Source of the DNA: a bacterium
Lineage (GTDB): Bacteria > UBA10199 > 2-02-FULL-50-16 > JAJFLM01
Direction: 5' to 3'
DNA length: 64,000 bases
Assembly: GCA_965216315.1 (NCBI GenBank)
Contig: CBDCFN010000016.1
Span: 2,112,001-2,176,000 of the forward strand
The stretch's first letter is position 1. Every line of letters begins with the position of its first letter. Positions 1 to 64,000 of the stretch are shown piece by piece. The notes beneath the pieces were generated by a model. The model worked only from the letters and a program-made list of their open reading frames with translations, did not search any database and was not told the origin of the DNA. The position numbers and the translations under genes were made by a program.

Positions 1-826
1 GATCGTAACTGGCTCCTTCATCGCTCGGCAACGACTGCCAATCTTTGATGGCCGTGTTCAAGTCATCCCCTTGAGGGGCATAAGCGCGTTCGGTTTGCGT
101 CAAATAATCAATTGTCGTTTGGTCAGGAGCAACTAAGCCGGCACGCGCACCGGCTTCAATACTCATGTTGCACAGAGTCATGCGCGCTTCCATCGACAAG
201 CCTTTCACTGCCGCGCCCGTGTATTCCAATACATAACCGGTCCCGCCGGCCGTGCCGATCTCGCCGATCACTTTCAGAATCATATCTTTACTCGTCACCC
301 GCGCCGGCAGGGATCCGATGAAATCAACTTTAAATGACTTGGGCCGGTTTTGATGCAGACACTGCGTTGCCAAGACATGCTCAACCTCACTAGTGCCGAT
401 TCCGAAGGCCAGGGCCCCAAAGGCCCCGTGCGTCGAGGTATGACTGTCCCCGCAGACGATCGTCTTGCCGGGCAAGGTCAAGCCGAGTTCAGGACCAATC
501 ACGTGCACAATGCCCTGGCGGGGATCGTCCATCCCATACAAGTTGACTCCAAATTCTTCGCAATTCTTGACGAGGGCTTCGACCTGCGCCTTGGCAATAG
601 GGTCGGTTATCGTACGCGAAGGATCCGTTGGCACATTGTGGTCCATCGTCGCATGGGTCAAATCGGGGCGCCGCACCGTGCGTCCGTTCAAACGGAGTCC
701 TTCGAAGGCCTGCGGACTCGTCACTTCATGCACCAAATGCAGGTCTATATAAATGATGGAGGTACCGTCTTCCAACGTAGCAACTTCGTGTCGTTCCCAG
801 ATTTTATCGAACAGAGTCTTAGACAT
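1..826 (-). CDS. leuC: 3-isopropylmalate dehydratase large subunit (3' part runs off the window)
   Basis: Manual translation of the minus strand from ATG 826 gives [15 protein letters not shown]...[19 protein letters not shown]...[38 protein letters not shown] upstream. Not in the ORF track because it is open-ended. Confidence 0.97.
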
Positions 827-838
827 TTGTTTCCTCTT

Positions 839-928
839 AAATCCCCCCTGCCCCCCTTTACAAAGGGGGGGAATCCTAGTGATACCCGTTACCTCCCCCT
901 TTAATAAAGGGGGACTGAGGGGGATTTT
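839..928. repeat. REP-like intergenic palindromic repeat (two inverted units)
   Basis: CCCCCCTTT-ACA-AAGGGGGG and TCCCCCTTT-AAT-AAAGGGGGA hairpins, bracketed by AATCCCCC...GGGGGATT. Confidence 0.8.
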
Positions 929-979
929 TCCCAACGAAGCAATCCTTATAACTCTGCAAAAGCTGAAATAGCAATATCC

Positions 980-1006
980 GAAACTTTTTATTTTCCACGT
1001 CGATGA
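980..1006 (+). promoter_or_regulatory. sigma28-like promoter, leaderless
   Basis: GAAACTTT-N11-GTCGATGA, ATG 7 nt downstream. Confidence 0.7.
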
Positions 1007-1013
1007 GAGCTCC

Positions 1014-1943
1014 ATGTCTGTACTCAGCCTCATCACATCAACGGCCCTCCAAACTTGTTTGGGCAGTCTCAGCCAGGCCTGGACCGACTCGACGACAAGT
1101 ACCCTCCCCGCTTATCAGACCGTCGCCGACCAAGCCGTAACCCATTTATCCTGGTTGAGTTTTTCCGAGCCCCAGCATTATGTGCGGTCAACGCAACGAC
1201 TGCTCCGGCGTGAACTGCAGGCCGACTCCGCGCCGAGTCATATTGATGAAGCGACGGCCATTCGTGACGGCCTCTCGCTGCTGCGCCTGATCGGCTTGGA
1301 ATGGGAGACGATTGATCAGCTCGTTCCCGGCGCCCATACTTTCTACGAAACACGCGCCTGTAGTTGGTACGCGGATAGTGCACCTGAAGTTCATTTTGGC
1401 TACCCCTGGGCCGAGCCCGAAGATGAAGTACTCAGCGTGGACACGCCCACCTTCGAGAGCAAAATGGACATTCAAAACGACCACCTCATCCTCAACCCAA
1501 TGACCGGCACCGGTGAAGAAGCGATTCGACTCGCAACACGTCATCCGGAAAGTTTCGTCCTCGCCTATGACATTAACCCGGATAGCATTGTTACAGGCGT
1601 TTCAACCCTGATCGCTACCGAACACCCTGATCCAAACATTACTTTCACGGTTCACGACGCCCATACAAGCTTGGCCCTGGCAGATCATTCGGTGAACCGA
1701 CTCGTAATCAACGGTTACTCAACTTTCGGCTTCTCCGATGCACAACTCGTCTCTTTCTTTGCCGATCAAGTCCGCATGCTTGCCTCCAACTCGCGTATCT
1801 GGATGGACTTTTTACCCTACCGCCAACCCAGCGTTGACAGCCACACCTTTTATCTGGAATTAGCAGCTCACGCCGCTGGCCGCAGACTTCAACGCCTTGA
1901 CCTGCCCGCTGAGCTTAATGCTTACGCCGGCGTTATCGAATAA
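1014..1943 (+). CDS. orphan N-terminus fused to a class I SAM methyltransferase-like domain
   Basis: [16 protein letters not shown] (motif I), VLAYDINP (motif II), FTVHDAH. Confidence 0.65.
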
Positions 1944-1989
1944 AGATAATTCTTGATCACTCATCGGAGATATGGTGGTTGATACCACC

Positions 1990-3159
1990 ATGAAACACAT
2001 AAAAACTTTTTCACTCTTGGCGACTCTAGCAATCATTACATTGGGTTGCGAAGCCCTCGATAGGGCCGACCAGGCTCTCATTGACTTTTACCATCAGCTC
2101 ACGTCTCAAGACAAAGAGGCCGAGCAAACATCCAAACCCACAGCGCCGACAGCTCCACCCAAGGACGTAGCACCGGTCCAAAATCCACAGCCAAGGACAG
2201 AGCCGCCGACTCCGACCGCAAACGAGCCCATCGCCGAGCAAGTCAAAAAATTCGTCGATGACGCCTTAAAAAAAGCCGCCGACGAAATCAATGCTAACTT
2301 GCCCGAACAAGTACCAACTGCCGATCCGGAGAGAGAGCTCAAAAAAACTTTACGCGGCTACACCCAATGCTTCAATCGCGTCGTCTCGCGCACGCGCGAC
2401 AGCTACAAGCGTTATCTTAGCTGGGTCGACAAGGCCAAAGGCCCGACCTGCAAGGAAGCGCGCATCAGTTACGGACTCTATACGCTCTACGAGGACAGCG
2501 TGAAGACCTGTCGTGAAGCCGCGGCCCACGCGCCCCAACAAACACCTCAGTTATTGAGTGCGCACCAGCAGGCCCTGAAATTGGCAGAATGCAATGCAGC
2601 TCTGGTGCCTCTCGTTCAAACAGTCGAAGACTACTATGATCAAGAGGACTACAAGGACGATGCCTGTGCCAAAGGGAAAAAATGGCATCCCGAACTGATC
2701 TCACTCTTTGAGCAATGTATTAGCGCGGCAAAGCTCTTAAGCCAAGAACTCATGACCCTCAACGCCGAACTCGATTCACGGGAACTCACGCGGCTGGAAA
2801 AGCAAGGGCCCAGCTTCGAACTTCACAACTTACGTCTCCTCATCTGTGCACGCCAACTCATGCAAAGTCTTCCGTCCGACGGCACGAAAACAGCGATTAA
2901 TTCAAGTCAATATCTCGAGAGATATAAAAAATGTGACGCTGATTACCAGGCTCTCAATAGTTACGCCAAAGCCAACGAGGATACGGTAAGCAAGGTTTTC
3001 TGGGGCAGTGTCTTTCTCGGTGACGCCAAGGACTTTTACATTGAAGCCAAAAAACTACGGCGTGTCTTCGAAGCAAACGAAGACCCGAGGCATAATCTCA
3101 ATTCTTTTATCAACGAGTACAACAGTATGGTTCGCAGCGCCAACAATCTCCGTTACTAG
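1990..3159 (+). CDS. YiiG/DUF3829-like lipoprotein
   Basis: Signal peptide with lipobox LGC, Pro-rich linker, YTQCFN and YYDQEDYKDD motifs. Confidence 0.7.
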   Translation: MKHIKTFSLLATLAIITLGCEALDRADQALIDFYHQLTSQDKEAEQTSKPTAPTAPPKDVAPVQNPQPRTEPPTPTANEPIAEQVKKFVDDALKKAADEINANLPEQVPTADPERELKKTLRGYTQCFNRVVSRTRDSYKRYLSWVDKAKGPTCKEARISYGLYTLYEDSVKTCREAAAHAPQQTPQLLSAHQQALKLAECNAALVPLVQTVEDYYDQEDYKDDACAKGKKWHPELISLFEQCISAAKLLSQELMTLNAELDSRELTRLEKQGPSFELHNLRLLICARQLMQSLPSDGTKTAINSSQYLERYKKCDADYQALNSYAKANEDTVSKVFWGSVFLGDAKDFYIEAKKLRRVFEANEDPRHNLNSFINEYNSMVRSANNLRY

Positions 3160-3232
3160 ACTAATTCAGTTGCATTCTTAAAAACTGTTTACACGAGTCA
3201 ACACTTGTTGACGGCTTCGTAAATTCTCAACA

Positions 3233-3259
3233 GAAACTTCCTCTCTTTTCAGCCGATAA
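3233..3259 (+). promoter_or_regulatory. sigma28-like promoter
   Basis: GAAACTTC-N11-GCCGATAA, ATG 10 nt downstream. Confidence 0.8.
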
Positions 3260-3269
3260 GGCACGCACT

Positions 3270-4505
3270 ATGACATCACCAATTTTGACTCAAGCATCAA
3301 TCTTTTTGTCCGGGGCCACGGCGATGACGGCCCTCTTAACCACTTCGTGCACGGGCGAAGAAAATCAAATGCATCCACCGACCGCGGTATCTTCGTTAAC
3401 CGCGACGCCCCAAGGTGTCTCGTATGAACGACGTTGCATTTCTGATGCAAGCTGCACAGAAGAGCAACGAGTCGCCGCCGTATCAGACTATTTGAGTGCC
3501 GTTTACGGCAATAATAATTCTTTCCAATATGATAATGTCCTCACTCCTGTTGAAGGAGCTCATGCAAAAACTTATGGACCGACTGTCAACCTCTCGCAGC
3601 TACCACAGTTGTTTCACCGGGCCCAGGGAAGTGCGCTACAATCCTTTATTTCGCCAGCTCAACCGGCACTCTGCAATAATTTGAGCCTCTGGCACCTCCT
3701 CAAGGGCAGTGACGCCTCTCTGGGCGCTGCCACCGCGATTGGCGGTGTCCATCACTGCTTTAGTCAATTCGCCACCATTTTCAATGCCGCCAAGGTAGAA
3801 CAAGAGATCGCTGCTAATCCGCAGGACTGGATCTTTTTTGTCGAGATCAGCCAGGAGATGGAGCACGCTAAAAAACAGGGAAAGGATGTCCGCAAGGATG
3901 AAGTCGCCCTGATCTATCAAATTGCTGATCGACTTAATATCCCTAAAGAAAATCCAGTCGTCCCATACAACAGTGAGCCGGTCATGAAAGCCCTGGAAGC
4001 CAAAGGAATCTCGCGAACCGAACAGGCCACGGCTTGGGTGGTGTTTCACCTCCTTACTGATATCACGAGCACTCTTGTTCAGCGAAAAGATTTCAAACAA
4101 AAACCACCCGCCCAACTTAAAAAGATGGCGTATGATATCCTCAAGAGTTATTTTGCGCCCGGCGCCGTAAGACACCCTGTCATCACAGGATCGTTGCAAG
4201 TGTATGGACTGAATGCCGACAGCTTTTATAAGGCCTGTCAGAACTTCATCAAACCTCGTCCCGGCGAATCAACAGGAGCGGCCCTAGACAGGATACAAAA
4301 GAAAACTACGGCCACAATGGAGCAAGGCACAAAACTCGCAACTCAGTTAACAGTTCAACACATTCAGGCCAAACTCAAACAACACGGCCGGAAACAGGCC
4401 CTCTATCAAATGGGCGTCATGAATGCCCCCGTATTGAAGCAGATATACAAAGACCTCAAAGCCGTTCCGCTGGTTGCAAACGCCCCGACAGCCCCGAAAA
4501 AATAG
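3270..4505 (+). CDS. hypothetical protein, possibly EreA/ChaN/TIKI-like fold
   Basis: 411 aa ORF with motifs IGGVHH, WIFFVE and ALYQMGVMN. Confidence 0.6.
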   Translation: MTSPILTQASIFLSGATAMTALLTTSCTGEENQMHPPTAVSSLTATPQGVSYERRCISDASCTEEQRVAAVSDYLSAVYGNNNSFQYDNVLTPVEGAHAKTYGPTVNLSQLPQLFHRAQGSALQSFISPAQPALCNNLSLWHLLKGSDASLGAATAIGGVHHCFSQFATIFNAAKVEQEIAANPQDWIFFVEISQEMEHAKKQGKDVRKDEVALIYQIADRLNIPKENPVVPYNSEPVMKALEAKGISRTEQATAWVVFHLLTDITSTLVQRKDFKQKPPAQLKKMAYDILKSYFAPGAVRHPVITGSLQVYGLNADSFYKACQNFIKPRPGESTGAALDRIQKKTTATMEQGTKLATQLTVQHIQAKLKQHGRKQALYQMGVMNAPVLKQIYKDLKAVPLVANAPTAPKK

Positions 4506-4518
4506 AAAGGCTTATCCG

Positions 4519-5136
4519 ATGATTGCTCAAAATATCCAAGCTAATTTAACGATACTCGGACTCACGGACATGATGGTGACCGGCATGATGAGCGGCAATC
4601 AAAGCCTAGACCAGGCCGGCGGCACAATTCCGGTGACGGATGCCCCCATGCTCTTAAGCACCTTGTGCGCCGAAAGCCACACCCTGCGACACAGTGCCGA
4701 GATGAAACACCGTCAGGCCGGTGGCAATCAGTTTCAATTGAATTCTTATAACATCCAGGTCGTCAATGATGCCGGCGATACAATCGGTAAAATCGACTCG
4801 GACGGCGTATTTCAATATACGGCAGCACCGGATCTCGCGTTGTGTCTCGGTTGGGCAATCGCCACCGATATCGGCCGAAACAAAGTCATTGAAGATGTTT
4901 CCCTGCAAAATCTGACTTCCTCGACGCAGGACCGGATCACCGGCGCGGTCTCCAACGCCATGAGCCAGGACTATTTCTTCGGTGACTGGATGAACTTTCT
5001 AGAGAAAGACCTGATGGTCTATGACCGAACCACGCGCTTCGGCGACGGTTATTGCGGTGTCGCCAACCTCTTCTGGGAGGTCGGCCTGCGCACGCTGTTC
5101 GGAATCGAGCATTCAGGGTACGACTTCGCGTACTAG
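4519..5136 (+). CDS. hypothetical protein
   Basis: ATG 4519 follows AAGG, 13 nt after the upstream stop. N-terminus resembles that of the 9973 ORF. Confidence 0.7.
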   Translation: MIAQNIQANLTILGLTDMMVTGMMSGNQSLDQAGGTIPVTDAPMLLSTLCAESHTLRHSAEMKHRQAGGNQFQLNSYNIQVVNDAGDTIGKIDSDGVFQYTAAPDLALCLGWAIATDIGRNKVIEDVSLQNLTSSTQDRITGAVSNAMSQDYFFGDWMNFLEKDLMVYDRTTRFGDGYCGVANLFWEVGLRTLFGIEHSGYDFAY

Positions 5137-5174
5137 GCTATTTCTGTAAGGGGCACGGCCGCGTTGCCGTGCTC

Positions 5175-6713
5175 CTATGAAAAAAGCCGCTCAAAGAAGA
5201 AGAACCAGTTACCCGGCTCGTATTCATTTTCGAACACACTATCAATCGTCCCGTCGCCGTCACTGTCCGTTTCCGACCTGGTAATGTAACCCTCGTCATT
5301 CACGGTACGGGTCGTCCGCCTGTCAACGGTTCCGTCTGCCCCATCATCGCGCTCAAACAGAATTTCATTGCCCAACTCGTCGTAAGTGCTCGTCGTGATG
5401 CGATCCACCGTCCCATCGCCATTTGAATCGAAATTCACTGCGATTTCCCGGCCCAACGCGTCATATTCCCTTTCCGTAATGATATCCGGCGTGCCGTCGG
5501 CGTCAAAGTCGTTTTCCGACCGAATCTCGCGACCATTTGCGTCCACGACCCGCGTTGAAGTTGAATTAATCGTCCCGTCGAGGCCGTCATCGCGCGCTGT
5601 CCCGATCACATTAAAATTATCATCAAAAAATGTTTCCGTCTCACTCTCAAATGTTCCGTCACCATCGACATCGACACGAAAAATGGTCTGATTGTTATTC
5701 GCGTCATATTCATGTTCCTGAACGCGATCGATAACACCGTCGCCATCATTATCCCGCGTCGACCGGATCTCGTTACCCAAATCGTCATATTCTCGTTCTT
5801 CGATAATATCGGGCGTCCCATCGTTGTTGCTGTCGGTCTCGGATCGAACCAGCCGACCGAACGCATCGTAAATATTATCCGTCGCCTCATCGATAACGCC
5901 GTCAGCGTTATTATCTATCTGAAAACTCTCAACTTGATTGCGCTCGTTATACGTCAGGTGGAAAATACTATCGATTGTCCCGTCCCCGTCACTGTCGCTT
6001 TCGAAGCGCTCAACTTGCCCGGCGTCATTGTAAATTTCGGTATTAATGTTGTCGAAAGTCCCGTCGCCGTCGAAATCACCCCGACTGACGGTTTGGCGGA
6101 ACAGTTCCGGTTCTAATCCGAGCGTCGAATAGAGATGATCCAGGACGCCGACGTAATCGACGGGGAAGGGACCTTCAGTCCAAAGACCGTCAGCGCGGCC
6201 GTCGCGAATCAACGAGTTGAGACCAATGTCACGCGGAAAGATAAACAGGCGCCGCGCAAAGTCGACACTCTTACCGGCAGCCAGCTCGGAAAGCCCCTCA
6301 GGCAGCACGATCCCGTTGCTTGGATCCTGGTCCTGATCCAGCCCCTGCAACATCGCCGCAATATTCGCAACCGTCACGAAAGGATCCTCGATCCGCATGG
6401 TGAGATTATTGAATACCCGCCGCAGTTCCCGCGCGTCGGTAATCGGTTCGGCTCCTGACACCAAGTCAAAGGGACTGACGAGCTCCTGACCTAGGGTTTC
6501 CCCCAAATCAATATCACCTAAAAAAAAGCGGGTCATCTCATCCTCACGAAATAGAAAGATGCCGGCTGCATCCGTCACGCCACTTTCGCTTTCACTCGCG
6601 TAAGACAGGCCTTGCACCGGACTATCAACAAAGACCCCTTCGTTGGGCCCTGAACCACAGGCTGTCAGTGCAATGACAAAAGCACTTACTAAGATACAAC
6701 GTTGAATAGACAT
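5175..6713 (-). CDS. lipoprotein with ~23-aa YD / DxDGDGxxD acidic repeats
   Basis: Lipobox LTAC. C-terminal half is built of tandem YDxxG...DxDGDGTxD repeats. Confidence 0.85.
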   Translation of the reverse strand: MSIQRCILVSAFVIALTACGSGPNEGVFVDSPVQGLSYASESESGVTDAAGIFLFREDEMTRFFLGDIDLGETLGQELVSPFDLVSGAEPITDARELRRVFNNLTMRIEDPFVTVANIAAMLQGLDQDQDPSNGIVLPEGLSELAAGKSVDFARRLFIFPRDIGLNSLIRDGRADGLWTEGPFPVDYVGVLDHLYSTLGLEPELFRQTVSRGDFDGDGTFDNINTEIYNDAGQVERFESDSDGDGTIDSIFHLTYNERNQVESFQIDNNADGVIDEATDNIYDAFGRLVRSETDSNNDGTPDIIEEREYDDLGNEIRSTRDNDGDGVIDRVQEHEYDANNNQTIFRVDVDGDGTFESETETFFDDNFNVIGTARDDGLDGTINSTSTRVVDANGREIRSENDFDADGTPDIITEREYDALGREIAVNFDSNGDGTVDRITTSTYDELGNEILFERDDGADGTVDRRTTRTVNDEGYITRSETDSDGDGTIDSVFENEYEPGNWFFFFERLFS

Positions 6714-6803
6714 GGCGACCCTCCCTTGGTGAAACGCGAAAATCAGTCTTTTTTCGCAGCTATCTTAGCCCTGAAACGGCTTAGACTCAAGCATATCCGT
6801 TTC

Positions 6804-7376
6804 CTAAAAAGCGGCCACCCGATAGATAAAGAAACCCGCGACGATGCCGGATGCAATCGCGATTGCGTGCAATGCCACCAGGAAAGCCCTGGGGACACCG
6901 AGAGGAAACACGCTTTCCTCGCGGGTATGAGGATTGACGGTGGAGCCTAAGAGGACCATGCCCAATTTTCTCCGGCCGATAAGCAACAAGGGTCCACCAC
7001 CCATCAGGACAAACAATACACCGCAGATAAACCAAGAGATGACAAAGCCACTCTCACCCGGCGGGTTGAAGGCATACTCGAAAAAGTTCCATCCTAATGC
7101 CAGAAAAAGGCCGCACCAAAAAAATCCGGTAAAGTTGGGGCCGTTCTTTACCAGGCTGGCCAGATAGAGCCCGCCGAAAACAAATAAAGACAGGATCGAC
7201 AGCGGCGTCAACACCGCGGCGTTTTCCGGGCACCGAACCGCGATCTGATAAGGGCCTCCCTCGGCGCAAAACCCGCCGACGTTCATTACCGCCCGCATCG
7301 CCAGGAATAGCACCGTCAGTGCAGCCGCAAATCCCAGCAAGCCGACGAACATTCTCACCACGCGTGAGGGCTTCAT
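6804..7376 (-). CDS. membrane protein (about 5 TM)
   Basis: Hydrophobic segments and GGFCAEGGPY..RCP loop. Start uncertain. Confidence 0.75.
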   Translation of the reverse strand: MKPSRVVRMFVGLLGFAAALTVLFLAMRAVMNVGGFCAEGGPYQIAVRCPENAAVLTPLSILSLFVFGGLYLASLVKNGPNFTGFFWCGLFLALGWNFFEYAFNPPGESGFVISWFICGVLFVLMGGGPLLLIGRRKLGMVLLGSTVNPHTREESVFPLGVPRAFLVALHAIAIASGIVAGFFIYRVAAF

Positions 7377-7468
7377 TTCCGCCTGTAAGCCTTGAATGAA
7401 CATTGATGAACTTTGTTTTATGAAATCATTTTCCAGTTCGCAAGCGGAGACTGGAAGCAAAGGATCGG

Positions 7469-8641
7469 CTAAAACGCCTCCGCCGCGGCGTAGGCTGAGG
7501 CCCAGGCCCACTGGAAATTAAACCCACCGAGAGCTCCGGTCACATCGACAACTTCTCCGATAAAATAAAGTCCGGAGCACAATTTCGATTCCATTGTCTT
7601 GGACGACAGTTCATCCGTTGAAACACCTCCCTTGGTCACCTCGGCCTTATGATAACCATCACGAGCTGCTGGAATCACTTCAAAATGATGAAGTTTCGCG
7701 GCAAATTGCTTGAGCCGCTTTTCGCTCACTTGATCCAACGACTGTGAGATATTTTCAAGCTTACAGAGTTGCTCCGCCAATCGAGACGGCAAGTGCTGGG
7801 CAAGCGCGTTTTTCACCAGACTTTTGGAGCCGCTATCGCGTTGCGACAACAACAACTCTTGCAATGAGGACTGCGACGAGAAATCAAGCCACAACGGCTC
7901 GCCTTCCTGCCAATGCAGCGTGATATTGAGTATCGCCGGTCCTGACAGACCGTCATGCGTGAATAACAGATCTTCATTAAGGCTTTGGGTCGCCGTCTTC
8001 ACCGTGACGGGACAAGAGATCCCCGCCAATCCACCCCACCGCTCACGATCGCTTTCCGACCAGAGCAGCGGCGTCAGTGCGGCTTGAAGCGGTATTATCG
8101 TATGCCCAAAGGATTCCGCAACGCGATACCCAAAGTCCGTCGCCCCGAGACGTTCATAGGACAGACCCCCCGTCGCAATGACGACGCGCGGAGTTGTAAA
8201 GCGATCGCCTGGCGTCGTTATCTCGAACCCGTCATCCTGTCGTTCTAGTTTCGTAGTAGCAACACCATAAACGATGCTAACGCCTGCTGCCTCACACTCA
8301 CGAAGCAACAGATTCACGATTTCTTTGGAAGACGTATCGCAGAAGAGCTGACCCCGATGCTTTTCGTGATAAGCGATGCCGGCACGCTCTATAAATTCGA
8401 TAAAATCTGCTGAGGGGTAACGCGCAAGGGCGGACTTGCAAAAGTGCGGGTTACGCGAAACGTAGTTGGATGAGCTAACGACGCGATTCGTAAAGTTACA
8501 CCGCCCACCTCCGGAAATAAGTATTTTGAGACCCGGTCGGGCTTGCTTCTCAAGAACAAGGACATTGTGACCCCGCTGAGCCGCCTGGAAAGCGCAAAAC
8601 AATCCGGCGGCTCCTGCTCCGACAATAATGACATCGTACAT
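7469..8641 (-). CDS. NAD(P)/FAD-dependent oxidoreductase, HI0933/BaiN/YhiN family
   Basis: GAGAAG, KILISGGGRCNFTN, GEVVDVTGALGGFNFQWAWAS. Confidence 0.95.
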   Translation of the reverse strand: MYDVIIVGAGAAGLFCAFQAAQRGHNVLVLEKQARPGLKILISGGGRCNFTNRVVSSSNYVSRNPHFCKSALARYPSADFIEFIERAGIAYHEKHRGQLFCDTSSKEIVNLLLRECEAAGVSIVYGVATTKLERQDDGFEITTPGDRFTTPRVVIATGGLSYERLGATDFGYRVAESFGHTIIPLQAALTPLLWSESDRERWGGLAGISCPVTVKTATQSLNEDLLFTHDGLSGPAILNITLHWQEGEPLWLDFSSQSSLQELLLSQRDSGSKSLVKNALAQHLPSRLAEQLCKLENISQSLDQVSEKRLKQFAAKLHHFEVIPAARDGYHKAEVTKGGVSTDELSSKTMESKLCSGLYFIGEVVDVTGALGGFNFQWAWASAYAAAEAF

Positions 8642-8701
8642 ACACGGGATTTAGTACGTCGTTGAGCGAAAGTTCACAAGAGAAGTCTTGCCCGCAAGAA
8701 T

Positions 8702-9820
8702 CTATGCAACAACACAGCGGAAACCCACATGGTAGTCGGTACTGTCCGGCAAGACATGATGCAGGCGGGCCGAAGCTTGTATCTCATCCCAGTTGCTATA
8801 CCAACATCCCCCCCTCAGGAGTCGCGCAATCCCTGTCTCTGGGCCGAACGGATCTCGTGCCACTAAACCGTTATAGTTCCATTGAAAACGATCCTCGACC
8901 CATTGCGACACCCCGCCCGCCATCCCCTTGAGCCCCGTAGCATTACTAGGCCCCCAATCAGCGCGGGCAGGAAGTTGTTCGTTATAATAGGCTTCGTTTT
9001 CATCCGTGTACCCGGAGGCCGTCCCATAAATCCGCCAACCATAGAGCGGGCGTTCATCGTTGATGGCGCGGTTAATTTCGTCTTGAGTCAGTGGCGCGAA
9101 ACTGTCCCCCGGCTGCGGTAATTGAGTCACTATAGACTCAAAGCGATCCGCAACAAATTCTTCAAGGACGTTGAGGGAATCCAGTTCGATGCCCTCTTCG
9201 TCCCTCAACAGCTGTCTCAAGTCGACCGCCGGCCCCCGCGCCGCGAATTCCCACTCCGCCTCCGTCGGAAGACGCCCACCGATCCAGTCCGCAAAGCCAC
9301 GCGCCTCAAACCAATTGAACATCAGCGCGGGTTGATCGGCTCCCAAAAAGGCGGCCGTCGTCATGCGGTAATTAGTTTCATCATCGACATCGACACCATC
9401 CTGATAATATTGGAAGACCTCCGTAAAATCGCGCCCCATGGGATCTTTTTTAAAGAGGCGGTCGCGCAACTGTTGTGGGGTCGGGACCAATTGGATCACC
9501 TCAGGATAAACGTGCTTTGCACCCGGTCTCATTCGATCAATCACCCGCTCCGCCGTCTCGGCTCGCGAAGCTCCGCGCACGATCTCCTGTACCTGACCCT
9601 CCGCCCCGAACAAGAACGCCCCATAGTGCTTATCCTGATGTGCTTTAAGGTAGGCATCCCGCTGCCGATTAGTTACAGGTGTTTCTTGCAGCTGAAAAGA
9701 AGAGACGGTCACATTGCGGATCGGCTGTTCCCAATAATGCCGGTTCGACCCCATCGGAAATGTCCCTCCGGAAATTGCAACCATGGATCCGCGTGCGATG
9801 CTAAGGAGTGATGCGGTCAT
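8702..9820 (-). CDS. FGE-sulfatase (SUMF1) domain protein with large insertions
   Basis: GGTFPMGS, ETPVTN, RLPTEAEWEFAARG, RGGCW, GFRC. Start reassigned to ATG 9820 from the promoter position. Confidence 0.85.
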   Translation of the reverse strand: MTASLLSIARGSMVAISGGTFPMGSNRHYWEQPIRNVTVSSFQLQETPVTNRQRDAYLKAHQDKHYGAFLFGAEGQVQEIVRGASRAETAERVIDRMRPGAKHVYPEVIQLVPTPQQLRDRLFKKDPMGRDFTEVFQYYQDGVDVDDETNYRMTTAAFLGADQPALMFNWFEARGFADWIGGRLPTEAEWEFAARGPAVDLRQLLRDEEGIELDSLNVLEEFVADRFESIVTQLPQPGDSFAPLTQDEINRAINDERPLYGWRIYGTASGYTDENEAYYNEQLPARADWGPSNATGLKGMAGGVSQWVEDRFQWNYNGLVARDPFGPETGIARLLRGGCWYSNWDEIQASARLHHVLPDSTDYHVGFRCVVA

Positions 9821-9827
9821 AGCACGG

Positions 9828-9854
9828 ATATCGGGGCGTAATGGAGGACGTTGC
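9828..9854 (-). promoter_or_regulatory. sigma28-like promoter, leaderless
   Basis: GCAACGTC-N11-CCCGATAT, ATG 7 nt downstream. Confidence 0.7.
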
Positions 9855-9938
9855 GATTCTGGCAACTGTTAGGCTCAATAAAGCATAACAAAAGGATGCA
9901 AAAGGATGGCCTTCAAAGATTTTCGCAAATGAGAAACA

Positions 9939-9965
9939 ACAACAAAGCCGCTTCAGGGCCGATGA
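9939..9965 (+). promoter_or_regulatory. sigma28-like promoter, leaderless
   Basis: ACAACAAA-N11-GCCGATGA, ATG 7 nt downstream. Confidence 0.65.
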
Positions 9966-9972
9966 ATAAGGC

Positions 9973-10593
9973 ATGATTCAGAGCCTCCAATCGTCCTTAA
10001 TGGCACTCGGGTTTACACAGATGGCACTCATCAGTGGCCCCCAAGTGGACAGCCAGGCCTTCGTTTTAGTTGATGATCCCGGCGACTTAGGGGTCGACAT
10101 CAAGGAGTTGCCCATCGATACCTGGGTCAAACTCAGCGGTTATGAGGAATCCGACTATGATGCCAACCCCGCTATTCTTCGCATGGCTGGCATGCCCAAT
10201 ACTGAGGATACCCAGGCGATGTATCGTCAGGCCCGACGTTCCCTCCACGGCCCCGTGACTTGGGGACGCATCGACCGGCACGACCGCAATCAGCCCCCGA
10301 ATATCTTGAGTGTCCGGGTGAATAGGGATCGTCCGCAGCCCAATCTTACGCAGGGGTTAGCCGCAACCGTAAAAACCAGTGGGATGTATGGCAGTGAGAG
10401 TGTTGCCTGGAGCCTCTATGAGCGTTCCTTGGGCGTCAGCGCCACACGCGCCGCGCAACTCCTGTTGGATGCGGTCCAACGTGGCTGGAACACCAGTCCC
10501 AGTCAAACCTCTAATACACACATTTATCGCGTGTACAACGAACCGACGCTCTTCGCGAGTTTAACTGAGCTGCTCGGCGCTACAAGCATTTAG
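9973..10593 (+). CDS. hypothetical protein
   Basis: 206 aa ORF, no recognisable family. Confidence 0.7.
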   Translation: MIQSLQSSLMALGFTQMALISGPQVDSQAFVLVDDPGDLGVDIKELPIDTWVKLSGYEESDYDANPAILRMAGMPNTEDTQAMYRQARRSLHGPVTWGRIDRHDRNQPPNILSVRVNRDRPQPNLTQGLAATVKTSGMYGSESVAWSLYERSLGVSATRAAQLLLDAVQRGWNTSPSQTSNTHIYRVYNEPTLFASLTELLGATSI

Positions 10594-10606
10594 CTGTTAA
10601 CTCAAC

Positions 10607-11128
10607 CTATTTCTGACGTCTCGCTCGCTGTTCCTTCCGCCACCGACAAGGCATCGTGGAGGAGAGCTTTGACCAAATATAATCACCCGTACCGCGCGCT
10701 TTTCGCTCTGCTCTGACATAGGGCCGCGGATCGTAATTATATTTATCTTTATCCGCCGGCCAGTCGCGACAACGCGGTCGATAATAGTAAGCCAACCCCG
10801 ATTCAATCAGCCGTTCCCCAACATCCTGGCCATTGAGCTTAACGTGACCTAGGACTCGATTATAGCGCTCAAGTCCACGGCCAACCGGATGAATCGTTAT
10901 CTTTTTGGCCCCAATCATATCCTTGAGTCGAAGCCGGGCTAACTTGTAATAGGGTTGGCCGCGTTCCGGCGTATCGATACCGGCAATCCGGACTCGAAAA
11001 CGAATCGTCCCGTCCGTTGCCTCAAAAGTGTCCCCATCGATGACTTTTACAACTTGATAGGAAGTGTGTGCACTGACCGGTGAGGAAATCAGCGATAGTA
11101 ACAAGATGAAAATAAATTTTAAAAACAT
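10607..11128 (-). CDS. thermonuclease (SNase) family protein
   Basis: Signal peptide, VIDGDT, RIAGIDTPE, RYNRVLG. Confidence 0.92.
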   Translation of the reverse strand: MFLKFIFILLLSLISSPVSAHTSYQVVKVIDGDTFEATDGTIRFRVRIAGIDTPERGQPYYKLARLRLKDMIGAKKITIHPVGRGLERYNRVLGHVKLNGQDVGERLIESGLAYYYRPRCRDWPADKDKYNYDPRPYVRAERKARGTGDYIWSKLSSTMPCRWRKEQRARRQK

Positions 11129-11129
11129 A

Positions 11130-12104
11130 TCAGTCGCCCGTAATCAGTGGTCCGGTCTCCACCACCTCAAACGCATCCCCCGGAACTCCCTTTAATTGAT
11201 TCAAGTCCTCATCGTCCCAACGCGTATCGGTCGCGCCGCTGATGTACCAGTTGGATCCATTGTCGGCCAAGATCATGCCGTAGGTCTTGAGGGCCTCGAG
11301 GATGACGCGGGAAGCCCCGCTAAAGCCACTGATGTCATAGTCACTTTTCAAGCGCAGACGCAGGCCCATCGGCGGTGAATCCGCGTTAGTATCGCTGCTA
11401 GCGTAGTGTGTCGCCGGATGAATGTAGGCCGCCTGGGTGGCGCTGACGGTAAAGCGCAAGGCGTGATGGATGGCGCCCTGCTCGACCACCTCATCGTAGC
11501 GTGCCAGACCGGGAAAGATAGGCAGGCCCGCCGCATCAGCCGAGGTCCAACCCTCAGGCCGCAGCTCATTAGAGGTCAGATCAAAGACCGCGCCGGAACT
11601 GGCATCCCAACCTGGCCCGGTAAAAAAGGCGCGATACAGTTCGTACAAAATACAGTTGTCGTCATCGATGACGAGTACATGACGGTCACTCCCCCCTTCA
11701 ATCGGGGCATCATCCGGGATCGGATACGGACCCGCATCGCTTTCGTCACCAAAGTCGGTAAAGTTAATCGGAACCATGGGCTGTGTGTCCGAAACGATCG
11801 TGTATGGGATGCCATAGTCGGGATTGGATCCGAAGTCCGGGTGCACAAAATCACCGCCATTATTTAAGATGTGTTGAATGTAGTTGTTTGAATTCGCGTG
11901 CACCGGCAGCCCAGACACATCTTGGTTCCAGGGATTATCCGCCGGGAAAACCTGGCAATTCGCTAGGCTAGGTGGATTGGAATTGGTTGTCCCACTACTA
12001 TTCGACTCACCACTCGAACCGCTATCAGGCCCCGTCGTGGTTCCGCCACAGGAGAGTGCACCGCATATCAAAATGAGGATGAATCCATAAAATATTTTTT
12101 CCAT
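11130..12104 (-). CDS. conserved hypothetical lipoprotein
   Basis: Lipobox LSC, Ser/Gly linker, FPADNPWN and DAAGLPIFPGL motifs. Confidence 0.8.
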   Translation of the reverse strand: MEKIFYGFILILICGALSCGGTTTGPDSGSSGESNSSGTTNSNPPSLANCQVFPADNPWNQDVSGLPVHANSNNYIQHILNNGGDFVHPDFGSNPDYGIPYTIVSDTQPMVPINFTDFGDESDAGPYPIPDDAPIEGGSDRHVLVIDDDNCILYELYRAFFTGPGWDASSGAVFDLTSNELRPEGWTSADAAGLPIFPGLARYDEVVEQGAIHHALRFTVSATQAAYIHPATHYASSDTNADSPPMGLRLRLKSDYDISGFSGASRVILEALKTYGMILADNGSNWYISGATDTRWDDEDLNQLKGVPGDAFEVVETGPLITGD

Positions 12105-12252
12105 GACGCCCTCTGCTAATTCATAAATATTGCGAAGTAAAGGGCTGGCCAGGGAAATCACCCATTGGGCCTGAACTGATGCAGATCAGGCAAGTATCCA
12201 CCCGTCCGATTCACAAATTCACAAATCCCCCAAAAGAGAATACGATGCCCGC

Positions 12253-13971
12253 ATGGGCCAACTGATCCTCATCGATATTCTGATCATCTTCACCCTCTCC
12301 GTCCCGCTGATCCTCCTCCTTAATAAACTCAAGGTCCCGACCATCTTGGGCTTTCTATTAACGGGCGCGCTGATCGGCCCGGAAGGGCTCGGTTGGATCG
12401 CGGATAGTGACCAGATTAACATCCTCGCGGAAATCGGAGTGGCCTTATTGCTCTTTTCCGTCGGCTTGGAATTTTCGTTCGGCAACCTACGCGTCCAATG
12501 GAAAAGCCTCACCAGCGGCTCCCTCCAGATCACATTGACCTTCATGGCGGGGGTTGGCATCGGTCACCTGCTCGGCTGGAACTGGATTCAAGGAATCTAC
12601 TTTGGCTGTATCCTCGCCTTGTCGAGTACTGCGGTCGTCATGACAACTCTTTCCGATCAACATTCGATCGATTCATTACCCGGACGTTATTCGACGACGA
12701 TTTTAATCTTACAAGACCTGGCCCTCATCCCGATGTTGGTCCTGTTACACTTCCTGGGTTTGCAAGAAAGCGCCGGTCACCTCGCCGGCAACGGTGTCAT
12801 GCTCAATATCGGGCAGGCAGTTCTCTTCCTGCTCTTTGTCTTCGTCGCGATTCGCTATCTAGGCCCCTGGTTTTTCGGACATATTCTCCGCACGGGCCGG
12901 CGTGAAATCTTTACTATCAGTATTATCGTGATTGCCTTGGGCCTCGCCTGGATGACCCATCGACTGGGTTTGTCGTTCGCCCTCGGCGCCTTCATTGGCG
13001 GAACAATAATCGGTTCGACGCCTTACAAATACCAAGCCCTCTCCGAAATCTCGCCGTTTCGCTATACCTTTAACAGTCTGTTCTTCGTCTCGATCGGCAT
13101 GCTCGTTAATTTCGATTTCATCCGAGACAACTATGCCCTCGTTCTCTTGCTCGTCTGTCTCATTCCCCTATTAAAAACGGTCATCGTCACTACTGTGCTC
13201 TATTTTATTGGCGACTCACTCCGCAACGCGATGACCGTCGGTATCCACCTCGGTCAGATTGGCGAATTTTCATTCTTGATCGCCTATCTCGGCAAAACCG
13301 CCGGCGTCCTGGAGCTATCCTTCTACGAACTTGTTGTCGCGACCGCCGTCATCGCCATGTTCATGACGCCCCTGATGATGCGTTCCGCCCCTGCCATTGC
13401 CAATTTTATGGTCGGCCTGCCCGGCGTACGTTTTTTCGCTCAACGCAAACGCCTCCAACAATTACACGAAAAGGCAAAGGAACTCTCCGATCACGTCATC
13501 ATCTGCGGCTATGGGCCTTTTGCTCGCCAACTCGGAAATATCTTAAGACAACATCACGTCCCTTATCTCATCCTCGATTTTAGTCCGGAAATCTTTGACA
13601 AACAGGCGACAGATTTTGAGAACATCGTCTACGAGGAAGGCACGTCCGCAGACAGCCTACACCGCGGTGGCATTGATCGCGCCCGCATCCTCGTCATCAC
13701 GGTCCCGGATTTGTTAAACAGCCTGGCGATCATCAGCGCCGCCCGCGCGATTGCACCAGATTTGCCGATCTTTACGCGCTGCAAATATGAGAATGAAGTG
13801 AAACTCCACTACGAGGCCGGTGCCGACATTGTCGTCGCCGAAGAACTCGAAGGGGGCACCGAAATGGGCGGACATATCCTGCGGAATATGGGCCGGTCTC
13901 ACAAGGAAGTGGAAGCGTTCCTTAATAAATTAAGACAACGTCACTACGCCGAGTCAGCGGACGCAAACTAG
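12253..13971 (+). CDS. CPA2 cation:proton antiporter with TrkA-N domain (KefC/YbaL-like)
   Basis: Multiple TM segments, LSSTAVV, QDL, GQIGEFSF, C-terminal IICGYG. Confidence 0.93.
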   Translation: MGQLILIDILIIFTLSVPLILLLNKLKVPTILGFLLTGALIGPEGLGWIADSDQINILAEIGVALLLFSVGLEFSFGNLRVQWKSLTSGSLQITLTFMAGVGIGHLLGWNWIQGIYFGCILALSSTAVVMTTLSDQHSIDSLPGRYSTTILILQDLALIPMLVLLHFLGLQESAGHLAGNGVMLNIGQAVLFLLFVFVAIRYLGPWFFGHILRTGRREIFTISIIVIALGLAWMTHRLGLSFALGAFIGGTIIGSTPYKYQALSEISPFRYTFNSLFFVSIGMLVNFDFIRDNYALVLLLVCLIPLLKTVIVTTVLYFIGDSLRNAMTVGIHLGQIGEFSFLIAYLGKTAGVLELSFYELVVATAVIAMFMTPLMMRSAPAIANFMVGLPGVRFFAQRKRLQQLHEKAKELSDHVIICGYGPFARQLGNILRQHHVPYLILDFSPEIFDKQATDFENIVYEEGTSADSLHRGGIDRARILVITVPDLLNSLAIISAARAIAPDLPIFTRCKYENEVKLHYEAGADIVVAEELEGGTEMGGHILRNMGRSHKEVEAFLNKLRQRHYAESADAN

Positions 13972-14019
13972 CGAAAGCAGTATCTTGACAAAAATGCCTT
14001 GAACAGGCCTGTTGCAACC

Positions 14020-15126
14020 ATGGCAAAGGATCTTGATGGCATTCTTAAGTCAATGCAAAGCGGCGCAATCGGGGTCTTGGAGACGGTTCACAAGGGCACA
14101 ACCGTAGCCTTGGAGGCCGTGCAAAAAAGTGCCCATGCTTCCGTCGGCGCGGTCCACAAGACGGCCACTGTGACCTTAGGTGCGGTTCAAAAGAGCGCGA
14201 GCGTCTCGATAGAGGCCATTGAGTGGCTGTCCGAGATCAAGGGCCGACCGCTTTCAGTGCTTAATGGAGTCGTGGGTGATACCCTGGCCGCTCAAAACAG
14301 CCAATACGCCATTGAGATGAGTCTCATCGGAGAGAAACCCGGGAACCGCCTGTGCATTTTCGCCCATGGGCTCTGCGCTTCGGAAGTCACGTGGCAATTT
14401 ACTGAGGACTCCACCAAGGACTATGGCTCACTCCTGGAACAAGACTGCGGGTATACTCCGATTTACGTACGTTACAATTCGGGGCTCCATATATCAACCA
14501 ACGGCCAATTGCTTGCGCAACGCGTGAGCGAACTTTGCAAGAACTCATCTGACCCCATTCAGGAAATCATCTTCATTGGACATAGCATGGGCGGACTTGT
14601 GGTGCGCAGTGCTTGTCACTATGCACAAAAGGCGAACGCATCCTGGGTCAAAGAGATTAGCAAAATATTTCTATTAGCCACTCCTCACCATGGTAACGAT
14701 TACGAAAAACTCGGCAACCTCACCAGCAAGGTCCTTAAACTCTTTTCCAAGGGAATTGCTAAACTGGGGAACAAACGCAGCGCCGGCATCAAGGATCTAC
14801 GCTACGGATATCTCCTGGACGAAGACTGGATGGAACAGGATCCAGATGCCTTATGGCAAGACAACCGGCATCCCGTCCCCCTGCTTGAAGGAGTGGATTA
14901 CTATATTATCGCCGGCTCGCTGGCCAAGGAATCCGATAATATTTTTGCGCAATATTTCGGCGATGGAATGGTCCCAACGCATACAGCCGCGGGGCGGAGC
15001 CTTAAGAAGGCGAAGACGATCCCGTTTCCGCCTAACCATTTCAAGATGATCAAAGGTCTATCTCATGCCGGACTCACCCGCCATCCCAAGGTCTACCAAC
15101 AAATTCGCAAATGGTGCCGGCAATAA
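14020..15126 (+). CDS. alpha/beta hydrolase, PGAP1-like lipase/esterase
   Basis: HGLCAS, YNSGLHIS, GHSMGG nucleophile elbow, ATPHHG, GDGMV. Confidence 0.9.
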   Translation: MAKDLDGILKSMQSGAIGVLETVHKGTTVALEAVQKSAHASVGAVHKTATVTLGAVQKSASVSIEAIEWLSEIKGRPLSVLNGVVGDTLAAQNSQYAIEMSLIGEKPGNRLCIFAHGLCASEVTWQFTEDSTKDYGSLLEQDCGYTPIYVRYNSGLHISTNGQLLAQRVSELCKNSSDPIQEIIFIGHSMGGLVVRSACHYAQKANASWVKEISKIFLLATPHHGNDYEKLGNLTSKVLKLFSKGIAKLGNKRSAGIKDLRYGYLLDEDWMEQDPDALWQDNRHPVPLLEGVDYYIIAGSLAKESDNIFAQYFGDGMVPTHTAAGRSLKKAKTIPFPPNHFKMIKGLSHAGLTRHPKVYQQIRKWCRQ

Positions 15127-15190
15127 CCTTCCAACCGGAGTCGCTCAGAACTTTTAAGCCCCGACCTCCGCGTGTTATAATCTCTGCCTC

Positions 15191-15778
15191 ATGAACACGA
15201 TTCAGTTAAGACCGGCGCTCAAGGAGGAAAGCCGCCTAGTCGCCGAATTTTATCGCATCGCCTCCGATGGCGTCGCCGATTACATATGGTCGCTGTTCGC
15301 GCAACCGGGCGAGGACCTCTTGGACGTCGGCGCCCAGCGCTACGCGCGCGAGGACACGGATTTCAGTTACCAGAATTGCACGATGGTCGACGTCAACGGA
15401 GACGTCGCAGGCATGCTGATCGCCTATCCGATGGGACCTGATGCCGGACAAAGCGATCTCGATCAGATCGACCCTGTCTTGCGCCCCTTCGCCATCCTCG
15501 AGGAACCGAACAGCTATTACATCTGCGGGGTCGCCTTACATGATGCTTATCGCGGCCAGGGCCTGGGCAGCCAATTGATGGCCCGCGCTGAAGCGGATGC
15601 CATCGATCACTGCCTCGGCAAGACGAGCCTGATTGTGTTCGAAGAAAATGCCGGCGCCAAGCGCTTGTATGACCGGCTCGGTTATCACGTCGTTAAACAA
15701 GAAACCCTGGTGCCACACCCCTTAATTCGGCATCTTGGTGAAGCCTTTTTAATGGTCAAGAAATTGGAAAGTTATTGA
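15191..15778 (+). CDS. GNAT family N-acetyltransferase
   Basis: YRGQGLGSQL and NAGAKRLYDRLGY. Confidence 0.92.
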   Translation: MNTIQLRPALKEESRLVAEFYRIASDGVADYIWSLFAQPGEDLLDVGAQRYAREDTDFSYQNCTMVDVNGDVAGMLIAYPMGPDAGQSDLDQIDPVLRPFAILEEPNSYYICGVALHDAYRGQGLGSQLMARAEADAIDHCLGKTSLIVFEENAGAKRLYDRLGYHVVKQETLVPHPLIRHLGEAFLMVKKLESY

Positions 15779-15814
15779 ATTTAAGCCGCAATTCAGGCAT
15801 GAAGAGAGTCTCTT

Positions 15815-16552
15815 ATGTCTAACGGAAGCTCCGCCATGACAGCGACCAACGATAGCGGCTTCGATTTCATCACCCCGTTCCGCTACCTCTTCGACAGTCC
15901 CGACTGGGGCAAGAATATTCTTTTGGCGACGCTCTGTTTATTCATCCCGTTTGTGGGCCCCATCGTGTTGCTGGGTTGGCAAGCGCGAATCCTGCGCGCC
16001 TTGACGCTCAAACAGACACCGGCCGTGCCGGCCTTTGACTTTAACGAGTTTGCCGAATACCTCAAAGAAGGCCTCGTCCCTTTTCTCGCCAATCTGGTAG
16101 CGATGCTGCCGTTGGTGTTTTTAATATTTATCCTGGGAATTGTCAGCGCCATCGCCGTGCCGCTCTTAGCGAGACCGGGCGAACCCGTGTCGCCCGCAAT
16201 CATCGTCCCTTTGGTGCTGGCCAGCCTCGTGATTGGAGTCATTGCGATAATAGGCTTTGCGGTGTTCGTAAACGCCGTCATGACACGCGCCCTCTTGTCC
16301 TGCGATCTGGGCAAGACGTTCGAATTCGGCGCGATCATGGACTACGCCAAGCAGAGCTGGAAATCTGTCCTCGTCGTTGTCTTAATCTTCATCCCTGCCA
16401 GCATGATATTCATGATCCTGGGGATGCTGGCCCTGTTTATCGGCATGTATCCCGCCTCGATTATCTTAAACGTCGCCGGCGTTCATTTCATCGCGCAGAT
16501 TTATCAGCAGTATCTCAGTAAGGGTGGCGCCCCTATCCCCGTCGCGGAATAA
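15815..16552 (+). CDS. DUF4013-like membrane protein
   Basis: FIPFVGPIVLLGW..R motif, about 5 TM. Confidence 0.8.
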   Translation: MSNGSSAMTATNDSGFDFITPFRYLFDSPDWGKNILLATLCLFIPFVGPIVLLGWQARILRALTLKQTPAVPAFDFNEFAEYLKEGLVPFLANLVAMLPLVFLIFILGIVSAIAVPLLARPGEPVSPAIIVPLVLASLVIGVIAIIGFAVFVNAVMTRALLSCDLGKTFEFGAIMDYAKQSWKSVLVVVLIFIPASMIFMILGMLALFIGMYPASIILNVAGVHFIAQIYQQYLSKGGAPIPVAE

Positions 16553-16591
16553 TAGAACTTAGCGGCATTTTGCAGTATGCTCGGGGAACCC

Positions 16592-17116
16592 ATGCCTCAT
16601 GACCTGACAAAAATTTCTACCGCCAGCGATAATGCCCATGCAGACCTGATCAAATCGTTCTTAGAAGAACATGGCATCTTTACCTACATTCAGGGCTATC
16701 ATCATCGCAGCATGCTCGGTTTTGCCGGGCCCCACATTGAGCTCAACATTATGGTTCGAAAGGACCAGGCCGACGCTGCCACCAAGCTCCTGCAGGAATT
16801 GAATGAGGAAATAAAACAGGAGCCCCCGAGCGAGGTCCCGACACAGCGAGAACACGTCTCCCAATTCAGGCCGCGCAGCGCGATGGTCGCCTGCTGTCTC
16901 CCCTTTATCTGTCCCGGCTTAGGGAATTTTTATGCCGGTCGTAAGGATATCGGTGGATGGATCCTCGTCGCGACCGCCGTGTGCTATATTTCCCTCTTCA
17001 TCTTCATGCATCGATACGACTCAAATGTCGTCAGTACCCTGCTCGTTTTGATTGTCGGCTTAATTTTCTTAGATGCCTTCACCGCCGTGCGATTTATCAA
17101 GAGTAGAGAACGATAA
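16592..17116 (+). CDS. DUF2007 domain plus TM2-like membrane domain
   Basis: ADLIKSFLEEHGI (DUF2007) and PGLGNFYAG (TM2-like). Confidence 0.75.
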   Translation: MPHDLTKISTASDNAHADLIKSFLEEHGIFTYIQGYHHRSMLGFAGPHIELNIMVRKDQADAATKLLQELNEEIKQEPPSEVPTQREHVSQFRPRSAMVACCLPFICPGLGNFYAGRKDIGGWILVATAVCYISLFIFMHRYDSNVVSTLLVLIVGLIFLDAFTAVRFIKSRER

Positions 17117-17353
17117 GTAAGCGGTCATCAGCTCTTTTATTTTCGTCTGATACTTCTTGCCTTCGGCCTCCGCCTGACGTCGAAAAGAACGGAGCAGGTT
17201 TTCCGGGACACGCAAACTGATGAGCCGTGATCTTTCCGGCTTTGCCTGGCCGTGGAGTAAACGAAAATTCTCCAAGAATTCGAGGCGCTGCTTGAGCGTC
17301 GTCTTACGGGCCTGCCTTAGATATTCCGGGGATAAGAACTGAACGGATTTCAT
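17069..17353 (-). CDS. BrnA/CopG-like RHH antitoxin
   Basis: ISLRVPENLL...YQTKIKELM. Overlaps the upstream gene (ATGA). Confidence 0.75.
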   Translation of the reverse strand: MKSVQFLSPEYLRQARKTTLKQRLEFLENFRLLHGQAKPERSRLISLRVPENLLRSFRRQAEAEGKKYQTKIKELMTAYLSFSTLDKSHGGEGI

Positions 17354-17823
17354 CGGTCCTCCTTACGTAAGAGTCGCAGCGCCTTGACATCCGCCTTGTC
17401 CTGATCCCGCCCGGTTCCGGACTTCATTAGAATGAGACTCTCCAGACTGAGCACGGGTATCGTTTGTCCTTGAAAGCGAAGCGTTTCCGTCTCGAGCTCA
17501 TCAAGGTCATGCGTTAAAAGAACATCGACAATCTCCGCCGGATTGTCGGGATTCAAGAAACTCCAGGCGACCATGTTTCTGTTTTTCATGTATTCATCGC
17601 GAAAGCGATAGACGTCCGTCGCCGTTACCGGCAAACGTGAGGCCAAGCCCAGGCTCTCTAATGCCTTCGCCGTCTCCCTAAAGTGCCGCTCACTCATGCG
17701 GATCACGACATCGACATCCAGGGTCCCGCGCACCGCCCCATGGAGCGCGACGGCATAGCCGCCGGCCACGGCATGGGGAACCTTTCGGGCTTTCAACGCC
17801 TTCAAGACGCGCAGCAAAAACAT
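17350..17823 (-). CDS. nucleotidyltransferase-fold putative toxin (DUF6036-like)
   Basis: GGYAVALHGAVRGTLDVD and KSGTGRDQDKADV. Confidence 0.8.
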   Translation of the reverse strand: MFLLRVLKALKARKVPHAVAGGYAVALHGAVRGTLDVDVVIRMSERHFRETAKALESLGLASRLPVTATDVYRFRDEYMKNRNMVAWSFLNPDNPAEIVDVLLTHDLDELETETLRFQGQTIPVLSLESLILMKSGTGRDQDKADVKALRLLRKEDR

Positions 17824-17856
17824 TGTATATACAATATATATACTACTTAAGGAGTG

Positions 17857-18572
17857 TCAAGCGAGCGCGGCCAGCACCTCGCCCGCCTTACCAAACAAAG
17901 AGACGTCAACCAACGAGGAAAGCTCCGTCTTTTGGGTATTGATTTCAATCAAGAAAGCGCCGCACCCTTTGGCTGTGTGCGCAAAGCCGGCCGCCGGCCA
18001 GACTTCGCCGGAAGTGCCCACAATGAGCAAGACATCGACCGCACAGGCCGCTTCGGCCGCAAGGACGTTGTCGGGATCGAGTTGTTCCCCGAACCAAACC
18101 ACGTCGGGCCTCAACAAACCGCTGCATACCAAACAGCACGGTGGCGAGATTTCGGGAATCGCCCGCAAGCGACGCAAGTCTCCGCACCGGGTGCAACGTG
18201 TACGCCAGATATTGCCGTGCAACTCGATGATGTTCTGAGTGCCGGCGATACGATGGAGGTCGTCGATGTTTTGGGTCACGACAGTGAACGTGGGAATTTG
18301 TTGTTCCAGTTGAGCGATCACGCGATGAGCCGCATTGGGTTGCGCGTCTTGGAAGGCCTTCATCCGCATCAAGTACCAATCCCAAACATATTTCGGATCC
18401 CGCGCAAAGGCCTCCGGTGTCGCCACTTTCTTCGGGTCGTATTCTGCCCATATGCCATCTCGATCGCGAAAGGTCGGGATCCCGCTCTCCGCGGAAACCC
18501 CCGCCCCGGTTAGGACGGCGACACGCTTGGCACGGGCAAGTTGATTTTTGCTGATTGAGTATCCTTATCCAT
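17857..18572 (-). pseudogene. cobB: NAD-dependent deacylase (sirtuin), frameshifted near the 5' end
   Basis: LTGAGVSAESGIPTFR, TQNIDDLH, HGN, zinc Cys pairs. ATG 18572 is out of frame by one base at the A5 run 18545-18549. Confidence 0.8.
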
Positions 18573-18623
18573 AGCGACTCATACGGGTGTCGCTTTATTC
18601 ATACCCAATAGTGGCCCATCGAG

Positions 18624-19094
18624 TCAAAGCTGCTGAAACCGATAATTGGTGAGCGACTGGATAGCCCCTTGCATCAGATTATGCGCGTAACGGGCCACTG
18701 CATCGCCTAAATCAACCTCGTCGAACACGTGGGCCATACCTTCCAAGCTCGCGACGAGTTCGTCCCCGCCGTCATCGACCCAGTTGTACGCATCAATGGC
18801 CCAAGCCCAGTCTTCCAGCGCCCGCTCCCGCGCTTGCTTGGCGCGATCAATCCGTTGTTCCAACTCCTGACTATAGATGCGCATTCCCGCATCGTGCCGG
18901 ACATCGCGATCCTGGATGTCTTTGACCTGTCCACAGGTCGTGAGGGCCGCCGCCATGCGTATCGATTCCGGCGCTTCACTTTGATCTAATTCATAGTGAG
19001 TCTCCGCATGCGTCACTAATTGTTCGGCACAGCGTTCGGTCTCCAGCTGCTGACAGTTGTTCGCTCCACACATTAATAAGTCTTCAAGTCCCAT
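18624..19094 (-). CDS. hypothetical helical protein with Cys-rich N-terminus
   Basis: SD GAGGAG, N-terminus MGLEDLLMCGANNC. Confidence 0.75.
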   Translation of the reverse strand: MGLEDLLMCGANNCQQLETERCAEQLVTHAETHYELDQSEAPESIRMAAALTTCGQVKDIQDRDVRHDAGMRIYSQELEQRIDRAKQARERALEDWAWAIDAYNWVDDGGDELVASLEGMAHVFDEVDLGDAVARYAHNLMQGAIQSLTNYRFQQL

Positions 19095-19135
19095 AATTAC
19101 TCCTCATCCGGTAATTTAATTACTCTGCAACAGCA

Positions 19136-19163
19136 TTATCGGGTGTTGAATCGGCATCGTTGC
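19136..19163 (-). promoter_or_regulatory. sigma28-like promoter (12-nt spacer)
   Basis: GCAACGAT-N12-CCCGATAA. Confidence 0.5.
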
Positions 19164-19289
19164 GGAATCGAGTGAGGGCACGCTGACAAACGACCCACGA
19201 CGCATGAAGACAAATTAAAACATCAATGATCTAGACTTGTTAGGAAAGGTGTTTTGTGTACCGCAGTGCACTGAAAATGCTTAGCCCCA

Positions 19290-19964
19290 TTACGTAGACC
19301 ATTCGCGCACCAGGATTTGATCGACCCGCAAAGCGTCGCGAACGGCCTGTTGCTGTGCATCGCTCATCGTCGGCCACACGAAGCGGAGTTCGGTAAACGC
19401 CGGGTGGACGCGGGTAAACTTTCTCAAACCCAAACCCCGCCGCAAGTGGCGCACCGCCTGCGGAATGCAGTGTTCCACCGTTTCACCGAAGGCATACGAG
19501 GCGAGGTCACCGGGGATGGCCCAGCCCTTGTCCGCCAAACGTGCCCACACGTGGTCGCTCGCTGCAGCATCCTTGACCGGATCGACGTCGGCATAAAACA
19601 CCAGAGAGCGCTCGAACAAGAGTTTATGGAGACCGCTCATCAAGCGCTCATAATGCGGCTCAAAGCCTGTGTCGAGAAAACGCAGCGCTCCCCGTTCGAA
19701 CGGTAAAAACGTGAGCAGGACTTCCCGGCCCTTGATCGCGGCGGCGCGTTCCAGATAGGCTGGGACCAGGCGCGGGTACAGTTGGAGATGAAATTCGATT
19801 TCACGCCGGTCGACATACATGAAACCGTTTGCCCAGCCACCGTGCGCGGCGTGTTCCGACTCGGGCACCAAGCGCTCATCCGTCCCCGAAAAGGCATTAA
19901 ACAGCGGATGGATCAGGAAATGAATCCCCTGCAGAGGTATCAAGTTGGTGGCTGACACGTTCAT
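19290..19964 (-). CDS. hypothetical protein, weak cysteine-hydrolase-like motifs
   Basis: HFLIHPLF and FGETVEHC. Start reassigned to ATG 19964, which removes the overlap with the 20072 gene. Confidence 0.7.
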   Translation of the reverse strand: MNVSATNLIPLQGIHFLIHPLFNAFSGTDERLVPESEHAAHGGWANGFMYVDRREIEFHLQLYPRLVPAYLERAAAIKGREVLLTFLPFERGALRFLDTGFEPHYERLMSGLHKLLFERSLVFYADVDPVKDAAASDHVWARLADKGWAIPGDLASYAFGETVEHCIPQAVRHLRRGLGLRKFTRVHPAFTELRFVWPTMSDAQQQAVRDALRVDQILVREWST

Positions 19965-19971
19965 GGTCGAC

Positions 19972-19998
19972 CTATCGGTGCCGCTGAAAGAAAGTTGC
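19972..19998 (-). promoter_or_regulatory. sigma28-like promoter, leaderless
   Basis: GCAACTTT-N11-ACCGATAG, ATG 7 nt downstream. Confidence 0.75.
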
Positions 19999-20071
19999 GG
20001 GCTGCGTGGGGGCCGATTTTGCGCTACCAATTGCAGCACATCCGTGTTGAAATGCCAGGCAAGGAGATCCC

Positions 20072-21025
20072 ATGCAACGATATATCCGGCTGACAACACT
20101 GACCGCACTCGTCATACTGTTCACGACTCCGGCGGGCCGGGCGGCGGACAAGCCCGGCAGCAAAGACCATCCGCTGGTTTCACGCTACGAAGGATCCGAG
20201 ATCATTGACTACAGTTACGAAGCCTTTGATGACTATCAGTTGTTGATCGGCCCGGCCAAGCAATCCGGCAAGGCCAAGAATCCGGAAGCTCTCAAGCCAC
20301 TGGAAGGCAAGGTCACCCAAGTCACGTATCGCGGGCCTGCCGACCGCTCGGCCCTGGAGATCTTTCGCAACTACGTTAATGAACTGAAAAAAAACGGTTT
20401 TACGGAACTCTTTAGCTGCGCCACGGATGCTTGCGGCGGCAATAGTTTCAGTTATACCGTCGTCACCACGACGCCGATGGTCGGAGTTTATCAGGACCAG
20501 CGTTACTTTGCCGGCCGCCTCAAACGCGACGCCGGCGACGTCTTTGTTTCCCTCTACATTAATCACAACAAGGCTAGCGGCAGCAAGCATGCCAACATTA
20601 AATTGGACGTCATCGAGGTCGCTCCGATGCAAACGGGCATGGTCACGGTCGACGCGGAGGCCATGGCCAAGGAGATTCTCAAAGAGGGGCACATTGCACT
20701 CTACGGCATCTACTTTGATACCGACAAGGCCGACATCAAACCCAAGTCAAAACCCACGCTCGATGAAATCAACAAACTGCTCACGACCAATCCCACATTA
20801 AAACTCGTCATTGTCGGCCACACGGATAATCAAGGCGGCTACGAGTACAACATGGATCTTTCTAAACGGCGTGCTCAGGCCGTACAGAATGCGTTGGTTT
20901 CCACCTACAAAGTAGGCGCCACACGTCTCCAGGCATGGGGCGCGGGTTACCTGGCCCCCGTCGCGTCCAACAAGAGCGAGGCCGGCCGCGCCAAAAACCG
21001 GCGGGTGGAGTTGGTGGAGCAATAA
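20072..21025 (+). CDS. OmpA family protein with DUF4892-like N-domain
   Basis: Signal peptide, DHPLVSRYEGS, GIYFDTDK, GHTD, NRRVE. Confidence 0.92.
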   Translation: MQRYIRLTTLTALVILFTTPAGRAADKPGSKDHPLVSRYEGSEIIDYSYEAFDDYQLLIGPAKQSGKAKNPEALKPLEGKVTQVTYRGPADRSALEIFRNYVNELKKNGFTELFSCATDACGGNSFSYTVVTTTPMVGVYQDQRYFAGRLKRDAGDVFVSLYINHNKASGSKHANIKLDVIEVAPMQTGMVTVDAEAMAKEILKEGHIALYGIYFDTDKADIKPKSKPTLDEINKLLTTNPTLKLVIVGHTDNQGGYEYNMDLSKRRAQAVQNALVSTYKVGATRLQAWGAGYLAPVASNKSEAGRAKNRRVELVEQ

Positions 21026-21162
21026 GGACAGGGCTCGCCGGCGCCATCCGCTTACGAAAAAAAGTTGAAGGCCCCTCACAATTTACTACTCATTTCGGCC
21101 GAAAACACATATGAGGACTCGCGGCTCATAAGGAGTCATTACATCACCTGAGGCAAAGCAAC

Positions 21163-23034
21163 ATGGTCAAACGTCTCGCTGTCAAGACCCTGGGTCCGGT
21201 GTCGGACCTGGAACGGCATCTTCCCGCCGAGTGGTGGAAAACACTCTTTACCTCCCTCTATATAAAGACCGATGGGGATGTCGTCGAAAACGACGAAAAC
21301 ACCGTAAGTGAAGTCGATCTCTTGATCACGGCATGCAAGCTCGAAAATGACATGTCTATTCTCGACCTGTGTTGCGGTCAGGGGCGCCATGTCTTGGAAC
21401 TGGCCCGCCGCGGGTTCAAGCATGTCATCGGCATCGACCGGTCGCGATACCTGACGCGACTCGCCCGCAAACGCGCCCAACAGCAGGGATTGCCGGTACA
21501 GTTTCGCGAAGGTGACGCGCGCCATGTCCGGCTGCCGCAAGATTCGATTGATGTCGTCTGCATGATGGGAAACTCCTTCGGTTATTTTGAACGGGAAGAA
21601 GACGACATTGCCGTGCTCAAGTCGGTTCGCAAAGTCTTAAAATCCAAGGGCCGTCTCGCATTGGATATCGCCGATGGCGAATGGCTGCGCAGCAACTATG
21701 AAAATCGTTCCTGGGAGTGGGTCGACGAAGACCATTTTGTGTGTCGCGAACGCTCCCTTTCCCAAGACAAAGGCCGGATCATTTCCCGGGAGGTCATTGT
21801 ACATGCCGAGCGTGGCGTCATCGCCGACCAATTCTACGCCGAACGCCTGTACGACCGGAAACAGATCACTTCGATCCTCGAAGAACTGGGATTCATGAAA
21901 ATCAGCGTCAACAAGAACGGAGACACTCACTCCACTCGCGGCCAGGATCTGGGCATGATGGCGCACCGGCTCTTTATTACGGCCACCGGTCCGTTCAAGG
22001 AAGCCATCCGTGCCAAAAAACCGGTGACGAAAAAAATCTGCGTGGTCATGGGCGATCCAAGCTTGCCCGACTCGGTTAAAATGAACGGCCACTTTAACAG
22101 CGAAGACATGCAGACGATTTCCAGACTGAAACAGGCCTTGGAACCGCTCGATCATTATCATTTCGATTATCTGGACTCACATGAGGATCTGCTGGCGCGG
22201 CTCCAAAAAAAGCGCCCGAGCCTGGTCTTTAATCTCTGCGATGAAGGCTTTAAAAACCTGGCGACCCAGGAATTGCACGTCCCCGCTCTGCTTGAAATGC
22301 TCAACATTCCCTACACGGGGGCGGGTCCGGCCAGCCTGGGCCTGTGCTATAACAAGGCGATCATCCGTTCGATCGCCAAGGAACTCGATGTGCCGGTACC
22401 GGACGAGACCTACTTTGATCCGTCCGATCAGGCCGCCAATATTCCGTCGATCTTTCCCGCGCTCCTCAAACCCGCATGGGGCGATAGTTCGGAAGGGATC
22501 ACGCAAAATTCCGTCGTGCATAACGCGCAGGAATTGATGAACTACCTGGATTATCTGCGGGATCATTATCCGAACCGGCCGATCCTGATTCAGGAGTACC
22601 TGAGTGGCACCGAATACAGTGTGGGGATCATCGGCAACATCGGCAATTATACCGTACTGCCGTTACTCGAGGTCAATTACTCCAAACTGCCGCCGGAGCT
22701 CCCGCCGATCCTCTCGTATGAATCTAAATGGGATCCGGACTCGCCGTACTGGACGGACATCAGCTACCTGGAAAGCCCGCTCGAAGAAGAGGCCAAACGC
22801 CGCTTGATCGATGATTCGATCAAACTCTTTGAACGCACCGGCTGTCGCGACTATGCCCGCTTCGATTTTCGCGCGGACGTCAACGGCACCATCAAATTAC
22901 TGGAAGTGAATCCGAATCCGGGCTGGTGCTGGGACGGCAAACTGAATCTGATGGCCGGCTTTCAAGGCATGTCGTACGGCGAATTGCTCGCAATGATCCT
23001 CCGCGCCGCCACCGATCGCATCGAAAGCAAATAA
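21163..23034 (+). CDS. SAM methyltransferase fused to a D-Ala-D-Ala ligase-like ATP-grasp domain
   Basis: LDLCCGQGRH, then VFNLCDEG, IPYTG, RDYARFDFR, LEVNPNPG. Confidence 0.9.
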   Translation: MVKRLAVKTLGPVSDLERHLPAEWWKTLFTSLYIKTDGDVVENDENTVSEVDLLITACKLENDMSILDLCCGQGRHVLELARRGFKHVIGIDRSRYLTRLARKRAQQQGLPVQFREGDARHVRLPQDSIDVVCMMGNSFGYFEREEDDIAVLKSVRKVLKSKGRLALDIADGEWLRSNYENRSWEWVDEDHFVCRERSLSQDKGRIISREVIVHAERGVIADQFYAERLYDRKQITSILEELGFMKISVNKNGDTHSTRGQDLGMMAHRLFITATGPFKEAIRAKKPVTKKICVVMGDPSLPDSVKMNGHFNSEDMQTISRLKQALEPLDHYHFDYLDSHEDLLARLQKKRPSLVFNLCDEGFKNLATQELHVPALLEMLNIPYTGAGPASLGLCYNKAIIRSIAKELDVPVPDETYFDPSDQAANIPSIFPALLKPAWGDSSEGITQNSVVHNAQELMNYLDYLRDHYPNRPILIQEYLSGTEYSVGIIGNIGNYTVLPLLEVNYSKLPPELPPILSYESKWDPDSPYWTDISYLESPLEEEAKRRLIDDSIKLFERTGCRDYARFDFRADVNGTIKLLEVNPNPGWCWDGKLNLMAGFQGMSYGELLAMILRAATDRIESK

Positions 23035-23070
23035 AGCACTTTTTCTCCGCACATTTTTCAGGGACAATTC

Positions 23071-24408
23071 ATGGTAATGCCCCGCTCCGGTTACGAGAAA
23101 AGACGCAAACTCAAACTCATCACGGCCGAAGGCATTTGTTTCAGCACAATGGTCGGTTCCGGGGAGACATATCTACCAGCCTTTGTGCTGGCACTCGGTC
23201 TCGGCGAAGTCTCGGCGGGATTGATCACCACGATTCCGATTGTCGCCGGGGCCTGTCTGCAACTGATCGCCCCCTACATGATCGCCCGTCTTCGGTCCTA
23301 TCGGCGCTGGATTATTTTGTGCACGACTTTACAGGCCTGTAGTTTTTTCCCTTTGATCTGGGGAGCCCTGATCGGAGTCATCAATATAGCGCTTCTCTTT
23401 GCCTGCGCGACACTGTACTGGGCGATGGGCTTGGCGACCGGCCCCGCATGGAACGCATGGATGGAGCGCATTGTGCCCCGGACCGTGCGCCGCAAGTTTT
23501 TTGCTCACCGCACCAGCTATATGCAGATCGCCCTGTTTGCCAGCCTGCTATTGAGCGGGTTGACTCTTCAATACGCCTCGAATCACCACCATGCTGTAAC
23601 GGCTTTTATTATCTTGTTCGGTATCGCCGCATCGGCCCGCCTCCTGTCATCCTATCTGCATTTTCGGATATCCGACAGTCCCTGGGATGAGGCCACGTAC
23701 CGGATAATTCCTTTCTCAGAAATGCTGAACCGCGTGGACCGCGCCAAGGAAATGCGTTTGCTGTTGTTTATCTTATGCATGCAAGCCGCGGTTTATACCG
23801 CAGCTCCGTTCTTCACGCCGTACATGCTACGGCATCTGAAGTTGACTTATGCGCAATTTGTCCTGTTGCTGGCTGCCGCCTTGTTAGCCAAGATAGTCAC
23901 GCTGTGGCTGCTGGGGCACTATGGTCGTAACATGAAGGCACCACGACTGTTAACCGTCGGCAGTTTCGGAATTATTCCCCTGCCCCTTCTTTGGCTGTTT
24001 TCCGAAAACATTTATTACCTGATGGGCCTGCAACTCCTGTCCGGTGGCATCTGGGCCTTCTTTGAGTTGGGGGCCCTTCTACTCACTTTTGAGACCATTC
24101 CCGAACGAGAACGAACCAGCGTGCTGACAGTGTTCAATCTGGGACATGCGATTGCCATGGTACTGGGTTCATTGTTCGGCGGTCTCTTATTGTCCGTATT
24201 TGCCTCACACACATTTGTTTACGGCATCATCTTTCTGGTTTCGACACTCGCACGCGTTATCGTGGTTGTCCTGCTGAAATGGGTCGGCAAAGTCCCGTTG
24301 AGTCCCGGCCCGGTGCAGATTCGCACCCTGGCAGTCCGTCCCTCGCAAGGTAGCATCGACCGACCCTTGATCATGACGGATGAACTAGATAATCCGGCCG
24401 CCGAATAA
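23071..24408 (+). CDS. MFS transporter
   Basis: About 12 hydrophobic segments, WNAWMERIVP..RRKFFA. Confidence 0.85.
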   Translation: MVMPRSGYEKRRKLKLITAEGICFSTMVGSGETYLPAFVLALGLGEVSAGLITTIPIVAGACLQLIAPYMIARLRSYRRWIILCTTLQACSFFPLIWGALIGVINIALLFACATLYWAMGLATGPAWNAWMERIVPRTVRRKFFAHRTSYMQIALFASLLLSGLTLQYASNHHHAVTAFIILFGIAASARLLSSYLHFRISDSPWDEATYRIIPFSEMLNRVDRAKEMRLLLFILCMQAAVYTAAPFFTPYMLRHLKLTYAQFVLLLAAALLAKIVTLWLLGHYGRNMKAPRLLTVGSFGIIPLPLLWLFSENIYYLMGLQLLSGGIWAFFELGALLLTFETIPERERTSVLTVFNLGHAIAMVLGSLFGGLLLSVFASHTFVYGIIFLVSTLARVIVVVLLKWVGKVPLSPGPVQIRTLAVRPSQGSIDRPLIMTDELDNPAAE

Positions 24409-24434
24409 GACGACACCCTCCGCGGTGCGAACGC

Positions 24435-24632
24435 CTAGTCGCGATGCGGCATCAACTTGTTCAGGGCGAAATAGACCGGGCAAAAGCCGGTGAAGACGCT
24501 GCTGATCAGGAGCGCCCCCACGATCACGGCCAACCAGAGCCACGCACCGCTCACATACATGCCCATCAACACGCTGAACAGGACAATCGCCCCGACGATG
24601 CCGTCATGAATCTGGGTCTTGTCTGCTTTCAT
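24435..24632 (-). CDS. DUF2892 (YgaP-like) small membrane protein
   Basis: Two TM segments and TGFCPVY. Confidence 0.85.
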   Translation of the reverse strand: MKADKTQIHDGIVGAIVLFSVLMGMYVSGAWLWLAVIVGALLISSVFTGFCPVYFALNKLMPHRD

Positions 24633-24687
24633 AACGTTCTCCTCCCCTGATATTGTAAGGCGTCACCACCGAAATGGCGAGCCTGAC

Positions 24688-25692
24688 TTAGATTTTGGCA
24701 TAAACCAGGGTCGGCGGCCCATCCGTCGGCGAGATGTCCACCTCTTTGAACTCGCAGGCATCCAACCAGCTCCGGTAATCGTCTTCACGATAAGAGGCGC
24801 CCTCAGGGGTATGCAACAACATGTTGCAGTTGAAGAGTAAGGAAAACGGATTGCCGGTCCGCGCGTTGTCCAGCACAAAATCGTTGATGACAAGGGTCCC
24901 GCCCGGCTTCAAGGCCCGCTTGATCCGCTTGTACATTTCAATATTGCCCGCCGGACTCAGTTGGTGGGCAATGTGCGAAAAAATGACGAAATCGTAGCGT
25001 CCCTCTCCCAAATCAGTCTCATTGAAGTCTCCATCCTGAGTCGAAAAACGCGCAGCGTGCCCCATTTTTTCCGCGTACTCGCGGGCAACCCGATTGACGT
25101 TGGCCCAGTCCAGCTGAGTCGCCTCAGCTTCGGGATTCTCCCCCAACCAGGTCAGCGAAAACATCCCCGACCCGCCCCCGATATCCAGGATGCGGCAGGC
25201 TCCCGCATCGGCAACCTTGAGCTCGGCCGCGGACTGTTGGGCGCAAGGCACGGTCAGCGGCGCGATCGCCCGCACCAAACCTTCCCAGAAACTATTTTCC
25301 TCGACCGCGGTCACGGCCTCCGCCGGCGCACCGGTCTTGACCGCCTCCGGCAACTGCAGCCAGTCCCCGACAAAATCCTTGTCGAGATGCACGCGGACAA
25401 AGTCCCCCAAATAGGTCGGTTGGCCCTTGACCAGAAACACCCGCCCATCGGGTGTATTGCGATAACTCCCCTGCTCGACCGCCAACAACTTGTAGCCGAC
25501 GAGGGCATCTACCAAGGCCTGCAGACCCCGCGGTGAAAGCCCCGCGCGTTCCGCCAACGCAGCGACGTCGAGACTTTCATCGCCAAGGTGCGTAAAGATT
25601 TCATGTTCCACCGCGGTCGCCAGGGCAAAAGACGCCCAGGCCCCGTGCGCAACGCTCAGAATTTGTCCGGGGTTTGCGGGTGAGTCACTCAT
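24688..25692 (-). CDS. O-methyltransferase with N-terminal dimerisation domain
   Basis: LDIGGGSG, wHTH-like N-terminus, SD AAGGAGG. Confidence 0.9.
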   Translation of the reverse strand: MSDSPANPGQILSVAHGAWASFALATAVEHEIFTHLGDESLDVAALAERAGLSPRGLQALVDALVGYKLLAVEQGSYRNTPDGRVFLVKGQPTYLGDFVRVHLDKDFVGDWLQLPEAVKTGAPAEAVTAVEENSFWEGLVRAIAPLTVPCAQQSAAELKVADAGACRILDIGGGSGMFSLTWLGENPEAEATQLDWANVNRVAREYAEKMGHAARFSTQDGDFNETDLGEGRYDFVIFSHIAHQLSPAGNIEMYKRIKRALKPGGTLVINDFVLDNARTGNPFSLLFNCNMLLHTPEGASYREDDYRSWLDACEFKEVDISPTDGPPTLVYAKI

Positions 25693-26031
25693 CAACTCCC
25701 TCCTTGTCGCTATCGACATGAATAATGATCAAGAACGAGCTACTGTATCCGACTCGCCGCCAAATTTGAAGTATTGTTTCCCGGCGGCTATCGCACCAAA
25801 CTCAATCCAGCGCGCCTTCGTCGCGAAAGCGTTCGTAGATGATGTCGTTTTCCTTCGCCATCAGGTCGCGCAGTTGCGCAAGCATGATCTCGGCCTCCGG
25901 ACGGACTTTTTCGAGCACCTTGTGCGCCCCGCCCTCGACCTCCTCGCCGAGGAAACTCACCTCTATCTTGAATGATAATGATGATTGAATGATTCTCCAG
26001 GCACCAGGCGCGAGACAATCTTCTTGCAAAG

Positions 26032-26277
26032 CTAACTCGCCATACGATGCAATAATTCGGAAATCAGGGTTTGATAAGGAACACCGTACTTTTTTGCCTT
26101 ACGCTTGATATTATCGAGATCTGTTTTATTGACACGAATATTGAGAACGGCGTCTTTCTTTCTCGCCTCAATCGATTTGGCAATAGCTTCAAATTCAGCC
26201 TCTCCGACATCTTTGAATTCACCTGCCAACAGATCATCTTCAATGGCTTTTTCTTTTTTACTCATTTTTTTCATCAT
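26032..26277 (-). CDS. BrnA/CopG-like antitoxin
   Basis: LNIRVNKTDL...GVPYQTLISELLH. Confidence 0.85.
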   Translation of the reverse strand: MMKKMSKKEKAIEDDLLAGEFKDVGEAEFEAIAKSIEARKKDAVLNIRVNKTDLDNIKRKAKKYGVPYQTLISELLHRMAS

Positions 26278-26531
26278 TACTTCTCTTCTTCATAAAGCTT
26301 TGTGCACTTCCGACTCGGAAATAACGTCTTCAGAAATATCTCATTTTCTGATTCTACAAATGGAACGACCCAAACGTAATCGCGATATTTAAAAAGCATG
26401 ATCTGCTGATTATTCTTCTTTGGGTGTCTTTTGACCGCGATCAACTCACTCTGAATCAACTCATCAAAAGAAACACCCCGCGTTCGCTTGAGCTCCTCAT
26501 TCTTTCTCAAGCTCCACCGTATCGCCTTCAC
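26277..26531 (-). CDS. BrnT-like toxin
   Basis: WSLRKNEELKRTRGVSF and FLKTLFPSRK. Confidence 0.85.
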   Translation of the reverse strand: MKAIRWSLRKNEELKRTRGVSFDELIQSELIAVKRHPKKNNQQIMLFKYRDYVWVVPFVESENEIFLKTLFPSRKCTKLYEEEK

Positions 26532-26909
26532 AGGCTGACCCTCATATTAGCGTAATACTTTTGTATATACAATAGCCGTGCTGAAGACCGTGACATACCC
26601 ACACGATCAAGCAAGCTACATGCCAGGATTAAATTGCTTTAAATTCAATGAGTTAGTTGATTGAAAGCTGAGCGGGGGTTTCATTTTGAGACGACTGGGA
26701 CTAACAGAGCGCCTCAGTTCCTCCGTCTTGAAGCTGTTTCTGATGATTCTTGAAAAAAATACTCTCAACCTGGAACGAAGTTCGAACCTGGTTCCAAGAT
26801 AATGCGTGACCGCGCAGCCACTTGCTGCAAAATGGGACGCCGAGTCTCAATATCGAACTCCCTGCGCCAACATCAGCTAATTATTTCGCTGAATTATAAG
26901 TATATTTTT

Positions 26910-26925
26910 TGGCATTTCATTTGCT
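26910..26925 (+). promoter_or_regulatory. sigma54 -24/-12 promoter
   Basis: TGGCAT-TTCAT-TTGCT. Confidence 0.65.
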
Positions 26926-26944
26926 TACTAGAAACTCAAAAATA

Positions 26945-27247
26945 ATGATTTCGTCACAGCAAATCGAACATTTAATTATCGTGCTCCGTGGCCAAACGGA
27001 ATGTGCCGATTCCAACTTGAAATTCCAAATTGGAATATCAAGTTCCGGTTGGGGAGGTCGCAGGACACCTCCCTATGCGTTTGCGGAACAAGGAGTCGCG
27101 ATGCTAATGATTCTCTCTCATGAAGAATTGACACGCAAAATTAGGCATCTGGAGAACAAATATGATTCGCAGTTTAAAGTCGTATTTGATGCCATCCGAC
27201 AGTTGATCGAGCCACCCAAAAAGCACAAGCAACGTCTTGGTTTCTAA
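26945..27247 (+). pseudogene. ORF6N-domain DNA-binding protein with internal in-frame deletions
   Basis: [11 protein letters not shown] / [27 protein letters not shown] / [20 protein letters not shown], with the usual intervening blocks missing. Confidence 0.7.
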
Positions 27248-27330
27248 TTTGATGGAATTTGCCCACGCTCGTCGAACCCACGGCTAACGCGGAGTTTCGA
27301 TTATCCCTGCCATCAAGATAATAAAACAAC

Positions 27331-27352
27331 AAAGCCCCCATAAGGGGGCTTT
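27331..27352 (-). terminator. rho-independent terminator after the tRNA
   Basis: AAAGCCCCC-ATAA-GGGGGCTTT. Confidence 0.75.
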
Positions 27353-27362
27353 CTGTTGCATG

Positions 27363-27433
27363 CTCGGGGGCAGGGATTCGAACCCCGATACTATGAGTCA
27401 GAGTCATATGTCCTACCGTTAGACGACCCCCGA
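27363..27433 (-). tRNA. tRNA-Gln(CTG), CCA not encoded
   Basis: Acceptor stem TCGGGGG/CCCCCGA, anticodon loop CTCTGAC, T-loop GGTTCGAATCC. Confidence 0.95.
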
Positions 27434-27698
27434 ATGAATCATGAGGGGGATTTCATCCCCCTCATCGCCATATTATTTACGACAATTACTGACGCGAGTA
27501 AAGTCCCGCCGAAAGCGCAGCTTCCGGCTTGATGGCTGCTCCCCCGGAATCAAACGAAATTCATACCTCCGTCTTGTTTTTGTTGTTTCTGTGCAGCAGA
27601 CATCCTCGGTGTTTCATTCTGGGACGCATCATCGCAAAATGAAATGCGTTGTTAGTCTCCGACTCAGCTAACCCATTGAATTCCATTGGGGATAAGTT

Positions 27699-27714
27699 TG
27701 GCATTGCTATGGCA
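27699..27714 (+). promoter_or_regulatory. sigma54-like promoter
   Basis: TGGCAT-TGCTA-TGGCA, IHF-like site about 20 nt upstream. Confidence 0.5.
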
Positions 27715-27741
27715 ATGTCAGTTCGGCACAAAGGAGTCTCC

Positions 27742-27981
27742 ATGTCACCATCCGAACCACACCCGTTAACCCTCAAGGAACTGGCTCAGTTCTTTGAGCA
27801 GAGTGTTGACCCGAAATTTTCCCAGCTCAAGACCGAGCTACAGGAATTACGCGGCTTCACGTCTCAGATCATCGGGCAACAAAAAGATTTGTATAAAAAA
27901 TACGAAGACTTGCATCTCGAATACGGAATTATTAAGCGGCAACTGGACCGGATCGAGACAAATAACGTTAAATCGTCATAA
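27742..27981 (+). CDS. small coiled-coil protein
   Basis: SD AAGGAG, heptad pattern. Confidence 0.7.
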   Translation: MSPSEPHPLTLKELAQFFEQSVDPKFSQLKTELQELRGFTSQIIGQQKDLYKKYEDLHLEYGIIKRQLDRIETNNVKSS

Positions 27982-27985
27982 TCAT

Positions 27986-28171
27986 TTACATCTGCGCATC
28001 TTTCGCCTCCTGCACCAACTCGGCAGTGATTTCGGAGACGCCCTTGGAGACCGCATATTTTTCGATTTTCTTTTTGACCATCTTGCGGACAAAGATAGGG
28101 ACCTTAGCCAGGCGCGCTTGCGCCTCCGGGGTCCAGGTTATTTCGGTGGGTTGAGTATTTTCCGTCGACAT
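27986..28171 (-). CDS. PCP_red-domain small protein
   Basis: WTPEAQARLAKVPIFVRKMVKKKIEKYA...IT. Confidence 0.85.
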   Translation of the reverse strand: MSTENTQPTEITWTPEAQARLAKVPIFVRKMVKKKIEKYAVSKGVSEITAELVQEAKDAQM

Positions 28172-28204
28172 CGCTGAATACTCCTTAATGGGTGATGATT
28201 CGCG

Positions 28205-28459
28205 TTATCCCGCCATCGCGGCCTTGAGTTCGCGCACCTCATTGCTATTACGATCAACTTTGATTTCCAAGCGATCCAGACGCCATTCAATCTTATCAAG
28301 GCGGCGGTCAAGGCGCTCACCCATGGCATTCATGTCAGTTCGTAGGACTTCAAGCTGGGAAGTGGAATGTTCTTGTGCCTCGGCTAGCAAACGGACCTGA
28401 CCCTGAATATCCTCCAGCAAGATTAAATAACGCTCAGCATTGGAACTATCGGACATCAT
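28205..28459 (-). CDS. small coiled-coil protein
   Basis: LLEDIQGQVRLLAE and RLDRRLDKIEWRLDRLE, SD AAGGAG. Confidence 0.75.
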   Translation of the reverse strand: MMSDSSNAERYLILLEDIQGQVRLLAEAQEHSTSQLEVLRTDMNAMGERLDRRLDKIEWRLDRLEIKVDRNSNEVRELKAAMAG

Positions 28460-28497
28460 GATTCTCCTTTCTTAAGTGAGCAAGAGAAGCATGTAAA

Positions 28498-28513
28498 AGC
28501 AAAAACGATGCCA
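28498..28513 (-). promoter_or_regulatory. sigma54 -24/-12 promoter
   Basis: TGGCAT-CGTTT-TTGCT. Confidence 0.65.
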
Positions 28514-28615
28514 AGCGCATTTTTTTGCTAAGTGGCTGAAAAGAGGTGTTCTAACGTTGTGGATAAATAAATGTGCGTCGCAAACTGAAACGGCAGCGTA
28601 TCATTATGGGCCGAT

Positions 28616-30550
28616 TTACCAGCCACCCCCTCCTCCGCCACCACCGCCGCCGCCGGAAGACCCTCCACCGGAGAAACCACCACTGCTCCCCGAACGTGAA
28701 CCGGGTGCAACGGACGCCGACGCAATCGCGCTCGTAAACGTACTCGCCATCGACGACGCGAGGGCGCCGTAATTACCGGAGGTAAAACGGCCGTGATACC
28801 AGTGCGGCGCATAGGCCTGCCCGCCCTCCCCGGCCTGCGCGAGCACGTCGGAAAACTGTTCGGCCCACAGTTGTTCGACGTCGAGTGCCAAGGCGTAGGG
28901 CAGATATTTTTCAAACAACTCCGGCGTTTTCTCCGGCGGATGCAAGAGATTCAAGCGTTCCCGTTCCGTCACGCTCAAGAACATCCGAAAGCCCTCGATC
29001 TCATCGAGGAGTTTACGGCCGGCGTGCGTCGGGGCCTTCATCCACCGGTAAAAGAGATAATTCATCAGCGCGAATAAAACGAGGAGCGCCACCATGCCGG
29101 GTGACGTCACCGTCCCGAGCATCACGATACCCGCGATCTCCCCGGCGAGGAATGGGAGAAAAATCACTGTCATGAAAATCGCACTGATCACGCTGACGAG
29201 ACTTTCGGTGCCGCTCAACAACGCTTTCCAATTACGCCAGGCCCCCAGCCCGATGGCAAAGACACCGACGGACCACAGTGACAACCACACGATACCGAAA
29301 AACATCAGGGCCGTCTTTTCGATCGACTCACTAACCGCCATCACGATAATCGCGACGCCGGAAGCGATGACACCGAAGATCATGTACTTCGTATTCTTAA
29401 TGAAATGGATCTTTTCACTCTGCACCGCGAGGGTATTTTTCAACGCCTTCTTCGCCGCGCTGATCTTGCTGTGGTTTTTGTTTTTCAGTTCGAGCGTCTT
29501 CGGTAATTTGTCGTAAATCTTTCTTTCCTCTTTAAACAACAACTGATCCCGCTGCTCTTGTTTATGGAGGACAAACTTGCGCTTCTTTTTTTTGATCTCG
29601 AGCAACCCTTTGACTGCCATGTTGATGATCGCAACGGCATAGGCTTTATTATCAAAGCCCATGCGGCGAATGAAACGCACGGCTGCCGGTGATAATCCCT
29701 GCGGCGGTTCGTAGCGCGGTACAATCGTACCCGCCTCCGGGTCCTTCCCAACAGCCAACCAGACCAGAAAATAATAGAGAAAAACAAGTCCGAGCCCGCC
29801 AACGCCGACGATCAGGCCCCGGTTATCACGAAACAGATAACCGACTTTTTGTTGCGTCGTGGGTTCCGCGACAAAACCCTTGGGCCACCCGACTACAATC
29901 GTCAGTCCCTCCCGCGGCAATAAGGCCCTCATCGTTTCGAATTGTACCGCCGTCCCGTCGTCCCAAGTCCGGTACGCACGCCCCTGGGCCCCTTGATACC
30001 CGGTATAGGCCTCCGCTTTGATTGCGGAACGCGGAATACCGGCAGGCAATACAATGCGTGCCGTCGCCTGTTCGATAGAAAACTCCCAGCCGTTGCCGGT
30101 CACGTTCCAATACAGCTCGTCATGCTCCTCAAAAAAGCCAAGCTGGCGATTGGTCCGGTACTTTAAGGTGTATTTATAAATCCCCGGACTCAGCAAAACA
30201 TCACTCGAACCGATATAAACACGCTCCCCGTTGGATTGCCCTTTGAGATGGAAGGGCTCCGGCTTACCGTTCTTAAGAACTTCTTTGACCTCAAAATCGA
30301 CAACGTAATTATTGCCGAGTCTGTCTTTATAGCGCGTCGGAAAATCCCGGTAGATGCCGCGTTTGATTTGTCGGCGTTCGGCGCGCACTGTAATCGTTTC
30401 GGTGACGTCCATGGCCCCGTCAGGAAAAACCTGCACCTGACTTTCAAAGCTGAGAATTTTTTCTTCCGCCTGCACCGGTTGGACGGTGGCAAAAAGAAAC
30501 AGCGTTGCATGCAACAGAACGATTCCAAAGTGAGCTTGAAATTTCCTCAA
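28616..30550 (-). CDS. DUF2207 membrane protein
   Basis: GIYRDFP, ELYWNVTG, LPYALAL, C-terminal GGGGGGGW. Confidence 0.95.
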   Translation of the reverse strand: MRKFQAHFGIVLLHATLFLFATVQPVQAEEKILSFESQVQVFPDGAMDVTETITVRAERRQIKRGIYRDFPTRYKDRLGNNYVVDFEVKEVLKNGKPEPFHLKGQSNGERVYIGSSDVLLSPGIYKYTLKYRTNRQLGFFEEHDELYWNVTGNGWEFSIEQATARIVLPAGIPRSAIKAEAYTGYQGAQGRAYRTWDDGTAVQFETMRALLPREGLTIVVGWPKGFVAEPTTQQKVGYLFRDNRGLIVGVGGLGLVFLYYFLVWLAVGKDPEAGTIVPRYEPPQGLSPAAVRFIRRMGFDNKAYAVAIINMAVKGLLEIKKKKRKFVLHKQEQRDQLLFKEERKIYDKLPKTLELKNKNHSKISAAKKALKNTLAVQSEKIHFIKNTKYMIFGVIASGVAIIVMAVSESIEKTALMFFGIVWLSLWSVGVFAIGLGAWRNWKALLSGTESLVSVISAIFMTVIFLPFLAGEIAGIVMLGTVTSPGMVALLVLFALMNYLFYRWMKAPTHAGRKLLDEIEGFRMFLSVTERERLNLLHPPEKTPELFEKYLPYALALDVEQLWAEQFSDVLAQAGEGGQAYAPHWYHGRFTSGNYGALASSMASTFTSAIASASVAPGSRSGSSGGFSGGGSSGGGGGGGGGGGW

Positions 30551-31107
30551 GACAACGCCACCTCCGGCACTTTTCTTTCCGTCGCAAACTCAATCTCAAA
30601 ATAGTCAGCAGGTTTAAATTTAAAGAGCCGGGCGATGATCAGACTGGGAAACGAATCGACCCGGATATTATAATTGCGCACGGTTCCATTGTAGTAACGC
30701 CGTGCCAGTTGAATTTGGTCTTCGATTTCGGTGAGACTCGTTTGCAGTTCCAAGAAATTCTGATTGGCCTTGAGGTCCGGATAGGCCTCCGCCAGGGCAA
30801 AAACTCCGCGAAGCGCCTGAGTAAATAGGTTTTCGGCGCTCTCTTGGGCTCGGACCTTCTGGGCATCAATGCACTGATTGCGATACTTGACGACGTCTTC
30901 AAGCAAGTTCTTTTCGTGTCCTGCATAGCCTTTAACTGTCTCAACGAGATTGGGAATCAGGTTGTAACGGCGTCGCAACTGGACATCAATACCGCTCCAC
31001 GCCTCTCTTTTGAGATTACTCAACCTGACAAAGCCGTTATAGAACAGTATAACGACGGTCAGCAGCAACAGCACCGGAATGACGAGGTAGATCCACTCCA
31101 TCCACAA
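30547..31107 (-). CDS. lemA: LemA family protein
   Basis: WSGIDVQLRRRYNLIPNLVETVKGY and EAYPDLKAN. Start is 31107 or 31101. Confidence 0.95.
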   Translation of the reverse strand: MWMEWIYLVIPVLLLLTVVILFYNGFVRLSNLKREAWSGIDVQLRRRYNLIPNLVETVKGYAGHEKNLLEDVVKYRNQCIDAQKVRAQESAENLFTQALRGVFALAEAYPDLKANQNFLELQTSLTEIEDQIQLARRYYNGTVRNYNIRVDSFPSLIIARLFKFKPADYFEIEFATERKVPEVALS

Positions 31108-31151
31108 AAGAAATCGTCAAAACCGCGTCTTTTGTCAAACTTCTACTTCTT

Positions 31152-31613
31152 TTAGCCCAAGTCGAGTTGATCCGGATCGATCATCCCGTCATCAACGAGT
31201 TCTTCGATGTGCGTGTTAAGCAAAGAGAGCAGCTTTTCATCGTGCCGGTATTGGGCCTCTTGCATGTCGGCTTCTTGCTTCATCCCGGCAATTTCCAATT
31301 TGGTATCGAGCTTGCCCTGCTCCATCATCTGCATCCGCTGACCCATCAGGTTCATCATGTTGGTCTGCATCTGCGTCTGCTGGACCTGGCCGCCGACAAA
31401 CATCGCCATGTTCGCCTTGCTGGCCTCGGCCATCGCGATCATCCCGGGATTGTAATCGACGGGCGCCGGGGCGCCGGGAACGGATTGATTGCTACCGCCA
31501 CCTCCGAAGAGCATATTGCCCGCGCCGCCGATTAAATTACCCGCGCCACCGACCAAGCTACCGACTCCGCTCACCAATCCCCCAACAAGACCACCACCTC
31601 CAAATAAGCCCAT
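31152..31613 (-). CDS. Gly-rich / Met-Gln coiled-coil protein, paralog 1
   Basis: SD AGGAGG, MGLFGGGG N-terminus, conserved C-domain shared with the next two genes. Confidence 0.85.
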   Translation of the reverse strand: MGLFGGGGLVGGLVSGVGSLVGGAGNLIGGAGNMLFGGGGSNQSVPGAPAPVDYNPGMIAMAEASKANMAMFVGGQVQQTQMQTNMMNLMGQRMQMMEQGKLDTKLEIAGMKQEADMQEAQYRHDEKLLSLLNTHIEELVDDGMIDPDQLDLG

Positions 31614-31660
31614 AACACGTCCTCCTTTCAATCGTTGCAAATCTTACGATTCACAATAAT

Positions 31661-31676
31661 TGCAAGGGCTGTGCCA
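31661..31676 (-). promoter_or_regulatory. sigma54 promoter
   Basis: TGGCAC-AGCCC-TTGCA. Confidence 0.85.
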
Positions 31677-31780
31677 AAGAATATCTTATTGTTATCATTG
31701 AATTTTTATGAATTAACGGAGGTTAAATAGCACACATTGCGCCGTCCAGCTTGTGCTAGCAGCGCACAAAGTGTGCGTCA

Positions 31781-32203
31781 TTAGGCCAATTGATCGGGGT
31801 CAATCATCCCATCGTCGACGAGCTCTTCGATATGGTTATTGAGCAGCTCCAGGAGCTTCTCGTCATGCCGATACTGGGCCTCTTGCATCTTGACGTTGGT
31901 ATTCATCGAAGCAATCTCAAGCTTGGTGTCCAGCTTGCCCTGCTCCATCTGCTGCATCCGCATCCCCATCAGGTTCATCATGTTGGTCTGCATCTGGGTC
32001 TGTTGGACCTGGCCGCCGACAAACATCGCCATATTCGCCATACTGGCCTCGGCCATCGGGCCCATGTCCATACCGGGATTCGTCGGGGCCCCACCCCCCG
32101 TAATCGTCCCGGTGCCGCCACCGAACAGGATGTCTCCCGCGCCGCCGAGTATGCCACCCGCTACGCCATCAATAAAACCGCCAATACCACCAAAAAGTCC
32201 CAT
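31781..32203 (-). CDS. Gly-rich / Met-Gln coiled-coil protein, paralog 2
   Basis: SD AAGGAG, MGLFGGIGG N-terminus. Confidence 0.85.
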   Translation of the reverse strand: MGLFGGIGGFIDGVAGGILGGAGDILFGGGTGTITGGGAPTNPGMDMGPMAEASMANMAMFVGGQVQQTQMQTNMMNLMGMRMQQMEQGKLDTKLEIASMNTNVKMQEAQYRHDEKLLELLNNHIEELVDDGMIDPDQLA

Positions 32204-32248
32204 GCTGATCACTCCTTCTGTTTTGTTCAAGACTATGGCTTAGATAGG

Positions 32249-32282
32249 AGCAAAGAGTGTGCCACATAGCAACTTATTGATT
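32249..32282 (-). promoter_or_regulatory. sigma54 promoter plus IHF site
   Basis: TGGCAC-ACTCT-TTGCT and AATCAATAAGTTG (WATCAANNNNTTR). Confidence 0.85.
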
Positions 32283-32365
32283 TTTAAAGATAAATTTTGA
32301 ATGAGCTCCCTCGAAAAGGGGCTCAATGAGCACCACTTTGTGCAAGATCGATACAAAACGGCCGC

Positions 32366-32902
32366 TTAAGCCAAGGAATCCGGATCGATCATCCCATCGT
32401 CGACTAGTTCTTCGATGTGATGATTGAGCTGTTCCAGCAATTTCTCGTCGTGGCGGTATTGTTCTTCCTGCATCCGCGCCGTGACGTTCATTTTGGCGAT
32501 CTCCAATTTAGTGTCGAGCTTGCCCTGCTCCATCTGCTGCATGCGCTGGCCCATCAGGTTCATCATATTCGCCTGCATCCGGGTCTGTTGGAGTTGACCC
32601 GCCGTAAAGAGCGCCATATTCGCCATACTGGCCTCCGCCATGTCACTGTAAATGGATTCCTTGGGATCACCAACGGAGGCGTTGCCACCGCTGATGACAC
32701 CGGTTGCACTCCCGATCACGCCGCTGACACCATCGTAGACTCCCCCGGCCACCCCACCGACGACACCCCCGACCACATCGCCGACAAAGCCGCCGACACC
32801 ACCGGCCACATCACTAACCACTCCCGCCGCACCGCCGAGAATATCGCCACCCGCATCGACTACACTCGAAGCCCCCCGTTTTAGTGAAGTCCACCATCCC
32901 AT
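32366..32902 (-). CDS. Gly-rich / Met-Gln coiled-coil protein, paralog 3
   Basis: SD AAGGAG, MGWWTSLKRG then GGVVGGVAGG repeats, same C-domain. Confidence 0.85.
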   Translation of the reverse strand: MGWWTSLKRGASSVVDAGGDILGGAAGVVSDVAGGVGGFVGDVVGGVVGGVAGGVYDGVSGVIGSATGVISGGNASVGDPKESIYSDMAEASMANMALFTAGQLQQTRMQANMMNLMGQRMQQMEQGKLDTKLEIAKMNVTARMQEEQYRHDEKLLEQLNHHIEELVDDGMIDPDSLA

Positions 32903-32948
32903 AACACACGCTCCTTTCCAGTAACTTGATAACTCAAGCCCTAGTAAT

Positions 32949-32964
32949 AGCAAGACACGTGCCA
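32949..32964 (-). promoter_or_regulatory. sigma54 promoter
   Basis: TGGCAC-GTGTC-TTGCT. Confidence 0.85.
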
Positions 32965-33101
32965 ACAGGTAATTGTATGAATTTATTGAATGTTTATCTT
33001 TTCGTGTATAAAAAAATGCACTCGTCCCTGCCACAGAACGCATAAATTTTATACACTGTGGAGGGACAACACTACGTGAGCGCGGGGATATTCAGGATTT
33101 C

Positions 33102-33383
33102 TTAGTAACGACCGCCGCCACCACCGCCGCGGGGCTTCATGGGGCGCGCTTCGTTGACTTTGAGAGCGCGACCGTCGTGCTCCTGACCGTCAAACTTTGA
33201 GATCGCATCCGCGGCCTCATCGTCACTCGACATCTCGACAAAACCAAAACCCTTACTACGGCCGCTATCGCGGTCCATAATGACTTTGGCTGATTCAACG
33301 GTTCCACACTGGGCAAACAGACTCTCAAGACCTTGATCGTCTACCGAATAGGACAGGTTGCCAACATATAGTTTCTTGGCCAT
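33102..33383 (-). CDS. RRM RNA-binding protein
   Basis: KLYVGNL (RNP2), KGFGFVEM (RNP1), Gly-rich tail. Confidence 0.95.
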   Translation of the reverse strand: MAKKLYVGNLSYSVDDQGLESLFAQCGTVESAKVIMDRDSGRSKGFGFVEMSSDDEAADAISKFDGQEHDGRALKVNEARPMKPRGGGGGGRY

Positions 33384-33585
33384 GGGTATTTCCTCCAAAA
33401 TTAGCGTTTGATGCCATTCAAGAGGGTGGAAGCACAAGGCTTGATACTCTCTGAGGCAGCGAAAAACAGCCTTTCGCATAGCCTTGGTTAATAGTCAATG
33501 CTCAAATGTGAGGGCGAGACCTTCCAAGAATTCTTGCGTCCAATGCCCCAAAGAGTTACTTAAACACCCTCGGGAGGAGAAAACC

Positions 33586-33876
33586 ATGAAACAAAAAAAA
33601 GTTATGTCGTATGCCGCCTTTGCAGGAGCCGTCACCCTAGGCGTCGGCCTGGCCTCGACGGCCATCGCCGCCCCTAAGTGGGCTAAAACCGGAGATACGG
33701 TTGAAAAGTGCCTCGGCGTTGCCGCCAAGGGTCAGAATGACTGTGGTTCCAAAGATGGGGCTCACGGTTGCGGCGGCAAGGCAAAGACCGATCGGGATCC
33801 AAACGAATGGGTCTACACGCCGGAAGGTCTCTGCGCGAAACTGGGCGGCACGGTCTGGAAAACCAAAAAGATTTAA
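33586..33876 (+). CDS. DUF2282 bufferin-type precursor (BufA1-like)
   Basis: Signal peptide, EKCLG..KGQNDC...HGCGG...W..PEGLCAKLGG (4 Cys). Confidence 0.85.
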   Translation: MKQKKVMSYAAFAGAVTLGVGLASTAIAAPKWAKTGDTVEKCLGVAAKGQNDCGSKDGAHGCGGKAKTDRDPNEWVYTPEGLCAKLGGTVWKTKKI

Positions 33877-34712
33877 AGATTTTTCGCGGCTCGTTAGCGG
33901 GGGCCGGCATCGGCCTCCGCTTTCCGCACTTCGATCAAATCCTCTCGGAACGACCAGCGATTCCCTGGTTTGAAATTCTCGTCGATAACATCATGGGCGA
34001 TGCGCGGGAATTTTACGCCAAACTCGATCGCCTCCGCCAGGACTACCCTTTCGTCTTTCACGGCGTCAGCATGAATCTTGGCTCCGTCGATCCCCTCAAC
34101 CAGGTTTATTTCGCAGAGCTCAGAGAGCTGATTACTCGTTATCAACCACTTCACGTCTCCGAACATCTCGCCTGGACGGGAGTCAACGCCCGCTTTCATC
34201 ACGACTTGTTACCGCTCCCGTACACGGAAGAATCGCTCGCCCACATGAAATCCCGCGTCGCCCAAGCCCAGGACTTGCTTGGCCAACGCATCGTCATCGA
34301 AAACCCCTCTTCCTATTTTGCCTTTAAAGAGAGTTCTATCGCTGAATGGGATTTTCTCAGTGAAGTCGTCACTGCCGCAGATACCGGCATCCTCCTCGAC
34401 GTCAATAATATTTACGTCAGCGCGTCCAATCACGGCTATCAACCCACACGCTATCTTGAAGCGCTGCCACTGGACCGCATCACGTACATCCATCTCGCCG
34501 GTTACCAGGATTGCAAAACCTACCTCTTTGACAGTCACGGTCAAAAGGTCTGGCCTCAAGTCTGGGAACTCTACCAACAAACGATTGAGCAAGCGGGACC
34601 GCTGCCGACCCTCATCGAATGGGACAGCGATATTCCGACGCTCGAAGAACTGATGGCGGAAGCGGCTCAGGCCCAACGCATCTTATCCGGAGAACGCTAT
34701 GAAGCTGGCTGA
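33807..34712 (+). CDS. DUF692 multinuclear iron enzyme (MNIO, BufB-like), start uncertain
   Basis: GIGLRFPH, HGVSMNLG, SEHLAW, DLLPLP, ENPS, LLDVNNIY, HLAG, IEWD. Confidence 0.92.
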   Translation: MGLHAGRSLRETGRHGLENQKDLKIFRGSLAGAGIGLRFPHFDQILSERPAIPWFEILVDNIMGDAREFYAKLDRLRQDYPFVFHGVSMNLGSVDPLNQVYFAELRELITRYQPLHVSEHLAWTGVNARFHHDLLPLPYTEESLAHMKSRVAQAQDLLGQRIVIENPSSYFAFKESSIAEWDFLSEVVTAADTGILLDVNNIYVSASNHGYQPTRYLEALPLDRITYIHLAGYQDCKTYLFDSHGQKVWPQVWELYQQTIEQAGPLPTLIEWDSDIPTLEELMAEAAQAQRILSGERYEAG

Positions 34713-35469
34713 GCTCCAGAAAAAATTGGCGGACTATATTTACAGCGCGCGCCCCAGCGATGCGGCCCGCAATGAAATGAAGCAGCTTCTTTCCACTGAA
34801 ACGGCCATTGATCCGGACACGGGTCTCGAACTTTACCGCAAGAATCTCGTCTTTGGCATCATTGATTGCCTCCAAGGCGTTTTTGCGCAAACGCGACGCG
34901 TTCTTGGGGACGATAATTTTGCCTTCTTCGTTCGCGAACTGATCTATCAGGCCCCCTCAACCCATGAAGATGTTCGTCAGTATGGAGCGCATCTCCCGGC
35001 TTTTCTCGCCGAGCGCGCGGAACTCGCCGACAGCCGTTGGATCGGTGATATGGCCGCCATCGAATGGGCCTGGCATGACTTGGCCTTCATCTCGCTGGAT
35101 ACTCCGGCCCGCGTGGAGGACATCCTCGGCCGTCCCGCTTCCGTCCACATGATTCACGCCTTGCATACACTCAAGAGTTCGTGGCCTCTCCTCAAAATTT
35201 GGAAGTCCCTACAAGACGAGTCGGAGCACCAACTCAAAGAGCTGATTGTGCTCGAACCCGAGGACAGCTATTACTGTCTCTGGCGCACAGCAGCCGGACT
35301 GAAAGCCACAGAAATCTCACCCGAGATCTGGCAACTCTTGCATGATCTCAAAGCCGGGATGAATCCCCAAGAACTCGCCCGACAAAACTATACGGACCAT
35401 TCCCTCGCAACCACCTGGGAGATGCTCGCTTACGCCGCCGAACAGGGCTGGCTGAAGAAATCTAATTAG
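34699..35469 (+). CDS. DUF2063 (BufC/HvfC-like) partner protein
   Basis: LAELQ, LELYRKN, YGAHLPAFL, DMAAIEWA. Confidence 0.85.
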   Translation: MKLAELQKKLADYIYSARPSDAARNEMKQLLSTETAIDPDTGLELYRKNLVFGIIDCLQGVFAQTRRVLGDDNFAFFVRELIYQAPSTHEDVRQYGAHLPAFLAERAELADSRWIGDMAAIEWAWHDLAFISLDTPARVEDILGRPASVHMIHALHTLKSSWPLLKIWKSLQDESEHQLKELIVLEPEDSYYCLWRTAAGLKATEISPEIWQLLHDLKAGMNPQELARQNYTDHSLATTWEMLAYAAEQGWLKKSN

Positions 35470-35587
35470 TTAGACACTTTTGTTTTACACTTCCACAACT
35501 CAAATCGATTTCCACCCCGATAACTCCCATTCAAACGTAACTGCTGAATTGTGAAGAAAATGGGTTGGATCAATTTTAGGAGTTACC

Positions 35588-37303
35588 ATGTCTGGATATC
35601 AAAAACTGAAACCATTTATTTGGCTGACGCTCATTGCACTCGGCGGTGCCGCTTGTTCACCGGCCGCTCACCACACCGGATCGCAGCACCGCGACATCGA
35701 CATCGTCGCGGCCCCTGAAGATTCCGACCTCGATCCCGATGTGAATGTTTTTATCGACCCGACCTTAGCTCCGCCGGACCGAGTCAAGATCGGCGACGAG
35801 TGGATTGACATAATGGACGCCGAAGGACGTGCCGCGGCGGAGCTGGAACAGTCACTGGACGAGAACCGTGGGATATTCGGTTCATTCGGCAATAATAACG
35901 ACGACCCTGTCTTCGATGGGGGTCTCATTGCGACAATTGCCCAGCCGACGATCATTGCAGACGTTTACTTCGAAGCAGAGGAATCAAACGTCGATGTCGA
36001 CGGCACGATGGGGGGCGAGGACTTTGTCCGCGGCGAACCGGAAGCCGAGCCCGAGATCCCCGCAGGTACGCACATCGATGCGATCAAGATTTGCTTCCGC
36101 ACCCACGGCGCCGGTCAAATGTTCAATCCCATCCAAACACCGGTCACGATGACTTTTTGCCCGAGCGCGGATGGAGCCTTTAAAACAGGGAACGAAAGAG
36201 ATCACTGTTATGACTACAGTGCGATCAATACCGACCGAATCGATGATGGCTACTTTTGTACCTGGAAGCACGTCCCGCAACGCGATCAACCCGTCGTCTA
36301 TCCGCATCACTTCAAATACTTTGCGATTGAAAATGACGTTGAGGCTCCCGCTCCCAGCTATACGAATAGCTGGCTGATCTCGGGGATTGACATCCAAGTC
36401 AGCCGCTTCGGCGAAGAAGGCTTCACCTCCATCTACACGGCACCGGCGTTCAACAAGCTATTAGATGCGAACACGCCGGTCGCCTATGGCAGCTTTCGGG
36501 ATACCGGGATCATTGCGAATGTCGGTGTCGGCTATCAACGCGGCGCCGGCACGAACGACCGCCTGGAACTCGCATGCGCCGCGGGCCCGGAGCAAGCCGG
36601 CCTGGCGCATGGATCTATCAATGCCATTCGCAACCATCAAGTCCCGCACTTGCGCCGTGAACATAACGAGATCATCATGAACCTGAACTACCTCAACGAC
36701 CGCAGCGGCCGCGAAGGACGCTTTGATGATCTTGAAAGCGGGCACCTGACGACCTACGGCGCGATGTGGTTCGACGGGGATCCCCTCCAGAATCTCGTCG
36801 TCAGTGAGCGGCGGCCCAATGACCCCTATGGCAACCCGATTGAGCTCGAGCGAGCGCGCGACGTGCAATACAAGCGCTGCCGTTTCAAGCTGAACGGCGG
36901 CAACGATACGCTCGCCTTACGAGATGCCGGCTTGATCATCTACCGGCCTTGGCGTCCCCTCGGCGAGCGCCATCGCAGCTGTTATCTTCGCAGTGACTCC
37001 CTCGAATGGCTGACTCCGGAACCGACGAGTCGTGACTGTCGCCAGCGCGGCCGCGCGGGCTGCATGAGTTACCCGCCTTACGTCCACCGGCCTCATTATT
37101 TCGACATCGTCGGCTGGAACGCCGGCCACTGCAGCGCGCTCAAGCACATCCATCCGGAACGTGCGGCCGCGCCGATCAATATGTTGAACTACTTTGAGTT
37201 TGCGGAGAATCCCACCATGTGTGTCATTCGCCATCCAAATGCACACAGCGATGGTTTTTGGGCCGGCGGAGAACCAAATCGAGATGATTGTACGCGCTTT
37301 TAA
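35588..37303 (+). CDS. Cys-rich lipoprotein with a PLAT/LH2-like region
   Basis: Lipobox GAAC, GAGTNDRL...LNYLND...FDDLESG. Confidence 0.7.
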   Translation: MSGYQKLKPFIWLTLIALGGAACSPAAHHTGSQHRDIDIVAAPEDSDLDPDVNVFIDPTLAPPDRVKIGDEWIDIMDAEGRAAAELEQSLDENRGIFGSFGNNNDDPVFDGGLIATIAQPTIIADVYFEAEESNVDVDGTMGGEDFVRGEPEAEPEIPAGTHIDAIKICFRTHGAGQMFNPIQTPVTMTFCPSADGAFKTGNERDHCYDYSAINTDRIDDGYFCTWKHVPQRDQPVVYPHHFKYFAIENDVEAPAPSYTNSWLISGIDIQVSRFGEEGFTSIYTAPAFNKLLDANTPVAYGSFRDTGIIANVGVGYQRGAGTNDRLELACAAGPEQAGLAHGSINAIRNHQVPHLRREHNEIIMNLNYLNDRSGREGRFDDLESGHLTTYGAMWFDGDPLQNLVVSERRPNDPYGNPIELERARDVQYKRCRFKLNGGNDTLALRDAGLIIYRPWRPLGERHRSCYLRSDSLEWLTPEPTSRDCRQRGRAGCMSYPPYVHRPHYFDIVGWNAGHCSALKHIHPERAAAPINMLNYFEFAENPTMCVIRHPNAHSDGFWAGGEPNRDDCTRF

Positions 37304-38550
37304 CCGCGATACTTACTGAAGGGTTGCTTCTTACCTTTTGCAATCCAGGCACGGAGGTAGTCGAGGGCACGCTCTTTTTGCTTGTCCTCTTCTACCTCTA
37401 TCTCGAACTCTTCTTGAATTTCACCGTCGCCGTTGACCGCCTTTTCAATCTTGACGTCTTCTTTCTTCGCCTTGACGATGATATCAGGGCGAATCCCTTT
37501 AGACTGAATAGAGCGCCCTTTCGGTGTGTAGTAACGCGCCACGGTTAATTTGACCGCCGCCCCTTGCCCTAACTCATAAACGGTTTGCACGGAACCCTTG
37601 CCAAAGGTCTCAGTCCCCAGCAGCACGGCACGCCCATGATCCTGGAGAGCTCCGGCGACAATCTCCGCCGCTGACGCGCTCCCGCCGTTGACAAGGATAA
37701 CGATCGGAAAATTGGGATGGGTCCCATCAACGCGCGCTTTGCGCTCCTGCGTCGGCGTCGAACGACTCTTGGTTTTGACGATAGTGCCGTGGTCGAGAAA
37801 CTTGTCTGAAACCGCCACCGCCTCGGTGAGCAGCCCGCCCGGATTGTTACGCAGATCAAGGATCAAGCCACTTAAGCCGCCGCCGGCTTTCCCTTCCAGT
37901 TCACGTAGCGACGCTTCTAAGGCATTCGACGTATCCTGTTGAAAAGAGCTAATCCGAATATACCCGACCCCGCCCTCCAACATCTCGGTGCCACGCACAC
38001 TCTGGATCCGAATAATGTCCCGCCGCAACGTTACATTCAAAGGATCCGAGCGCCCCTCGCGACCAATCGCCAGCTTGACGCGGCTGCCGCGTTTGCCACG
38101 CATGAGTTTCACCGCATCACCGAGCGTCATATGCCGTGTCGTAATTCCATTTATTTTAAGGATGCGATCGCCCGCGCGGAGCCCGGCGCGCGCTGCCGGC
38201 GTCCCTTCAATCGGGGCGATGACGGTCAAGACCTTGTCACGCACCGTCACCTCGATGCCGACCCCGCCAAAGCGTCCTTGCGTATCAGATTGAAGTTCTT
38301 TGTAGTTGGCCGGCGGCATGAAGACCGTGTGCGGGTCGAGGGATTGCATCATGCCCTTGATGGCCCCATAGAGCAGTTCCTGATCATCCGGAGCCTCGAC
38401 ATAGTTTTCCCTCACAAAATGAAGGGCCTTCGCAAAGAGATCCAACTCCTCATAGAGGTCCTGCTCGGAGACCTTCCGGGCCGCCAACGCCGGGCTGGCC
38501 ACGACAAGGAGGAGTCCCGCGATAACTAGATTGCGAATCAGCGACGTCAT
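37300..38550 (-). CDS. ctpA: S41 carboxy-terminal processing protease
   Basis: LDPHT, PDZ domain, DLRNNPGG, SASAAEI, GKGSVQ. Confidence 0.95.
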   Translation of the reverse strand: MTSLIRNLVIAGLLLVVASPALAARKVSEQDLYEELDLFAKALHFVRENYVEAPDDQELLYGAIKGMMQSLDPHTVFMPPANYKELQSDTQGRFGGVGIEVTVRDKVLTVIAPIEGTPAARAGLRAGDRILKINGITTRHMTLGDAVKLMRGKRGSRVKLAIGREGRSDPLNVTLRRDIIRIQSVRGTEMLEGGVGYIRISSFQQDTSNALEASLRELEGKAGGGLSGLILDLRNNPGGLLTEAVAVSDKFLDHGTIVKTKSRSTPTQERKARVDGTHPNFPIVILVNGGSASAAEIVAGALQDHGRAVLLGTETFGKGSVQTVYELGQGAAVKLTVARYYTPKGRSIQSKGIRPDIIVKAKKEDVKIEKAVNGDGEIQEEFEIEVEEDKQKERALDYLRAWIAKGKKQPFSKYRG

Positions 38551-38701
38551 ACTATTTTCGATATTAGCACAGCTATTCCCTGCTGGATAGAGCGCTCTGA
38601 AACCCGAAAAAGCACGCCTTGAGTGCTTCTCCTATTGACAGCCTGCTGCCCACCTCATATTCAAATGGGCATGACAAATCAAGGTATCCATAGGAGTTAT
38701 T

Positions 38702-40540
38702 ATGTCTGATCAAGACTTCGACAAACTGGCTGCGCGCGTCCGGCACCACATTTTAACGACAACCAGCACCGCCGGCTCCGGACACCCGACCTCGTCGATG
38801 TCCGCGGCGGATATCATGACGGTGCTCTATTTTAAACATCTGCGCGCCATCCCGGATCAGCCCGACAATCCGAACAACGATCGCGTCATTTTTTCCAAGG
38901 GCCATGCAGCCCCGTTGCTCTACGCCCTCTACGCTGTCGCCGGTCTGGTCAGCGTCGATGAGATTCACACGCTGCGCAAGCACGGCAGCCCCTTCCAGGG
39001 GCACCCGACTCCGGCCTTGCCCTTCGTCGAAGCGGCCACCGGCAGTCTGGGCCAAGGACTCTCCGTGGGCGTCGGCCAAGCGATTAACGCGAAGTATTTA
39101 GACAAAGTCCCTCATCGTACTTTTGTGCTGCTCGGGGACGGCGAGATGGCGGAAGGTTCCGTCTGGGAAGCGATTCAACTCGCCGCCCATTACAAGCTCG
39201 ACAATCTCATCGGCGTCATCGACGTCAACCGTATGGGCCAGAGCCAGGAAACGATGTACGGCGCGGATGCCCAGGCCTATGCCGACCGTGTCGCCTCCTT
39301 TGGTTGGCACGTCGAGACCATCGACGGCCATGACACCGCCGCCTGCGATCAGGCACTGGAAAAAGCGCTCGCCGTGACCGGAAAACCCGCGATGATCGTC
39401 GCCAAGACCGAAAAAGGTAAGGGTGTCTCTTTTCTGAGCGGCAAGGAGGGCTGGCATGGCAAGGCCCTGCCTGACGACAAATTACAAGAGGCCCTTGCCG
39501 AGTTGGGTGAAGTCGACCTTGAACTCAAAGGTGAAATCCAGGCCCCGGAAAAAGTCAAAGCCACCCGACCGGCCGCGGCCGGTGAACCGGCGGCACCGGA
39601 TTACAAGCTGGGAGATACCATTGCGACGCGTAAGGCCTACGGACTCGCGCTCGCCAAATTTGTCCCTCACTATCCGGACATCGTCGCAATCGATGGAGAT
39701 ACGAAGAACTCGACCTTCGCGGAAGACGTCGCCAAGACGCACCCCGATCATTATTTCGAAATGTTTATCGCCGAACAGAACATGGCCGGCGTCGCCGTCG
39801 GCCTGTCCCGACGCGGCAAGATCCCGTTTGCGTCTTCCTTTGCCGCCTTCTGGTCACGCGCCTTTGATCAATTCCGGATGGGCGCAGTCAGTGAAGCGAA
39901 CATCAAGGTCTGTGGTTCCCATGTCGGCGTATCGATCGGGCAGGATGGCCCCTCCCAAATGGGGCTCGAAGACATCGCAATGTTTCGGGCCATTCCCGGC
40001 AGCACCGTGCTCTATCCCAGCGATGGGGTCTCCGCGGAACGACTCGTTGCCGCGTCTATCGACCAAAAAGGCATCGTCTACATCCGGACCAGCCGTCCGG
40101 CCACCCCGGTTATCTATACCGCCGCCGAACAGTTCCCCATCGGCGGCTCTAAAGTCGTCCGCCACTCCGACCAGGATGCTATCACTCTCGTGGGCGCCGG
40201 AGTCACTCTGCACGAATGCCTCAAAGCTCAAGAGGCCTTAGCCCAAGACGGTATCAACGCACGGGTCATTGACTGTTATTCCGTGAAGCCGATCGATGCC
40301 GCGACCTTGAAGACCGCGGCCGAAGAAACCAAGGCCCTCTTCGTCGTCGAGGATCACTGGTTTGACGGCGGTCTCGGCGATGCCGTGCTCAACGTGTTCG
40401 CGGCTGAAGCCAACACGAGCCCGATCATCAAAGTGGCGGTCACGGAATTGGCGGGATCGGCGACACCGGAAGAATTGATGGATGATGCAGGGATCTCGGC
40501 AAAGAAAATCGTCGAGCGGGTCAAAGAATTTATCGCTTAG
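38702..40540 (+). CDS. tkt: transketolase
   Basis: SGHP, SKGHA, TGSLGQG, GDGE..EG, IAEQ, GQDGPSQ. Confidence 0.95.
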   Translation: MSDQDFDKLAARVRHHILTTTSTAGSGHPTSSMSAADIMTVLYFKHLRAIPDQPDNPNNDRVIFSKGHAAPLLYALYAVAGLVSVDEIHTLRKHGSPFQGHPTPALPFVEAATGSLGQGLSVGVGQAINAKYLDKVPHRTFVLLGDGEMAEGSVWEAIQLAAHYKLDNLIGVIDVNRMGQSQETMYGADAQAYADRVASFGWHVETIDGHDTAACDQALEKALAVTGKPAMIVAKTEKGKGVSFLSGKEGWHGKALPDDKLQEALAELGEVDLELKGEIQAPEKVKATRPAAAGEPAAPDYKLGDTIATRKAYGLALAKFVPHYPDIVAIDGDTKNSTFAEDVAKTHPDHYFEMFIAEQNMAGVAVGLSRRGKIPFASSFAAFWSRAFDQFRMGAVSEANIKVCGSHVGVSIGQDGPSQMGLEDIAMFRAIPGSTVLYPSDGVSAERLVAASIDQKGIVYIRTSRPATPVIYTAAEQFPIGGSKVVRHSDQDAITLVGAGVTLHECLKAQEALAQDGINARVIDCYSVKPIDAATLKTAAEETKALFVVEDHWFDGGLGDAVLNVFAAEANTSPIIKVAVTELAGSATPEELMDDAGISAKKIVERVKEFIA

Positions 40541-41322
40541 ACCTTCCGCACGTTCTCTAACGCCCGTCCCAAAAAGATCTCACCAACCCGCTGAAAGCGG
40601 TCGGGGGAATCCGTTACATAAAATTGATCTCCCTTTTTTGCCACGTCATTTAAAAGATCCTGTTGTTCCAACAATTCCTGTAACGCCGTCGCAGCCGCAT
40701 GCGCCGAGTCGATTAACTGGACGTCATCTCCAACCACTTTTTGAATAACCGGCATCAGCAGGGGATAGTGAGTACAGCCGAGGATCAGGGTATCGATCTC
40801 AGCGGCCAGCAAGGGCTGGAGATACTCACGGGCGATGCTCTCGGTCTCAGGTCGATCCAACCAGCCTTCTTCGACTAGCGGAACAAATAAGGGACAGGGT
40901 GCGGAGAGTACCGTAATATCGGGTGAGTGGCGTTTGAGCGCGACTTCATAGGCCCCACTGCCGACCGTGCCCGCCGTCCCGATCACCCCGATGCGTCCAC
41001 TCCGACTCTGGGCGACGGCCTGCGCCGCTCCCGGTTCCAACACCCCGATGATCGGCACCTTAAACATCTCTTGTAAGGCCGGCACGGCATAGGCCGAGGC
41101 GGTATTGCAGGCCGCCACGACGGCCTTCACGCCTTTGCTCAACAGAAATTCCGTGTTCTCCGTGCTGTACTGAGTCACGGTCGGCGCCGACTTGGTCCCG
41201 TACGGGACCCGTGCCGTGTCGCCCAGGTAGATCAAGGATTCATTCGGCAACAGCTCCCGCACCGCCCTAAAGACAGTGAGGCCACCGATGCCGGAATCGA
41301 AAATACCAATGGGTTGATTCAT
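40537..41322 (-). CDS. murI: glutamate racemase
   Basis: FDSGIGGLTV, ACNTAS, LGCTHYP. Confidence 0.98.
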   Translation of the reverse strand: MNQPIGIFDSGIGGLTVFRAVRELLPNESLIYLGDTARVPYGTKSAPTVTQYSTENTEFLLSKGVKAVVAACNTASAYAVPALQEMFKVPIIGVLEPGAAQAVAQSRSGRIGVIGTAGTVGSGAYEVALKRHSPDITVLSAPCPLFVPLVEEGWLDRPETESIAREYLQPLLAAEIDTLILGCTHYPLLMPVIQKVVGDDVQLIDSAHAAATALQELLEQQDLLNDVAKKGDQFYVTDSPDRFQRVGEIFLGRALENVRKV

Positions 41323-41342
41323 ACTTAGGTGGTTCGAGCCCT

Positions 41343-41963
41343 CTAATGAACCGTTATCGGCCGACCCGGAATCGCCGCCGCCGCGGGTTGCGACTTATTC
41401 TGCGCCGGCTTGATATTCTTGATCGGTTTGGTCGTCCGCCTGGTCAAAGACGCGGCACTTTGCTCCGCAGCCGCGGCCGCTCGCTTAATCGCGGCCCCCT
41501 GGATCGCTTCACGTTCGGCGACTTCCTGCGGCGTTGACTTGTTCTGCGTCACCGCCTTCACGGGTTTCGGCTTGGGCTGTGGCGCCGCTGCTGGCTTAGC
41601 CGCGGGAGCTACGGACTTTTTTTTAGCGGGCTTTTTAGTTTTGGCTGCAGCGGACGAATTACCCCCACGCATGTGTTTGCGCGCAATCGTATCGAGCTCT
41701 TTTTCCAAACGGGCCACGCGTCGCTCGAAACTCCGGAGCTGTTGACGCGTGGGAATGTTCATGATTTCCATCGTGCCCTTGAAACGCTCTGAAACCGCGC
41801 GCGATAACTCCGCCTTCGAACGAATCACATAGGTAATGGCATTGACAAAACGGGGACTGTTCGCCAAGTCGGCCACCAGTTTTGAATTAAGAATATCTTT
41901 GCTCAGCTCTTTACTTATTTTTTCTCCCCGTGCGAGGGCCTCTTCAAAAACTTTACGTAACAT
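41343..41963 (-). CDS. PhaF/phasin-like coiled-coil protein with Lys/Ala/Pro-rich tail
   Basis: MNIPTRQQLRSFERRVARLE followed by an AKP-rich tail. Confidence 0.55.
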   Translation of the reverse strand: MLRKVFEEALARGEKISKELSKDILNSKLVADLANSPRFVNAITYVIRSKAELSRAVSERFKGTMEIMNIPTRQQLRSFERRVARLEKELDTIARKHMRGGNSSAAAKTKKPAKKKSVAPAAKPAAAPQPKPKPVKAVTQNKSTPQEVAEREAIQGAAIKRAAAAAEQSAASLTRRTTKPIKNIKPAQNKSQPAAAAIPGRPITVH

Positions 41964-42125
41964 CTTTTAATCCTCCAAAAAATTCATCACGCTCCAGGCA
42001 AAACACGCGGTCCTCACCTCGTGAAGGAGCACCTAAGTCATGGTAAGTTCAAACGTTTTTGACGCAGCCTGTCAAGTTCAAAGGCTTCGTGCCCCGCCAT
42101 TGACATTTGTCAGGTATCGACTAGG

Positions 42126-42917
42126 ATGCCGCCGATCATGGGTACACTAAAATCCACCTCTATAAGGCTTTTTACCCTCATCCCCGCGCTAGGCCTCGCG
42201 ACAACGGCCTGGGCCGAGGTAGAGACCAAGACCGCGTCATCGGGCAGCTACCTGTTTCGCCTCATCGGCGGCGCGGATCCGGTCGTCAAACTCGTCATGA
42301 TCATCCTCGTCGGCATGTCCGTCATGTGCTGGGGCATCATTGCCTTCAAATATAAGGAAATGAAGCGCTCGACCCTCGAATCGGAACGCTTTGCCGAACT
42401 CTTCTGGCGCAGTTCCAGCCTGGAGGAACTCGTCGTTAAGACCTCTCTGCCCCGCAACCCGCTCCAAACGATCTTTCGCAAGGGAATCGCGGATCTGCTC
42501 AAACAAAAGAAAGAGAAAAAGGCGGAAAAAAATACCTCTATGGAGCGCCTCCGGCAGCAGGTCGACCGCGCCACGGAAAACGAAATCGCCCATGCGGAGC
42601 GCTATATCCCTTTCCTCGCGACGACCGGCAGCTCAGCCCCCTACATCGGCCTCTTTGGCACCGTCTGGGGCATATTGGCCGCCTTCTGGGAGATCGGTAA
42701 GGCAGGAACCTCCAGTTTAGCCGTGGTCGGGCCCTATATCGCTGAGGCGTTAATCGCAACGGCGCTGGGATTAGCCGCTGCGATTCCCGCCGTAATGGCC
42801 TATAATTACTTTGTCACGCGGATCCGCACCTTTACGCGTGGGGTGGGCTCCTTCTCGGAAGACTTACTGGAGCGGATCTCACATGAATATTTCGCCAAAG
42901 CGAAGCAGCAGTCATAG
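42126..42917 (+). CDS. tolQ: TolQ (MotA/TolQ/ExbB family)
   Basis: APYIGLFGTVWGI and EALIATALGL. Start may be 42138. Confidence 0.92.
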   Translation: MPPIMGTLKSTSIRLFTLIPALGLATTAWAEVETKTASSGSYLFRLIGGADPVVKLVMIILVGMSVMCWGIIAFKYKEMKRSTLESERFAELFWRSSSLEELVVKTSLPRNPLQTIFRKGIADLLKQKKEKKAEKNTSMERLRQQVDRATENEIAHAERYIPFLATTGSSAPYIGLFGTVWGILAAFWEIGKAGTSSLAVVGPYIAEALIATALGLAAAIPAVMAYNYFVTRIRTFTRGVGSFSEDLLERISHEYFAKAKQQS

Positions 42918-42937
42918 TTGAAGACTTCGGGTAAACC

Positions 42938-43390
42938 ATGAAAGTCCTCGAAAACAAAAGCAATGGCAAAGGCGGGGCGTCCAGTCATCTCTCGGAGATC
43001 AATGTCGTCCCTTTAGTCGACGTGATCCTGGTCTTGTTGATCATCTTTATGGTCACGGCCCCCTTGCTCCAACAAGGCCTGGACGTCGATCTTCCCCAGG
43101 CCGAAGCCCCGGCAATTGAGCGCAGTGAGGCCGACGTTATCTTGACTATCAATAGCAAAGGACAGTTTTTTTTGATGGGCGATGACACGCCCTATACCTT
43201 GATGGACCTTGAGAAGAAACTGGAAGCCGCGTTCCGTCACCGTGAGAAAAAAGAAATCTTCCTTAAAGCCGATCAACAGATTCGTTACGGACTGGTGGCC
43301 CAAGCCATGGCCATCATGAAGAAAGCCGGCATCGAACGGATCGGTATGATTACCCAGTCTCCTGTCGGCGAGGATGACAGCGAAGGCTGA
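42938..43390 (+). CDS. tolR: TolR
   Basis: EINVVPLVDVILVLLIIFMVTAP. Confidence 0.92.
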   Translation: MKVLENKSNGKGGASSHLSEINVVPLVDVILVLLIIFMVTAPLLQQGLDVDLPQAEAPAIERSEADVILTINSKGQFFLMGDDTPYTLMDLEKKLEAAFRHREKKEIFLKADQQIRYGLVAQAMAIMKKAGIERIGMITQSPVGEDDSEG

Positions 43391-43406
43391 GTTCGAATTG
43401 TAAGTC

Positions 43407-44225
43407 ATGCGTACTATTCGTGAGATGTCCCTGAAAAAATACCTAGGGCTATCCCTGCTCATTCACGCCGTGCTCGTCATCATTTTGATCGTCACGCCGG
43501 CACTCAATCCTTCGAGTAAGCCCTTTAAACGCGAAAAGATCGTCTGGGTCCGCATTCCCAAGGGACTTGATGACAAAATCGGCATCGGCGTTAAAAAAGC
43601 CAAGGGCATGCCGAAAACGACGATCGCTGAATCAAAAAAACCCATTACGGTCCCACCGCCCAGCAAGGACAAAAAGCAGCTGACGTTCAAAGACATTCCC
43701 AAAGAGGACCTTCCTCCGATGGGCCCGACCAAACCCGTCATCAAGAAGAAAAAACCACGTAAGAAGAAAAAACGCCGCGTCTTGTCGGCCACGGAGCGGG
43801 CCTTGGCGCGCATCTCCCGCAAGGTCAATACCAAGGTCCCTGAAGCGGCTCAAGTCCCCGACGAGTTGGAAGAAGGCGGGGTCCCTTTTGGGTCGGACAG
43901 CGGGCCGTTTGTCTCCCCCGATGACCCGATCTATGTCCTCTATCAGGCCAAGGTACGCCGCCGCATTATGGATGCCTGGGTGCTCCCGCTGAGTTTTTCG
44001 GGCGGGGAAATCCCTTACTCCTGTCAGATTACGGTAAAAATTAATAATATGGGCAAGGTCGTTCGTGCAGAGTTTGAACAGCGCTCCGGCAATGAGCCCT
44101 TTGACCAGTCCGCCTTCCGCGCCATTTATAAGGCCTCCCCCCTTGACATTCCGCCGGAAAAGCTCAAAAGGGAAGCGGTACAGGACGGCTTCTTAATCGA
44201 ATTTGATCCCGAAGTGAAAGGCTAA
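43407..44225 (+). CDS. tolA: TolA/TonB C-terminal domain protein
   Basis: SLLIH TM motif, Lys/Pro-rich linker, SGNEPFDQSAFRAI. Confidence 0.85.
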   Translation: MRTIREMSLKKYLGLSLLIHAVLVIILIVTPALNPSSKPFKREKIVWVRIPKGLDDKIGIGVKKAKGMPKTTIAESKKPITVPPPSKDKKQLTFKDIPKEDLPPMGPTKPVIKKKKPRKKKKRRVLSATERALARISRKVNTKVPEAAQVPDELEEGGVPFGSDSGPFVSPDDPIYVLYQAKVRRRIMDAWVLPLSFSGGEIPYSCQITVKINNMGKVVRAEFEQRSGNEPFDQSAFRAIYKASPLDIPPEKLKREAVQDGFLIEFDPEVKG

Positions 44226-44228
44226 TTA

Positions 44229-45530
44229 ATGAAACGCATTTTATTCTTACTTCCCATCCTGTTGGCCTACTCTGTCACGGCACATGCCCGCATCTACATC
44301 CGCATTGATGAAGTCGCCGAAAAGAAATTTCCGATCGCGATCACCAACCTCATCAACGACGGCGGCAAACGCGACAACAAAAACTGGTCACGCGAAATCC
44401 CCAAGATCCTGCAAAACGATCTGCGCATCTCGGGTCTCTTTGAATTTGTCGACCCGGAGATTTTTCCCGGCGAGGATTCAAACACATACAAGCCCGGTGA
44501 CGTGAAATTCCCGGCGTGGAACCTGCTTGGGATTCAGGGCCTCGTCAAAGGCGGTTTCACCTACGGAAGCGACGGCAAGGTCACGGCGTCGATCTATCTC
44601 TACGATCCTTCGCTGGGCCAAAAAATCGTCGCCCATGAGTACCGGGCCAACGCCGGTGAGTTCCGCAAGGTCGCGCACCATTTTGCCGACATGGTCATGG
44701 AAGCCCTCACCGGTTATCCCGGCATCTTTCGGACCCGCATTGCCTTTGTCTGCGGCAGCAAGAAGTCCGGTAAGGAAATCTGCAGCATGGGGGTCGACGG
44801 TAAAGAAGTCGCCAAGCACACCTCGGATCGCAACATCAATATCAGTCCCGAATTTTCCCCGGGCGGGGGCAAGATCGCTTACACCTCATTCACCGAGGAA
44901 GGGGATGCGGAAATCAAGGTGGTCAATGTCGGCTCGAAGTCGGTCCGGCAGATCACTAAAAAAGGCGGCATCAACCTCTCCCCAACCTGGACCCCGGGTG
45001 GCGGTCTTATCACCGCACTCGTCGGCGATAACGGCGACAACATCTACAACATCAGCATGAGCGGACGGCTCGTCAAGCGGCTAACCAATCATTGGAGTAT
45101 CGACATCGCCCCGTCATGGAGCCCGGGCGGCGACGCCTTTACCTTTTCTTCGGAACGGGCCGGCGGCCTGCACGTCTTCCGTGCCAATGCCGGCGGCGGC
45201 GGCGTGCAACGTTTGACCTTTGTCGGCTACCAGAATGATAACCCCGCCTGGTCGCCGGACGGTCAACGCATCATGTTTCAGGGACGTGACCAGGGAACCT
45301 GGGATCTCTTCATCATGAACCCGGACGGTTCGATGTTGCAGCGGCTCACCGCCGGCGCCGGCACCAATCAAGAACCGACCTGGGCCCCGAACAGCCAATA
45401 CATTGGTTTTGCCTCGAGCCGCGGCGGCGGCATGAGCATCTACATCATGAATGCGATGGGTGAGAACGTCACCAAGGTCGGCGGCGGAGTCATGCCGTCA
45501 TGGGGTCCGTTACCGAAGAAATCCCTATAA
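44229..45530 (+). CDS. tolB: TolB beta-propeller protein
   Basis: TolB N-domain, TRIAF, PD40 repeats (PSWSP, PAWSPDG). Confidence 0.93.
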   Translation: MKRILFLLPILLAYSVTAHARIYIRIDEVAEKKFPIAITNLINDGGKRDNKNWSREIPKILQNDLRISGLFEFVDPEIFPGEDSNTYKPGDVKFPAWNLLGIQGLVKGGFTYGSDGKVTASIYLYDPSLGQKIVAHEYRANAGEFRKVAHHFADMVMEALTGYPGIFRTRIAFVCGSKKSGKEICSMGVDGKEVAKHTSDRNINISPEFSPGGGKIAYTSFTEEGDAEIKVVNVGSKSVRQITKKGGINLSPTWTPGGGLITALVGDNGDNIYNISMSGRLVKRLTNHWSIDIAPSWSPGGDAFTFSSERAGGLHVFRANAGGGGVQRLTFVGYQNDNPAWSPDGQRIMFQGRDQGTWDLFIMNPDGSMLQRLTAGAGTNQEPTWAPNSQYIGFASSRGGGMSIYIMNAMGENVTKVGGGVMPSWGPLPKKSL

Positions 45531-47171
45531 CGCTAAGGCCTGCTCTAGATACTGCAAATTAATGCGCTCCGTCACGAGGCGCCTACGCTCCTGCTCCTGT
45601 TGACCTGTGAGTGTCTTGTCGACGAACACGAAATGATCCGGCCTGGTCTCGACCAACAATCCGTTATCACGCGCCCACTGCTCCATTTCCTGGTCCTTCT
45701 CAACAGCGAGGTAGAACAGGCGCATCCGCAAGTGATCACGCAGCTTCGTTTGGTCCTGGATTAACCCATCGACGTCAATCAAGGCGCTCAGACGATCCGC
45801 ATCAGACACGAACGGACCGGTATAGTTGCGCACCAAATCATACCCGGCTTCAATTCCCTTCCGGGCCCCGTCATTATGGTAGATCTCCGTAAGCTCTCTT
45901 TGCACTCCCGTCCAATCGATTCGCCATTTTTTATTCGCCAAATGGGTATGCCGGAGGAGAACGCTGAACACGGAGGCTTCGAGGCTCTCGCCAAACGTCT
46001 CGGAGTCCCCGATCAATTTATGAAGTATCTTAAAGATCTCTGCCTTGTAGGCTTGTTTGAAATCGCTATCGAACCAACCGGCGACCGTGTCTCCGAAGGT
46101 CGCGAACGTACCGAAGGCGCCGGCAATGAAGTCACCCCGTTCCTGGACGTTATAAATATCCTGACAGAGACGGATCACGTCAAAAAAGCGTTCGTCACTG
46201 TCACCCGTGAGCGCGTGACCAATCAGATCGGCCACCCCGCGGGCCCCCAGGTCAACGATACCGGCCCAGCCGACCAAGCGGGCCGTCCCGACAGCCAGTC
46301 GGGCGACGGCGGCCTTGGGACCCAAACCGCCGAGTTGGAACCCTTTGATGACGGACGTGGTTTCGAGAGCCTCGGCCAGGACCGGAACCTGAGTCGCCAA
46401 GGCGTAGGGAATCCCGGCCAACACGAGTCCTCCGAACATCGTCGCAGTTTCATCCGCCTCGACGCCGAGAAAATCGAGCAGGCCGTGCGCCAAATATTGG
46501 AAACCCATAAAGGTGGGAACCTGCCCGAGCGCTTGCAACGGGCTCTTCTGCACCAGTCCCGCCTTATACAGCCCCTGGTGAATCAACATAACGCTCGTAA
46601 ACAGGACCGGACTGCGGGCCTCTTCGGGCAAGACTCCCGCCTCAATCAGGCTTCCTATCAACCCTTGATCGAGGGCGACGACCACTGCGGCTCCCCCGAA
46701 AAGCGAGACGGTCAGCCCGAAGGTACCCGGCGTATTGGGTCCGTTCGGGCCACCCGTCGCGGCGCGCAGCGCGGAGGGAGCCGAACCGGCGCGCGACAGA
46801 GTCAATTGCATCGTCAGCTCGCCGTTGCTCATCACCATCTGACTCAGCCGGAACGAAATCGGCAAACGCCCTTCAACCGCCACCGCATAAAAGGGCTGTA
46901 AATAAGACTGCAGCGCCGGAGACAACTGTTTAAAGTGCCGTGTCAGCTCAAGATCTTGCTCAAAAGGCAAATCAAGCGAAAGCGGTTGTGGTGCGAGTAG
47001 CTTGGTCACGCCATTTTGAATGGGCACAGGTGACGCGATGGCTGTAGCGCCCGGCTCCGGTGCCAGCGCATCGACGACACACTGTAAAACATTGGCTTGC
47101 TCCTGACAAAGTGTCAGCGCTTGGCCGACGCGCGCCAAGCCGGTACTCGTCATTACCGTAACGAAACTCAT
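45525..47171 (-). CDS. array protein A (subfamily alpha), hydrophobic helical core
   Basis: 548 aa, SD AAGGAGG at the upstream stop, paralogous to array proteins C and I. Confidence 0.85.
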   Translation of the reverse strand: MSFVTVMTSTGLARVGQALTLCQEQANVLQCVVDALAPEPGATAIASPVPIQNGVTKLLAPQPLSLDLPFEQDLELTRHFKQLSPALQSYLQPFYAVAVEGRLPISFRLSQMVMSNGELTMQLTLSRAGSAPSALRAATGGPNGPNTPGTFGLTVSLFGGAAVVVALDQGLIGSLIEAGVLPEEARSPVLFTSVMLIHQGLYKAGLVQKSPLQALGQVPTFMGFQYLAHGLLDFLGVEADETATMFGGLVLAGIPYALATQVPVLAEALETTSVIKGFQLGGLGPKAAVARLAVGTARLVGWAGIVDLGARGVADLIGHALTGDSDERFFDVIRLCQDIYNVQERGDFIAGAFGTFATFGDTVAGWFDSDFKQAYKAEIFKILHKLIGDSETFGESLEASVFSVLLRHTHLANKKWRIDWTGVQRELTEIYHNDGARKGIEAGYDLVRNYTGPFVSDADRLSALIDVDGLIQDQTKLRDHLRMRLFYLAVEKDQEMEQWARDNGLLVETRPDHFVFVDKTLTGQQEQERRRLVTERINLQYLEQALAL

Positions 47172-47180
47172 GCTACCTCC

Positions 47181-49580
47181 TTAAATCATGAGCGAACGAT
47201 AGAAAGATTTCCGCTCCGGGTTCTCCGGATCAAGACTCTGCTCGAGCTGATGCCAGGATTCGATTTCCTGCTTGAGCTGAATCAGCTCTGATTTTGTCCC
47301 GTCACCAAAGACAAATTTACGCTGCTCTGTACTCAATTGATGATCCGGAATTTGCTTGGAGTAGTATTGCCCATTCGAAATATACCCCAATCCGACATCA
47401 TGGGCACGCTGTGCGACCTGCCGCTGCAGGCCTTGACGGATTCGTCCGACCAACTGCTGCAAGCGACCTGATTTCTCGGCACGCTGAATCAGGTCATGCA
47501 AGTAAGACTGCATTTCCCCGGGCATCCAGTCTCCACGCACTGGTTGCCCCGTGCGGAAGTCATAGGCCTGGCGATAACGACCAAAAGATCCGTCGGAATT
47601 TATCGTTTTGAGTAAACGAATCGCGCCGCGCACCGCGCGCTCGCGCGTCGTCCCGGTAAAAAGTTCGGCCAATTGCGGCAGTGAATGTTTAAGTGCCTTT
47701 CGGTATTCTTTTCGTTTGCTCTCGGTAAGCTCGGGATAGGCCTCACCACTATAGACGTCTTTGAGGCGCGCTTTGAGTGCCGTCCAGTTCACCTCCGCCG
47801 TCCATTTCCCGTAAAACGGATCTTTCGGCAACGACCGGCGCGTCTTGATCACGGTGATCAAGATTTCATCCTCGACGTTTTTCGCAAAGCGCTCGAGATT
47901 GGTCTGCCAATCGATCATCCGGGTCTTGATACCGCGCCAGATTTCTCGGTCGACGTCATCATCGACTGCCGAGCTCAGCGATTGCATGCCTCGCGCGATC
48001 GCCCCACCGAAGAAGTAGCCGACACTCCCCATATGTTCACGGAGTATCGTATCGTAGGCCGAGCGCATCAGTTTATAATCGGGATCGTCATCATAACCGG
48101 TCGCCGCCATGACACCGCTGACCGCCAACTCTCCGGCCCAGTTGCCGAGGCCGATGACGTTGACGGCATTGAAGGCCTGCACGCCGAGTGCGAGTCCCTT
48201 GGTCGCCGCCGAGGCCCCGGCCGGGATCCCGCTGGAGAGAAAAATGCGTCCCCCCCAAATACTGAAGAGAGGTCGTCCGCCGACCATGATCGGCCGCAGG
48301 GCCGCCAGGCCCGCGCCGGGCAAGCCTTGCGGCTGGACATAACGGGGAACAAGCGGGCTACGCCAAAGTTTGGCACCTGCACCCAGTTTTTGACTAAAGG
48401 CCGCCGTCTCATAAGCCAAGCGCAAGGGAGCGAGTTGCGAGGCGTAATGCGCCACGGCCATATAACCGCCCATCGTAATCCCGACACTCCCGATACTATT
48501 TTCAGGGCTCCCAAATTCCCAACCAAGACCATCCAAAAGAAAACCGGTGCCGACACTCGCGCCGAACATCATCGGCATACTGAGCCCGAGTGGATTCCAC
48601 TGGGGCCGGCCCATAAAACCGCGGCTCAGCAGACCATCGGCGACCAAGGACTCGCTGATCTGCCCCATCATTTCGTAGCTGGCGAGCATACCGCCCATCA
48701 CAAAGACCGGACGGATAGCGGGATCGAGATCCTGAAAGACCCCGAACTCAAAGGCAACGTAAATTCCGGTCGCCATCCCGACATGAAAACCGAGCCGTGC
48801 GACCGGACGAATCACGCGTTGTACCAGCGGATTTTTCAGGAAGCGTGATGCCGTAAAGAGCCCACCCAACAAAGGCGCCCCGGCTGTCAGCAGATCCTGA
48901 TCATCACCACCACGATTTGACTCCTGAGCCAACAGCAAACCTTCCTCAATGAGGATACCGGTCCGCACAATGCCCCGACTAAAAGGCTGTTCTGCAAGTT
49001 GAAAATCCGGCGCATAATTCGGTTGGTGTCCGGGCACATGCAAAATGACTTCATGACCATCGAGCCGGCGCTGCAACTGCCCTGCAATACGCGCGATGTC
49101 CTGGTCTGCATCGATCGGTACAAAACGGATCTGCGGCTTAAAAACGACCTCACGCCCTTCGAGCTCGGAGACCCATTCGACATAAAAGGCGGCTTGATCG
49201 GGACGGCGTGACTCCGTCTTCAAGACTTCATGGGCCATCGCGCGAAACAGCCTGGGCAGCTGATCTCGTTGTTCGGACAAGAGGTAGACGCGACCCGGCT
49301 CAATGCCCTCGAGAAAATACTCGATCTCCCCCTCGATCGCTTGCCGCTGCTGAAACCGCGCCTGCTCCTTTAAAGCCGAAACATCGCGTTCCAACCAGGG
49401 CTGTCGGGGGTCGGGTGTACTGACATAGCTATCCGAATAAAGAAGACCCTGGCTTTCGGCCATGGCCTGAGAAAAACCCGCCGCTTCATAACAGTGTCCG
49501 GCTACGGCGGTCGGTGCCGCCAGGGGGGTCACCCCGACGACGGCACAGTGCTGACTCACAAGGTTCGCAACGCAATTCAT
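47181..49580 (-). CDS. array protein B (divergent gamma)
   Basis: 799 aa, DPDYKLMRSAYD motif matches proteins F and H. Confidence 0.85.
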   Translation of the reverse strand: MNCVANLVSQHCAVVGVTPLAAPTAVAGHCYEAAGFSQAMAESQGLLYSDSYVSTPDPRQPWLERDVSALKEQARFQQRQAIEGEIEYFLEGIEPGRVYLLSEQRDQLPRLFRAMAHEVLKTESRRPDQAAFYVEWVSELEGREVVFKPQIRFVPIDADQDIARIAGQLQRRLDGHEVILHVPGHQPNYAPDFQLAEQPFSRGIVRTGILIEEGLLLAQESNRGGDDQDLLTAGAPLLGGLFTASRFLKNPLVQRVIRPVARLGFHVGMATGIYVAFEFGVFQDLDPAIRPVFVMGGMLASYEMMGQISESLVADGLLSRGFMGRPQWNPLGLSMPMMFGASVGTGFLLDGLGWEFGSPENSIGSVGITMGGYMAVAHYASQLAPLRLAYETAAFSQKLGAGAKLWRSPLVPRYVQPQGLPGAGLAALRPIMVGGRPLFSIWGGRIFLSSGIPAGASAATKGLALGVQAFNAVNVIGLGNWAGELAVSGVMAATGYDDDPDYKLMRSAYDTILREHMGSVGYFFGGAIARGMQSLSSAVDDDVDREIWRGIKTRMIDWQTNLERFAKNVEDEILITVIKTRRSLPKDPFYGKWTAEVNWTALKARLKDVYSGEAYPELTESKRKEYRKALKHSLPQLAELFTGTTRERAVRGAIRLLKTINSDGSFGRYRQAYDFRTGQPVRGDWMPGEMQSYLHDLIQRAEKSGRLQQLVGRIRQGLQRQVAQRAHDVGLGYISNGQYYSKQIPDHQLSTEQRKFVFGDGTKSELIQLKQEIESWHQLEQSLDPENPERKSFYRSLMI

Positions 49581-49604
49581 GTCCCCAATTACTCCTCATG
49601 GAGG

Positions 49605-49631
49605 TTATCGGCGGAAATGCGGAAAAGTTCA
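49605..49631 (-). promoter_or_regulatory. sigma28-like promoter
   Basis: TGAACTTT-N11-GCCGATAA. Confidence 0.85.
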
Positions 49632-49678
49632 CAAAAAGTTAAATGATTTCAAATATTTAGTATTCAGTTGAATACAAG

Positions 49679-49727
49679 AAATCCCCTCGGATCCCTCCCT
49701 TTGAGAAAGGGAGGCTAGGAGGGATTT
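49679..49727. repeat. REP-like palindromic repeat
   Basis: CCTCCCTTT-GAG-AAAGGGAGG within AAATCCC...GGGATTT. Confidence 0.7.
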
Positions 49728-51400
49728 TTTAAAGCCAGTCTGAAACTCCGTAACTGCAAGAGCCGGACGGTGAGTCGCGCGCCTTCATTTTTCATGAAGG
49801 CGCGCTGCTCGGAGTTGAGATGGGACGGATGGATAAACTGATAACCGCCAGCGGGATTATCTTGGACGAGGCCCAAGGAACGTCCTTTATGTTCGAGTCG
49901 ACGCCGGACGCGCAAAAACTCGATCCGGGCATGGCGAGACATGAATCGTTTAAACGCCTTCATGTTACTAATCGTCCCTTTCGGGCTGATCATTTTAGTG
50001 ATATCATCGGCATCGCTGGCGTCGGGATGAAAGCCGGTATATTCCTTCACGAGTTCATACGCGCGTTTGATGTTTTTCTTGTTTTTGTCGTCTTGATAAA
50101 ATTCGCGCACCGAACGACGCACACCCTTCCAATCGATGGCCCATACGCCATTTTCGTTGCGCGTATTCTTCATGACAAGCGCGGTTAAATTCTGCCGCAT
50201 CGAGTCGCCAAACTGTTGGGACGCTTTGGTGAGTTTGTTTTGGATGCGGTCGAGATTCGCGTCGTAGTTCTTTTCGTAAGAACTGGAGACAGCCGATGCA
50301 ACCGTATCAATAGCGGTAATGAACATGCCGAAGGCGCTCGCCAAGAAACGACCGCCGTGCATCTCACTCCCCCGCTCCTGCAAATAGATCTGTTGACTCA
50401 AGCGGATCAGATCCCACTGGCGCCGTTCATCTCCTTTGAAAGCCAAACGACTGACGGCCCACAGCGCCCCGCGCGCCCCGAGATCAATCAAGCCAATCCA
50501 ACCGAGGGCCCGGGTCAAAACCGCGCCAACACGTAAGACCGCCGCCCCGCGCGAGGCTTGCAAGGCCGCCGAGGATTTAATTCCGAGGGCATGCGCCATC
50601 GTCGGCGAGACGGCGGCCAAGGCATAGGGCATCGAAGCCAGCGTCAGGCCGGCAAACTGGGTCACGGGAGAATTCAAATCCATGCCAGCCTTTTCCAACA
50701 GAAAATAAGACAACAACTGAAAGCCGTAGAAGGTCGGCATGTGCGCGAGCATCGCGCGCGGTCCCGTCGCGAAGACACCCAACTGATGCAATGCCATCGA
50801 CGCGAGATACACGCTGCCGAAAAGGGCCGGGATGCGCGCCTCTTCAGGGAGGAGGCCGTTGTCAATGAGGGACTTCAGTACAAAATGGTCATAGGCAACG
50901 ATAATACCCGCCGCCCCAACCATCCCGATGGTCAGACTCATCGGACTCGGGGGTCGAATCCCGGATGAGGCACCTGAAGGTCCCCCACCTGCGCTCCCCG
51001 GCCCACATTCAAGCGGTGTACTCTTAAAGAAATGAAAACGCGGCACCGTCACCCCTTCGGCCGTCACGGCCTGGGTCACCCGAAACGAGATCGGCAATTT
51101 TTGCGTAACGGCGAGTTGATAAAGACCGTGCAGATGGGGGCGTACTGAGGGCGGCAACTTCTTATAAAAATGCGTCAGGGAAAGGTCTTGATTCAGCGGC
51201 ACGGGCGTTGCCCCGCCGACGTACCAAAGCTCATTGGCAAAGAGTGAGATGGGATTGCGACGAAGAGGCGCGGCCGCCGGCGTATCGACTGAATTATAAT
51301 GATCAAGTCCGGGCGTACCGCCGCCGCAAGTCATCGACTCCCATTTGATTGTCGCTGCCGCGGCAGCGGACACACCGGACACCATACACACCGCACCCAT
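49715..51400 (-). CDS. array protein C (alpha)
   Basis: 561 aa from ATG 51400 (SD GGAGGTG), FRVTQAVTAEGV motif. Confidence 0.85.
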   Translation of the reverse strand: MGAVCMVSGVSAAAAATIKWESMTCGGGTPGLDHYNSVDTPAAAPLRRNPISLFANELWYVGGATPVPLNQDLSLTHFYKKLPPSVRPHLHGLYQLAVTQKLPISFRVTQAVTAEGVTVPRFHFFKSTPLECGPGSAGGGPSGASSGIRPPSPMSLTIGMVGAAGIIVAYDHFVLKSLIDNGLLPEEARIPALFGSVYLASMALHQLGVFATGPRAMLAHMPTFYGFQLLSYFLLEKAGMDLNSPVTQFAGLTLASMPYALAAVSPTMAHALGIKSSAALQASRGAAVLRVGAVLTRALGWIGLIDLGARGALWAVSRLAFKGDERRQWDLIRLSQQIYLQERGSEMHGGRFLASAFGMFITAIDTVASAVSSSYEKNYDANLDRIQNKLTKASQQFGDSMRQNLTALVMKNTRNENGVWAIDWKGVRRSVREFYQDDKNKKNIKRAYELVKEYTGFHPDASDADDITKMISPKGTISNMKAFKRFMSRHARIEFLRVRRRLEHKGRSLGLVQDNPAGGYQFIHPSHLNSEQRAFMKNEGARLTVRLLQLRSFRLALKNPS

Positions 51401-51443
51401 GAGCACCTCCATTTGTTTCGCACCTAATGGGCTGACTATTTAG

Positions 51444-51470
51444 TTATCGGCGGAAAATCGCGGAAGTTCT
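51444..51470 (-). promoter_or_regulatory. sigma28-like promoter
   Basis: AGAACTTC-N11-GCCGATAA. Confidence 0.85.
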
Positions 51471-51561
51471 CGAAGATTCGCAAAGCGATGCGCATTTCGT
51501 GGACAAATGAACACACTCTAGAAGGGAGCCAAGGGAAACCTGCGAAAATTGTCGTATGGAC

Positions 51562-52653
51562 TTAGATACCGCGGCGACGACGCTCACGGTCGCGATTGAT
51601 TTCGGTACGCGTGCGGAGATCGAAGCCGTTGTTCCGTCTGGCATCGACAAGGTCCTGGACGGCGCGACGTCGTAGCGTTGTTGAGCTGGCCTCGTGGGGA
51701 TAGCGCGCCCAGCGGTTGGAAAGCTCCTCAACCATAGAAAGCCGCGCTTCCATCGGCAGCTCTCTGAAACGAGGAACTTCATGGTTGAGCACGCGGAGCG
51801 CATGTTCGCCCGGGTTCTCTTGATGATAGTTGGCAACGATCAATTCCTGATAGATCGTAAAAATTTCCCCTTCGCTAAAGACGCGCGGCAGGGTTTCGCC
51901 ATTGGCCCCCGGAAGTTGGGGATTCAACTGATCATTGACCGCAAAGGCGCGGCGCATGACCTCACGCCGGGTCGATTCGTCGAGGTTGAGCAAAAGACTC
52001 TGCATATCCGGGTAACGGGCCTGCAACGTACTCGCTGTGACGTTAATCCCCGCTTGGTTGAGCAAAGGAACCAGCGCTTGATGGCGAATGGTCACGGGCA
52101 CCTCCACGCCAAAGGTATTCAGGCGGGTCGCGCGCATAATCGTTCGAATCGCCTCCAGATGATTGGAATCCTCCATCGTATGGGGACTCGGCAAGGTCGC
52201 GCCGTCACCACCGATAAAGGCACGGTCCAGATCCAAACAGACAAGATCTTCAGGACGAACCTCCGTCATGTCATAGGCCTCGGCCGCGGAATTCAGAAAA
52301 CCATCGGTCGGGTCCGTGTGATTATTCCGGCCTTCGCCATTGCCATTCCCGGAACTTCCCGCAACAATCACTCCACCCAACAGGACGGTTGAAGCCAGGA
52401 CGTTGCCGAAGGAAGAACCGCCATTGTCATCAACTGAAGAGCCGTTGTCCGGCGCTTCGCAGGTCAAGGTTGAATGAGGAGGGCCGCCGGCATCCGCCAA
52501 GAAACCTTCCGGTGCCGTGCATACCCCGCCATCGGCATCCGCCGTGCCATTCGTGTGCACGCTACTTGTTGTCGTATTGTCGTGAGTCGACGGCGTCTCG
52601 TCACAAGATAAAAACCAATTAATGACCGGGATGTCACACCATTCAACGCCCAT
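51562..52653 (-). CDS. array-embedded protein D, not obviously paralogous
   Basis: SD AGGAGG, Cys-containing low-complexity N-terminus, one hydrophobic helix. Confidence 0.8.
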   Translation of the reverse strand: MGVEWCDIPVINWFLSCDETPSTHDNTTTSSVHTNGTADADGGVCTAPEGFLADAGGPPHSTLTCEAPDNGSSVDDNGGSSFGNVLASTVLLGGVIVAGSSGNGNGEGRNNHTDPTDGFLNSAAEAYDMTEVRPEDLVCLDLDRAFIGGDGATLPSPHTMEDSNHLEAIRTIMRATRLNTFGVEVPVTIRHQALVPLLNQAGINVTASTLQARYPDMQSLLLNLDESTRREVMRRAFAVNDQLNPQLPGANGETLPRVFSEGEIFTIYQELIVANYHQENPGEHALRVLNHEVPRFRELPMEARLSMVEELSNRWARYPHEASSTTLRRRAVQDLVDARRNNGFDLRTRTEINRDRERRRRGI

Positions 52654-52724
52654 AAGTAGCCTCCTAATGATCACTCCAGGCGCACCCTCGTTAATAAGGG
52701 TCGCACCCTGAACTCCTCAATGGA

Positions 52725-52751
52725 TTATCGGCGGGAGCTGACAAAAGTTGC
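52725..52751 (-). promoter_or_regulatory. sigma28-like promoter
   Basis: GCAACTTT-N11-GCCGATAA. Confidence 0.88.
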
Positions 52752-52777
52752 TGAAAAATTACGGATTTTTGCGAAAT

Positions 52778-54751
52778 TTAGGATGCGCTCTTTTGGTGAG
52801 CGCGCTCTACCCCGAGAATCTGGCCCAACAAGAGGAGACGGAAGGCCTGGTTGCGCAAAGGCTGGATCTGCGTATTAAAGACGCGGCGCTGTGCCTCCGT
52901 CCAGGAGCTGGGGTGGACGAAGGCGTAACTGCCATCGGCCTGACGGGTCACCAAACCCGCCGGTTCGGCAAGCGCGTACATCTGCTTTTCAATGGTCTTC
53001 ATCCGCAGCATGGCGCGGCGCCATAGATGAACGGTGAGCCGTTGATGATCGGAGATGCTTCCCGTGTCGGCAGCGATCAGGCCCCGTATTACCTCGGCAT
53101 CGGAGGCGCGTCCGCCGGTATAGTCCGCGAGCATCTGATACTGATCGGTAATGTTCTTCCGATTGTTCCGATAGAAGGTACGGACTTCCGTCCGATACGT
53201 GTCCCAATTAACCGTCGGCCGAAAGGCGCGCATCGCCGCCGGCAGGTCATAGAGAATGTTACCACTGGCATCGCGGAGCGGATTGCCGGCGCTGTCACGT
53301 TGAATATAGCCGTTGAGATGTTCCTGATATTGGGGACCCACGTTGCGGATAAAGAAGTCGAGCAGGGTATCTTCGACCGACTGTCCAAAGCTCGCTGAAT
53401 CCCGCACCATCATGCGAATAATCCGGTCACGCTCGCTCTCCATAATGCCACGGGTCTCGGCACTGAGGGCCTCACTAACACCGGTTCCGGTCATCATGAT
53501 ATTGCCCATAAAGAGCGTCGAGATATTGCCGGTACTGAGGAAGCCCGCGCGATCGCCGGAGAGATCTTGTTCGCCGGTCATCCAATTGATGACATCCGTA
53601 TGCACGAGGCGGTTGGCCAGCTGATCGAGACGGTACTCGCGCTGGCTGCCTTCGTCCAAGGTCTTGCCGACACCCCAATAGATCGCGCCGATCGCCAGAT
53701 CCACTAAAGTGACGCCACCAATGATACCTCCCGCACCGCGTGCGAGGATGGCTCCGCCTCTTACCGCCCGACCTGCGAGGCCAATCCAGCGTGACGCCGC
53801 CACGGTCGCGAGCCGTCCGGTCGCGGCACTGGTTGCCAAGCGGCCACCGACCCACTCGAGACCCTTGAGGCCCATCACGGCGCCGACACCGGCGGTAATA
53901 CTGCCGTACTCGTTCTGTTGGGTCCCGATCTCGACGCCGGCCGCATGCAAGAGCAACGCCGACATCATCTGGTACCCGACGATGGGGGGAATGCTCCGCC
54001 CCAGCGTAGCCATGCTGCCCCGTTGAACGAGGCCCAGATCGGCAAGGGCCTTGTGCCCCAACATCGCCGTCGAAAAGAGGATCGGACCGCGCGCCCCATC
54101 GGGAATCGTCCCGTCGGCCACTGCGGGCCTGAGCAGACGGTCATCGATGTAAAAAAGAAAGAGCAGTTGTCCACCCGCCGACAGTCCATGAACCGCCGTC
54201 GAACGCAGCGCGGTATGCACGGGACCCAAGGGAGGTTGCGGGCCGCTCCCACCGCCGGTCGTCGCGAGCGAGCGCGGCACCAACGAGGGCAAAGGCGTAT
54301 CGGCCGTAGCGGCGCCGGCACGCATATAGATAAACTCAAACTGCGGAACCGTCGCACCGGGCGCCCCATTGGGTGTCGCGACCATCTGATAGCGCACCCC
54401 GACGTTGGCGAGCGAAACCCCATTGCCGGATAACGAAAGCGCGTAGGGGCGCAGGTACGAGGGAAGCAGATGAGCGGAATCCTGTAACGAGTAGGTCTTG
54501 CCCGGCTCAAAGTTATTGAGGGCCGCCTGATCGGCCGCGGCGTTGGCGTCGGCAAAATAGGCCGTCGGACCCACGTCGTAGGCACTGTCCATAAAGGGGA
54601 AACTCGCCGTACTGGAATAGTTCGGATCCACGGGACCCGTCAGGACAGGATCGCTGCTCGCATCCGTCACCGGTAGTGAACAGGTCAACGGCGCTGTTGG
54701 CGCAGAAAAAGTGGGTTCGGCCCCACAGGACTGAATTGTCGAATCGCACAT
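52778..54751 (-). CDS. array protein E (beta)
   Basis: 657 aa, AGVEIGTQQNEYGSI, paralogous to G. Confidence 0.85.
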   Translation of the reverse strand: MCDSTIQSCGAEPTFSAPTAPLTCSLPVTDASSDPVLTGPVDPNYSSTASFPFMDSAYDVGPTAYFADANAAADQAALNNFEPGKTYSLQDSAHLLPSYLRPYALSLSGNGVSLANVGVRYQMVATPNGAPGATVPQFEFIYMRAGAATADTPLPSLVPRSLATTGGGSGPQPPLGPVHTALRSTAVHGLSAGGQLLFLFYIDDRLLRPAVADGTIPDGARGPILFSTAMLGHKALADLGLVQRGSMATLGRSIPPIVGYQMMSALLLHAAGVEIGTQQNEYGSITAGVGAVMGLKGLEWVGGRLATSAATGRLATVAASRWIGLAGRAVRGGAILARGAGGIIGGVTLVDLAIGAIYWGVGKTLDEGSQREYRLDQLANRLVHTDVINWMTGEQDLSGDRAGFLSTGNISTLFMGNIMMTGTGVSEALSAETRGIMESERDRIIRMMVRDSASFGQSVEDTLLDFFIRNVGPQYQEHLNGYIQRDSAGNPLRDASGNILYDLPAAMRAFRPTVNWDTYRTEVRTFYRNNRKNITDQYQMLADYTGGRASDAEVIRGLIAADTGSISDHQRLTVHLWRRAMLRMKTIEKQMYALAEPAGLVTRQADGSYAFVHPSSWTEAQRRVFNTQIQPLRNQAFRLLLLGQILGVERAHQKSAS

Positions 54752-54786
54752 ACGCTACCACCTTTTACACCCGTTCTCCAATTTGG

Positions 54787-54813
54787 TTATCGGCGAGGAT
54801 TCGCAAGAGTTGC
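54787..54813 (-). promoter_or_regulatory. sigma28-like promoter
   Basis: GCAACTCT-N11-GCCGATAA. Confidence 0.88.
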
Positions 54814-54854
54814 GGGGAATTTTGCGGATTTTCGCAAAGACTTGGAAAACGGGC

Positions 54855-56825
54855 TTAAGCCGGCTGATGTGCCTTGATAATGACCTCCAGGGCCTTCAAG
54901 CGGCTTTTGAGCCTCACGCCTTCACTTGGCTCCCGTCCCTCCCCGACGAGGAAGGTCCGCTGGGCCGGCGTCAGCTCGTTGATGGACGTGAAGCTGACCG
55001 CCACGATCTTGTCGCCGACCCGCTTGCTCAGGCCCAGCTCCAGTTTGCGCTGTTCCCACTGCTGCTGGACCCGTTTGAGCTCGGCCGTGGCCTGTGCCTG
55101 GAGTTCCTTATCGAGGCGTTCGTTGTTGATCGCGCTACCGCCCTTGCCCATAACGGAGTAACCGAGCTGGATATCAGAATCGCGGTGTTTGGTGAGTTTG
55201 AGTAGGTACTGGCTGTTCTCGAATTGCTCTTTGGTCCAGCTCCCGTAGCGACCCCGCAAGCGTCGTTGGAATTCGAACGCGTCAAAGGTGGGTGTTTTGT
55301 CCCGAACGTCCACGGTGGAAAGCGCGACCTCGAGCATATTATCCTTGATATCCAAGGAAAAGACCCGGCTTGCGTCAGTCCATTCATTCTCCCGCATCGA
55401 AATCGCCCCATAGTCTCCGTAAAGGGCTTCGTAACAATCATCGGAGAAAATGGTCGGAATCGTCCACATGCCTTTGCTGACGTTGCTAAAGACATTCCCC
55501 ACATGACCGAGTACGGGTACCTCCGAATTCGACTCATGGACCACTGAATCAAAGGCCGCCTGCAGGAGGCGGTAATGAGGACTCCCGTCATCCGCCACCC
55601 AATCCACGACGGCGCCGCCGAGGGCATCGCCCAACCAGACCGCCAGCGCGGCATTGGCCGCCTGCAAGGTCCCGCCCATGACCTTGGCTCCGGTGCTGCC
55701 GGTGATGCCGGTCCAACCCGGGGCCCGAAAGATACGGCCAAGGCGCCCGGCGTTTAAGGACCACCCACTCGATGCCATTAACTCGCCATTCGTCGTCAGC
55801 GCCCGCGTCGATTGCCACGCGGCGTTAAAGGCCGGGTAGTCGGCGGCCAGGGCTGGGAGGACCTTGGTATAGGTATAAAGGGAGAGACCGAGGCTTCCAT
55901 AGGTATTGGCGTCCGTCCCCATTTCCACGCCCGCGGCATCGAGGCCGTAAGCGGCCGCAAGATTGAGCCCGGTAAACATGGGCATCCCTTCGAGGGCCGG
56001 ACCCCACTGAAAATTGGGAATCATGCCGAGGCGCCGAGCGCCTTCAAATAACAACAGACTGCCACCCGCGCGCGCCCGGCCTTGATAAGGCTCGGGCAGG
56101 TCGAGCTTGGCGATGGAATAGTCAACCATCGCGACAATCCCGACGATACCCCCGACCTGATAGACGGTCGTCAACGGTCCGGGCTGCTGCGGCGTCGGTT
56201 TAGGACCGCCGGTCTGGACCAGGCTCTTGCCTTCCGGCATAAAGACCTTAACCGGCGCCTTGCCCATTGAAGTGAAATCTCCTTTCGGGGTCGTCCCAAA
56301 GAAATTTTTCAGCAGCGCCGATTTGTGTAGGAAAAGGATCGACGGCACCGCCGCCGCCCCGGCGACCTCCTTCATCTCGTAGCGAAAATAGATGTCTTCT
56401 TCGTCACGATACTCCCGCATCGCCTCCTGCATCGGAGTCGGCAGCTGACTAAAGTTGGCTTTGAGCGAGTAGGTCTGGCCGGCCTGGAGTTTCCCCGTCA
56501 TCGCGGCAATCTCGGCCTGGAGTTGGCCGGTTTGTTGGTCTTGGTTCCACGCATCGATCTCTTCGAGCGGAATCGTATCCGCCGTGCGCGGCGCCTTATT
56601 ATTCAGCAGTTCCTGGTGCCGTTCCCGCGTCGCCTTCATCGTCACGGCAAGTTGATCAACGGGATTCTGCAGCGGTACGGCGGGAACGGAATCCTTTGGA
56701 CCCGTATAACTATCGAGTTTGACGACGGGTCCGCCCTCGTAAGCCGGAGCTTCGCAGGCGGGTACAATAAAGGGATTGTCCGGATTGGGGTTTTTGGAGC
56801 TAATTGGTCGACACTGGTCGGTCAT
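54855..56825 (-). CDS. array protein F (gamma)
   Basis: 656 aa, paralogous to H (DGSPxYRLxxAAFDS, KLTKHRDS). Confidence 0.85.
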   Translation of the reverse strand: MTDQCRPISSKNPNPDNPFIVPACEAPAYEGGPVVKLDSYTGPKDSVPAVPLQNPVDQLAVTMKATRERHQELLNNKAPRTADTIPLEEIDAWNQDQQTGQLQAEIAAMTGKLQAGQTYSLKANFSQLPTPMQEAMREYRDEEDIYFRYEMKEVAGAAAVPSILFLHKSALLKNFFGTTPKGDFTSMGKAPVKVFMPEGKSLVQTGGPKPTPQQPGPLTTVYQVGGIVGIVAMVDYSIAKLDLPEPYQGRARAGGSLLLFEGARRLGMIPNFQWGPALEGMPMFTGLNLAAAYGLDAAGVEMGTDANTYGSLGLSLYTYTKVLPALAADYPAFNAAWQSTRALTTNGELMASSGWSLNAGRLGRIFRAPGWTGITGSTGAKVMGGTLQAANAALAVWLGDALGGAVVDWVADDGSPHYRLLQAAFDSVVHESNSEVPVLGHVGNVFSNVSKGMWTIPTIFSDDCYEALYGDYGAISMRENEWTDASRVFSLDIKDNMLEVALSTVDVRDKTPTFDAFEFQRRLRGRYGSWTKEQFENSQYLLKLTKHRDSDIQLGYSVMGKGGSAINNERLDKELQAQATAELKRVQQQWEQRKLELGLSKRVGDKIVAVSFTSINELTPAQRTFLVGEGREPSEGVRLKSRLKALEVIIKAHQPA

Positions 56826-56869
56826 GTGCGCACACCTCTAATAGGGTGCACCCATGAGCTCCATTTCTG

Positions 56870-56896
56870 TTATCGGCGGGGATTCGCAAGAGTTGC
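56870..56896 (-). promoter_or_regulatory. sigma28-like promoter
   Basis: GCAACTCT-N11-GCCGATAA. Confidence 0.88.
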
Positions 56897-56930
56897 GGAG
56901 AATTTGACGAAAATTCGTAAAATCTTGAAA

Positions 56931-56987
56931 GACCTCCCCTAGCCCTGAACCCCCTCTCCTTACGAAGGAGAGGGCTGGGGAGAGGTC
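56931..56987. repeat. REP-like palindromic repeat
   Basis: CCCTCTCCTT-ACG-AAGGAGAGGG within GACCTC...GAGGTC. Confidence 0.75.
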
Positions 56988-58786
56988 CTCGGCGTCGGCG
57001 CCAGCGCCTGCATCGCGAGCCGCATCCGCTGAATTTCCATAATCTGGGGCATAATCCGGGTCCGATAGGCCGTTTGTTGCGCCTCGGTCAGATGCTCGGG
57101 GCGCCGGATCGCGAAGCGTCCGTCCGGTAGCTCCTCTGCCAGGCCCCAAGCCACCGCCTGTTGATTCATCTGCTGCTCCGCAGCGCTCAAACGCGCCTGA
57201 GCACGACGATAGAGATGCTGCCGGAGTCGCCCCTGATTACGAATCTGCCCGAGACCGGTGATATTGAGGCGGATGTTCTCACCAATCGGTGCGCGTCCCC
57301 CAATGTACTCCTCTAAGAAGTCATAGTGGCTCTGAATACCGGTTCGGTTGCCCCGGTAGAAGGTAACCACCCCGGTCTCGACTGAATCCCAATTGATTTG
57401 GGAACGAAAACTCGTCAAGGCCGCCTGCGCGCCGGTCGTTGAGTGACTGGCAAGATGGCGCTGAAATTGGGTCCCTGCCTGGCTCAAAATTTGATTGAAA
57501 AGCACGTCCTCAACCTGGGTCCCAAAGGCATCCGAATCGGCTGCCAAACGCCCGATAATCTGCTCCCGACCGCCATCGAGATCGCGGTCAAAGTCGTCGG
57601 AGGCTGCAGCCCCAATCCCACGACCCAAGCGGAAAATATTGCCTAGAAAGAGTGAGGGCCAAAAACCCATCGATTCATTATTGATGATGTCATCGGCTAA
57701 CCCGGTCAGCCGGTACTCACGCGCCACCGCGTCGTCAGAGATCATCTCACCACCGGCCCAGACCACGCCGCCAATCAGCAGATCCGCCAGGGTCACCCCC
57801 CCGACAACACCCGCCACGCCGCGTCCCGCCACGCTCAGACCTCGTAGGAGCCGTGCCCCGCGGGCCATCTGAACGACACCGTTCACTTCCACGGTCGGTA
57901 ACGCCGCAGCAACCCGGCCCATGGTATGAAGCGTCAAGGCCGTCCCGGCAGCACCAACGATGCTCCCGTATTCATTGGCCTGCGTCCCGACCTCAACACC
58001 GGCATAATGGAGCAGCATCATCGCCATGACCTGATAGCCGACGAAGGGCGGAATACTCGCACCGATCTGCCGCAAGGGCGTTCGTTGAATCAGTCCGGTG
58101 CGGACAATGGCCTCGTTCATTAAGAGCACACTCGAGAGCAAGAGCGGGCCACGGGCACCATTCGGAATGGTCCCATCCTCGACGAGCGGGCGGAGTAAAT
58201 AATTATCGATCGCTAGAATGGCCACGATCTGCCCGGTTGCCGCGGTAATCTGGGCGGTCGTCGTGTGAATATTCGGGGCCGGTTCGGGAGCCGGTCCACC
58301 CGGCGCGGCTCCTCCGCGCGGGGTCGCCGCTGCTGGAACTTCAACCTCGGTGCTGGGTCCGCTCATCTGCATGATGTGGAGACGCGGTGGACCCACGACC
58401 CCTTCCGGTGTCACGGTGCGCGTCACTTGAAAACCGATGCGTTCCAGTGGAGTCCCGCCGGAGACCGCTAGTGCGGTATAGGCATCGACAAAGGCTGGCA
58501 GCAGATGACCGGATTCCGCCATCGAATAGGTCCGCCCCGCTTCAAAGGCGTCGACAGAGATTTCGCTCGGACGAGACCGATCCTGAAACAGACTCAGCGG
58601 AGGCTGTGCCGGAGCTGCCGGCGGGGCCTGCAGGGCGCTCAGATCGTCAGCGATAAAAAAGACGTCGCCCGCTTGCTGAACTGCTTCGGGGCTTGGATTC
58701 GGGTTTTCGGTCGGGGTCGGTGCGCCTGGGATGACACTTGCAGGGGTGCTCGTGTCGACACAGCATTGAGTTGTTGGATTACACAT
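56960..58786 (-). CDS. array protein G (beta)
   Basis: 608 aa, AGVEVGTQANEYGSI. Confidence 0.85.
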   Translation of the reverse strand: MCNPTTQCCVDTSTPASVIPGAPTPTENPNPSPEAVQQAGDVFFIADDLSALQAPPAAPAQPPLSLFQDRSRPSEISVDAFEAGRTYSMAESGHLLPAFVDAYTALAVSGGTPLERIGFQVTRTVTPEGVVGPPRLHIMQMSGPSTEVEVPAAATPRGGAAPGGPAPEPAPNIHTTTAQITAATGQIVAILAIDNYLLRPLVEDGTIPNGARGPLLLSSVLLMNEAIVRTGLIQRTPLRQIGASIPPFVGYQVMAMMLLHYAGVEVGTQANEYGSIVGAAGTALTLHTMGRVAAALPTVEVNGVVQMARGARLLRGLSVAGRGVAGVVGGVTLADLLIGGVVWAGGEMISDDAVAREYRLTGLADDIINNESMGFWPSLFLGNIFRLGRGIGAAASDDFDRDLDGGREQIIGRLAADSDAFGTQVEDVLFNQILSQAGTQFQRHLASHSTTGAQAALTSFRSQINWDSVETGVVTFYRGNRTGIQSHYDFLEEYIGGRAPIGENIRLNITGLGQIRNQGRLRQHLYRRAQARLSAAEQQMNQQAVAWGLAEELPDGRFAIRRPEHLTEAQQTAYRTRIMPQIMEIQRMRLAMQALAPTPRTSPQPSPS

Positions 58787-58834
58787 ATCGGTTCATCTCC
58801 ATATGAACCATGCGCAGTATCCACTACGATCTAG

Positions 58835-58861
58835 TTATCGGCGACGCTTCGCAAGAGTTGC
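58835..58861 (-). promoter_or_regulatory. sigma28-like promoter
   Basis: GCAACTCT-N11-GCCGATAA. Confidence 0.88.
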
Positions 58862-58902
58862 GGAAAATTTGACGAAAATTCGCAAATTATCGAAAAACCG
58901 CC

Positions 58903-61569
58903 CTAATACTCATCATTGATCGTAAATTCGACCGTATAGCTATTTCCGTCCAGGGAACGCGGAAAATCATCGACGTTCCACAGATCGCCGTAATAGCTGC
59001 GTGAGAGATCGATATGGGCCCGCAGGGCCGACTCGCGGTCCCCCGCCCCGATGATATCGTAGCTCTGAAAGCTCCCCGTACCAGAGATATTGAGGCGTAT
59101 CGTCACCGGTTCCCACGTACACTCCGTCCGGCGATTGAGGATGTCGGCGTAAAGCTCCTCGGCGACAGTCTCGTACTCGGCCCGCGGCCCGGCCACGGCA
59201 TCGTTAAAGCGCGCCTGCACCCCATCGACAATGGATTGCAGGGCCAGCTGGCGTGAACCCAGCACAATATTTTCAGTGGGTTCATTCGTCCCATCCCCAA
59301 AGAGAAAGGCATATTGGGATGGGTTGAGCTCATCGGCGGAGCGGAATTCAATCATCCTCAACTCGCTCCCCTCGCGGTAGGCCAGCCCTAATTCAATCAG
59401 CCGGTTTTCCCGCGCCTGCGTCGCCGTTCTGAGCTGGGCGGTCGCGTTATCATAGAGCGTCCGATTAAGCCGGTCTTCCTGGTCAATCTCGCCATCCCGG
59501 TCGAGCGCGTGATAGATGTTGTTGATGTGGCTGTCGCGATGCTTGGTCAGCTTCATCAAGGCATAGAGATTATCCTGCTCATCTGAACTGAGCGAACTCA
59601 TGTAACGCTGCAGGGCCCCCTCGAAGGCCTCGTAGTTGAAGGTCAAGGGCTGCGCGTTATAATCAATCGAACTCAACGCCAGTGATACCAAGTTATTCTC
59701 GGTGTTGACGGCAAAGTTCCGGGCCGCATCGACCCATTCACGCTCACGCATCGCAATCCCGCCGTTGGGGCCATAAAGCGGGTTTTCATCGGCGAACCAG
59801 GACACGGGTTCGGCGACGATCGTCCAGATCCCCTGCGTCAAACTCGGAAAGATCCCACCGACGACACAACCATCTTCCTGCACCAAGGAGTCAAAAGCCG
59901 CCTTCATCAAGCGATACTCGGGACTGCCATCGTTGGCCGCCCAATCGACGAGAACACCACCGAACATATCGCCGAGCATGACGGCGAAAAAGGCCGACGC
60001 CGCCTGGAGGCTGCCGCCGAGCACACGGGTACCGAGACTGCCGTTGATGCCGGTCAGGTAACCCGCCCCGCCGGCGCTCGCACCGGCATTCGCCCAAGAG
60101 ATCGTCGCCGAGGTACTCGAGGCCCAAGCCCAACCTTCAGTCCCGAGCAACTGCCCGAGGCGACCCAAGGGCTGAAGACTTCCCCGCGACGACGCCAAGA
60201 GCTCACCCGTCGTTGAAATGCCGCGCGTCGAATGCCAGGCCGTATTGAAACCAGCAGAATTATTGGCCAGCCACGGAACAACCGTCGTATAGGTTGCCGC
60301 CGAGGCCCCGAAGCTTCCATAGGTGTTCAAGGGCGTTCCGATCGGCGCCCCGCCGGCATCGAACAAGTAACTAAAGCCGTAATTCATCCCGGTAAACAAC
60401 GGCATGCCTTCGAGACCCGCAGCCCACTGAAAAGGCAGGAGACCGGTACGCCGCAGCCCCTCAAAACCGAGGACAGTGCCAACCGCACGCGCCTCCCCCT
60501 GATACTCCTCGGGGATGTCTAAAGCGATGACGCTGGCATCGACAACCATCAAGACGGCCGTCATCCCGGCCGCCTGTTGCAGACCGACTAGCGGTTGAAA
60601 CCCACCGCCGCCGCCACCATTACGCGGGCCTCCCGTTCCTTCCAATGAACGCCCTTCCGGCAACCAAACGCGAATCGGCGCCCGACCGATATTCGGGGGC
60701 CGCAACAGCCCGCCCAGGACCCCTTCCCCGGTCATCATGGACGTATTGGAACCTCCTAAGAGGCCGCGCCCGCGCGTCAAAAACAGGAACGGAACCATCG
60801 CGCCGGCGACCTCGTGCAGCTCAAAGCGGAAAGAGAGCTGTTCATCATCCCGATAACCTTCGAGCGAGGCCTGCATCGAACGCGGTAAGATATCAAAATT
60901 CTCGGCCAGGTTGTGGTCGACCCCTTCTGACAAGACGGACGTCATGTAATCGATGTCGGACTGCAACTCTTGCTGGCGGCGCCGTTCGTGCGTCGCCGCC
61001 ACGACCTCGGGAGAGAGCGATGTCGCGGTAAAGGACCCGGCATTATCGAGAATGCCCGCGATGCGTTCACGCTCGGCCAACATCTGGGTCTCAAGCTGAT
61101 CGAGCATGGCGGGAGTAATGATCGCGGGCTCTTCATAGGTCAGGTGGAGATGACCGTCTTCCCCCATCACGAATTGATAAGAACCACTCAGGGCCGGATC
61201 CCAGCTCGGTTCGTCGCCGAGAAAGAGGCTGCCTCCTGCGTCCAGAGATGTCCGGATCAACTGGCCGTCTTCCGTCAGAGTGACACGGTATTGAACATCG
61301 CCAAAATAAGGGGCAGCCGCGTCATTATGCCAGGCCAACAAACTGTCGGTCGTGACATTGGCTGGCAATTCCGGACCAACAAACAGGGTCGGGGTTTCCG
61401 TTGCATCATAACGGATAAGATTGAGCGGCGCTCCGTTGCCGAGAACAACCTCGTCAAAATGGCTTCGCTCCTCAGGATTTAGGACAAAAGTGGGATTAAC
61501 GACAACGTTGGAAGTCGTGTCTTCAACAACACGGCACCGGCCGTTGGCGTCACAGATCAAATCAACCAT
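58903..61569 (-). CDS. array protein H (gamma, with N- and C-terminal extensions)
   Basis: 888 aa from ATG 61569 (SD GAGGAG). Confidence 0.85.
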   Translation of the reverse strand: MVDLICDANGRCRVVEDTTSNVVVNPTFVLNPEERSHFDEVVLGNGAPLNLIRYDATETPTLFVGPELPANVTTDSLLAWHNDAAAPYFGDVQYRVTLTEDGQLIRTSLDAGGSLFLGDEPSWDPALSGSYQFVMGEDGHLHLTYEEPAIITPAMLDQLETQMLAERERIAGILDNAGSFTATSLSPEVVAATHERRRQQELQSDIDYMTSVLSEGVDHNLAENFDILPRSMQASLEGYRDDEQLSFRFELHEVAGAMVPFLFLTRGRGLLGGSNTSMMTGEGVLGGLLRPPNIGRAPIRVWLPEGRSLEGTGGPRNGGGGGGFQPLVGLQQAAGMTAVLMVVDASVIALDIPEEYQGEARAVGTVLGFEGLRRTGLLPFQWAAGLEGMPLFTGMNYGFSYLFDAGGAPIGTPLNTYGSFGASAATYTTVVPWLANNSAGFNTAWHSTRGISTTGELLASSRGSLQPLGRLGQLLGTEGWAWASSTSATISWANAGASAGGAGYLTGINGSLGTRVLGGSLQAASAFFAVMLGDMFGGVLVDWAANDGSPEYRLMKAAFDSLVQEDGCVVGGIFPSLTQGIWTIVAEPVSWFADENPLYGPNGGIAMREREWVDAARNFAVNTENNLVSLALSSIDYNAQPLTFNYEAFEGALQRYMSSLSSDEQDNLYALMKLTKHRDSHINNIYHALDRDGEIDQEDRLNRTLYDNATAQLRTATQARENRLIELGLAYREGSELRMIEFRSADELNPSQYAFLFGDGTNEPTENIVLGSRQLALQSIVDGVQARFNDAVAGPRAEYETVAEELYADILNRRTECTWEPVTIRLNISGTGSFQSYDIIGAGDRESALRAHIDLSRSYYGDLWNVDDFPRSLDGNSYTVEFTINDEY

Positions 61570-61637
61570 GACACTCCTCGACCCTCTCACACACACGCAT
61601 TCAGCCAACCCAAGGCTTTACACATACACAGCCTAAG

Positions 61638-61664
61638 TTATCGGCCTCGGCTTACGAAAGTTGC
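61638..61664 (-). promoter_or_regulatory. sigma28-like promoter
   Basis: GCAACTTT-N11-GCCGATAA. Confidence 0.88.
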
Positions 61665-61813
61665 GAAGGTCTATGCGAAAATTCACAAAATCGCCGGCTT
61701 GCACAGGGAGTCCGGCGCACCCAAAATCACATAACTTCTCTTAATTACTAAGTTTATTATCGTTTCGTTACCGGGCTTAGTCGCGGGAAATATTTGCGAA
61801 AATTAGGGGAAAT

Positions 61814-63727
61814 TCAATTATTCTGATCCGATTCCAGTGCCTGGAGCAGCATGTAGGCATAGGCGCGCTCAAAGGCCAGCAGCTCGCCTTCACCCGGTTT
61901 ATTATCCACATCATCGGGTCCTGCGGCCGGACCGTCGGCACCGAACATAAAGAACCGCTGCTGTTCCGCATACTGTGGGTCATCGATCTTGACGAGACGA
62001 CCATCAATGAGCTGAAAGACATTCTCTTCCAAGCTGCGTTCATAGATTTGTTGATCCAGTGCGGCCACCCGCTGTTCGAGACTCTTGAGCAAATAGCGCC
62101 GTAAGCGTTCACGACCATTCACCGTCTCGCCGTTTTCCGTAGCGGACACGAGGTCGCCGTCGGCACTGATGACTGATAGCAGCTTGCCTGTCGGCCGATC
62201 AAGCGAGCCGGTATAGGTATCGACGAGGTAGTAGCCATTATCGATCCCTTCAATCTCACCGAAGCCCCGTTCCAAATCCGCCTCTATCGCGTCCCAATCG
62301 ATCACCCAGTGATAATCGGTCGGAACCGCCGTCCGTCGTTCAACAACGGCTTGCCGTGATTCATCGGCTAAGCATTCTCCCGTCTCTTCGGCAACGGCGT
62401 GCTCAGCAAAACTTGCGATGGCGACATTTTCGACCATCGTGCCGAAGCCACGGGACTGACCGAGATATTCGTCGCGAATCCGGACAATTTCGCTTTTATA
62501 CCCGTCCCAATAACTGCCGCTGAATAGACTGAGACCCCCGTCTCCGGCCGTAACGAAGGTCCCCAAACCTCCGGCCACGACGGAACCCATCCGTTCCTGA
62601 TTATAGATGTCCTGACACAGGCGCATGAAATCCCAGTTGCGGCGCCCATGGTCGGTTCGGTGGATGACGCGACTCACGCCATAGGTCCCCACTCGCGAGA
62701 CAATGTCGATGATACCGATCCAACCAAGAATACGGGCCGCAAGCACCGATAATTTCATCAAGGCCGCTCCGCGGGTCAGACCGGCTAATTGCAAGCCACC
62801 ACGTCCCGTTCCCGTGGTCTTGAGTGCCTGAGCGAGGCTCGGATAACTCCGCGCCAGCACATAGGGAGTCGCCGCCAAGGTAAAGGTCGCTCCCTGGCGG
62901 AGCCACGGCTTGTCGCGCTCGCGCATCGCCACGCAATCCTCGTTGTCCGGATCATTGACCGCACAGACCCCATGGTCCGCGGCGGAGAGCAAACTACTCG
63001 CGATGAGCTGGAAGCCAAAGAAGGTCGGCATCGAACGCATCGCCGCCGTTGGACTGGTCTTGACCATTCCCGCTCGGTGCAAGATCGTGTGCGTTGCCAA
63101 GTAGGAACCAAAGGTTACGGGGGTCCGCAACTCCGAAGCCACTAGGCCTTCCTGGACGAGTTCCTCGACAAGCAGTTGGTCATAGGCAATGACCGCCGCG
63201 CCGACCCCAAGGAGTGGCACGGTGTAACCAATTCCTGTCGGTCCACTGGGACCGCCTTTCCCGCCGCTTCCACCCGGCCCGCCCGTGCGGGTGAACATCG
63301 GCTCGGCATCGCCGCGCAGGAACACGAACTGCGGCATCGTCACTCCTTCAGCGGTCACGGCTTGAGTGACGCGAAAGGTAACCGGAATCCCGCGCTCCAG
63401 CGCAAGGATGCGAACGGGCTCCACATAAGGCAGCATTTCAGCCGGGAGTTGGTCGACATGGGTCGCAAAATCGAGGTCGGTATTTAACGGGAGGGAAGTC
63501 CCCGCTAACATCCCCGGATCATAGGCATAAAATGATTCGAACGTGCTTCGCGGCCCGACGGAGGCATCCCACAGATTCGTGGAACCGTTCCAATCTGTCG
63601 TGTAGAAATCACTCGGATAGAGATCAAAAGATGTGTCACCGTAACAAACGGGGCCGATTTCGCCCGCGCCGCACACACCTGTTGGTTCAACTGAAGAAGT
63701 GGCTGCCGCCACACCATCTGCACCCAT
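61814..63727 (-). CDS. array protein I (alpha)
   Basis: 637 aa, SD GGAGG, FRVTQAVTAEGV, LGWIGIID, DFMRLCQDIYNQE. Confidence 0.85.
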   Translation of the reverse strand: MGADGVAAATSSVEPTGVCGAGEIGPVCYGDTSFDLYPSDFYTTDWNGSTNLWDASVGPRSTFESFYAYDPGMLAGTSLPLNTDLDFATHVDQLPAEMLPYVEPVRILALERGIPVTFRVTQAVTAEGVTMPQFVFLRGDAEPMFTRTGGPGGSGGKGGPSGPTGIGYTVPLLGVGAAVIAYDQLLVEELVQEGLVASELRTPVTFGSYLATHTILHRAGMVKTSPTAAMRSMPTFFGFQLIASSLLSAADHGVCAVNDPDNEDCVAMRERDKPWLRQGATFTLAATPYVLARSYPSLAQALKTTGTGRGGLQLAGLTRGAALMKLSVLAARILGWIGIIDIVSRVGTYGVSRVIHRTDHGRRNWDFMRLCQDIYNQERMGSVVAGGLGTFVTAGDGGLSLFSGSYWDGYKSEIVRIRDEYLGQSRGFGTMVENVAIASFAEHAVAEETGECLADESRQAVVERRTAVPTDYHWVIDWDAIEADLERGFGEIEGIDNGYYLVDTYTGSLDRPTGKLLSVISADGDLVSATENGETVNGRERLRRYLLKSLEQRVAALDQQIYERSLEENVFQLIDGRLVKIDDPQYAEQQRFFMFGADGPAAGPDDVDNKPGEGELLAFERAYAYMLLQALESDQNN

Positions 63728-63774
63728 TACGCACCTCCGTTAGCCTTCCTCGAAACCCCTAGACCCAACTCGGA

Positions 63775-63855
63775 TTCCCCTCCCCTTACGAAGGGGAGGG
63801 TTAGGGAGAGGTCCGTCTCGACCTCCCCTGGCCCCTCCTTGGTAAGGAGGGGAAT
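63775..63855. repeat. REP-like palindromic repeat (two inverted units)
   Basis: CCCTCCCCTT-ACG-AAGGGGAGGG and CCCCTCCTT-GGT-AAGGAGGGG. Confidence 0.8.
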
Positions 63856-63863
63856 GAAATTAA

Positions 63864-64000
63864 TTACGGAACTAAGACGGGCGCCGCCCGTGGCACAAAA
63901 ACCGGCGCCACTTCGGGGACAACAACCGGTTGCGGGACCGTTATCGGTGCCGGAACCACCGTCACGCTCGGGGCGACAACACCGTTCACATTCACGGCAC
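63864..64000 (-). CDS. 3' end of a gene with a Pro/Val-rich C-terminus (partial)
   Basis: Manual translation ...VVAPSVTVVPAPITVPQPVVVPEVAPVFVPRAAPVLVP*. Confidence 0.6.
   Translation of the reverse strand, partial: AVNVNGVVAPSVTVVPAPITVPQPVVVPEVAPVFVPRAAPVLVP

Follow-up and report, generated by a model that had tools for sequence, protein, structure and literature searches.

The 64,000-nucleotide stretch of DNA analysed here (the window), from a bacterium of the uncultured phylum UBA10199, raises the question of which regulator reads a promoter-like element that recurs across it, and what the genes so marked may be doing in a genome devoid of flagella. A preliminary description had listed twelve sites with an exact 11-nt spacer and two looser copies, at 19136 and 35495, upstream of genes with unrecognisable N-termini, and had ascribed them to a divergent FliA/WhiG-family sigma factor. 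All of these sites are present and every one points at its downstream gene, the looser copies having spacers of 12 nt and 13 nt, respectively. The relevant features of the window are as follows.

980..1006, forward strand: promoter site GAAACTTT-N11-GTCGATGA, 20.3 bits; ATG 7 nt downstream, leaderless-like
1014..1943, forward strand: marked gene with a charge-free N-terminus and a methyltransferase-like domain
1742..1768, forward strand: extra site ACAACTCG-N11-GCCGATCA, intragenic, about 200 nt 5′ of a DUF3829 gene, 17.2 bits; may be due to chance
3233..3259, forward strand: promoter site, 21.4 bits; in-frame ATG at 3270 (leaderless-like), orphan gene 3270–4505
9828..9854, reverse strand: promoter site, 15.5 bits; in-frame ATG at about 9820, gene extending to 8702, charge-poor N-terminus, FGE-sulfatase domain
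9939..9965, forward strand: promoter site divergent from that at 9828, 17.2 bits; ATG 7 nt downstream, orphan gene 9973–10593
19136..19163, reverse strand: promoter site with 12-nt spacer, 16.4 bits; orphan gene 18624–19094
19972..19998, reverse strand: promoter site, 22.9 bits; ATG 7 nt downstream (19964), orphan gene extending to 19290
35495..35523, forward strand: promoter site with 13-nt spacer, 15.8 bits; orphan gene 35588–37303 with a lipoprotein-like signal peptide
45525..63727, reverse strand: nine orphan genes in a tandem array; eight are paralogous (548–888 aa, mostly helical, with a Gly/Ala-rich, weakly hydrophobic middle)
49605..49631, reverse strand: promoter site, 12.0 bits; 5′ of 47181–49580 and probably of 45525–47171 (10 nt behind)
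51444..51470, reverse strand: promoter site, 14.1 bits; 5′ of 49715–51400
52725..52751, reverse strand: promoter site, 25.8 bits; 5′ of 51562–52653
54787..54813, reverse strand: promoter site, 24.6 bits; 5′ of 52778–54751
56870..56896, reverse strand: promoter site, 24.6 bits; 5′ of 54855–56825
58835..58861, reverse strand: promoter site, 24.6 bits; 5′ of 56960–58786
61638..61664, reverse strand: promoter site, 26.3 bits; 5′ of 58903–61569

The consensus is corrected here to RCAAC(WTT)-N11(12,13)-NNCGATAA, in which the CAAC and CGA cores are invariant and the TTT (58–62%) and GC (52–56%) positions of the weight matrix are weak. The −10 box is an exact GCCGATAA at 8 of the 12 window sites, the remainder being GTCGATGA, CCCGATAT, GCCGATGA and ACCGATAG. 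With a matrix trained solely on genes outside the window, 11 of the 12 sites score at least 14 bits (the exception is 49605), and the window holds 14 sites at this threshold as against a mean of 1.24 (maximum 5) in 100 blockwise dinucleotide shuffles. In the whole genome 286 matches have a spacer of 11 nt, 94 of 12 nt and 79 of 13 nt, with 39–65 at each of the spacers of 7–10 and 14–17 nt. The genes behind the window sites are not all unrecognisable, as 8702–9820 encodes an FGE-sulfatase domain (E = 7e-38) and 1014–1943 a methyltransferase domain (E = 1e-5, under the cut-off).

Genome-wide, the motif is carried by about 281 genes, or approximately 10% of this flagellum-less genome. Of 364 matches scoring at least 14 bits, 271 are in sense orientation no more than 150 nt from a gene start and 11 in antisense only, where about 8% would be expected, so that the predicted bias of position and orientation is strong, albeit that this figure is partly circular, the training set of the matrix having been upstream regions. 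In-frame ATG codons peak 6–10 nt past the −10 box (15, 27, 11, 14 and 17, vs mostly 1–7 elsewhere), which fits a promoter since the transcription start is expected there, and about one third of the marked genes, 92 candidates, look leaderless. Furthermore, all 87 phylum genomes show enrichment of the motif, a strict pattern occurring 6–82 times per genome vs 0–2 times for the reversed pattern. On these grounds we are close to certain that the motif is a promoter. It might instead represent a transcription factor operator, or a repeat that spread through gene duplication, and the promoters of the tandem array do possess common extra flanking sequence consistent with duplication; yet the fixed spacing of two boxes in a single orientation before some 280 unrelated genes, the ATG peak and the conservation in 87 genomes and into other phyla render such a reading exceedingly improbable.

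One FliA-like sigma factor is encoded in each of the 87 genomes (in this genome at G000:C16:350583–351410), a co-occurrence with the motif that represents one clade rather than 87 independent tests. Its best NCBIfam matches are FliA_WhiG and WhiG, all six of its PDB matches are of the WhiG/FliA type, and it scores 133 bits on TIGR02479, below the cut-off of 189.6. Phylogenetic analysis places it as sister to flagellar FliA, in a clade apart from the phylum's own flagellar FliA (support 99/97). Region 2.4 (RIKGAIYDGLR) aligns with the RIRGAMxDExR of WhiG/FliA, while the helix that reads the −35 box is altered, having KSWTSR where FliA has ESRVSQ; residues K225, S226, W227 and R230 do not vary among the close homologues (120/120). 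The TAAAG −35 box was not enriched at any spacing in a search for it, and flagellated relatives additionally encode a distinct FliA that has a different promoter, the flagellin-promoter pattern being found in 8 of 9 cases with a spacing that was set after viewing the sequences.

Promoters of ECF sigma factors have an AAC...CGT/CGA geometry. The GCAAC-N16-CGA arrangement conforms to it, AAC and CGA being the invariant bases of the motif, and an ECF gene located 1.5 kb before the window is preceded by GCAACTTT-N11-GCATCTAA, which matches the −35 box and lacks the CGA core. An ECF sigma factor is nevertheless a highly improbable reader of the motif: in four genomes that are 95–99% complete (G008, G038, G039 and G072) the sigma factor described above is the only PF08281 match, in the presence of 39, 28, 30 and 57 strict sites, no scoring site lies upstream of either ECF gene of this genome, and the motif accompanies the KSW-type sigma factor into loci of Myxococcota. 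The FliA-like protein is very probably the factor that reads the motif. The family assignment of the preliminary description is upheld, although that account missed both the location of the sigma gene inside a cluster of type III secretion system (T3SS) genes and its best-conserved target, a needle-like gene.

The sigma gene lies between sctJ and sctL, in a cluster of the Myxococcus type that is non-flagellar and secretin-less, and across 47 loci its neighbours include a FliG-like gene (43/47), sctL (40/47) and sctN (39/47). SctV exceeds the non-flagellar cut-off (806 > 692) and falls below that for FlhA (698 < 772); SctN and SctR also score over their cut-offs, SctS, T, J, L and Q are present under theirs, and SctU is encoded away from the cluster (C16:805026). 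Searches of this 98%-complete genome for flagellin and Flg_bb_rod returned neither, and no flagellin was found in 77 of the 87 genomes. A search for the T3SS secretin SctC found only GspD in a T2SS operon and one weak 253-aa match. TPR chaperone-like genes flank orphan genes 10–12 kb past sctT, and among the latter no translocator family match was obtained. Apart from GspE, no ATPase of a Tad system or type IV pilus was detected in this genome, so that a Kil-pilus partnership cannot apply here. Among distant sigma homologues, T3SS core genes occur in 20 of 27 long loci, and sense-strand sites in the distant loci number 22 at spacer 11, 18 at spacer 12 and 0–5 at others. A sigma-54 box precedes the sigma gene in 16 of 40 relatives (0 when reversed), making it rather likely that sigma-54 acts upstream of the sigma gene. 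The gene directly 5′ of the sigma gene encodes, across relatives, 99–148 aa, variable at the N-terminus and helical at the C-terminus, and has no PDB match; that this 119-aa product is a FlgM-like anti-sigma factor is a tentative suggestion.

The T3SS* of Myxococcus xanthus (MXAN_2434–2464; PMC3459982, PMC10433427, PMC12075869) shares with this cluster the export apparatus, SctN/L/Q, SctD/J/I, LcrH-like chaperones, FliO and the absence of a secretin. In the Myxococcus locus L224 the same genes surround the sigma gene, which there precedes sctI-sctJ rather than following sctJ as in UBA10199, and the same site stands 5′ of the needle-like gene. Indeed, this is the most conserved site of all, being present in 23 of 24 loci and never on the reverse strand, with a 13-nt spacer in UBA10199. 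The combination of sigma gene, site and needle-like gene is found again in Myxococcota, the M. xanthus homologue of the needle-like gene being MXAN_2434, the first gene of T3SS*; going by the order in L224, the sigma gene of M. xanthus would be expected three genes past it.

When the profile of this family was compared with the PDB, the best 10 of 18 matches were T3SS needle-complex chains (best E = 3.3e-4), followed by PrgI and MxiH at E values of 0.06–0.4, and needle chains ranked first in a second profile search (E = 2.1e-4). For single sequences the assignment is weak: Pfam T3SS_needle_F matches 1 of 21 family members, MXAN_2434 scoring under the cut-off (E = 0.017), and an NCBIfam search of the family returned no needle match. 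The protein possesses a long Gly-rich N-terminus unlike that of known needles, and its predicted C-terminal structure is one long helix without the SctF hairpin. The gene order E-F-G is found in the T3SSs of Yersinia and Chlamydia, and the gene following the needle-like gene, which weakly matches the needle chaperone CdsG (E = 6.7e-8, under the cut-off), fits this order. The conserved gene probably encodes the needle subunit. Alternatively, the system may be truly needleless, with the gene behind the 13-nt-spacer site encoding some early substrate, such as a second inner-rod-like protein, and delivery reaching the periplasm only. The missing hairpin, the likeness between the C-termini of rod and needle proteins, the failure of our search to find a secretin and the report by Abby and Rocha, in the part of the source available, of no SctF, secretin or translocon in the Myxo systems (PMC3459982) are in keeping with this possibility, which we regard as unlikely in view of the distinct SctI-like gene after the sigma gene (Pfam T3SS_basalb_I, E = 5.8e-5 in L224), the ranking of needle chains before rod chains, the CdsG-like neighbour, and a look-alike cluster in the ESM Atlas (score 0.90) of which 11% of members carry PF09392.

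With regard to the marked genes, enrichment for orphans was substantiated (Pfam matches at E ≤ 1e-15 in 21/130 vs 48/72 local controls), although the claim that only orphan genes are marked is too strong, as panD, ribBA, bioB and other ordinary genes lie behind a minority of the sites in the genome. Residues 2–20 are free of charge in 92 of 272 marked genes vs 75 of 2055 others under the same start-calling, and many of these N-termini end in LAA/LAS and often sit on bacterial-type enzymes; a strict version of this leader is present in 50/272. Among the 35 marked genes in which a Pfam domain was recognised, 21 encode at most one charged residue in positions 2–20, many of them with cytoplasmic enzyme domains. 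Leader-bearing genes without a site of their own lie in an operon behind a site in 7/16 cases vs 101/2039 for others, and the sub-threshold promoter scores of unmarked genes with uncharged N-termini were no higher. Sec-type signal peptides (by a crude rule) occur in 27 of 281 marked proteins and, together with the housekeeping genes, indicate that the regulon does not equal the effector set.

There is, in our estimation, an even chance that this T3SS exports much of the regulon, and a bacterial target cell is conceivable at somewhat less than even odds. Searches for eukaryote-host markers and for contractile injection yielded no ankyrin repeats and no phage-sheath match, respectively. A host myristoylation signal was considered and rejected (Gly2 in 27/281 vs 138/2289; MGxxxS/T in 3 vs 14).

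The sigma factor could also be a general developmental or life-stage regulator, like FliA in the attack phase of Bdellovibrio, with the T3SS as one client, most marked genes functioning within the cell or on its surface, and the N-terminal feature being no export signal. The regulon does include lipoproteins, Sec substrates, DUF4423 regulators, PilZ and LysM proteins and some housekeeping genes, the strict leader is limited to the 50 genes mentioned, and FliA is described in the accessible part of one study as driving 92 of 140 attack-phase promoters (PMC3627812). This reading seems doubtful given that from UBA10199 through Myxococcota the sigma gene sits within the T3SS cluster, that low-charge N-termini extend to the cytoplasmic enzyme domains above, and that leader genes without a site cluster in marked operons. 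It is compatible with the identity of the sigma factor in the preferred, T3SS-centred explanation.

The array proteins mostly lack the uncharged leader, and their homologues are found in 15 of 90 phylum genomes; gene 51562–52653 is unrelated to the other eight. A protein search with one of them found one homologue besides itself and a PDB sequence search none. Its predicted model (pLDDT 76, pTM 0.54) gave no Foldseek match at E ≤ 0.001, a best VIA Z of 7.1 on a two-helix stretch and Atlas matches below 0.9; these failed matches of a model do not amount to a new fold. Each array protein has at most two weak hydrophobic segments (none in 2/8), and a role as pore-former or translocator is a guess.

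Motif, bias, phylum-wide co-occurrence, synteny, helix change and the conserved site 5′ of the needle-like gene are all read directly from the DNA. They make it probable that a sigma-28 paralogue, encoded in a Myxococcus-type T3SS cluster and following the logic of flagellar late genes, reads the motif as its promoter. Sigma-54 would switch on the sigma gene; region 2.4 would retain the reading of the sigma-28 −10 box (CGATAA), while the region 4.2 helix (SKSWTSRLH) would read GCAAC at the position where FliA reads TAAAG. The sigma factor would then transcribe the filament subunit, the SctF-like needle protein, from the 13-nt-spacer site, and also some 280 scattered genes, mostly from 11-nt-spacer sites, many of whose products would probably be substrates of the T3SS, with an uncharged export signal at the N-terminus.

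HrpL of Pseudomonas syringae and BtrS of Bordetella, which are T3SS-dedicated group-4 ECF sigma factors, likewise stand at a T3SS locus and mark scattered effector genes with one promoter box, whereas the UBA10199 factor belongs to group 3 (the sigma-28 family) and its regulon covers about 10% of the genome. Chlamydia, too, a non-flagellated bacterium whose T3SS is early-branching, has retained sigma-28, but with a TAAAG −35 box and a very small regulon as opposed to GCAAC and about 280 genes. The sigma family, −10 box and box spacing are those of the FliA late regulon and of the attack-phase regulon of Bdellovibrio bacteriovorus, as are a large set of mostly non-flagellar, uncharacterised genes and the proposed control of a filament-subunit gene (PMC3627812, in the part available). 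The differences reside in the −35 core (GCAAC vs TAAAG/TTAAG), the helix (KSWTSR vs ESRVSQ) and, relative to FliA, the encoding of the sigma factor in a non-flagellar T3SS cluster. Since the Bdellovibrio motif, TTAAG-N16-CCGATA (Karunker et al. 2013; PMC3627812, in the same part), differs, that case is an analogy involving a different promoter.

No promoter or needle claim of this kind was found in the literature on UBA10199, on MXAN_2434, on Myxococcus T3SS, SctF or FliA, or on sigma-28 in non-flagellar T3SSs, although subscription papers and supplements may already annotate the sigma factor or MXAN_2434. Titles and abstract openings on UBA10199 hold nothing on regulation, no paper was found for MXAN_2437, and the only one found for Myxococcus and SctF was PMC3459982. 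The parts available of the three T3SS* papers (PMC3459982, PMC10433427, PMC12075869) describe the system as needleless and do not mention the sigma factor or promoter; two of them, in those parts, present T3SS* as required for prey lysis, with its needle absent and its effectors not known (PMC10433427, PMC12075869).

It is possible, if at this point speculative, that early-branching injectisomes kept the flagellar sigma-28-to-filament circuit and rewired it to a new −35 box, that the Myxococcus T3SS*, although called 'needleless', possesses a needle (MXAN_2434), and that the uncultured, mostly non-flagellated UBA10199 injects at least 100 proteins into other bacteria with the same machine, including bacterial-type signalling enzymes (RelA/SpoT, histidine kinases, GGDEF proteins, adenylate cyclases) and lysozyme, all of which could be found via a single promoter box and a single N-terminal leader. 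A promoter code covering an entire uncultured phylum would provide a ready list of candidate secreted proteins, and the question of T3SS* becomes testable in a model organism, with a needle candidate (MXAN_2434), a candidate regulator from the same cluster and a motif for substrate scans. If true, these findings would revise the view of SctF loss in the Myxo systems, as given in the available part of PMC3459982, and would mean that the flagellar late-gene circuit outlived the transition from flagellum to injectisome.

The 12 sites and two looser copies that the preliminary description had recorded in the window were found again in place, every one oriented towards a gene, and the genome-wide motif scan it had proposed placed 271 of 364 matches in sense orientation a short distance upstream of a gene, with 11 in antisense orientation only, a count that is partly circular. 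Genes were called using a dicodon-scored ORF finder (2594 genes, with approximate start positions), and a two-box weight matrix was trained on DNA outside the window only, converging on 240 sites with spacers of 11 nt (193 sites), 12 nt (27), 13 nt (19) and 10 nt (1). Its consensus, (C/A)RCAAC(T)(T)(T)-N11-(G)(C)CGA(T)(A)(A), contains the near-invariant cores CAAC and CGA. The matrix scan returned 14 window sites of at least 14 bits versus 1.24 in shuffles, while the whole genome yielded 286 matches at spacer 11 versus 39–65 at off spacers, and 281 genes preceded by a site of at least 14 bits (marked genes). In-frame ATGs are concentrated 6–10 nt downstream of the -10 box, where the start of transcription is predicted, from which we infer that the motif behaves like a promoter; 92 of the 281 marked genes, including five in the window (at sites 980, 3233, 9828, 9939 and 19972), have an ATG at this distance and would give leaderless messages. 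An ECF gene shortly before the window is preceded, at approximately 2.1 kb from the window start (G000:C16:2109888-2109914, on the source contig), by GCAACTTT-N11-GCATCTAA, in which the -35 box is identical and the CGA core is replaced.

A PF04542 search of the 2.96 Mb source genome (98% complete) identified five sigma-70 family genes, which are read, judging by sequence and family matches, as RpoD, an RpoH-like sigma, two ECFs and one FliA-like sigma; flagellin and flagellar rod genes were not found in this genome. The divergent FliA/WhiG-family sigma factor that had been postulated is thus represented by a single protein, in which region 2.4 is kept and the recognition helix in region 4.2 reads KSWTSRLH in place of the ESRVSQ(I/L)H of WhiG and FliA, therefore predicting a kept -10 box with a changed -35 box. 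All 120 close homologues share the K, S, W and R of this helix, and the W is kept in 139 of 150 distant representatives. All 87 genomes of the phylum, taken to be UBA10199, that are at least 80% complete encode the FliA-like sigma, and the same genomes contain 6–82 strict motif patterns each, versus 0–2 for the reversed pattern. Because ECF promoters, too, resemble AAC-N16-CGA, the possibility that an ECF sigma reads the motif was put to the test: in four genomes (95–99% complete) the sole PF08281 match is the FliA-like sigma itself, yet 28–57 strict sites are present, which favours the FliA-like sigma as the reader.

Flagellin is present in 10 of the 87 phylum genomes, and each of the nine flagellin-bearing genomes examined encodes a second, ordinary FliA (helix ESR[IV][SC]Q) belonging to a separate clade. 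No GCAAC site was found upstream of flagellin in these nine genomes (best score 6.1 bits), eight of which carry T(A/C/T)A(A/G)G-N15/16-CCG(A/T) there, versus 0.17 in shuffles, the pattern being derived from the same sequences. In seven genomes the flagellin -10 box reads TCCGT and the residue following RIRG/RVRG in region 2.4 is Q or R; in the one genome with GCCGAT, that residue is S. Judging from these nine related genomes, which are few, the KSW-type sigma and flagellar FliA seem to be separated at both promoter boxes. A second, fast-evolving KSW-type copy was observed in genomes of family f21 (loci L077 and L078, in G080 and G078, respectively).

The sigma gene has sctJ on one side and a FliG-like gene on the other, after which come sctL, N, O, Q, fliO, R, S and T; sctV and an FHA-domain sctD-like gene lie upstream in the same type III secretion (T3SS) cluster, and SctU is encoded elsewhere in the genome. 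Beside the sigma gene in relatives, the FliG-like gene was seen in 43, sctL in 40 and sctN in 39 of 47 loci, most of the remaining loci ending early. No T3SS secretin was found for the source genome or the T3SS loci and, apart from GspE, no type IV or Tad pilus ATPase in the whole genome. In gene set and lack of a secretin the cluster matches the T3SS* of Myxococcus as described in PMC3459982, PMC10433427 and PMC12075869, and fliO is likewise a T3SS* feature according to PMC12248157. Upstream of the sigma gene there is a sigma-54 box, both in the source genome and in 16 of 40 relatives (reverse strand, 0). Three features in or near the cluster may bear on its completeness and control:

G000:C16:350010-350369: small gene immediately preceding the sigma gene, second gene behind a site, of FlgM-like size and layout
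G000:C16:342281-344567, minus strand: PilW-like TPR protein and 347-aa protein with faint TolB_N/FlgO matches, within the T3SS cluster
G000:C16:362938-372364: four paralogous 460–611 aa orphans, two with a motif site and two with sigma-54 boxes

The small gene, whose position is conserved from UBA10199 to Myxococcus, is a candidate anti-sigma factor. The PilW-like and 347-aa proteins may be a pilotin or outer-membrane ring replacing the missing secretin. After the four orphans come two genes resembling TPR chaperones and one of 298 aa that faintly matches needle and rod proteins; together they mark a candidate translocon region.

Sites within the cluster recur at equivalent places in relatives, one of them before a gene of 150–210 aa with a Gly/Ser-rich N-terminus and 45 conserved C-terminal residues. 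This site is present in 23 of 24 loci, with a 13-nt spacer in 22 of them, and in none on the reverse strand used as control; three of 27 loci were left out as their upstream DNA was too short. The ten highest-ranking PDB matches of a profile of 21 C-termini are all T3SS needle-complex chains (7y6c_F, E 3.3e-4), with PrgI and MxiH at E 0.06–0.4, and a wider profile gave needle chains again. The following gene shows a weak match to the needle chaperone CdsG, and 3' of the sigma gene lies a separate rod-like gene (seen in the Myxococcus locus L224). Two results speak against a needle: individual members mostly fail the Pfam and NCBIfam needle models, and the predicted structure is one helix. On balance the gene probably encodes the needle subunit, which would contradict the description of the system as needle-less.

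Pfam content was compared in 39 genome stretches chosen as richest in sites, using 130 of 174 marked genes and 72 of 144 sampled first-in-operon controls, with proteins above 1000 aa cut to their first 1000 residues. Matches at E<=1e-15 were obtained for 21 of 130 marked genes versus 48 of 72 controls (35 of 130 marked genes at E<=1e-6), in agreement with the suggested enrichment of orphans. The claim that only orphan genes are marked is overstated genome-wide: sites also occur ahead of panD, ribBA, bioB and similar genes, a share of them expected to be chance matches. Several DUF4423 genes also carry a site. Residues 2–20 are charge-free in 92 of 272 marked proteins versus 75 of 2055 others, and LAS occurs within the first 40 residues in 41 of 254 versus 43 of 1921, mostly ending at residues 17–21. 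The strict uncharged leader accompanies the 11-nt spacer (49 of 221; 1 of 27 and 0 of 23 in the other two classes), while the 13-nt class favours T3SS parts and signal-peptide proteins (9 of 24 versus 14 of 225). Since type III substrates typically have uncharged Ser/Thr-rich N-termini, much of the regulon is predicted to be T3SS cargo, a reading we hold with about even confidence. Bacterial-type domains lie behind charge-poor N-termini (histidine kinases, RelA/SpoT, GGDEF, adenylate cyclase-AAA, Ser/Thr kinase, PFK, RtcB and phage-type lysozyme), and no ankyrin repeats were found; that the cargo targets bacteria is a more tentative suggestion.

The window itself contains an array of seven consecutive minus-strand genes (47181-61569), each with its own site. 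Six of these, together with 45525 and 61814, belong to one orphan family that occurs in 15 of 90 phylum genomes; of 18 copies inspected in relatives, nine are preceded by a site of at least 15 bits. Most array proteins lack the uncharged leader, and their modelled fold is mostly helical, a fold search giving no match. Further features are:

54815-54845, 56898-56925, 58863-58890 and 61666-61695, minus strand: imperfect palindrome GCGAA/ACGAA-N2-TTCG/TCCG, shared by array promoters, ~10–25 nt upstream of the -35 box
G000:C16:2175864-2185583 (window 63864 onward): second array of five close paralogues, a strong site each, continuing past the window end
31152-32902, minus strand: three paralogous genes (140–178 aa), Gly-rich at the N-terminus and with a conserved C-terminus rich in Met and Gln
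33807-35469, plus strand: DUF692 (MbnB/TglH/ChrH) and DUF2063 gene pair, known as a module for peptide modification

The palindrome may be an operator or a duplication relic. Several second-array paralogues start Met-Gly-Cys. The three paralogues at 31152-32902, each with its own sigma-54 box 45–47 nt upstream, resemble secreted filament-like subunits in layout and gave no Pfam or needle-profile match. Genome-wide, the sigma-54 box TGGCA-N-TGC lies upstream of 71 genes versus 19 on the reverse strand, and these genes are likewise rich in orphan and secreted proteins.

Among the best 80 of 543 metagenome loci with distant sigma homologues, 27 are at least 6 kb, and T3SS core genes are present in 20 of the 27. 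On the sense strand, spacer 11 gave 22 sites and spacer 12 gave 18, with 0–5 at nine other spacers. Thirteen loci contain the needle-like gene, seven of them with a site upstream; of the six without one, three have the gene cut by the contig start. Locus L224 encodes needle-like and SctJ proteins that exactly match Myxococcus qinghaiensis records; its gene order is small gene, needle-like gene, TPR gene, small gene, sigma, sctI and sctJ, and the needle-like gene is preceded by GGCAACTGG-N11-GACGATAA. The homologue cluster of this needle-like protein includes MXAN_2434 of M. xanthus DK1622, whose sole Pfam match is T3SS_needle_F (E 0.017); its promoter and the locus tag of the DK1622 sigma are both extrapolated from L224. 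No description of the promoter motif or of the needle candidate was found in the literature searched, which comprised work outside subscription papers and supplements. We conclude that the motif marks a genuine variant sigma-28 regulon, present across the phylum and linked to an early-branching injectisome, that is directly testable in M. xanthus.

Follow-up and report, generated by a model that had tools for sequence, protein, structure and literature searches.

Tandem sigma-54-controlled genes of a rare bacterial family encode proteins that resemble phiX174 protein H in architecture only

Three tandem genes (A, B, and C) on the minus strand of the window (the whole 64-kb stretch of DNA analyzed) arose by old duplications and are kept under strong purifying selection; each has a perfect sigma-54 promoter of its own, and together they belong to a small, lineage-restricted, unnamed orphan family whose products may, on our tentative reading, form a signal-induced, membrane-associated coiled-coil assembly. 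The genes are located as follows.

31152..31613, minus strand: paralog A, 153 aa (ORF translation; E value of 8.8e-53 to B)
31781..32203, minus strand: paralog B, 140 aa (ORF translation; AF2 model)
32366..32902, minus strand: paralog C, 178 aa (ORF translation; E value of 1.3e-51 to B)

The sizes agreed with those of the three tandem paralogs described in an earlier interpretation of this DNA (the sequence-only reading), which had also called their C-terminal domains near-identical. An 88-residue block was common to all three without gaps, but the wording was too strong, with amino acid identities to B of 85% and 79% for the other two paralogs (domain alignment) and nucleotide identities among the three of 75 to 81%. 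Over 264 nt, pN was 0.10 to 0.13 versus a pS of 0.63 to 0.78, corresponding to omega values of 0.04 to 0.07. In A, B, and C alike, the sequence GGAG was present 8 nt 5' of the ATG.

The sequence TGGCAC-N5-TTGC occurred exactly three times in the window, always on the minus strand and in each case 46 to 48 nt upstream of one ATG (3 of 3 genes); shuffled versions of the window contained a mean of 0.15 sites, with at least three sites in 1 of 100 shuffles. The assignment of a perfect promoter to each gene was thus upheld, with no other such sites in the window. All three promoters had the features of sigma-54 promoters, with GG and GC elements 10 nt apart in the context TGGCAC-N5-TTGCW. The promoters, the candidate activator sites upstream of them, and the predicted hairpins are listed below.

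32950..32964, minus strand: sigma-54 promoter of C, TGGCACGTGTCTTGC followed by T (motif search)
32250..32264, minus strand: sigma-54 promoter of B, TGGCACACTCTTTGC followed by T (motif search)
31662..31676, minus strand: sigma-54 promoter of A, TGGCACAGCCCTTGC followed by A (motif search)
32339..32355, minus strand: candidate activator site for promoter B with the sequence TGTATCGATCTTGCACA (TGT-N11-ACA), 91 nt 5' of the -24 element
31752..31768, minus strand: candidate activator site for promoter A with the sequence TGTGCGCTGCTAGCACA (TGT-N11-ACA), 92 nt 5' of the -24 element
33031..33061, no strand assigned: palindrome CCACAG-N19-CTGTGG near promoter C, half-sites at -96 and -72
32265..32370, minus strand: C-B intergenic stretch carrying the hairpin GAGCCCC..GGGAGCUC and then a U-rich run (whole stretch, -24.5 kcal/mol; z = -1.7)
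32373-32359: second short terminator-like hairpin (hairpin listing)

The hairpin between C and B is probably the terminator of C. The candidate activator site of promoter A falls within a strong hairpin 3' of gene B (-31.6 kcal/mol; z = -4.5), the bases of which could serve as the terminator of B, the activator site of A, or both. Promoter C carries no exact copy of the upstream site TGT-N8-WGCACAA; the palindrome located 72 to 96 nt upstream of it is a variant of the A and B site and is a candidate site for activator binding.

Genome-wide, 61 perfect TGGCAC-N5-TTGC sites were found, together with one rpoN gene and 17 strong matches to Sigma54_activat. The site TGT-N8-WGCACAA was present at -91 or -92 in 3 of 60 perfect promoters (background, 0.1%), namely, those of A and B and one at position 300434 of contig C15. 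This third promoter is divergent from a gene (G000:C15:295635-300371) encoding a putative kinase-activator of 1,578 aa with Ser/Thr kinase, STAND, TPR, GAF, AAA+, and HTH regions. A family member in a sister genus (P0016 in G003) was likewise preceded by a perfect sigma-54 site and by the same upstream site as A and B, and an AT-rich box directly 5' of the -24 element was common to A, B, C, and P0016. P0016 is divergent from a kinase gene whose best match in the genome of the window (G000) was the 1,578-aa protein (398 aa aligned at 48% identity; E value of 4e-118; next best, 38.5%). An ortholog of this protein adjoins a family member in that sister genus. From these gene orders and shared sites, the 1,578-aa protein is most likely the activator of A and B and probably that of C as well.

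The arrangement resembles NtrC/PspF-class sigma-54 regulons, which are under the control of sensory-domain activators, in its TGGCAC-N5-TTGCW promoters with a candidate upstream site about 90 nt away, in the genomic complement of rpoN plus numerous AAA+ activators, and in the possession by each small effector gene of its own promoter, as in the case of pspA, a small effector gene with its own sigma-54 promoter. It differs in that the candidate activator is a 1,578-aa kinase-STAND-TPR-GAF-AAA+ fusion and in that the effector family had no PspA/IM30 (PF04012) match at an E value of ≤10. One weak PspA-like ORF is encoded elsewhere in the genome.

Genes surrounding the triplet in the window included those annotated as LemA, DUF2207, RRM, MbnB-like, protease, and Tol-Pal genes. 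No phage genes were seen among these neighbors, as the sequence-only reading had stated, and no microvirus genes were found in the window; the chromosomal setting that the reading had assumed was borne out. Two genes follow A directly.

30547..31107, minus strand: LemA-family gene (PF04011; E value of 5.9e-58), 44 nt downstream of A
28616..30550, minus strand: gene for a DUF2207 membrane protein, the start of which overlaps the LemA stop by 4 nt

The LemA gene is probably cotranscribed with A, since neither a hairpin nor a sigma-70-like promoter was found in the gap between them. None of the five LemA loci read in relatives had a family gene upstream, which weakens a functional link to LemA; the probable cotranscription of A with the LemA and DUF2207 genes is specific to this genome and therefore says little about function. 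The accessible parts of the literature on LemA and DUF2207 contained nothing relevant.

The description of the proteins as variable Gly-rich N-termini joined to a common helical C-terminal domain was accurate. The N-terminal Gly-rich segments of the three paralogs were 37, 44, and 75 residues long, the longest being the Gly/Val/Asp-rich N-terminus of C, which is followed by the common helical domain. In the AF2 monomer model of B (9-row alignment), which was of low confidence (mean pLDDT of 59), residues 1 to 49 were unstructured (pLDDT below 50) and residues 50 to 130 formed a single helix of 81 residues (pLDDT of 64 to 77). In the predicted protein, a Pro-rich hinge links the disordered, Gly-rich N-terminus to a single helix of about 80 residues, the first half of which is Met/Gln-rich and the second half charged.

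An 11-residue periodicity had been proposed for the helix. Lag-11 BLOSUM self-similarity, compared with 500 shuffles, gave z scores of 2.2 for B, 1.1 for A, and 1.6 for C, and across the family, 10 of 15 members had z scores of at least 2.0 and 13 of 15 had scores above 1.0, although these members are homologous and so not independent; the value for phiX174 protein H, used as a control, was 3.0. In A, B, and C the periodicity is thus only modestly supported, the signal becoming clearer when the family as a whole is considered. No signal at 3.5 to 3.7 emerged in the family from a hydrophobic-moment Fourier test, which had no power here, since it gave none for the H control either. Within the N-termini, the highest-scoring 19-residue Kyte-Doolittle windows reached 1.08 to 1.58, versus 1.40 for the N-terminus of H; these windows carry Asp and fall below the usual transmembrane threshold of about 1.6. 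GxxxG motifs numbered 12 in C (shuffle mean, 7.0; P of about 0.01) and exceeded the number expected from composition only in C and in the paralog P0004, not in A or B.

With an N-terminal membrane segment followed by a coiled coil, spanins and glycine-zipper proteins offer another comparison. Glycine-zipper membrane peptides and phage inner-membrane spanins fall in the same size class as the family (about 150 aa) and likewise have a coiled coil preceded by a small hydrophobic N-terminus; they differ in that neither a partner lipoprotein gene nor a lysis cassette is present here. No Pfam glycine-zipper or spanin match was obtained for the family at an E value of ≤10, and the accessible literature on glycine zippers, sigma-54, coiled coils, and membranes contained nothing relevant.

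Methionine made up 7 to 12% of A, B, and C, compared with 2.18% across a set of 1,521 long genomic ORFs (maximum, 7.0%), and Cys was absent from every family member. Such a composition could indicate Met/Gln-rich buffers, acting either as sacrificial Met sinks for oxidants or as Cu(I)-binding Met clusters, tied to the nearby MbnB/TglH/ChrH-type operon (DUF2282-MbnB-like-DUF2063; positions 33484-35469); operons of this type respond to copper. The close members of the family, at 10 to 13% Met, exceeded all 1,521 long ORFs, and residues H113 and H124 were invariant (9-row alignment). We consider this explanation quite improbable, because the Met content of distant members drops to only 5 to 8% while their LDxKLEIA..H.E core persists, the proteins have neither a signal peptide nor Cys, and the MbnB-like operon lies on the opposite strand, beyond the RRM gene.

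The explanation preferred here, though held at somewhat less than even confidence, is a signal-induced, membrane-associated coiled-coil assembly. Each gene would remain silent until its own -24/-12 promoter is switched on by a sigma-54 activator; the 1,578-aa protein would most likely do this at A and B, and probably at C, by binding a TGT-N8-WGCACAA site about 92 nt upstream. The Gly-rich hydrophobic N-terminus would then lie on or dip into the cytoplasmic membrane, with the Pro-rich hinge joining this head to the helix of about 80 residues, which would self-associate to form a bundle of coiled coils. Coassembly of the three products is conceivable, given that they combine a conserved stalk with differing heads. 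If such a membrane assembly exists, it would constitute a new bacterial class of assemblies combining a glycine zipper with an 11-residue coiled coil, and it would be convergent with a viral DNA delivery protein. The locus offers a testable unit in an uncultured phylum, in which a defined class of promoter is combined with a giant putative kinase-activator, the DNA site of that activator, and small effectors of unusual architecture that make up one family.

The sequence-only reading had likened the proteins to protein H of phiX174, and its account of H as having a Gly-rich N-terminus and hendecads agreed with the H sequence and with Table 1 of PMC7354561, which places three hendecads at residues 151 to 183. 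The family and H have in common a Gly-rich hydrophobic N-terminus and a long Gln-rich helix, with an 11-residue periodicity that is modest in A, B, and C, including an LDxxxEIAxM-like stretch also found in the hendecad part of H, and BLASTP of the N-terminus against H gave 16 identities in 35 positions (pairwise E value of 3e-5). In this comparison of N-termini, the best Kyte-Doolittle windows were at 1.42 to 1.58, versus 1.40 for H. In other respects they differ: H has 328 aa versus 140 to 178 aa for the family proteins, and the family helix of about 80 residues compares with 121 residues in the tube segment of H (residues 151 to 271), which, according to PMC7354561, forms a tube of 170 Å and also holds 11 heptads (Table 1). 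A, B, and C are furthermore chromosomal, sigma-54 controlled, and multicopy, they are not beside microvirus capsid or replication genes, and the ancestral family form is headless, lacking the Gly-rich head.

True homology, with A, B, and C as domesticated genes for microvirus pilot proteins, would have in its favor only this common architecture and a 13-column LDxxxEIAxM match. Microvir_H (PF04687), which relatives of H do match, was not found among the Pfam results for the family at an E value of ≤10, and hhalign of the family against H gave a probability of 9.1% over those 13 columns. The family HMMs scored -3.5 and -1.4 bits on the real H sequence, and 262 and 96 of 1,000 region-wise composition-preserving shuffles of H (10 to 26%) scored at least as well. 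The collected relatives of H were 89 to 99% identical to phiX174 and, being nearly identical, were dropped from the profile comparison. Searching PDB sequences with the profile of the family returned only two chance matches (E values of 0.95 and 1.8); to this are added the lack of microvirus genes in the window and the headless state of the oldest family form. Descent from pilot proteins is therefore close to refuted; kinship with H is not supported by these sequence comparisons, the likeness being no more than compositional, and the family resembles H in architecture only. Even if no membrane assembly exists, a tempting but unsupported phage annotation is thereby removed.

Taken as an analogy, the tube-, needle-, or pore-forming subunits proposed in the sequence-only reading would form a multihelix tube or pore that breaches a membrane, perhaps after export by the non-flagellar type III system of the phylum into the membrane of a target cell. 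In keeping with this idea, the architecture matches that of H, family members lack Cys, the genome encodes a type III export cluster and no flagellin, many genomic sigma-54 promoters precede giant ORFs with no obvious signal peptide (judged by eye), and paralog C had weak matches to the phage tail-associated lysin and tape-measure families of PHROGs (best E value of 1.5e-6). The PHROG matches, however, scaled with the length of the Gly-rich region, B giving none, A a weak signal, and C a strong one, which points to composition. A helix of about 80 residues would extend for about 120 Å (1.5 Å per residue), and its shortness next to the 121-residue H tube stretch makes an envelope-spanning tube less likely. 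FHIPEP was encoded by almost every genome of the phylum examined (91 of 93), compared with 10 of 93 for the family, giving no phyletic link to the type III system, and 0 of the 61 perfect sigma-54 sites lay within the type III cluster. A tube or pore of this kind is accordingly unlikely. We likewise regard as unlikely its fuller form, a bacterial chromosomal counterpart of viral ejection tubes convergent with H, in which a kinase-coupled, sigma-54-induced and perhaps GNAT-primed helical pore or conduit with a polar lining would open in the cell's own membrane or, via type III export, in that of a target cell.

Beyond the window, the family was rare: a set of 1.84 billion representatives contained about 10 clusters of it, and it was present in those 10 of 93 genomes of a single phylum. 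Pfam (E value of ≤10) and NCBIfam searches with the family gave chance-level matches only, and the ESM Atlas returned nothing usable for the member P0009 (best score, 0.77). Synteny in relatives was inspected, as the sequence-only reading had proposed. The adjacency to LemA was not reproduced. A gene order X-CC-Y was found in seven genomes (G000, G003, G001, G053, G054, G055, and G056), where X is a GNAT-fold protein, CC is the coiled-coil family protein, and Y is a protein without PHROG or Pfam matches, for which the ESM Atlas also gave nothing usable. This operon, kept across three families of the phylum, is the older setting of the family and is often sigma-54 driven, with perfect sites in G056, G054, and G001 and one mismatch in G055. 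A solo Gly-headed member in G057 was also preceded by a sigma-54 site with one mismatch. PHROG and Pfam scans of X, Y, an acidic 344-aa protein, and Ala/Gly-rich proteins gave no matches.

The model of X (pLDDT of 82; pTM of 0.79) has a GNAT fold, a likeness of fold only. All PDB chains listed by Foldseek were acetyltransferases (best E value of 2.9e-4), and a wide search with VIA-align aligned 105 residues of X with 1y9w_B (Z of 8.9; root mean square deviation of 3.4) in a list consisting mostly of GNATs (Z of 8.9 and 8.4), although Z scores of 7 to 9 are common for unrelated models. In the manner of RTX toxins, whose activating acyltransferase is the product of an adjacent gene, the family proteins could be substrates of X, with acylation or acetylation of an N-terminal Gly or Ser, or of the invariant Lys of LDxKLEIA (K94; 9-row alignment), switching on membrane binding. 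The recurrent X-CC-Y order and the modeled fold would fit this proposal, as would the 14 of 23 family ORFs that begin with Met-Gly, at starts chosen by the analyst. Several members begin with MK, MH, or MD instead, X matched 0 Pfam families at an E value of ≤0.01, and the loop of X that corresponds to the CoA-binding loop of GNATs, judged by eye, lacks the Gly motif that GNATs usually carry. With the triplet also 673 kb from X (G000:C16:1469818-1470474) in its own genome, modification by X is not a likely explanation. The orphan operon of GNAT-fold X, coiled-coil protein, and Y is documented whichever reading holds.

The alignment and tree indicated that the oldest form of the family had no Gly-rich head. 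In the tree, the Gly-headed P0016 grouped with a headless copy from the same genome (87/89; long branch), which could mean either two origins of the heads or an incorrectly placed branch.

Three open reading frames (ORFs) of 153, 140, and 178 aa, termed paralogs A, B, and C, were confirmed as a head-to-tail series on the minus strand, each with GGAG 8 nt 5' of its ATG. The 64-kb window contained precisely three copies of the motif TGGCAC-N5-TTGC, always on the minus strand (shuffle control, mean of 0.15; three reached in 1/100 shuffles). One site stood 46 to 48 nt before each ATG, which bears out the claim of the sequence-only reading that every paralog has its own perfect promoter, and the -12 elements agreed with the extended sigma-54 consensus.

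31152-31613, minus strand, paralog A (153-aa ORF)
31662-31676, minus strand, sigma-54 promoter of A (TGGCAC-N5-TTGC; -12 element TTGCA)
31781-32203, minus strand, paralog B (140-aa ORF)
32250-32264, minus strand, sigma-54 promoter of B (TGGCAC-N5-TTGC; -12 element TTGCT)
32366-32902, minus strand, paralog C (178-aa ORF)
32950-32964, minus strand, sigma-54 promoter of C (TGGCAC-N5-TTGC; -12 element TTGCT)

The C-terminal domain described as shared was recovered as a gap-free block of 88 codons, in which amino acid identity was 79 to 85% ("near-identical" was too strong) and DNA identity was 75 to 81%. Synonymous sites in this block were near saturation (pS, 0.63 to 0.78), with pN of 0.10 to 0.13 and omega of 0.04 to 0.07, a pattern that identifies A, B, and C as old duplicates, each retained by selection. 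Recent copying or gene conversion was ruled out as their origin. The genome (G000; 2.96 Mb, 16 contigs) encoded two further paralogs, P0004, with a short Gly-rich head, and P0009, with a YPYQWG tail and no such head.

Perfect TGGCAC-N5-TTGC sites numbered 61 in this genome, versus ~6 expected in random sequence by our arithmetic, and many preceded giant or lineage-specific ORFs, including ORFs of 800 to 2,245 aa. One rpoN gene and 17 strong Sigma54_activat matches were present, many of the latter, about nine, within open frames of 1,300 to 1,700 aa in which kinase and STAND-like sensor modules are fused.

The upstream regions of A, B, and C could be aligned with that of P0016, a family member from another genus (G003), and all four had an AT-rich box immediately 5' of the -24 element. 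TGT-N11-ACA was found upstream of 11/60 perfect promoters (versus 2.7% of random 220-nt stretches), preferentially at -79 and -92. TGT-N8-WGCACAA at -91/-92 was confined to 3/60 promoters (background, 0.1%), those of A and B and one at C15:300434, divergent from the gene for a protein of 1,578 aa that combines Pkinase, STAND/AAA_16, TPR, GAF, Sigma54_activat, and HTH_8 domains. P0016 had a perfect sigma-54 site together with the upstream site seen at A and B, and it was divergent from a kinase gene whose product best matched the 1,578-aa protein in G000 (48% identity over 398 aa, E = 4e-118; next best, 38.5%). From these sites and gene orders, we infer that the 1,578-aa kinase-activator would drive A and B. 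Promoter C had only a related palindrome, CCACAG-N19-CTGTGG, not TGT-N8-WGCACAA. A strong hairpin 3' of gene B (-31.6 kcal/mol; z = -4.5) included the upstream site of A, and thus the same bases may act as terminator, activator site of A, or both. Elsewhere, four promoters with a second class of upstream site, TGT-N11-ACA at -78/-79 relative to the -24 element (e.g., C16:1295027, 1297766, 1303768, and 1978171), two of them before a 1,400-aa ORF region at C16:1.30 Mb, suggest a regulon of another activator. The ~200 nt 3' of promoter C15:300434 (L030, 4935-5150) lacked a convincing ORF before an HTH gene and may be a leader or small RNA.

The AlphaFold2 model of B (9-row alignment; mean pLDDT, 59) had no structure at residues 1 to 49 and a single unbroken helix at 50 to 130 (helix blocks, 64 to 77). 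Heads were 32 to 46% Gly, with GxxxG above composition only in C (12 versus 7.0) and P0004 (5 versus 2.2). Lag 11 was the best or near-best lag tested, as the proposed 11-residue periodicity predicts, with z scores of only 2.2 (B), 1.1 (A), and 1.6 (C); z of 2.0 was attained by 10/15 family members, which are related sequences, and lag 7 mostly gave 0 to 1.6. The periodicity is therefore best called plausible. For the control, phiX174 DNA pilot protein H, z was 3.0 at lag 11, with 2.9 at lag 22.

The Gly-rich N terminus that the sequence-only reading ascribed to H was present in its sequence, and its top Kyte-Doolittle 19-residue window (1.40) resembled those of the heads (1.42 to 1.58). The hendecads were likewise confirmed: PMC7354561 describes three at residues 151 to 183, followed by 11 heptads, forming a decameric, amide- and guanidinium-lined tube of 170 Å. 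None of the comparisons supported kinship with H. There was no PF04687 match at E ≤ 10, although H relatives carry this domain; hhalign gave a probability of 9.1% over 13 columns; real H received -3.5 and -1.4 bits from the family HMMs, values equaled or exceeded by 262/1,000 and 96/1,000 shuffles that kept regional composition. BLASTP aligned the Gly-rich N termini (16/35; pairwise E = 3e-5) and otherwise only a 10/32 stretch (E = 0.24), and a PDB search with the family profile returned two rows at chance level. On these comparisons, true homology is close to excluded. The idea of a tube or pore formed by A, B, and C stands only as an analogy; the short helix of the family and the missing phyletic tie to the type III system count against it. 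Best supported is a signal-induced, membrane-associated coiled-coil assembly, in which a signal would induce proteins carrying variable heads on a common stalk, and the products would associate with the membrane and oligomerize.

A word-indexed search of 5.8 billion proteins recovered 8, of which 4 came from G000. An exhaustive profile search of 1.84 billion representatives recovered 13, none with a name or Pfam family; three of the 13 were set aside as long repeat proteins, two after inspection and P0021 without. The family was present in 10/93 genomes of the phylum (own order, 4/4; family f14, 5/6; f16, 1/4; other families, 0). FHIPEP occurred in 91/93, so a type III system has no phyletic link to the family. 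The type III export cluster of G000 (C16:339170-361000; L028, L029) encoded FlhA/SctV, two FHA/YscD-like proteins, a 335-aa YscJ/FliF-family protein, FliH/SctL, an ATPase, and YscO-, FliK-, FliM/N-, and FliOPQR-like proteins; no flagellin match was found in this 98% complete genome.

Headless members stood in a conserved order between proteins X and Y in seven genomes (G000, G003, G001, G053, G054, G055, and G056). Ahead of X, the sigma-54 site was perfect in G056, G054, and G001 and had one mismatch in G055; none was found there in G053, G000, or G003. X, an orphan (3 proteins found by search) without a Pfam match, was modeled from a shallow alignment (pLDDT, 82; pTM, 0.79) with a fold apparently similar to GNAT acyltransferases, and modification of the family by X is a further rival reading. 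Y, also folded from a shallow alignment, matched nothing in any search made. Tandem copies in G001 (four), G053 (three), and G054 (three) formed lineage-specific clades in the tree; A, B, C, and P0004 formed one clade (100/99), with headless P0009 of the same genome as sister (81/98). In G003 and G057, too, there were Gly-rich heads accompanied by sigma-54 sites.

The neighborhood of the headless paralog (L019, 5731-14489; G000:C16:1463730-1472488) was a conserved orphan one, with an acidic 344-aa protein whose gene follows a perfect sigma-54 site, GNAT-fold X, Y in three copies, a B12-radical SAM enzyme that adjoins the module in G053 too, and two small Ala/Gly-rich proteins (L019:10134-10526 and 10547-10975), each combining a Gly/Ala head with a Gln/Met-rich helix. 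In G063 (C22; L026, 40-783), a protein of 247 aa that begins MGFGDFLSGAGDVF and has an Ala/Gln-rich helix occupied the position of X before two divergent family members and Y; it is one more Gly-headed variation on the theme.

LemA, then DUF2207, followed 44 nt downstream of A. Neither a hairpin nor a promoter-like site separated A from LemA, making cotranscription likely. The linkage is local, since 0/5 LemA loci in four relatives had a family gene upstream. Large ORFs at 35588-37303 (plus strand, 571 aa), 45525-47171 (minus strand, 548 aa), and 47181-49580 (minus strand, 799 aa) had no Pfam match at E ≤ 0.001. Met made up 10 to 13% of close family members versus 2.18% (maximum, 7.0%) across 1,521 long ORFs, and no member contained Cys. 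Met-based buffering is a further rival, favored by the MbnB-like operon just upstream of the triplet, with an RRM gene in between. This operon (33484-35469, plus strand) encoded a DUF2282 Cys-rich precursor-like protein, an MbnB/TglH/ChrH-type enzyme (E = 2.5e-101), and DUF2063, and it resembles a RiPP-type metal-stress operon.
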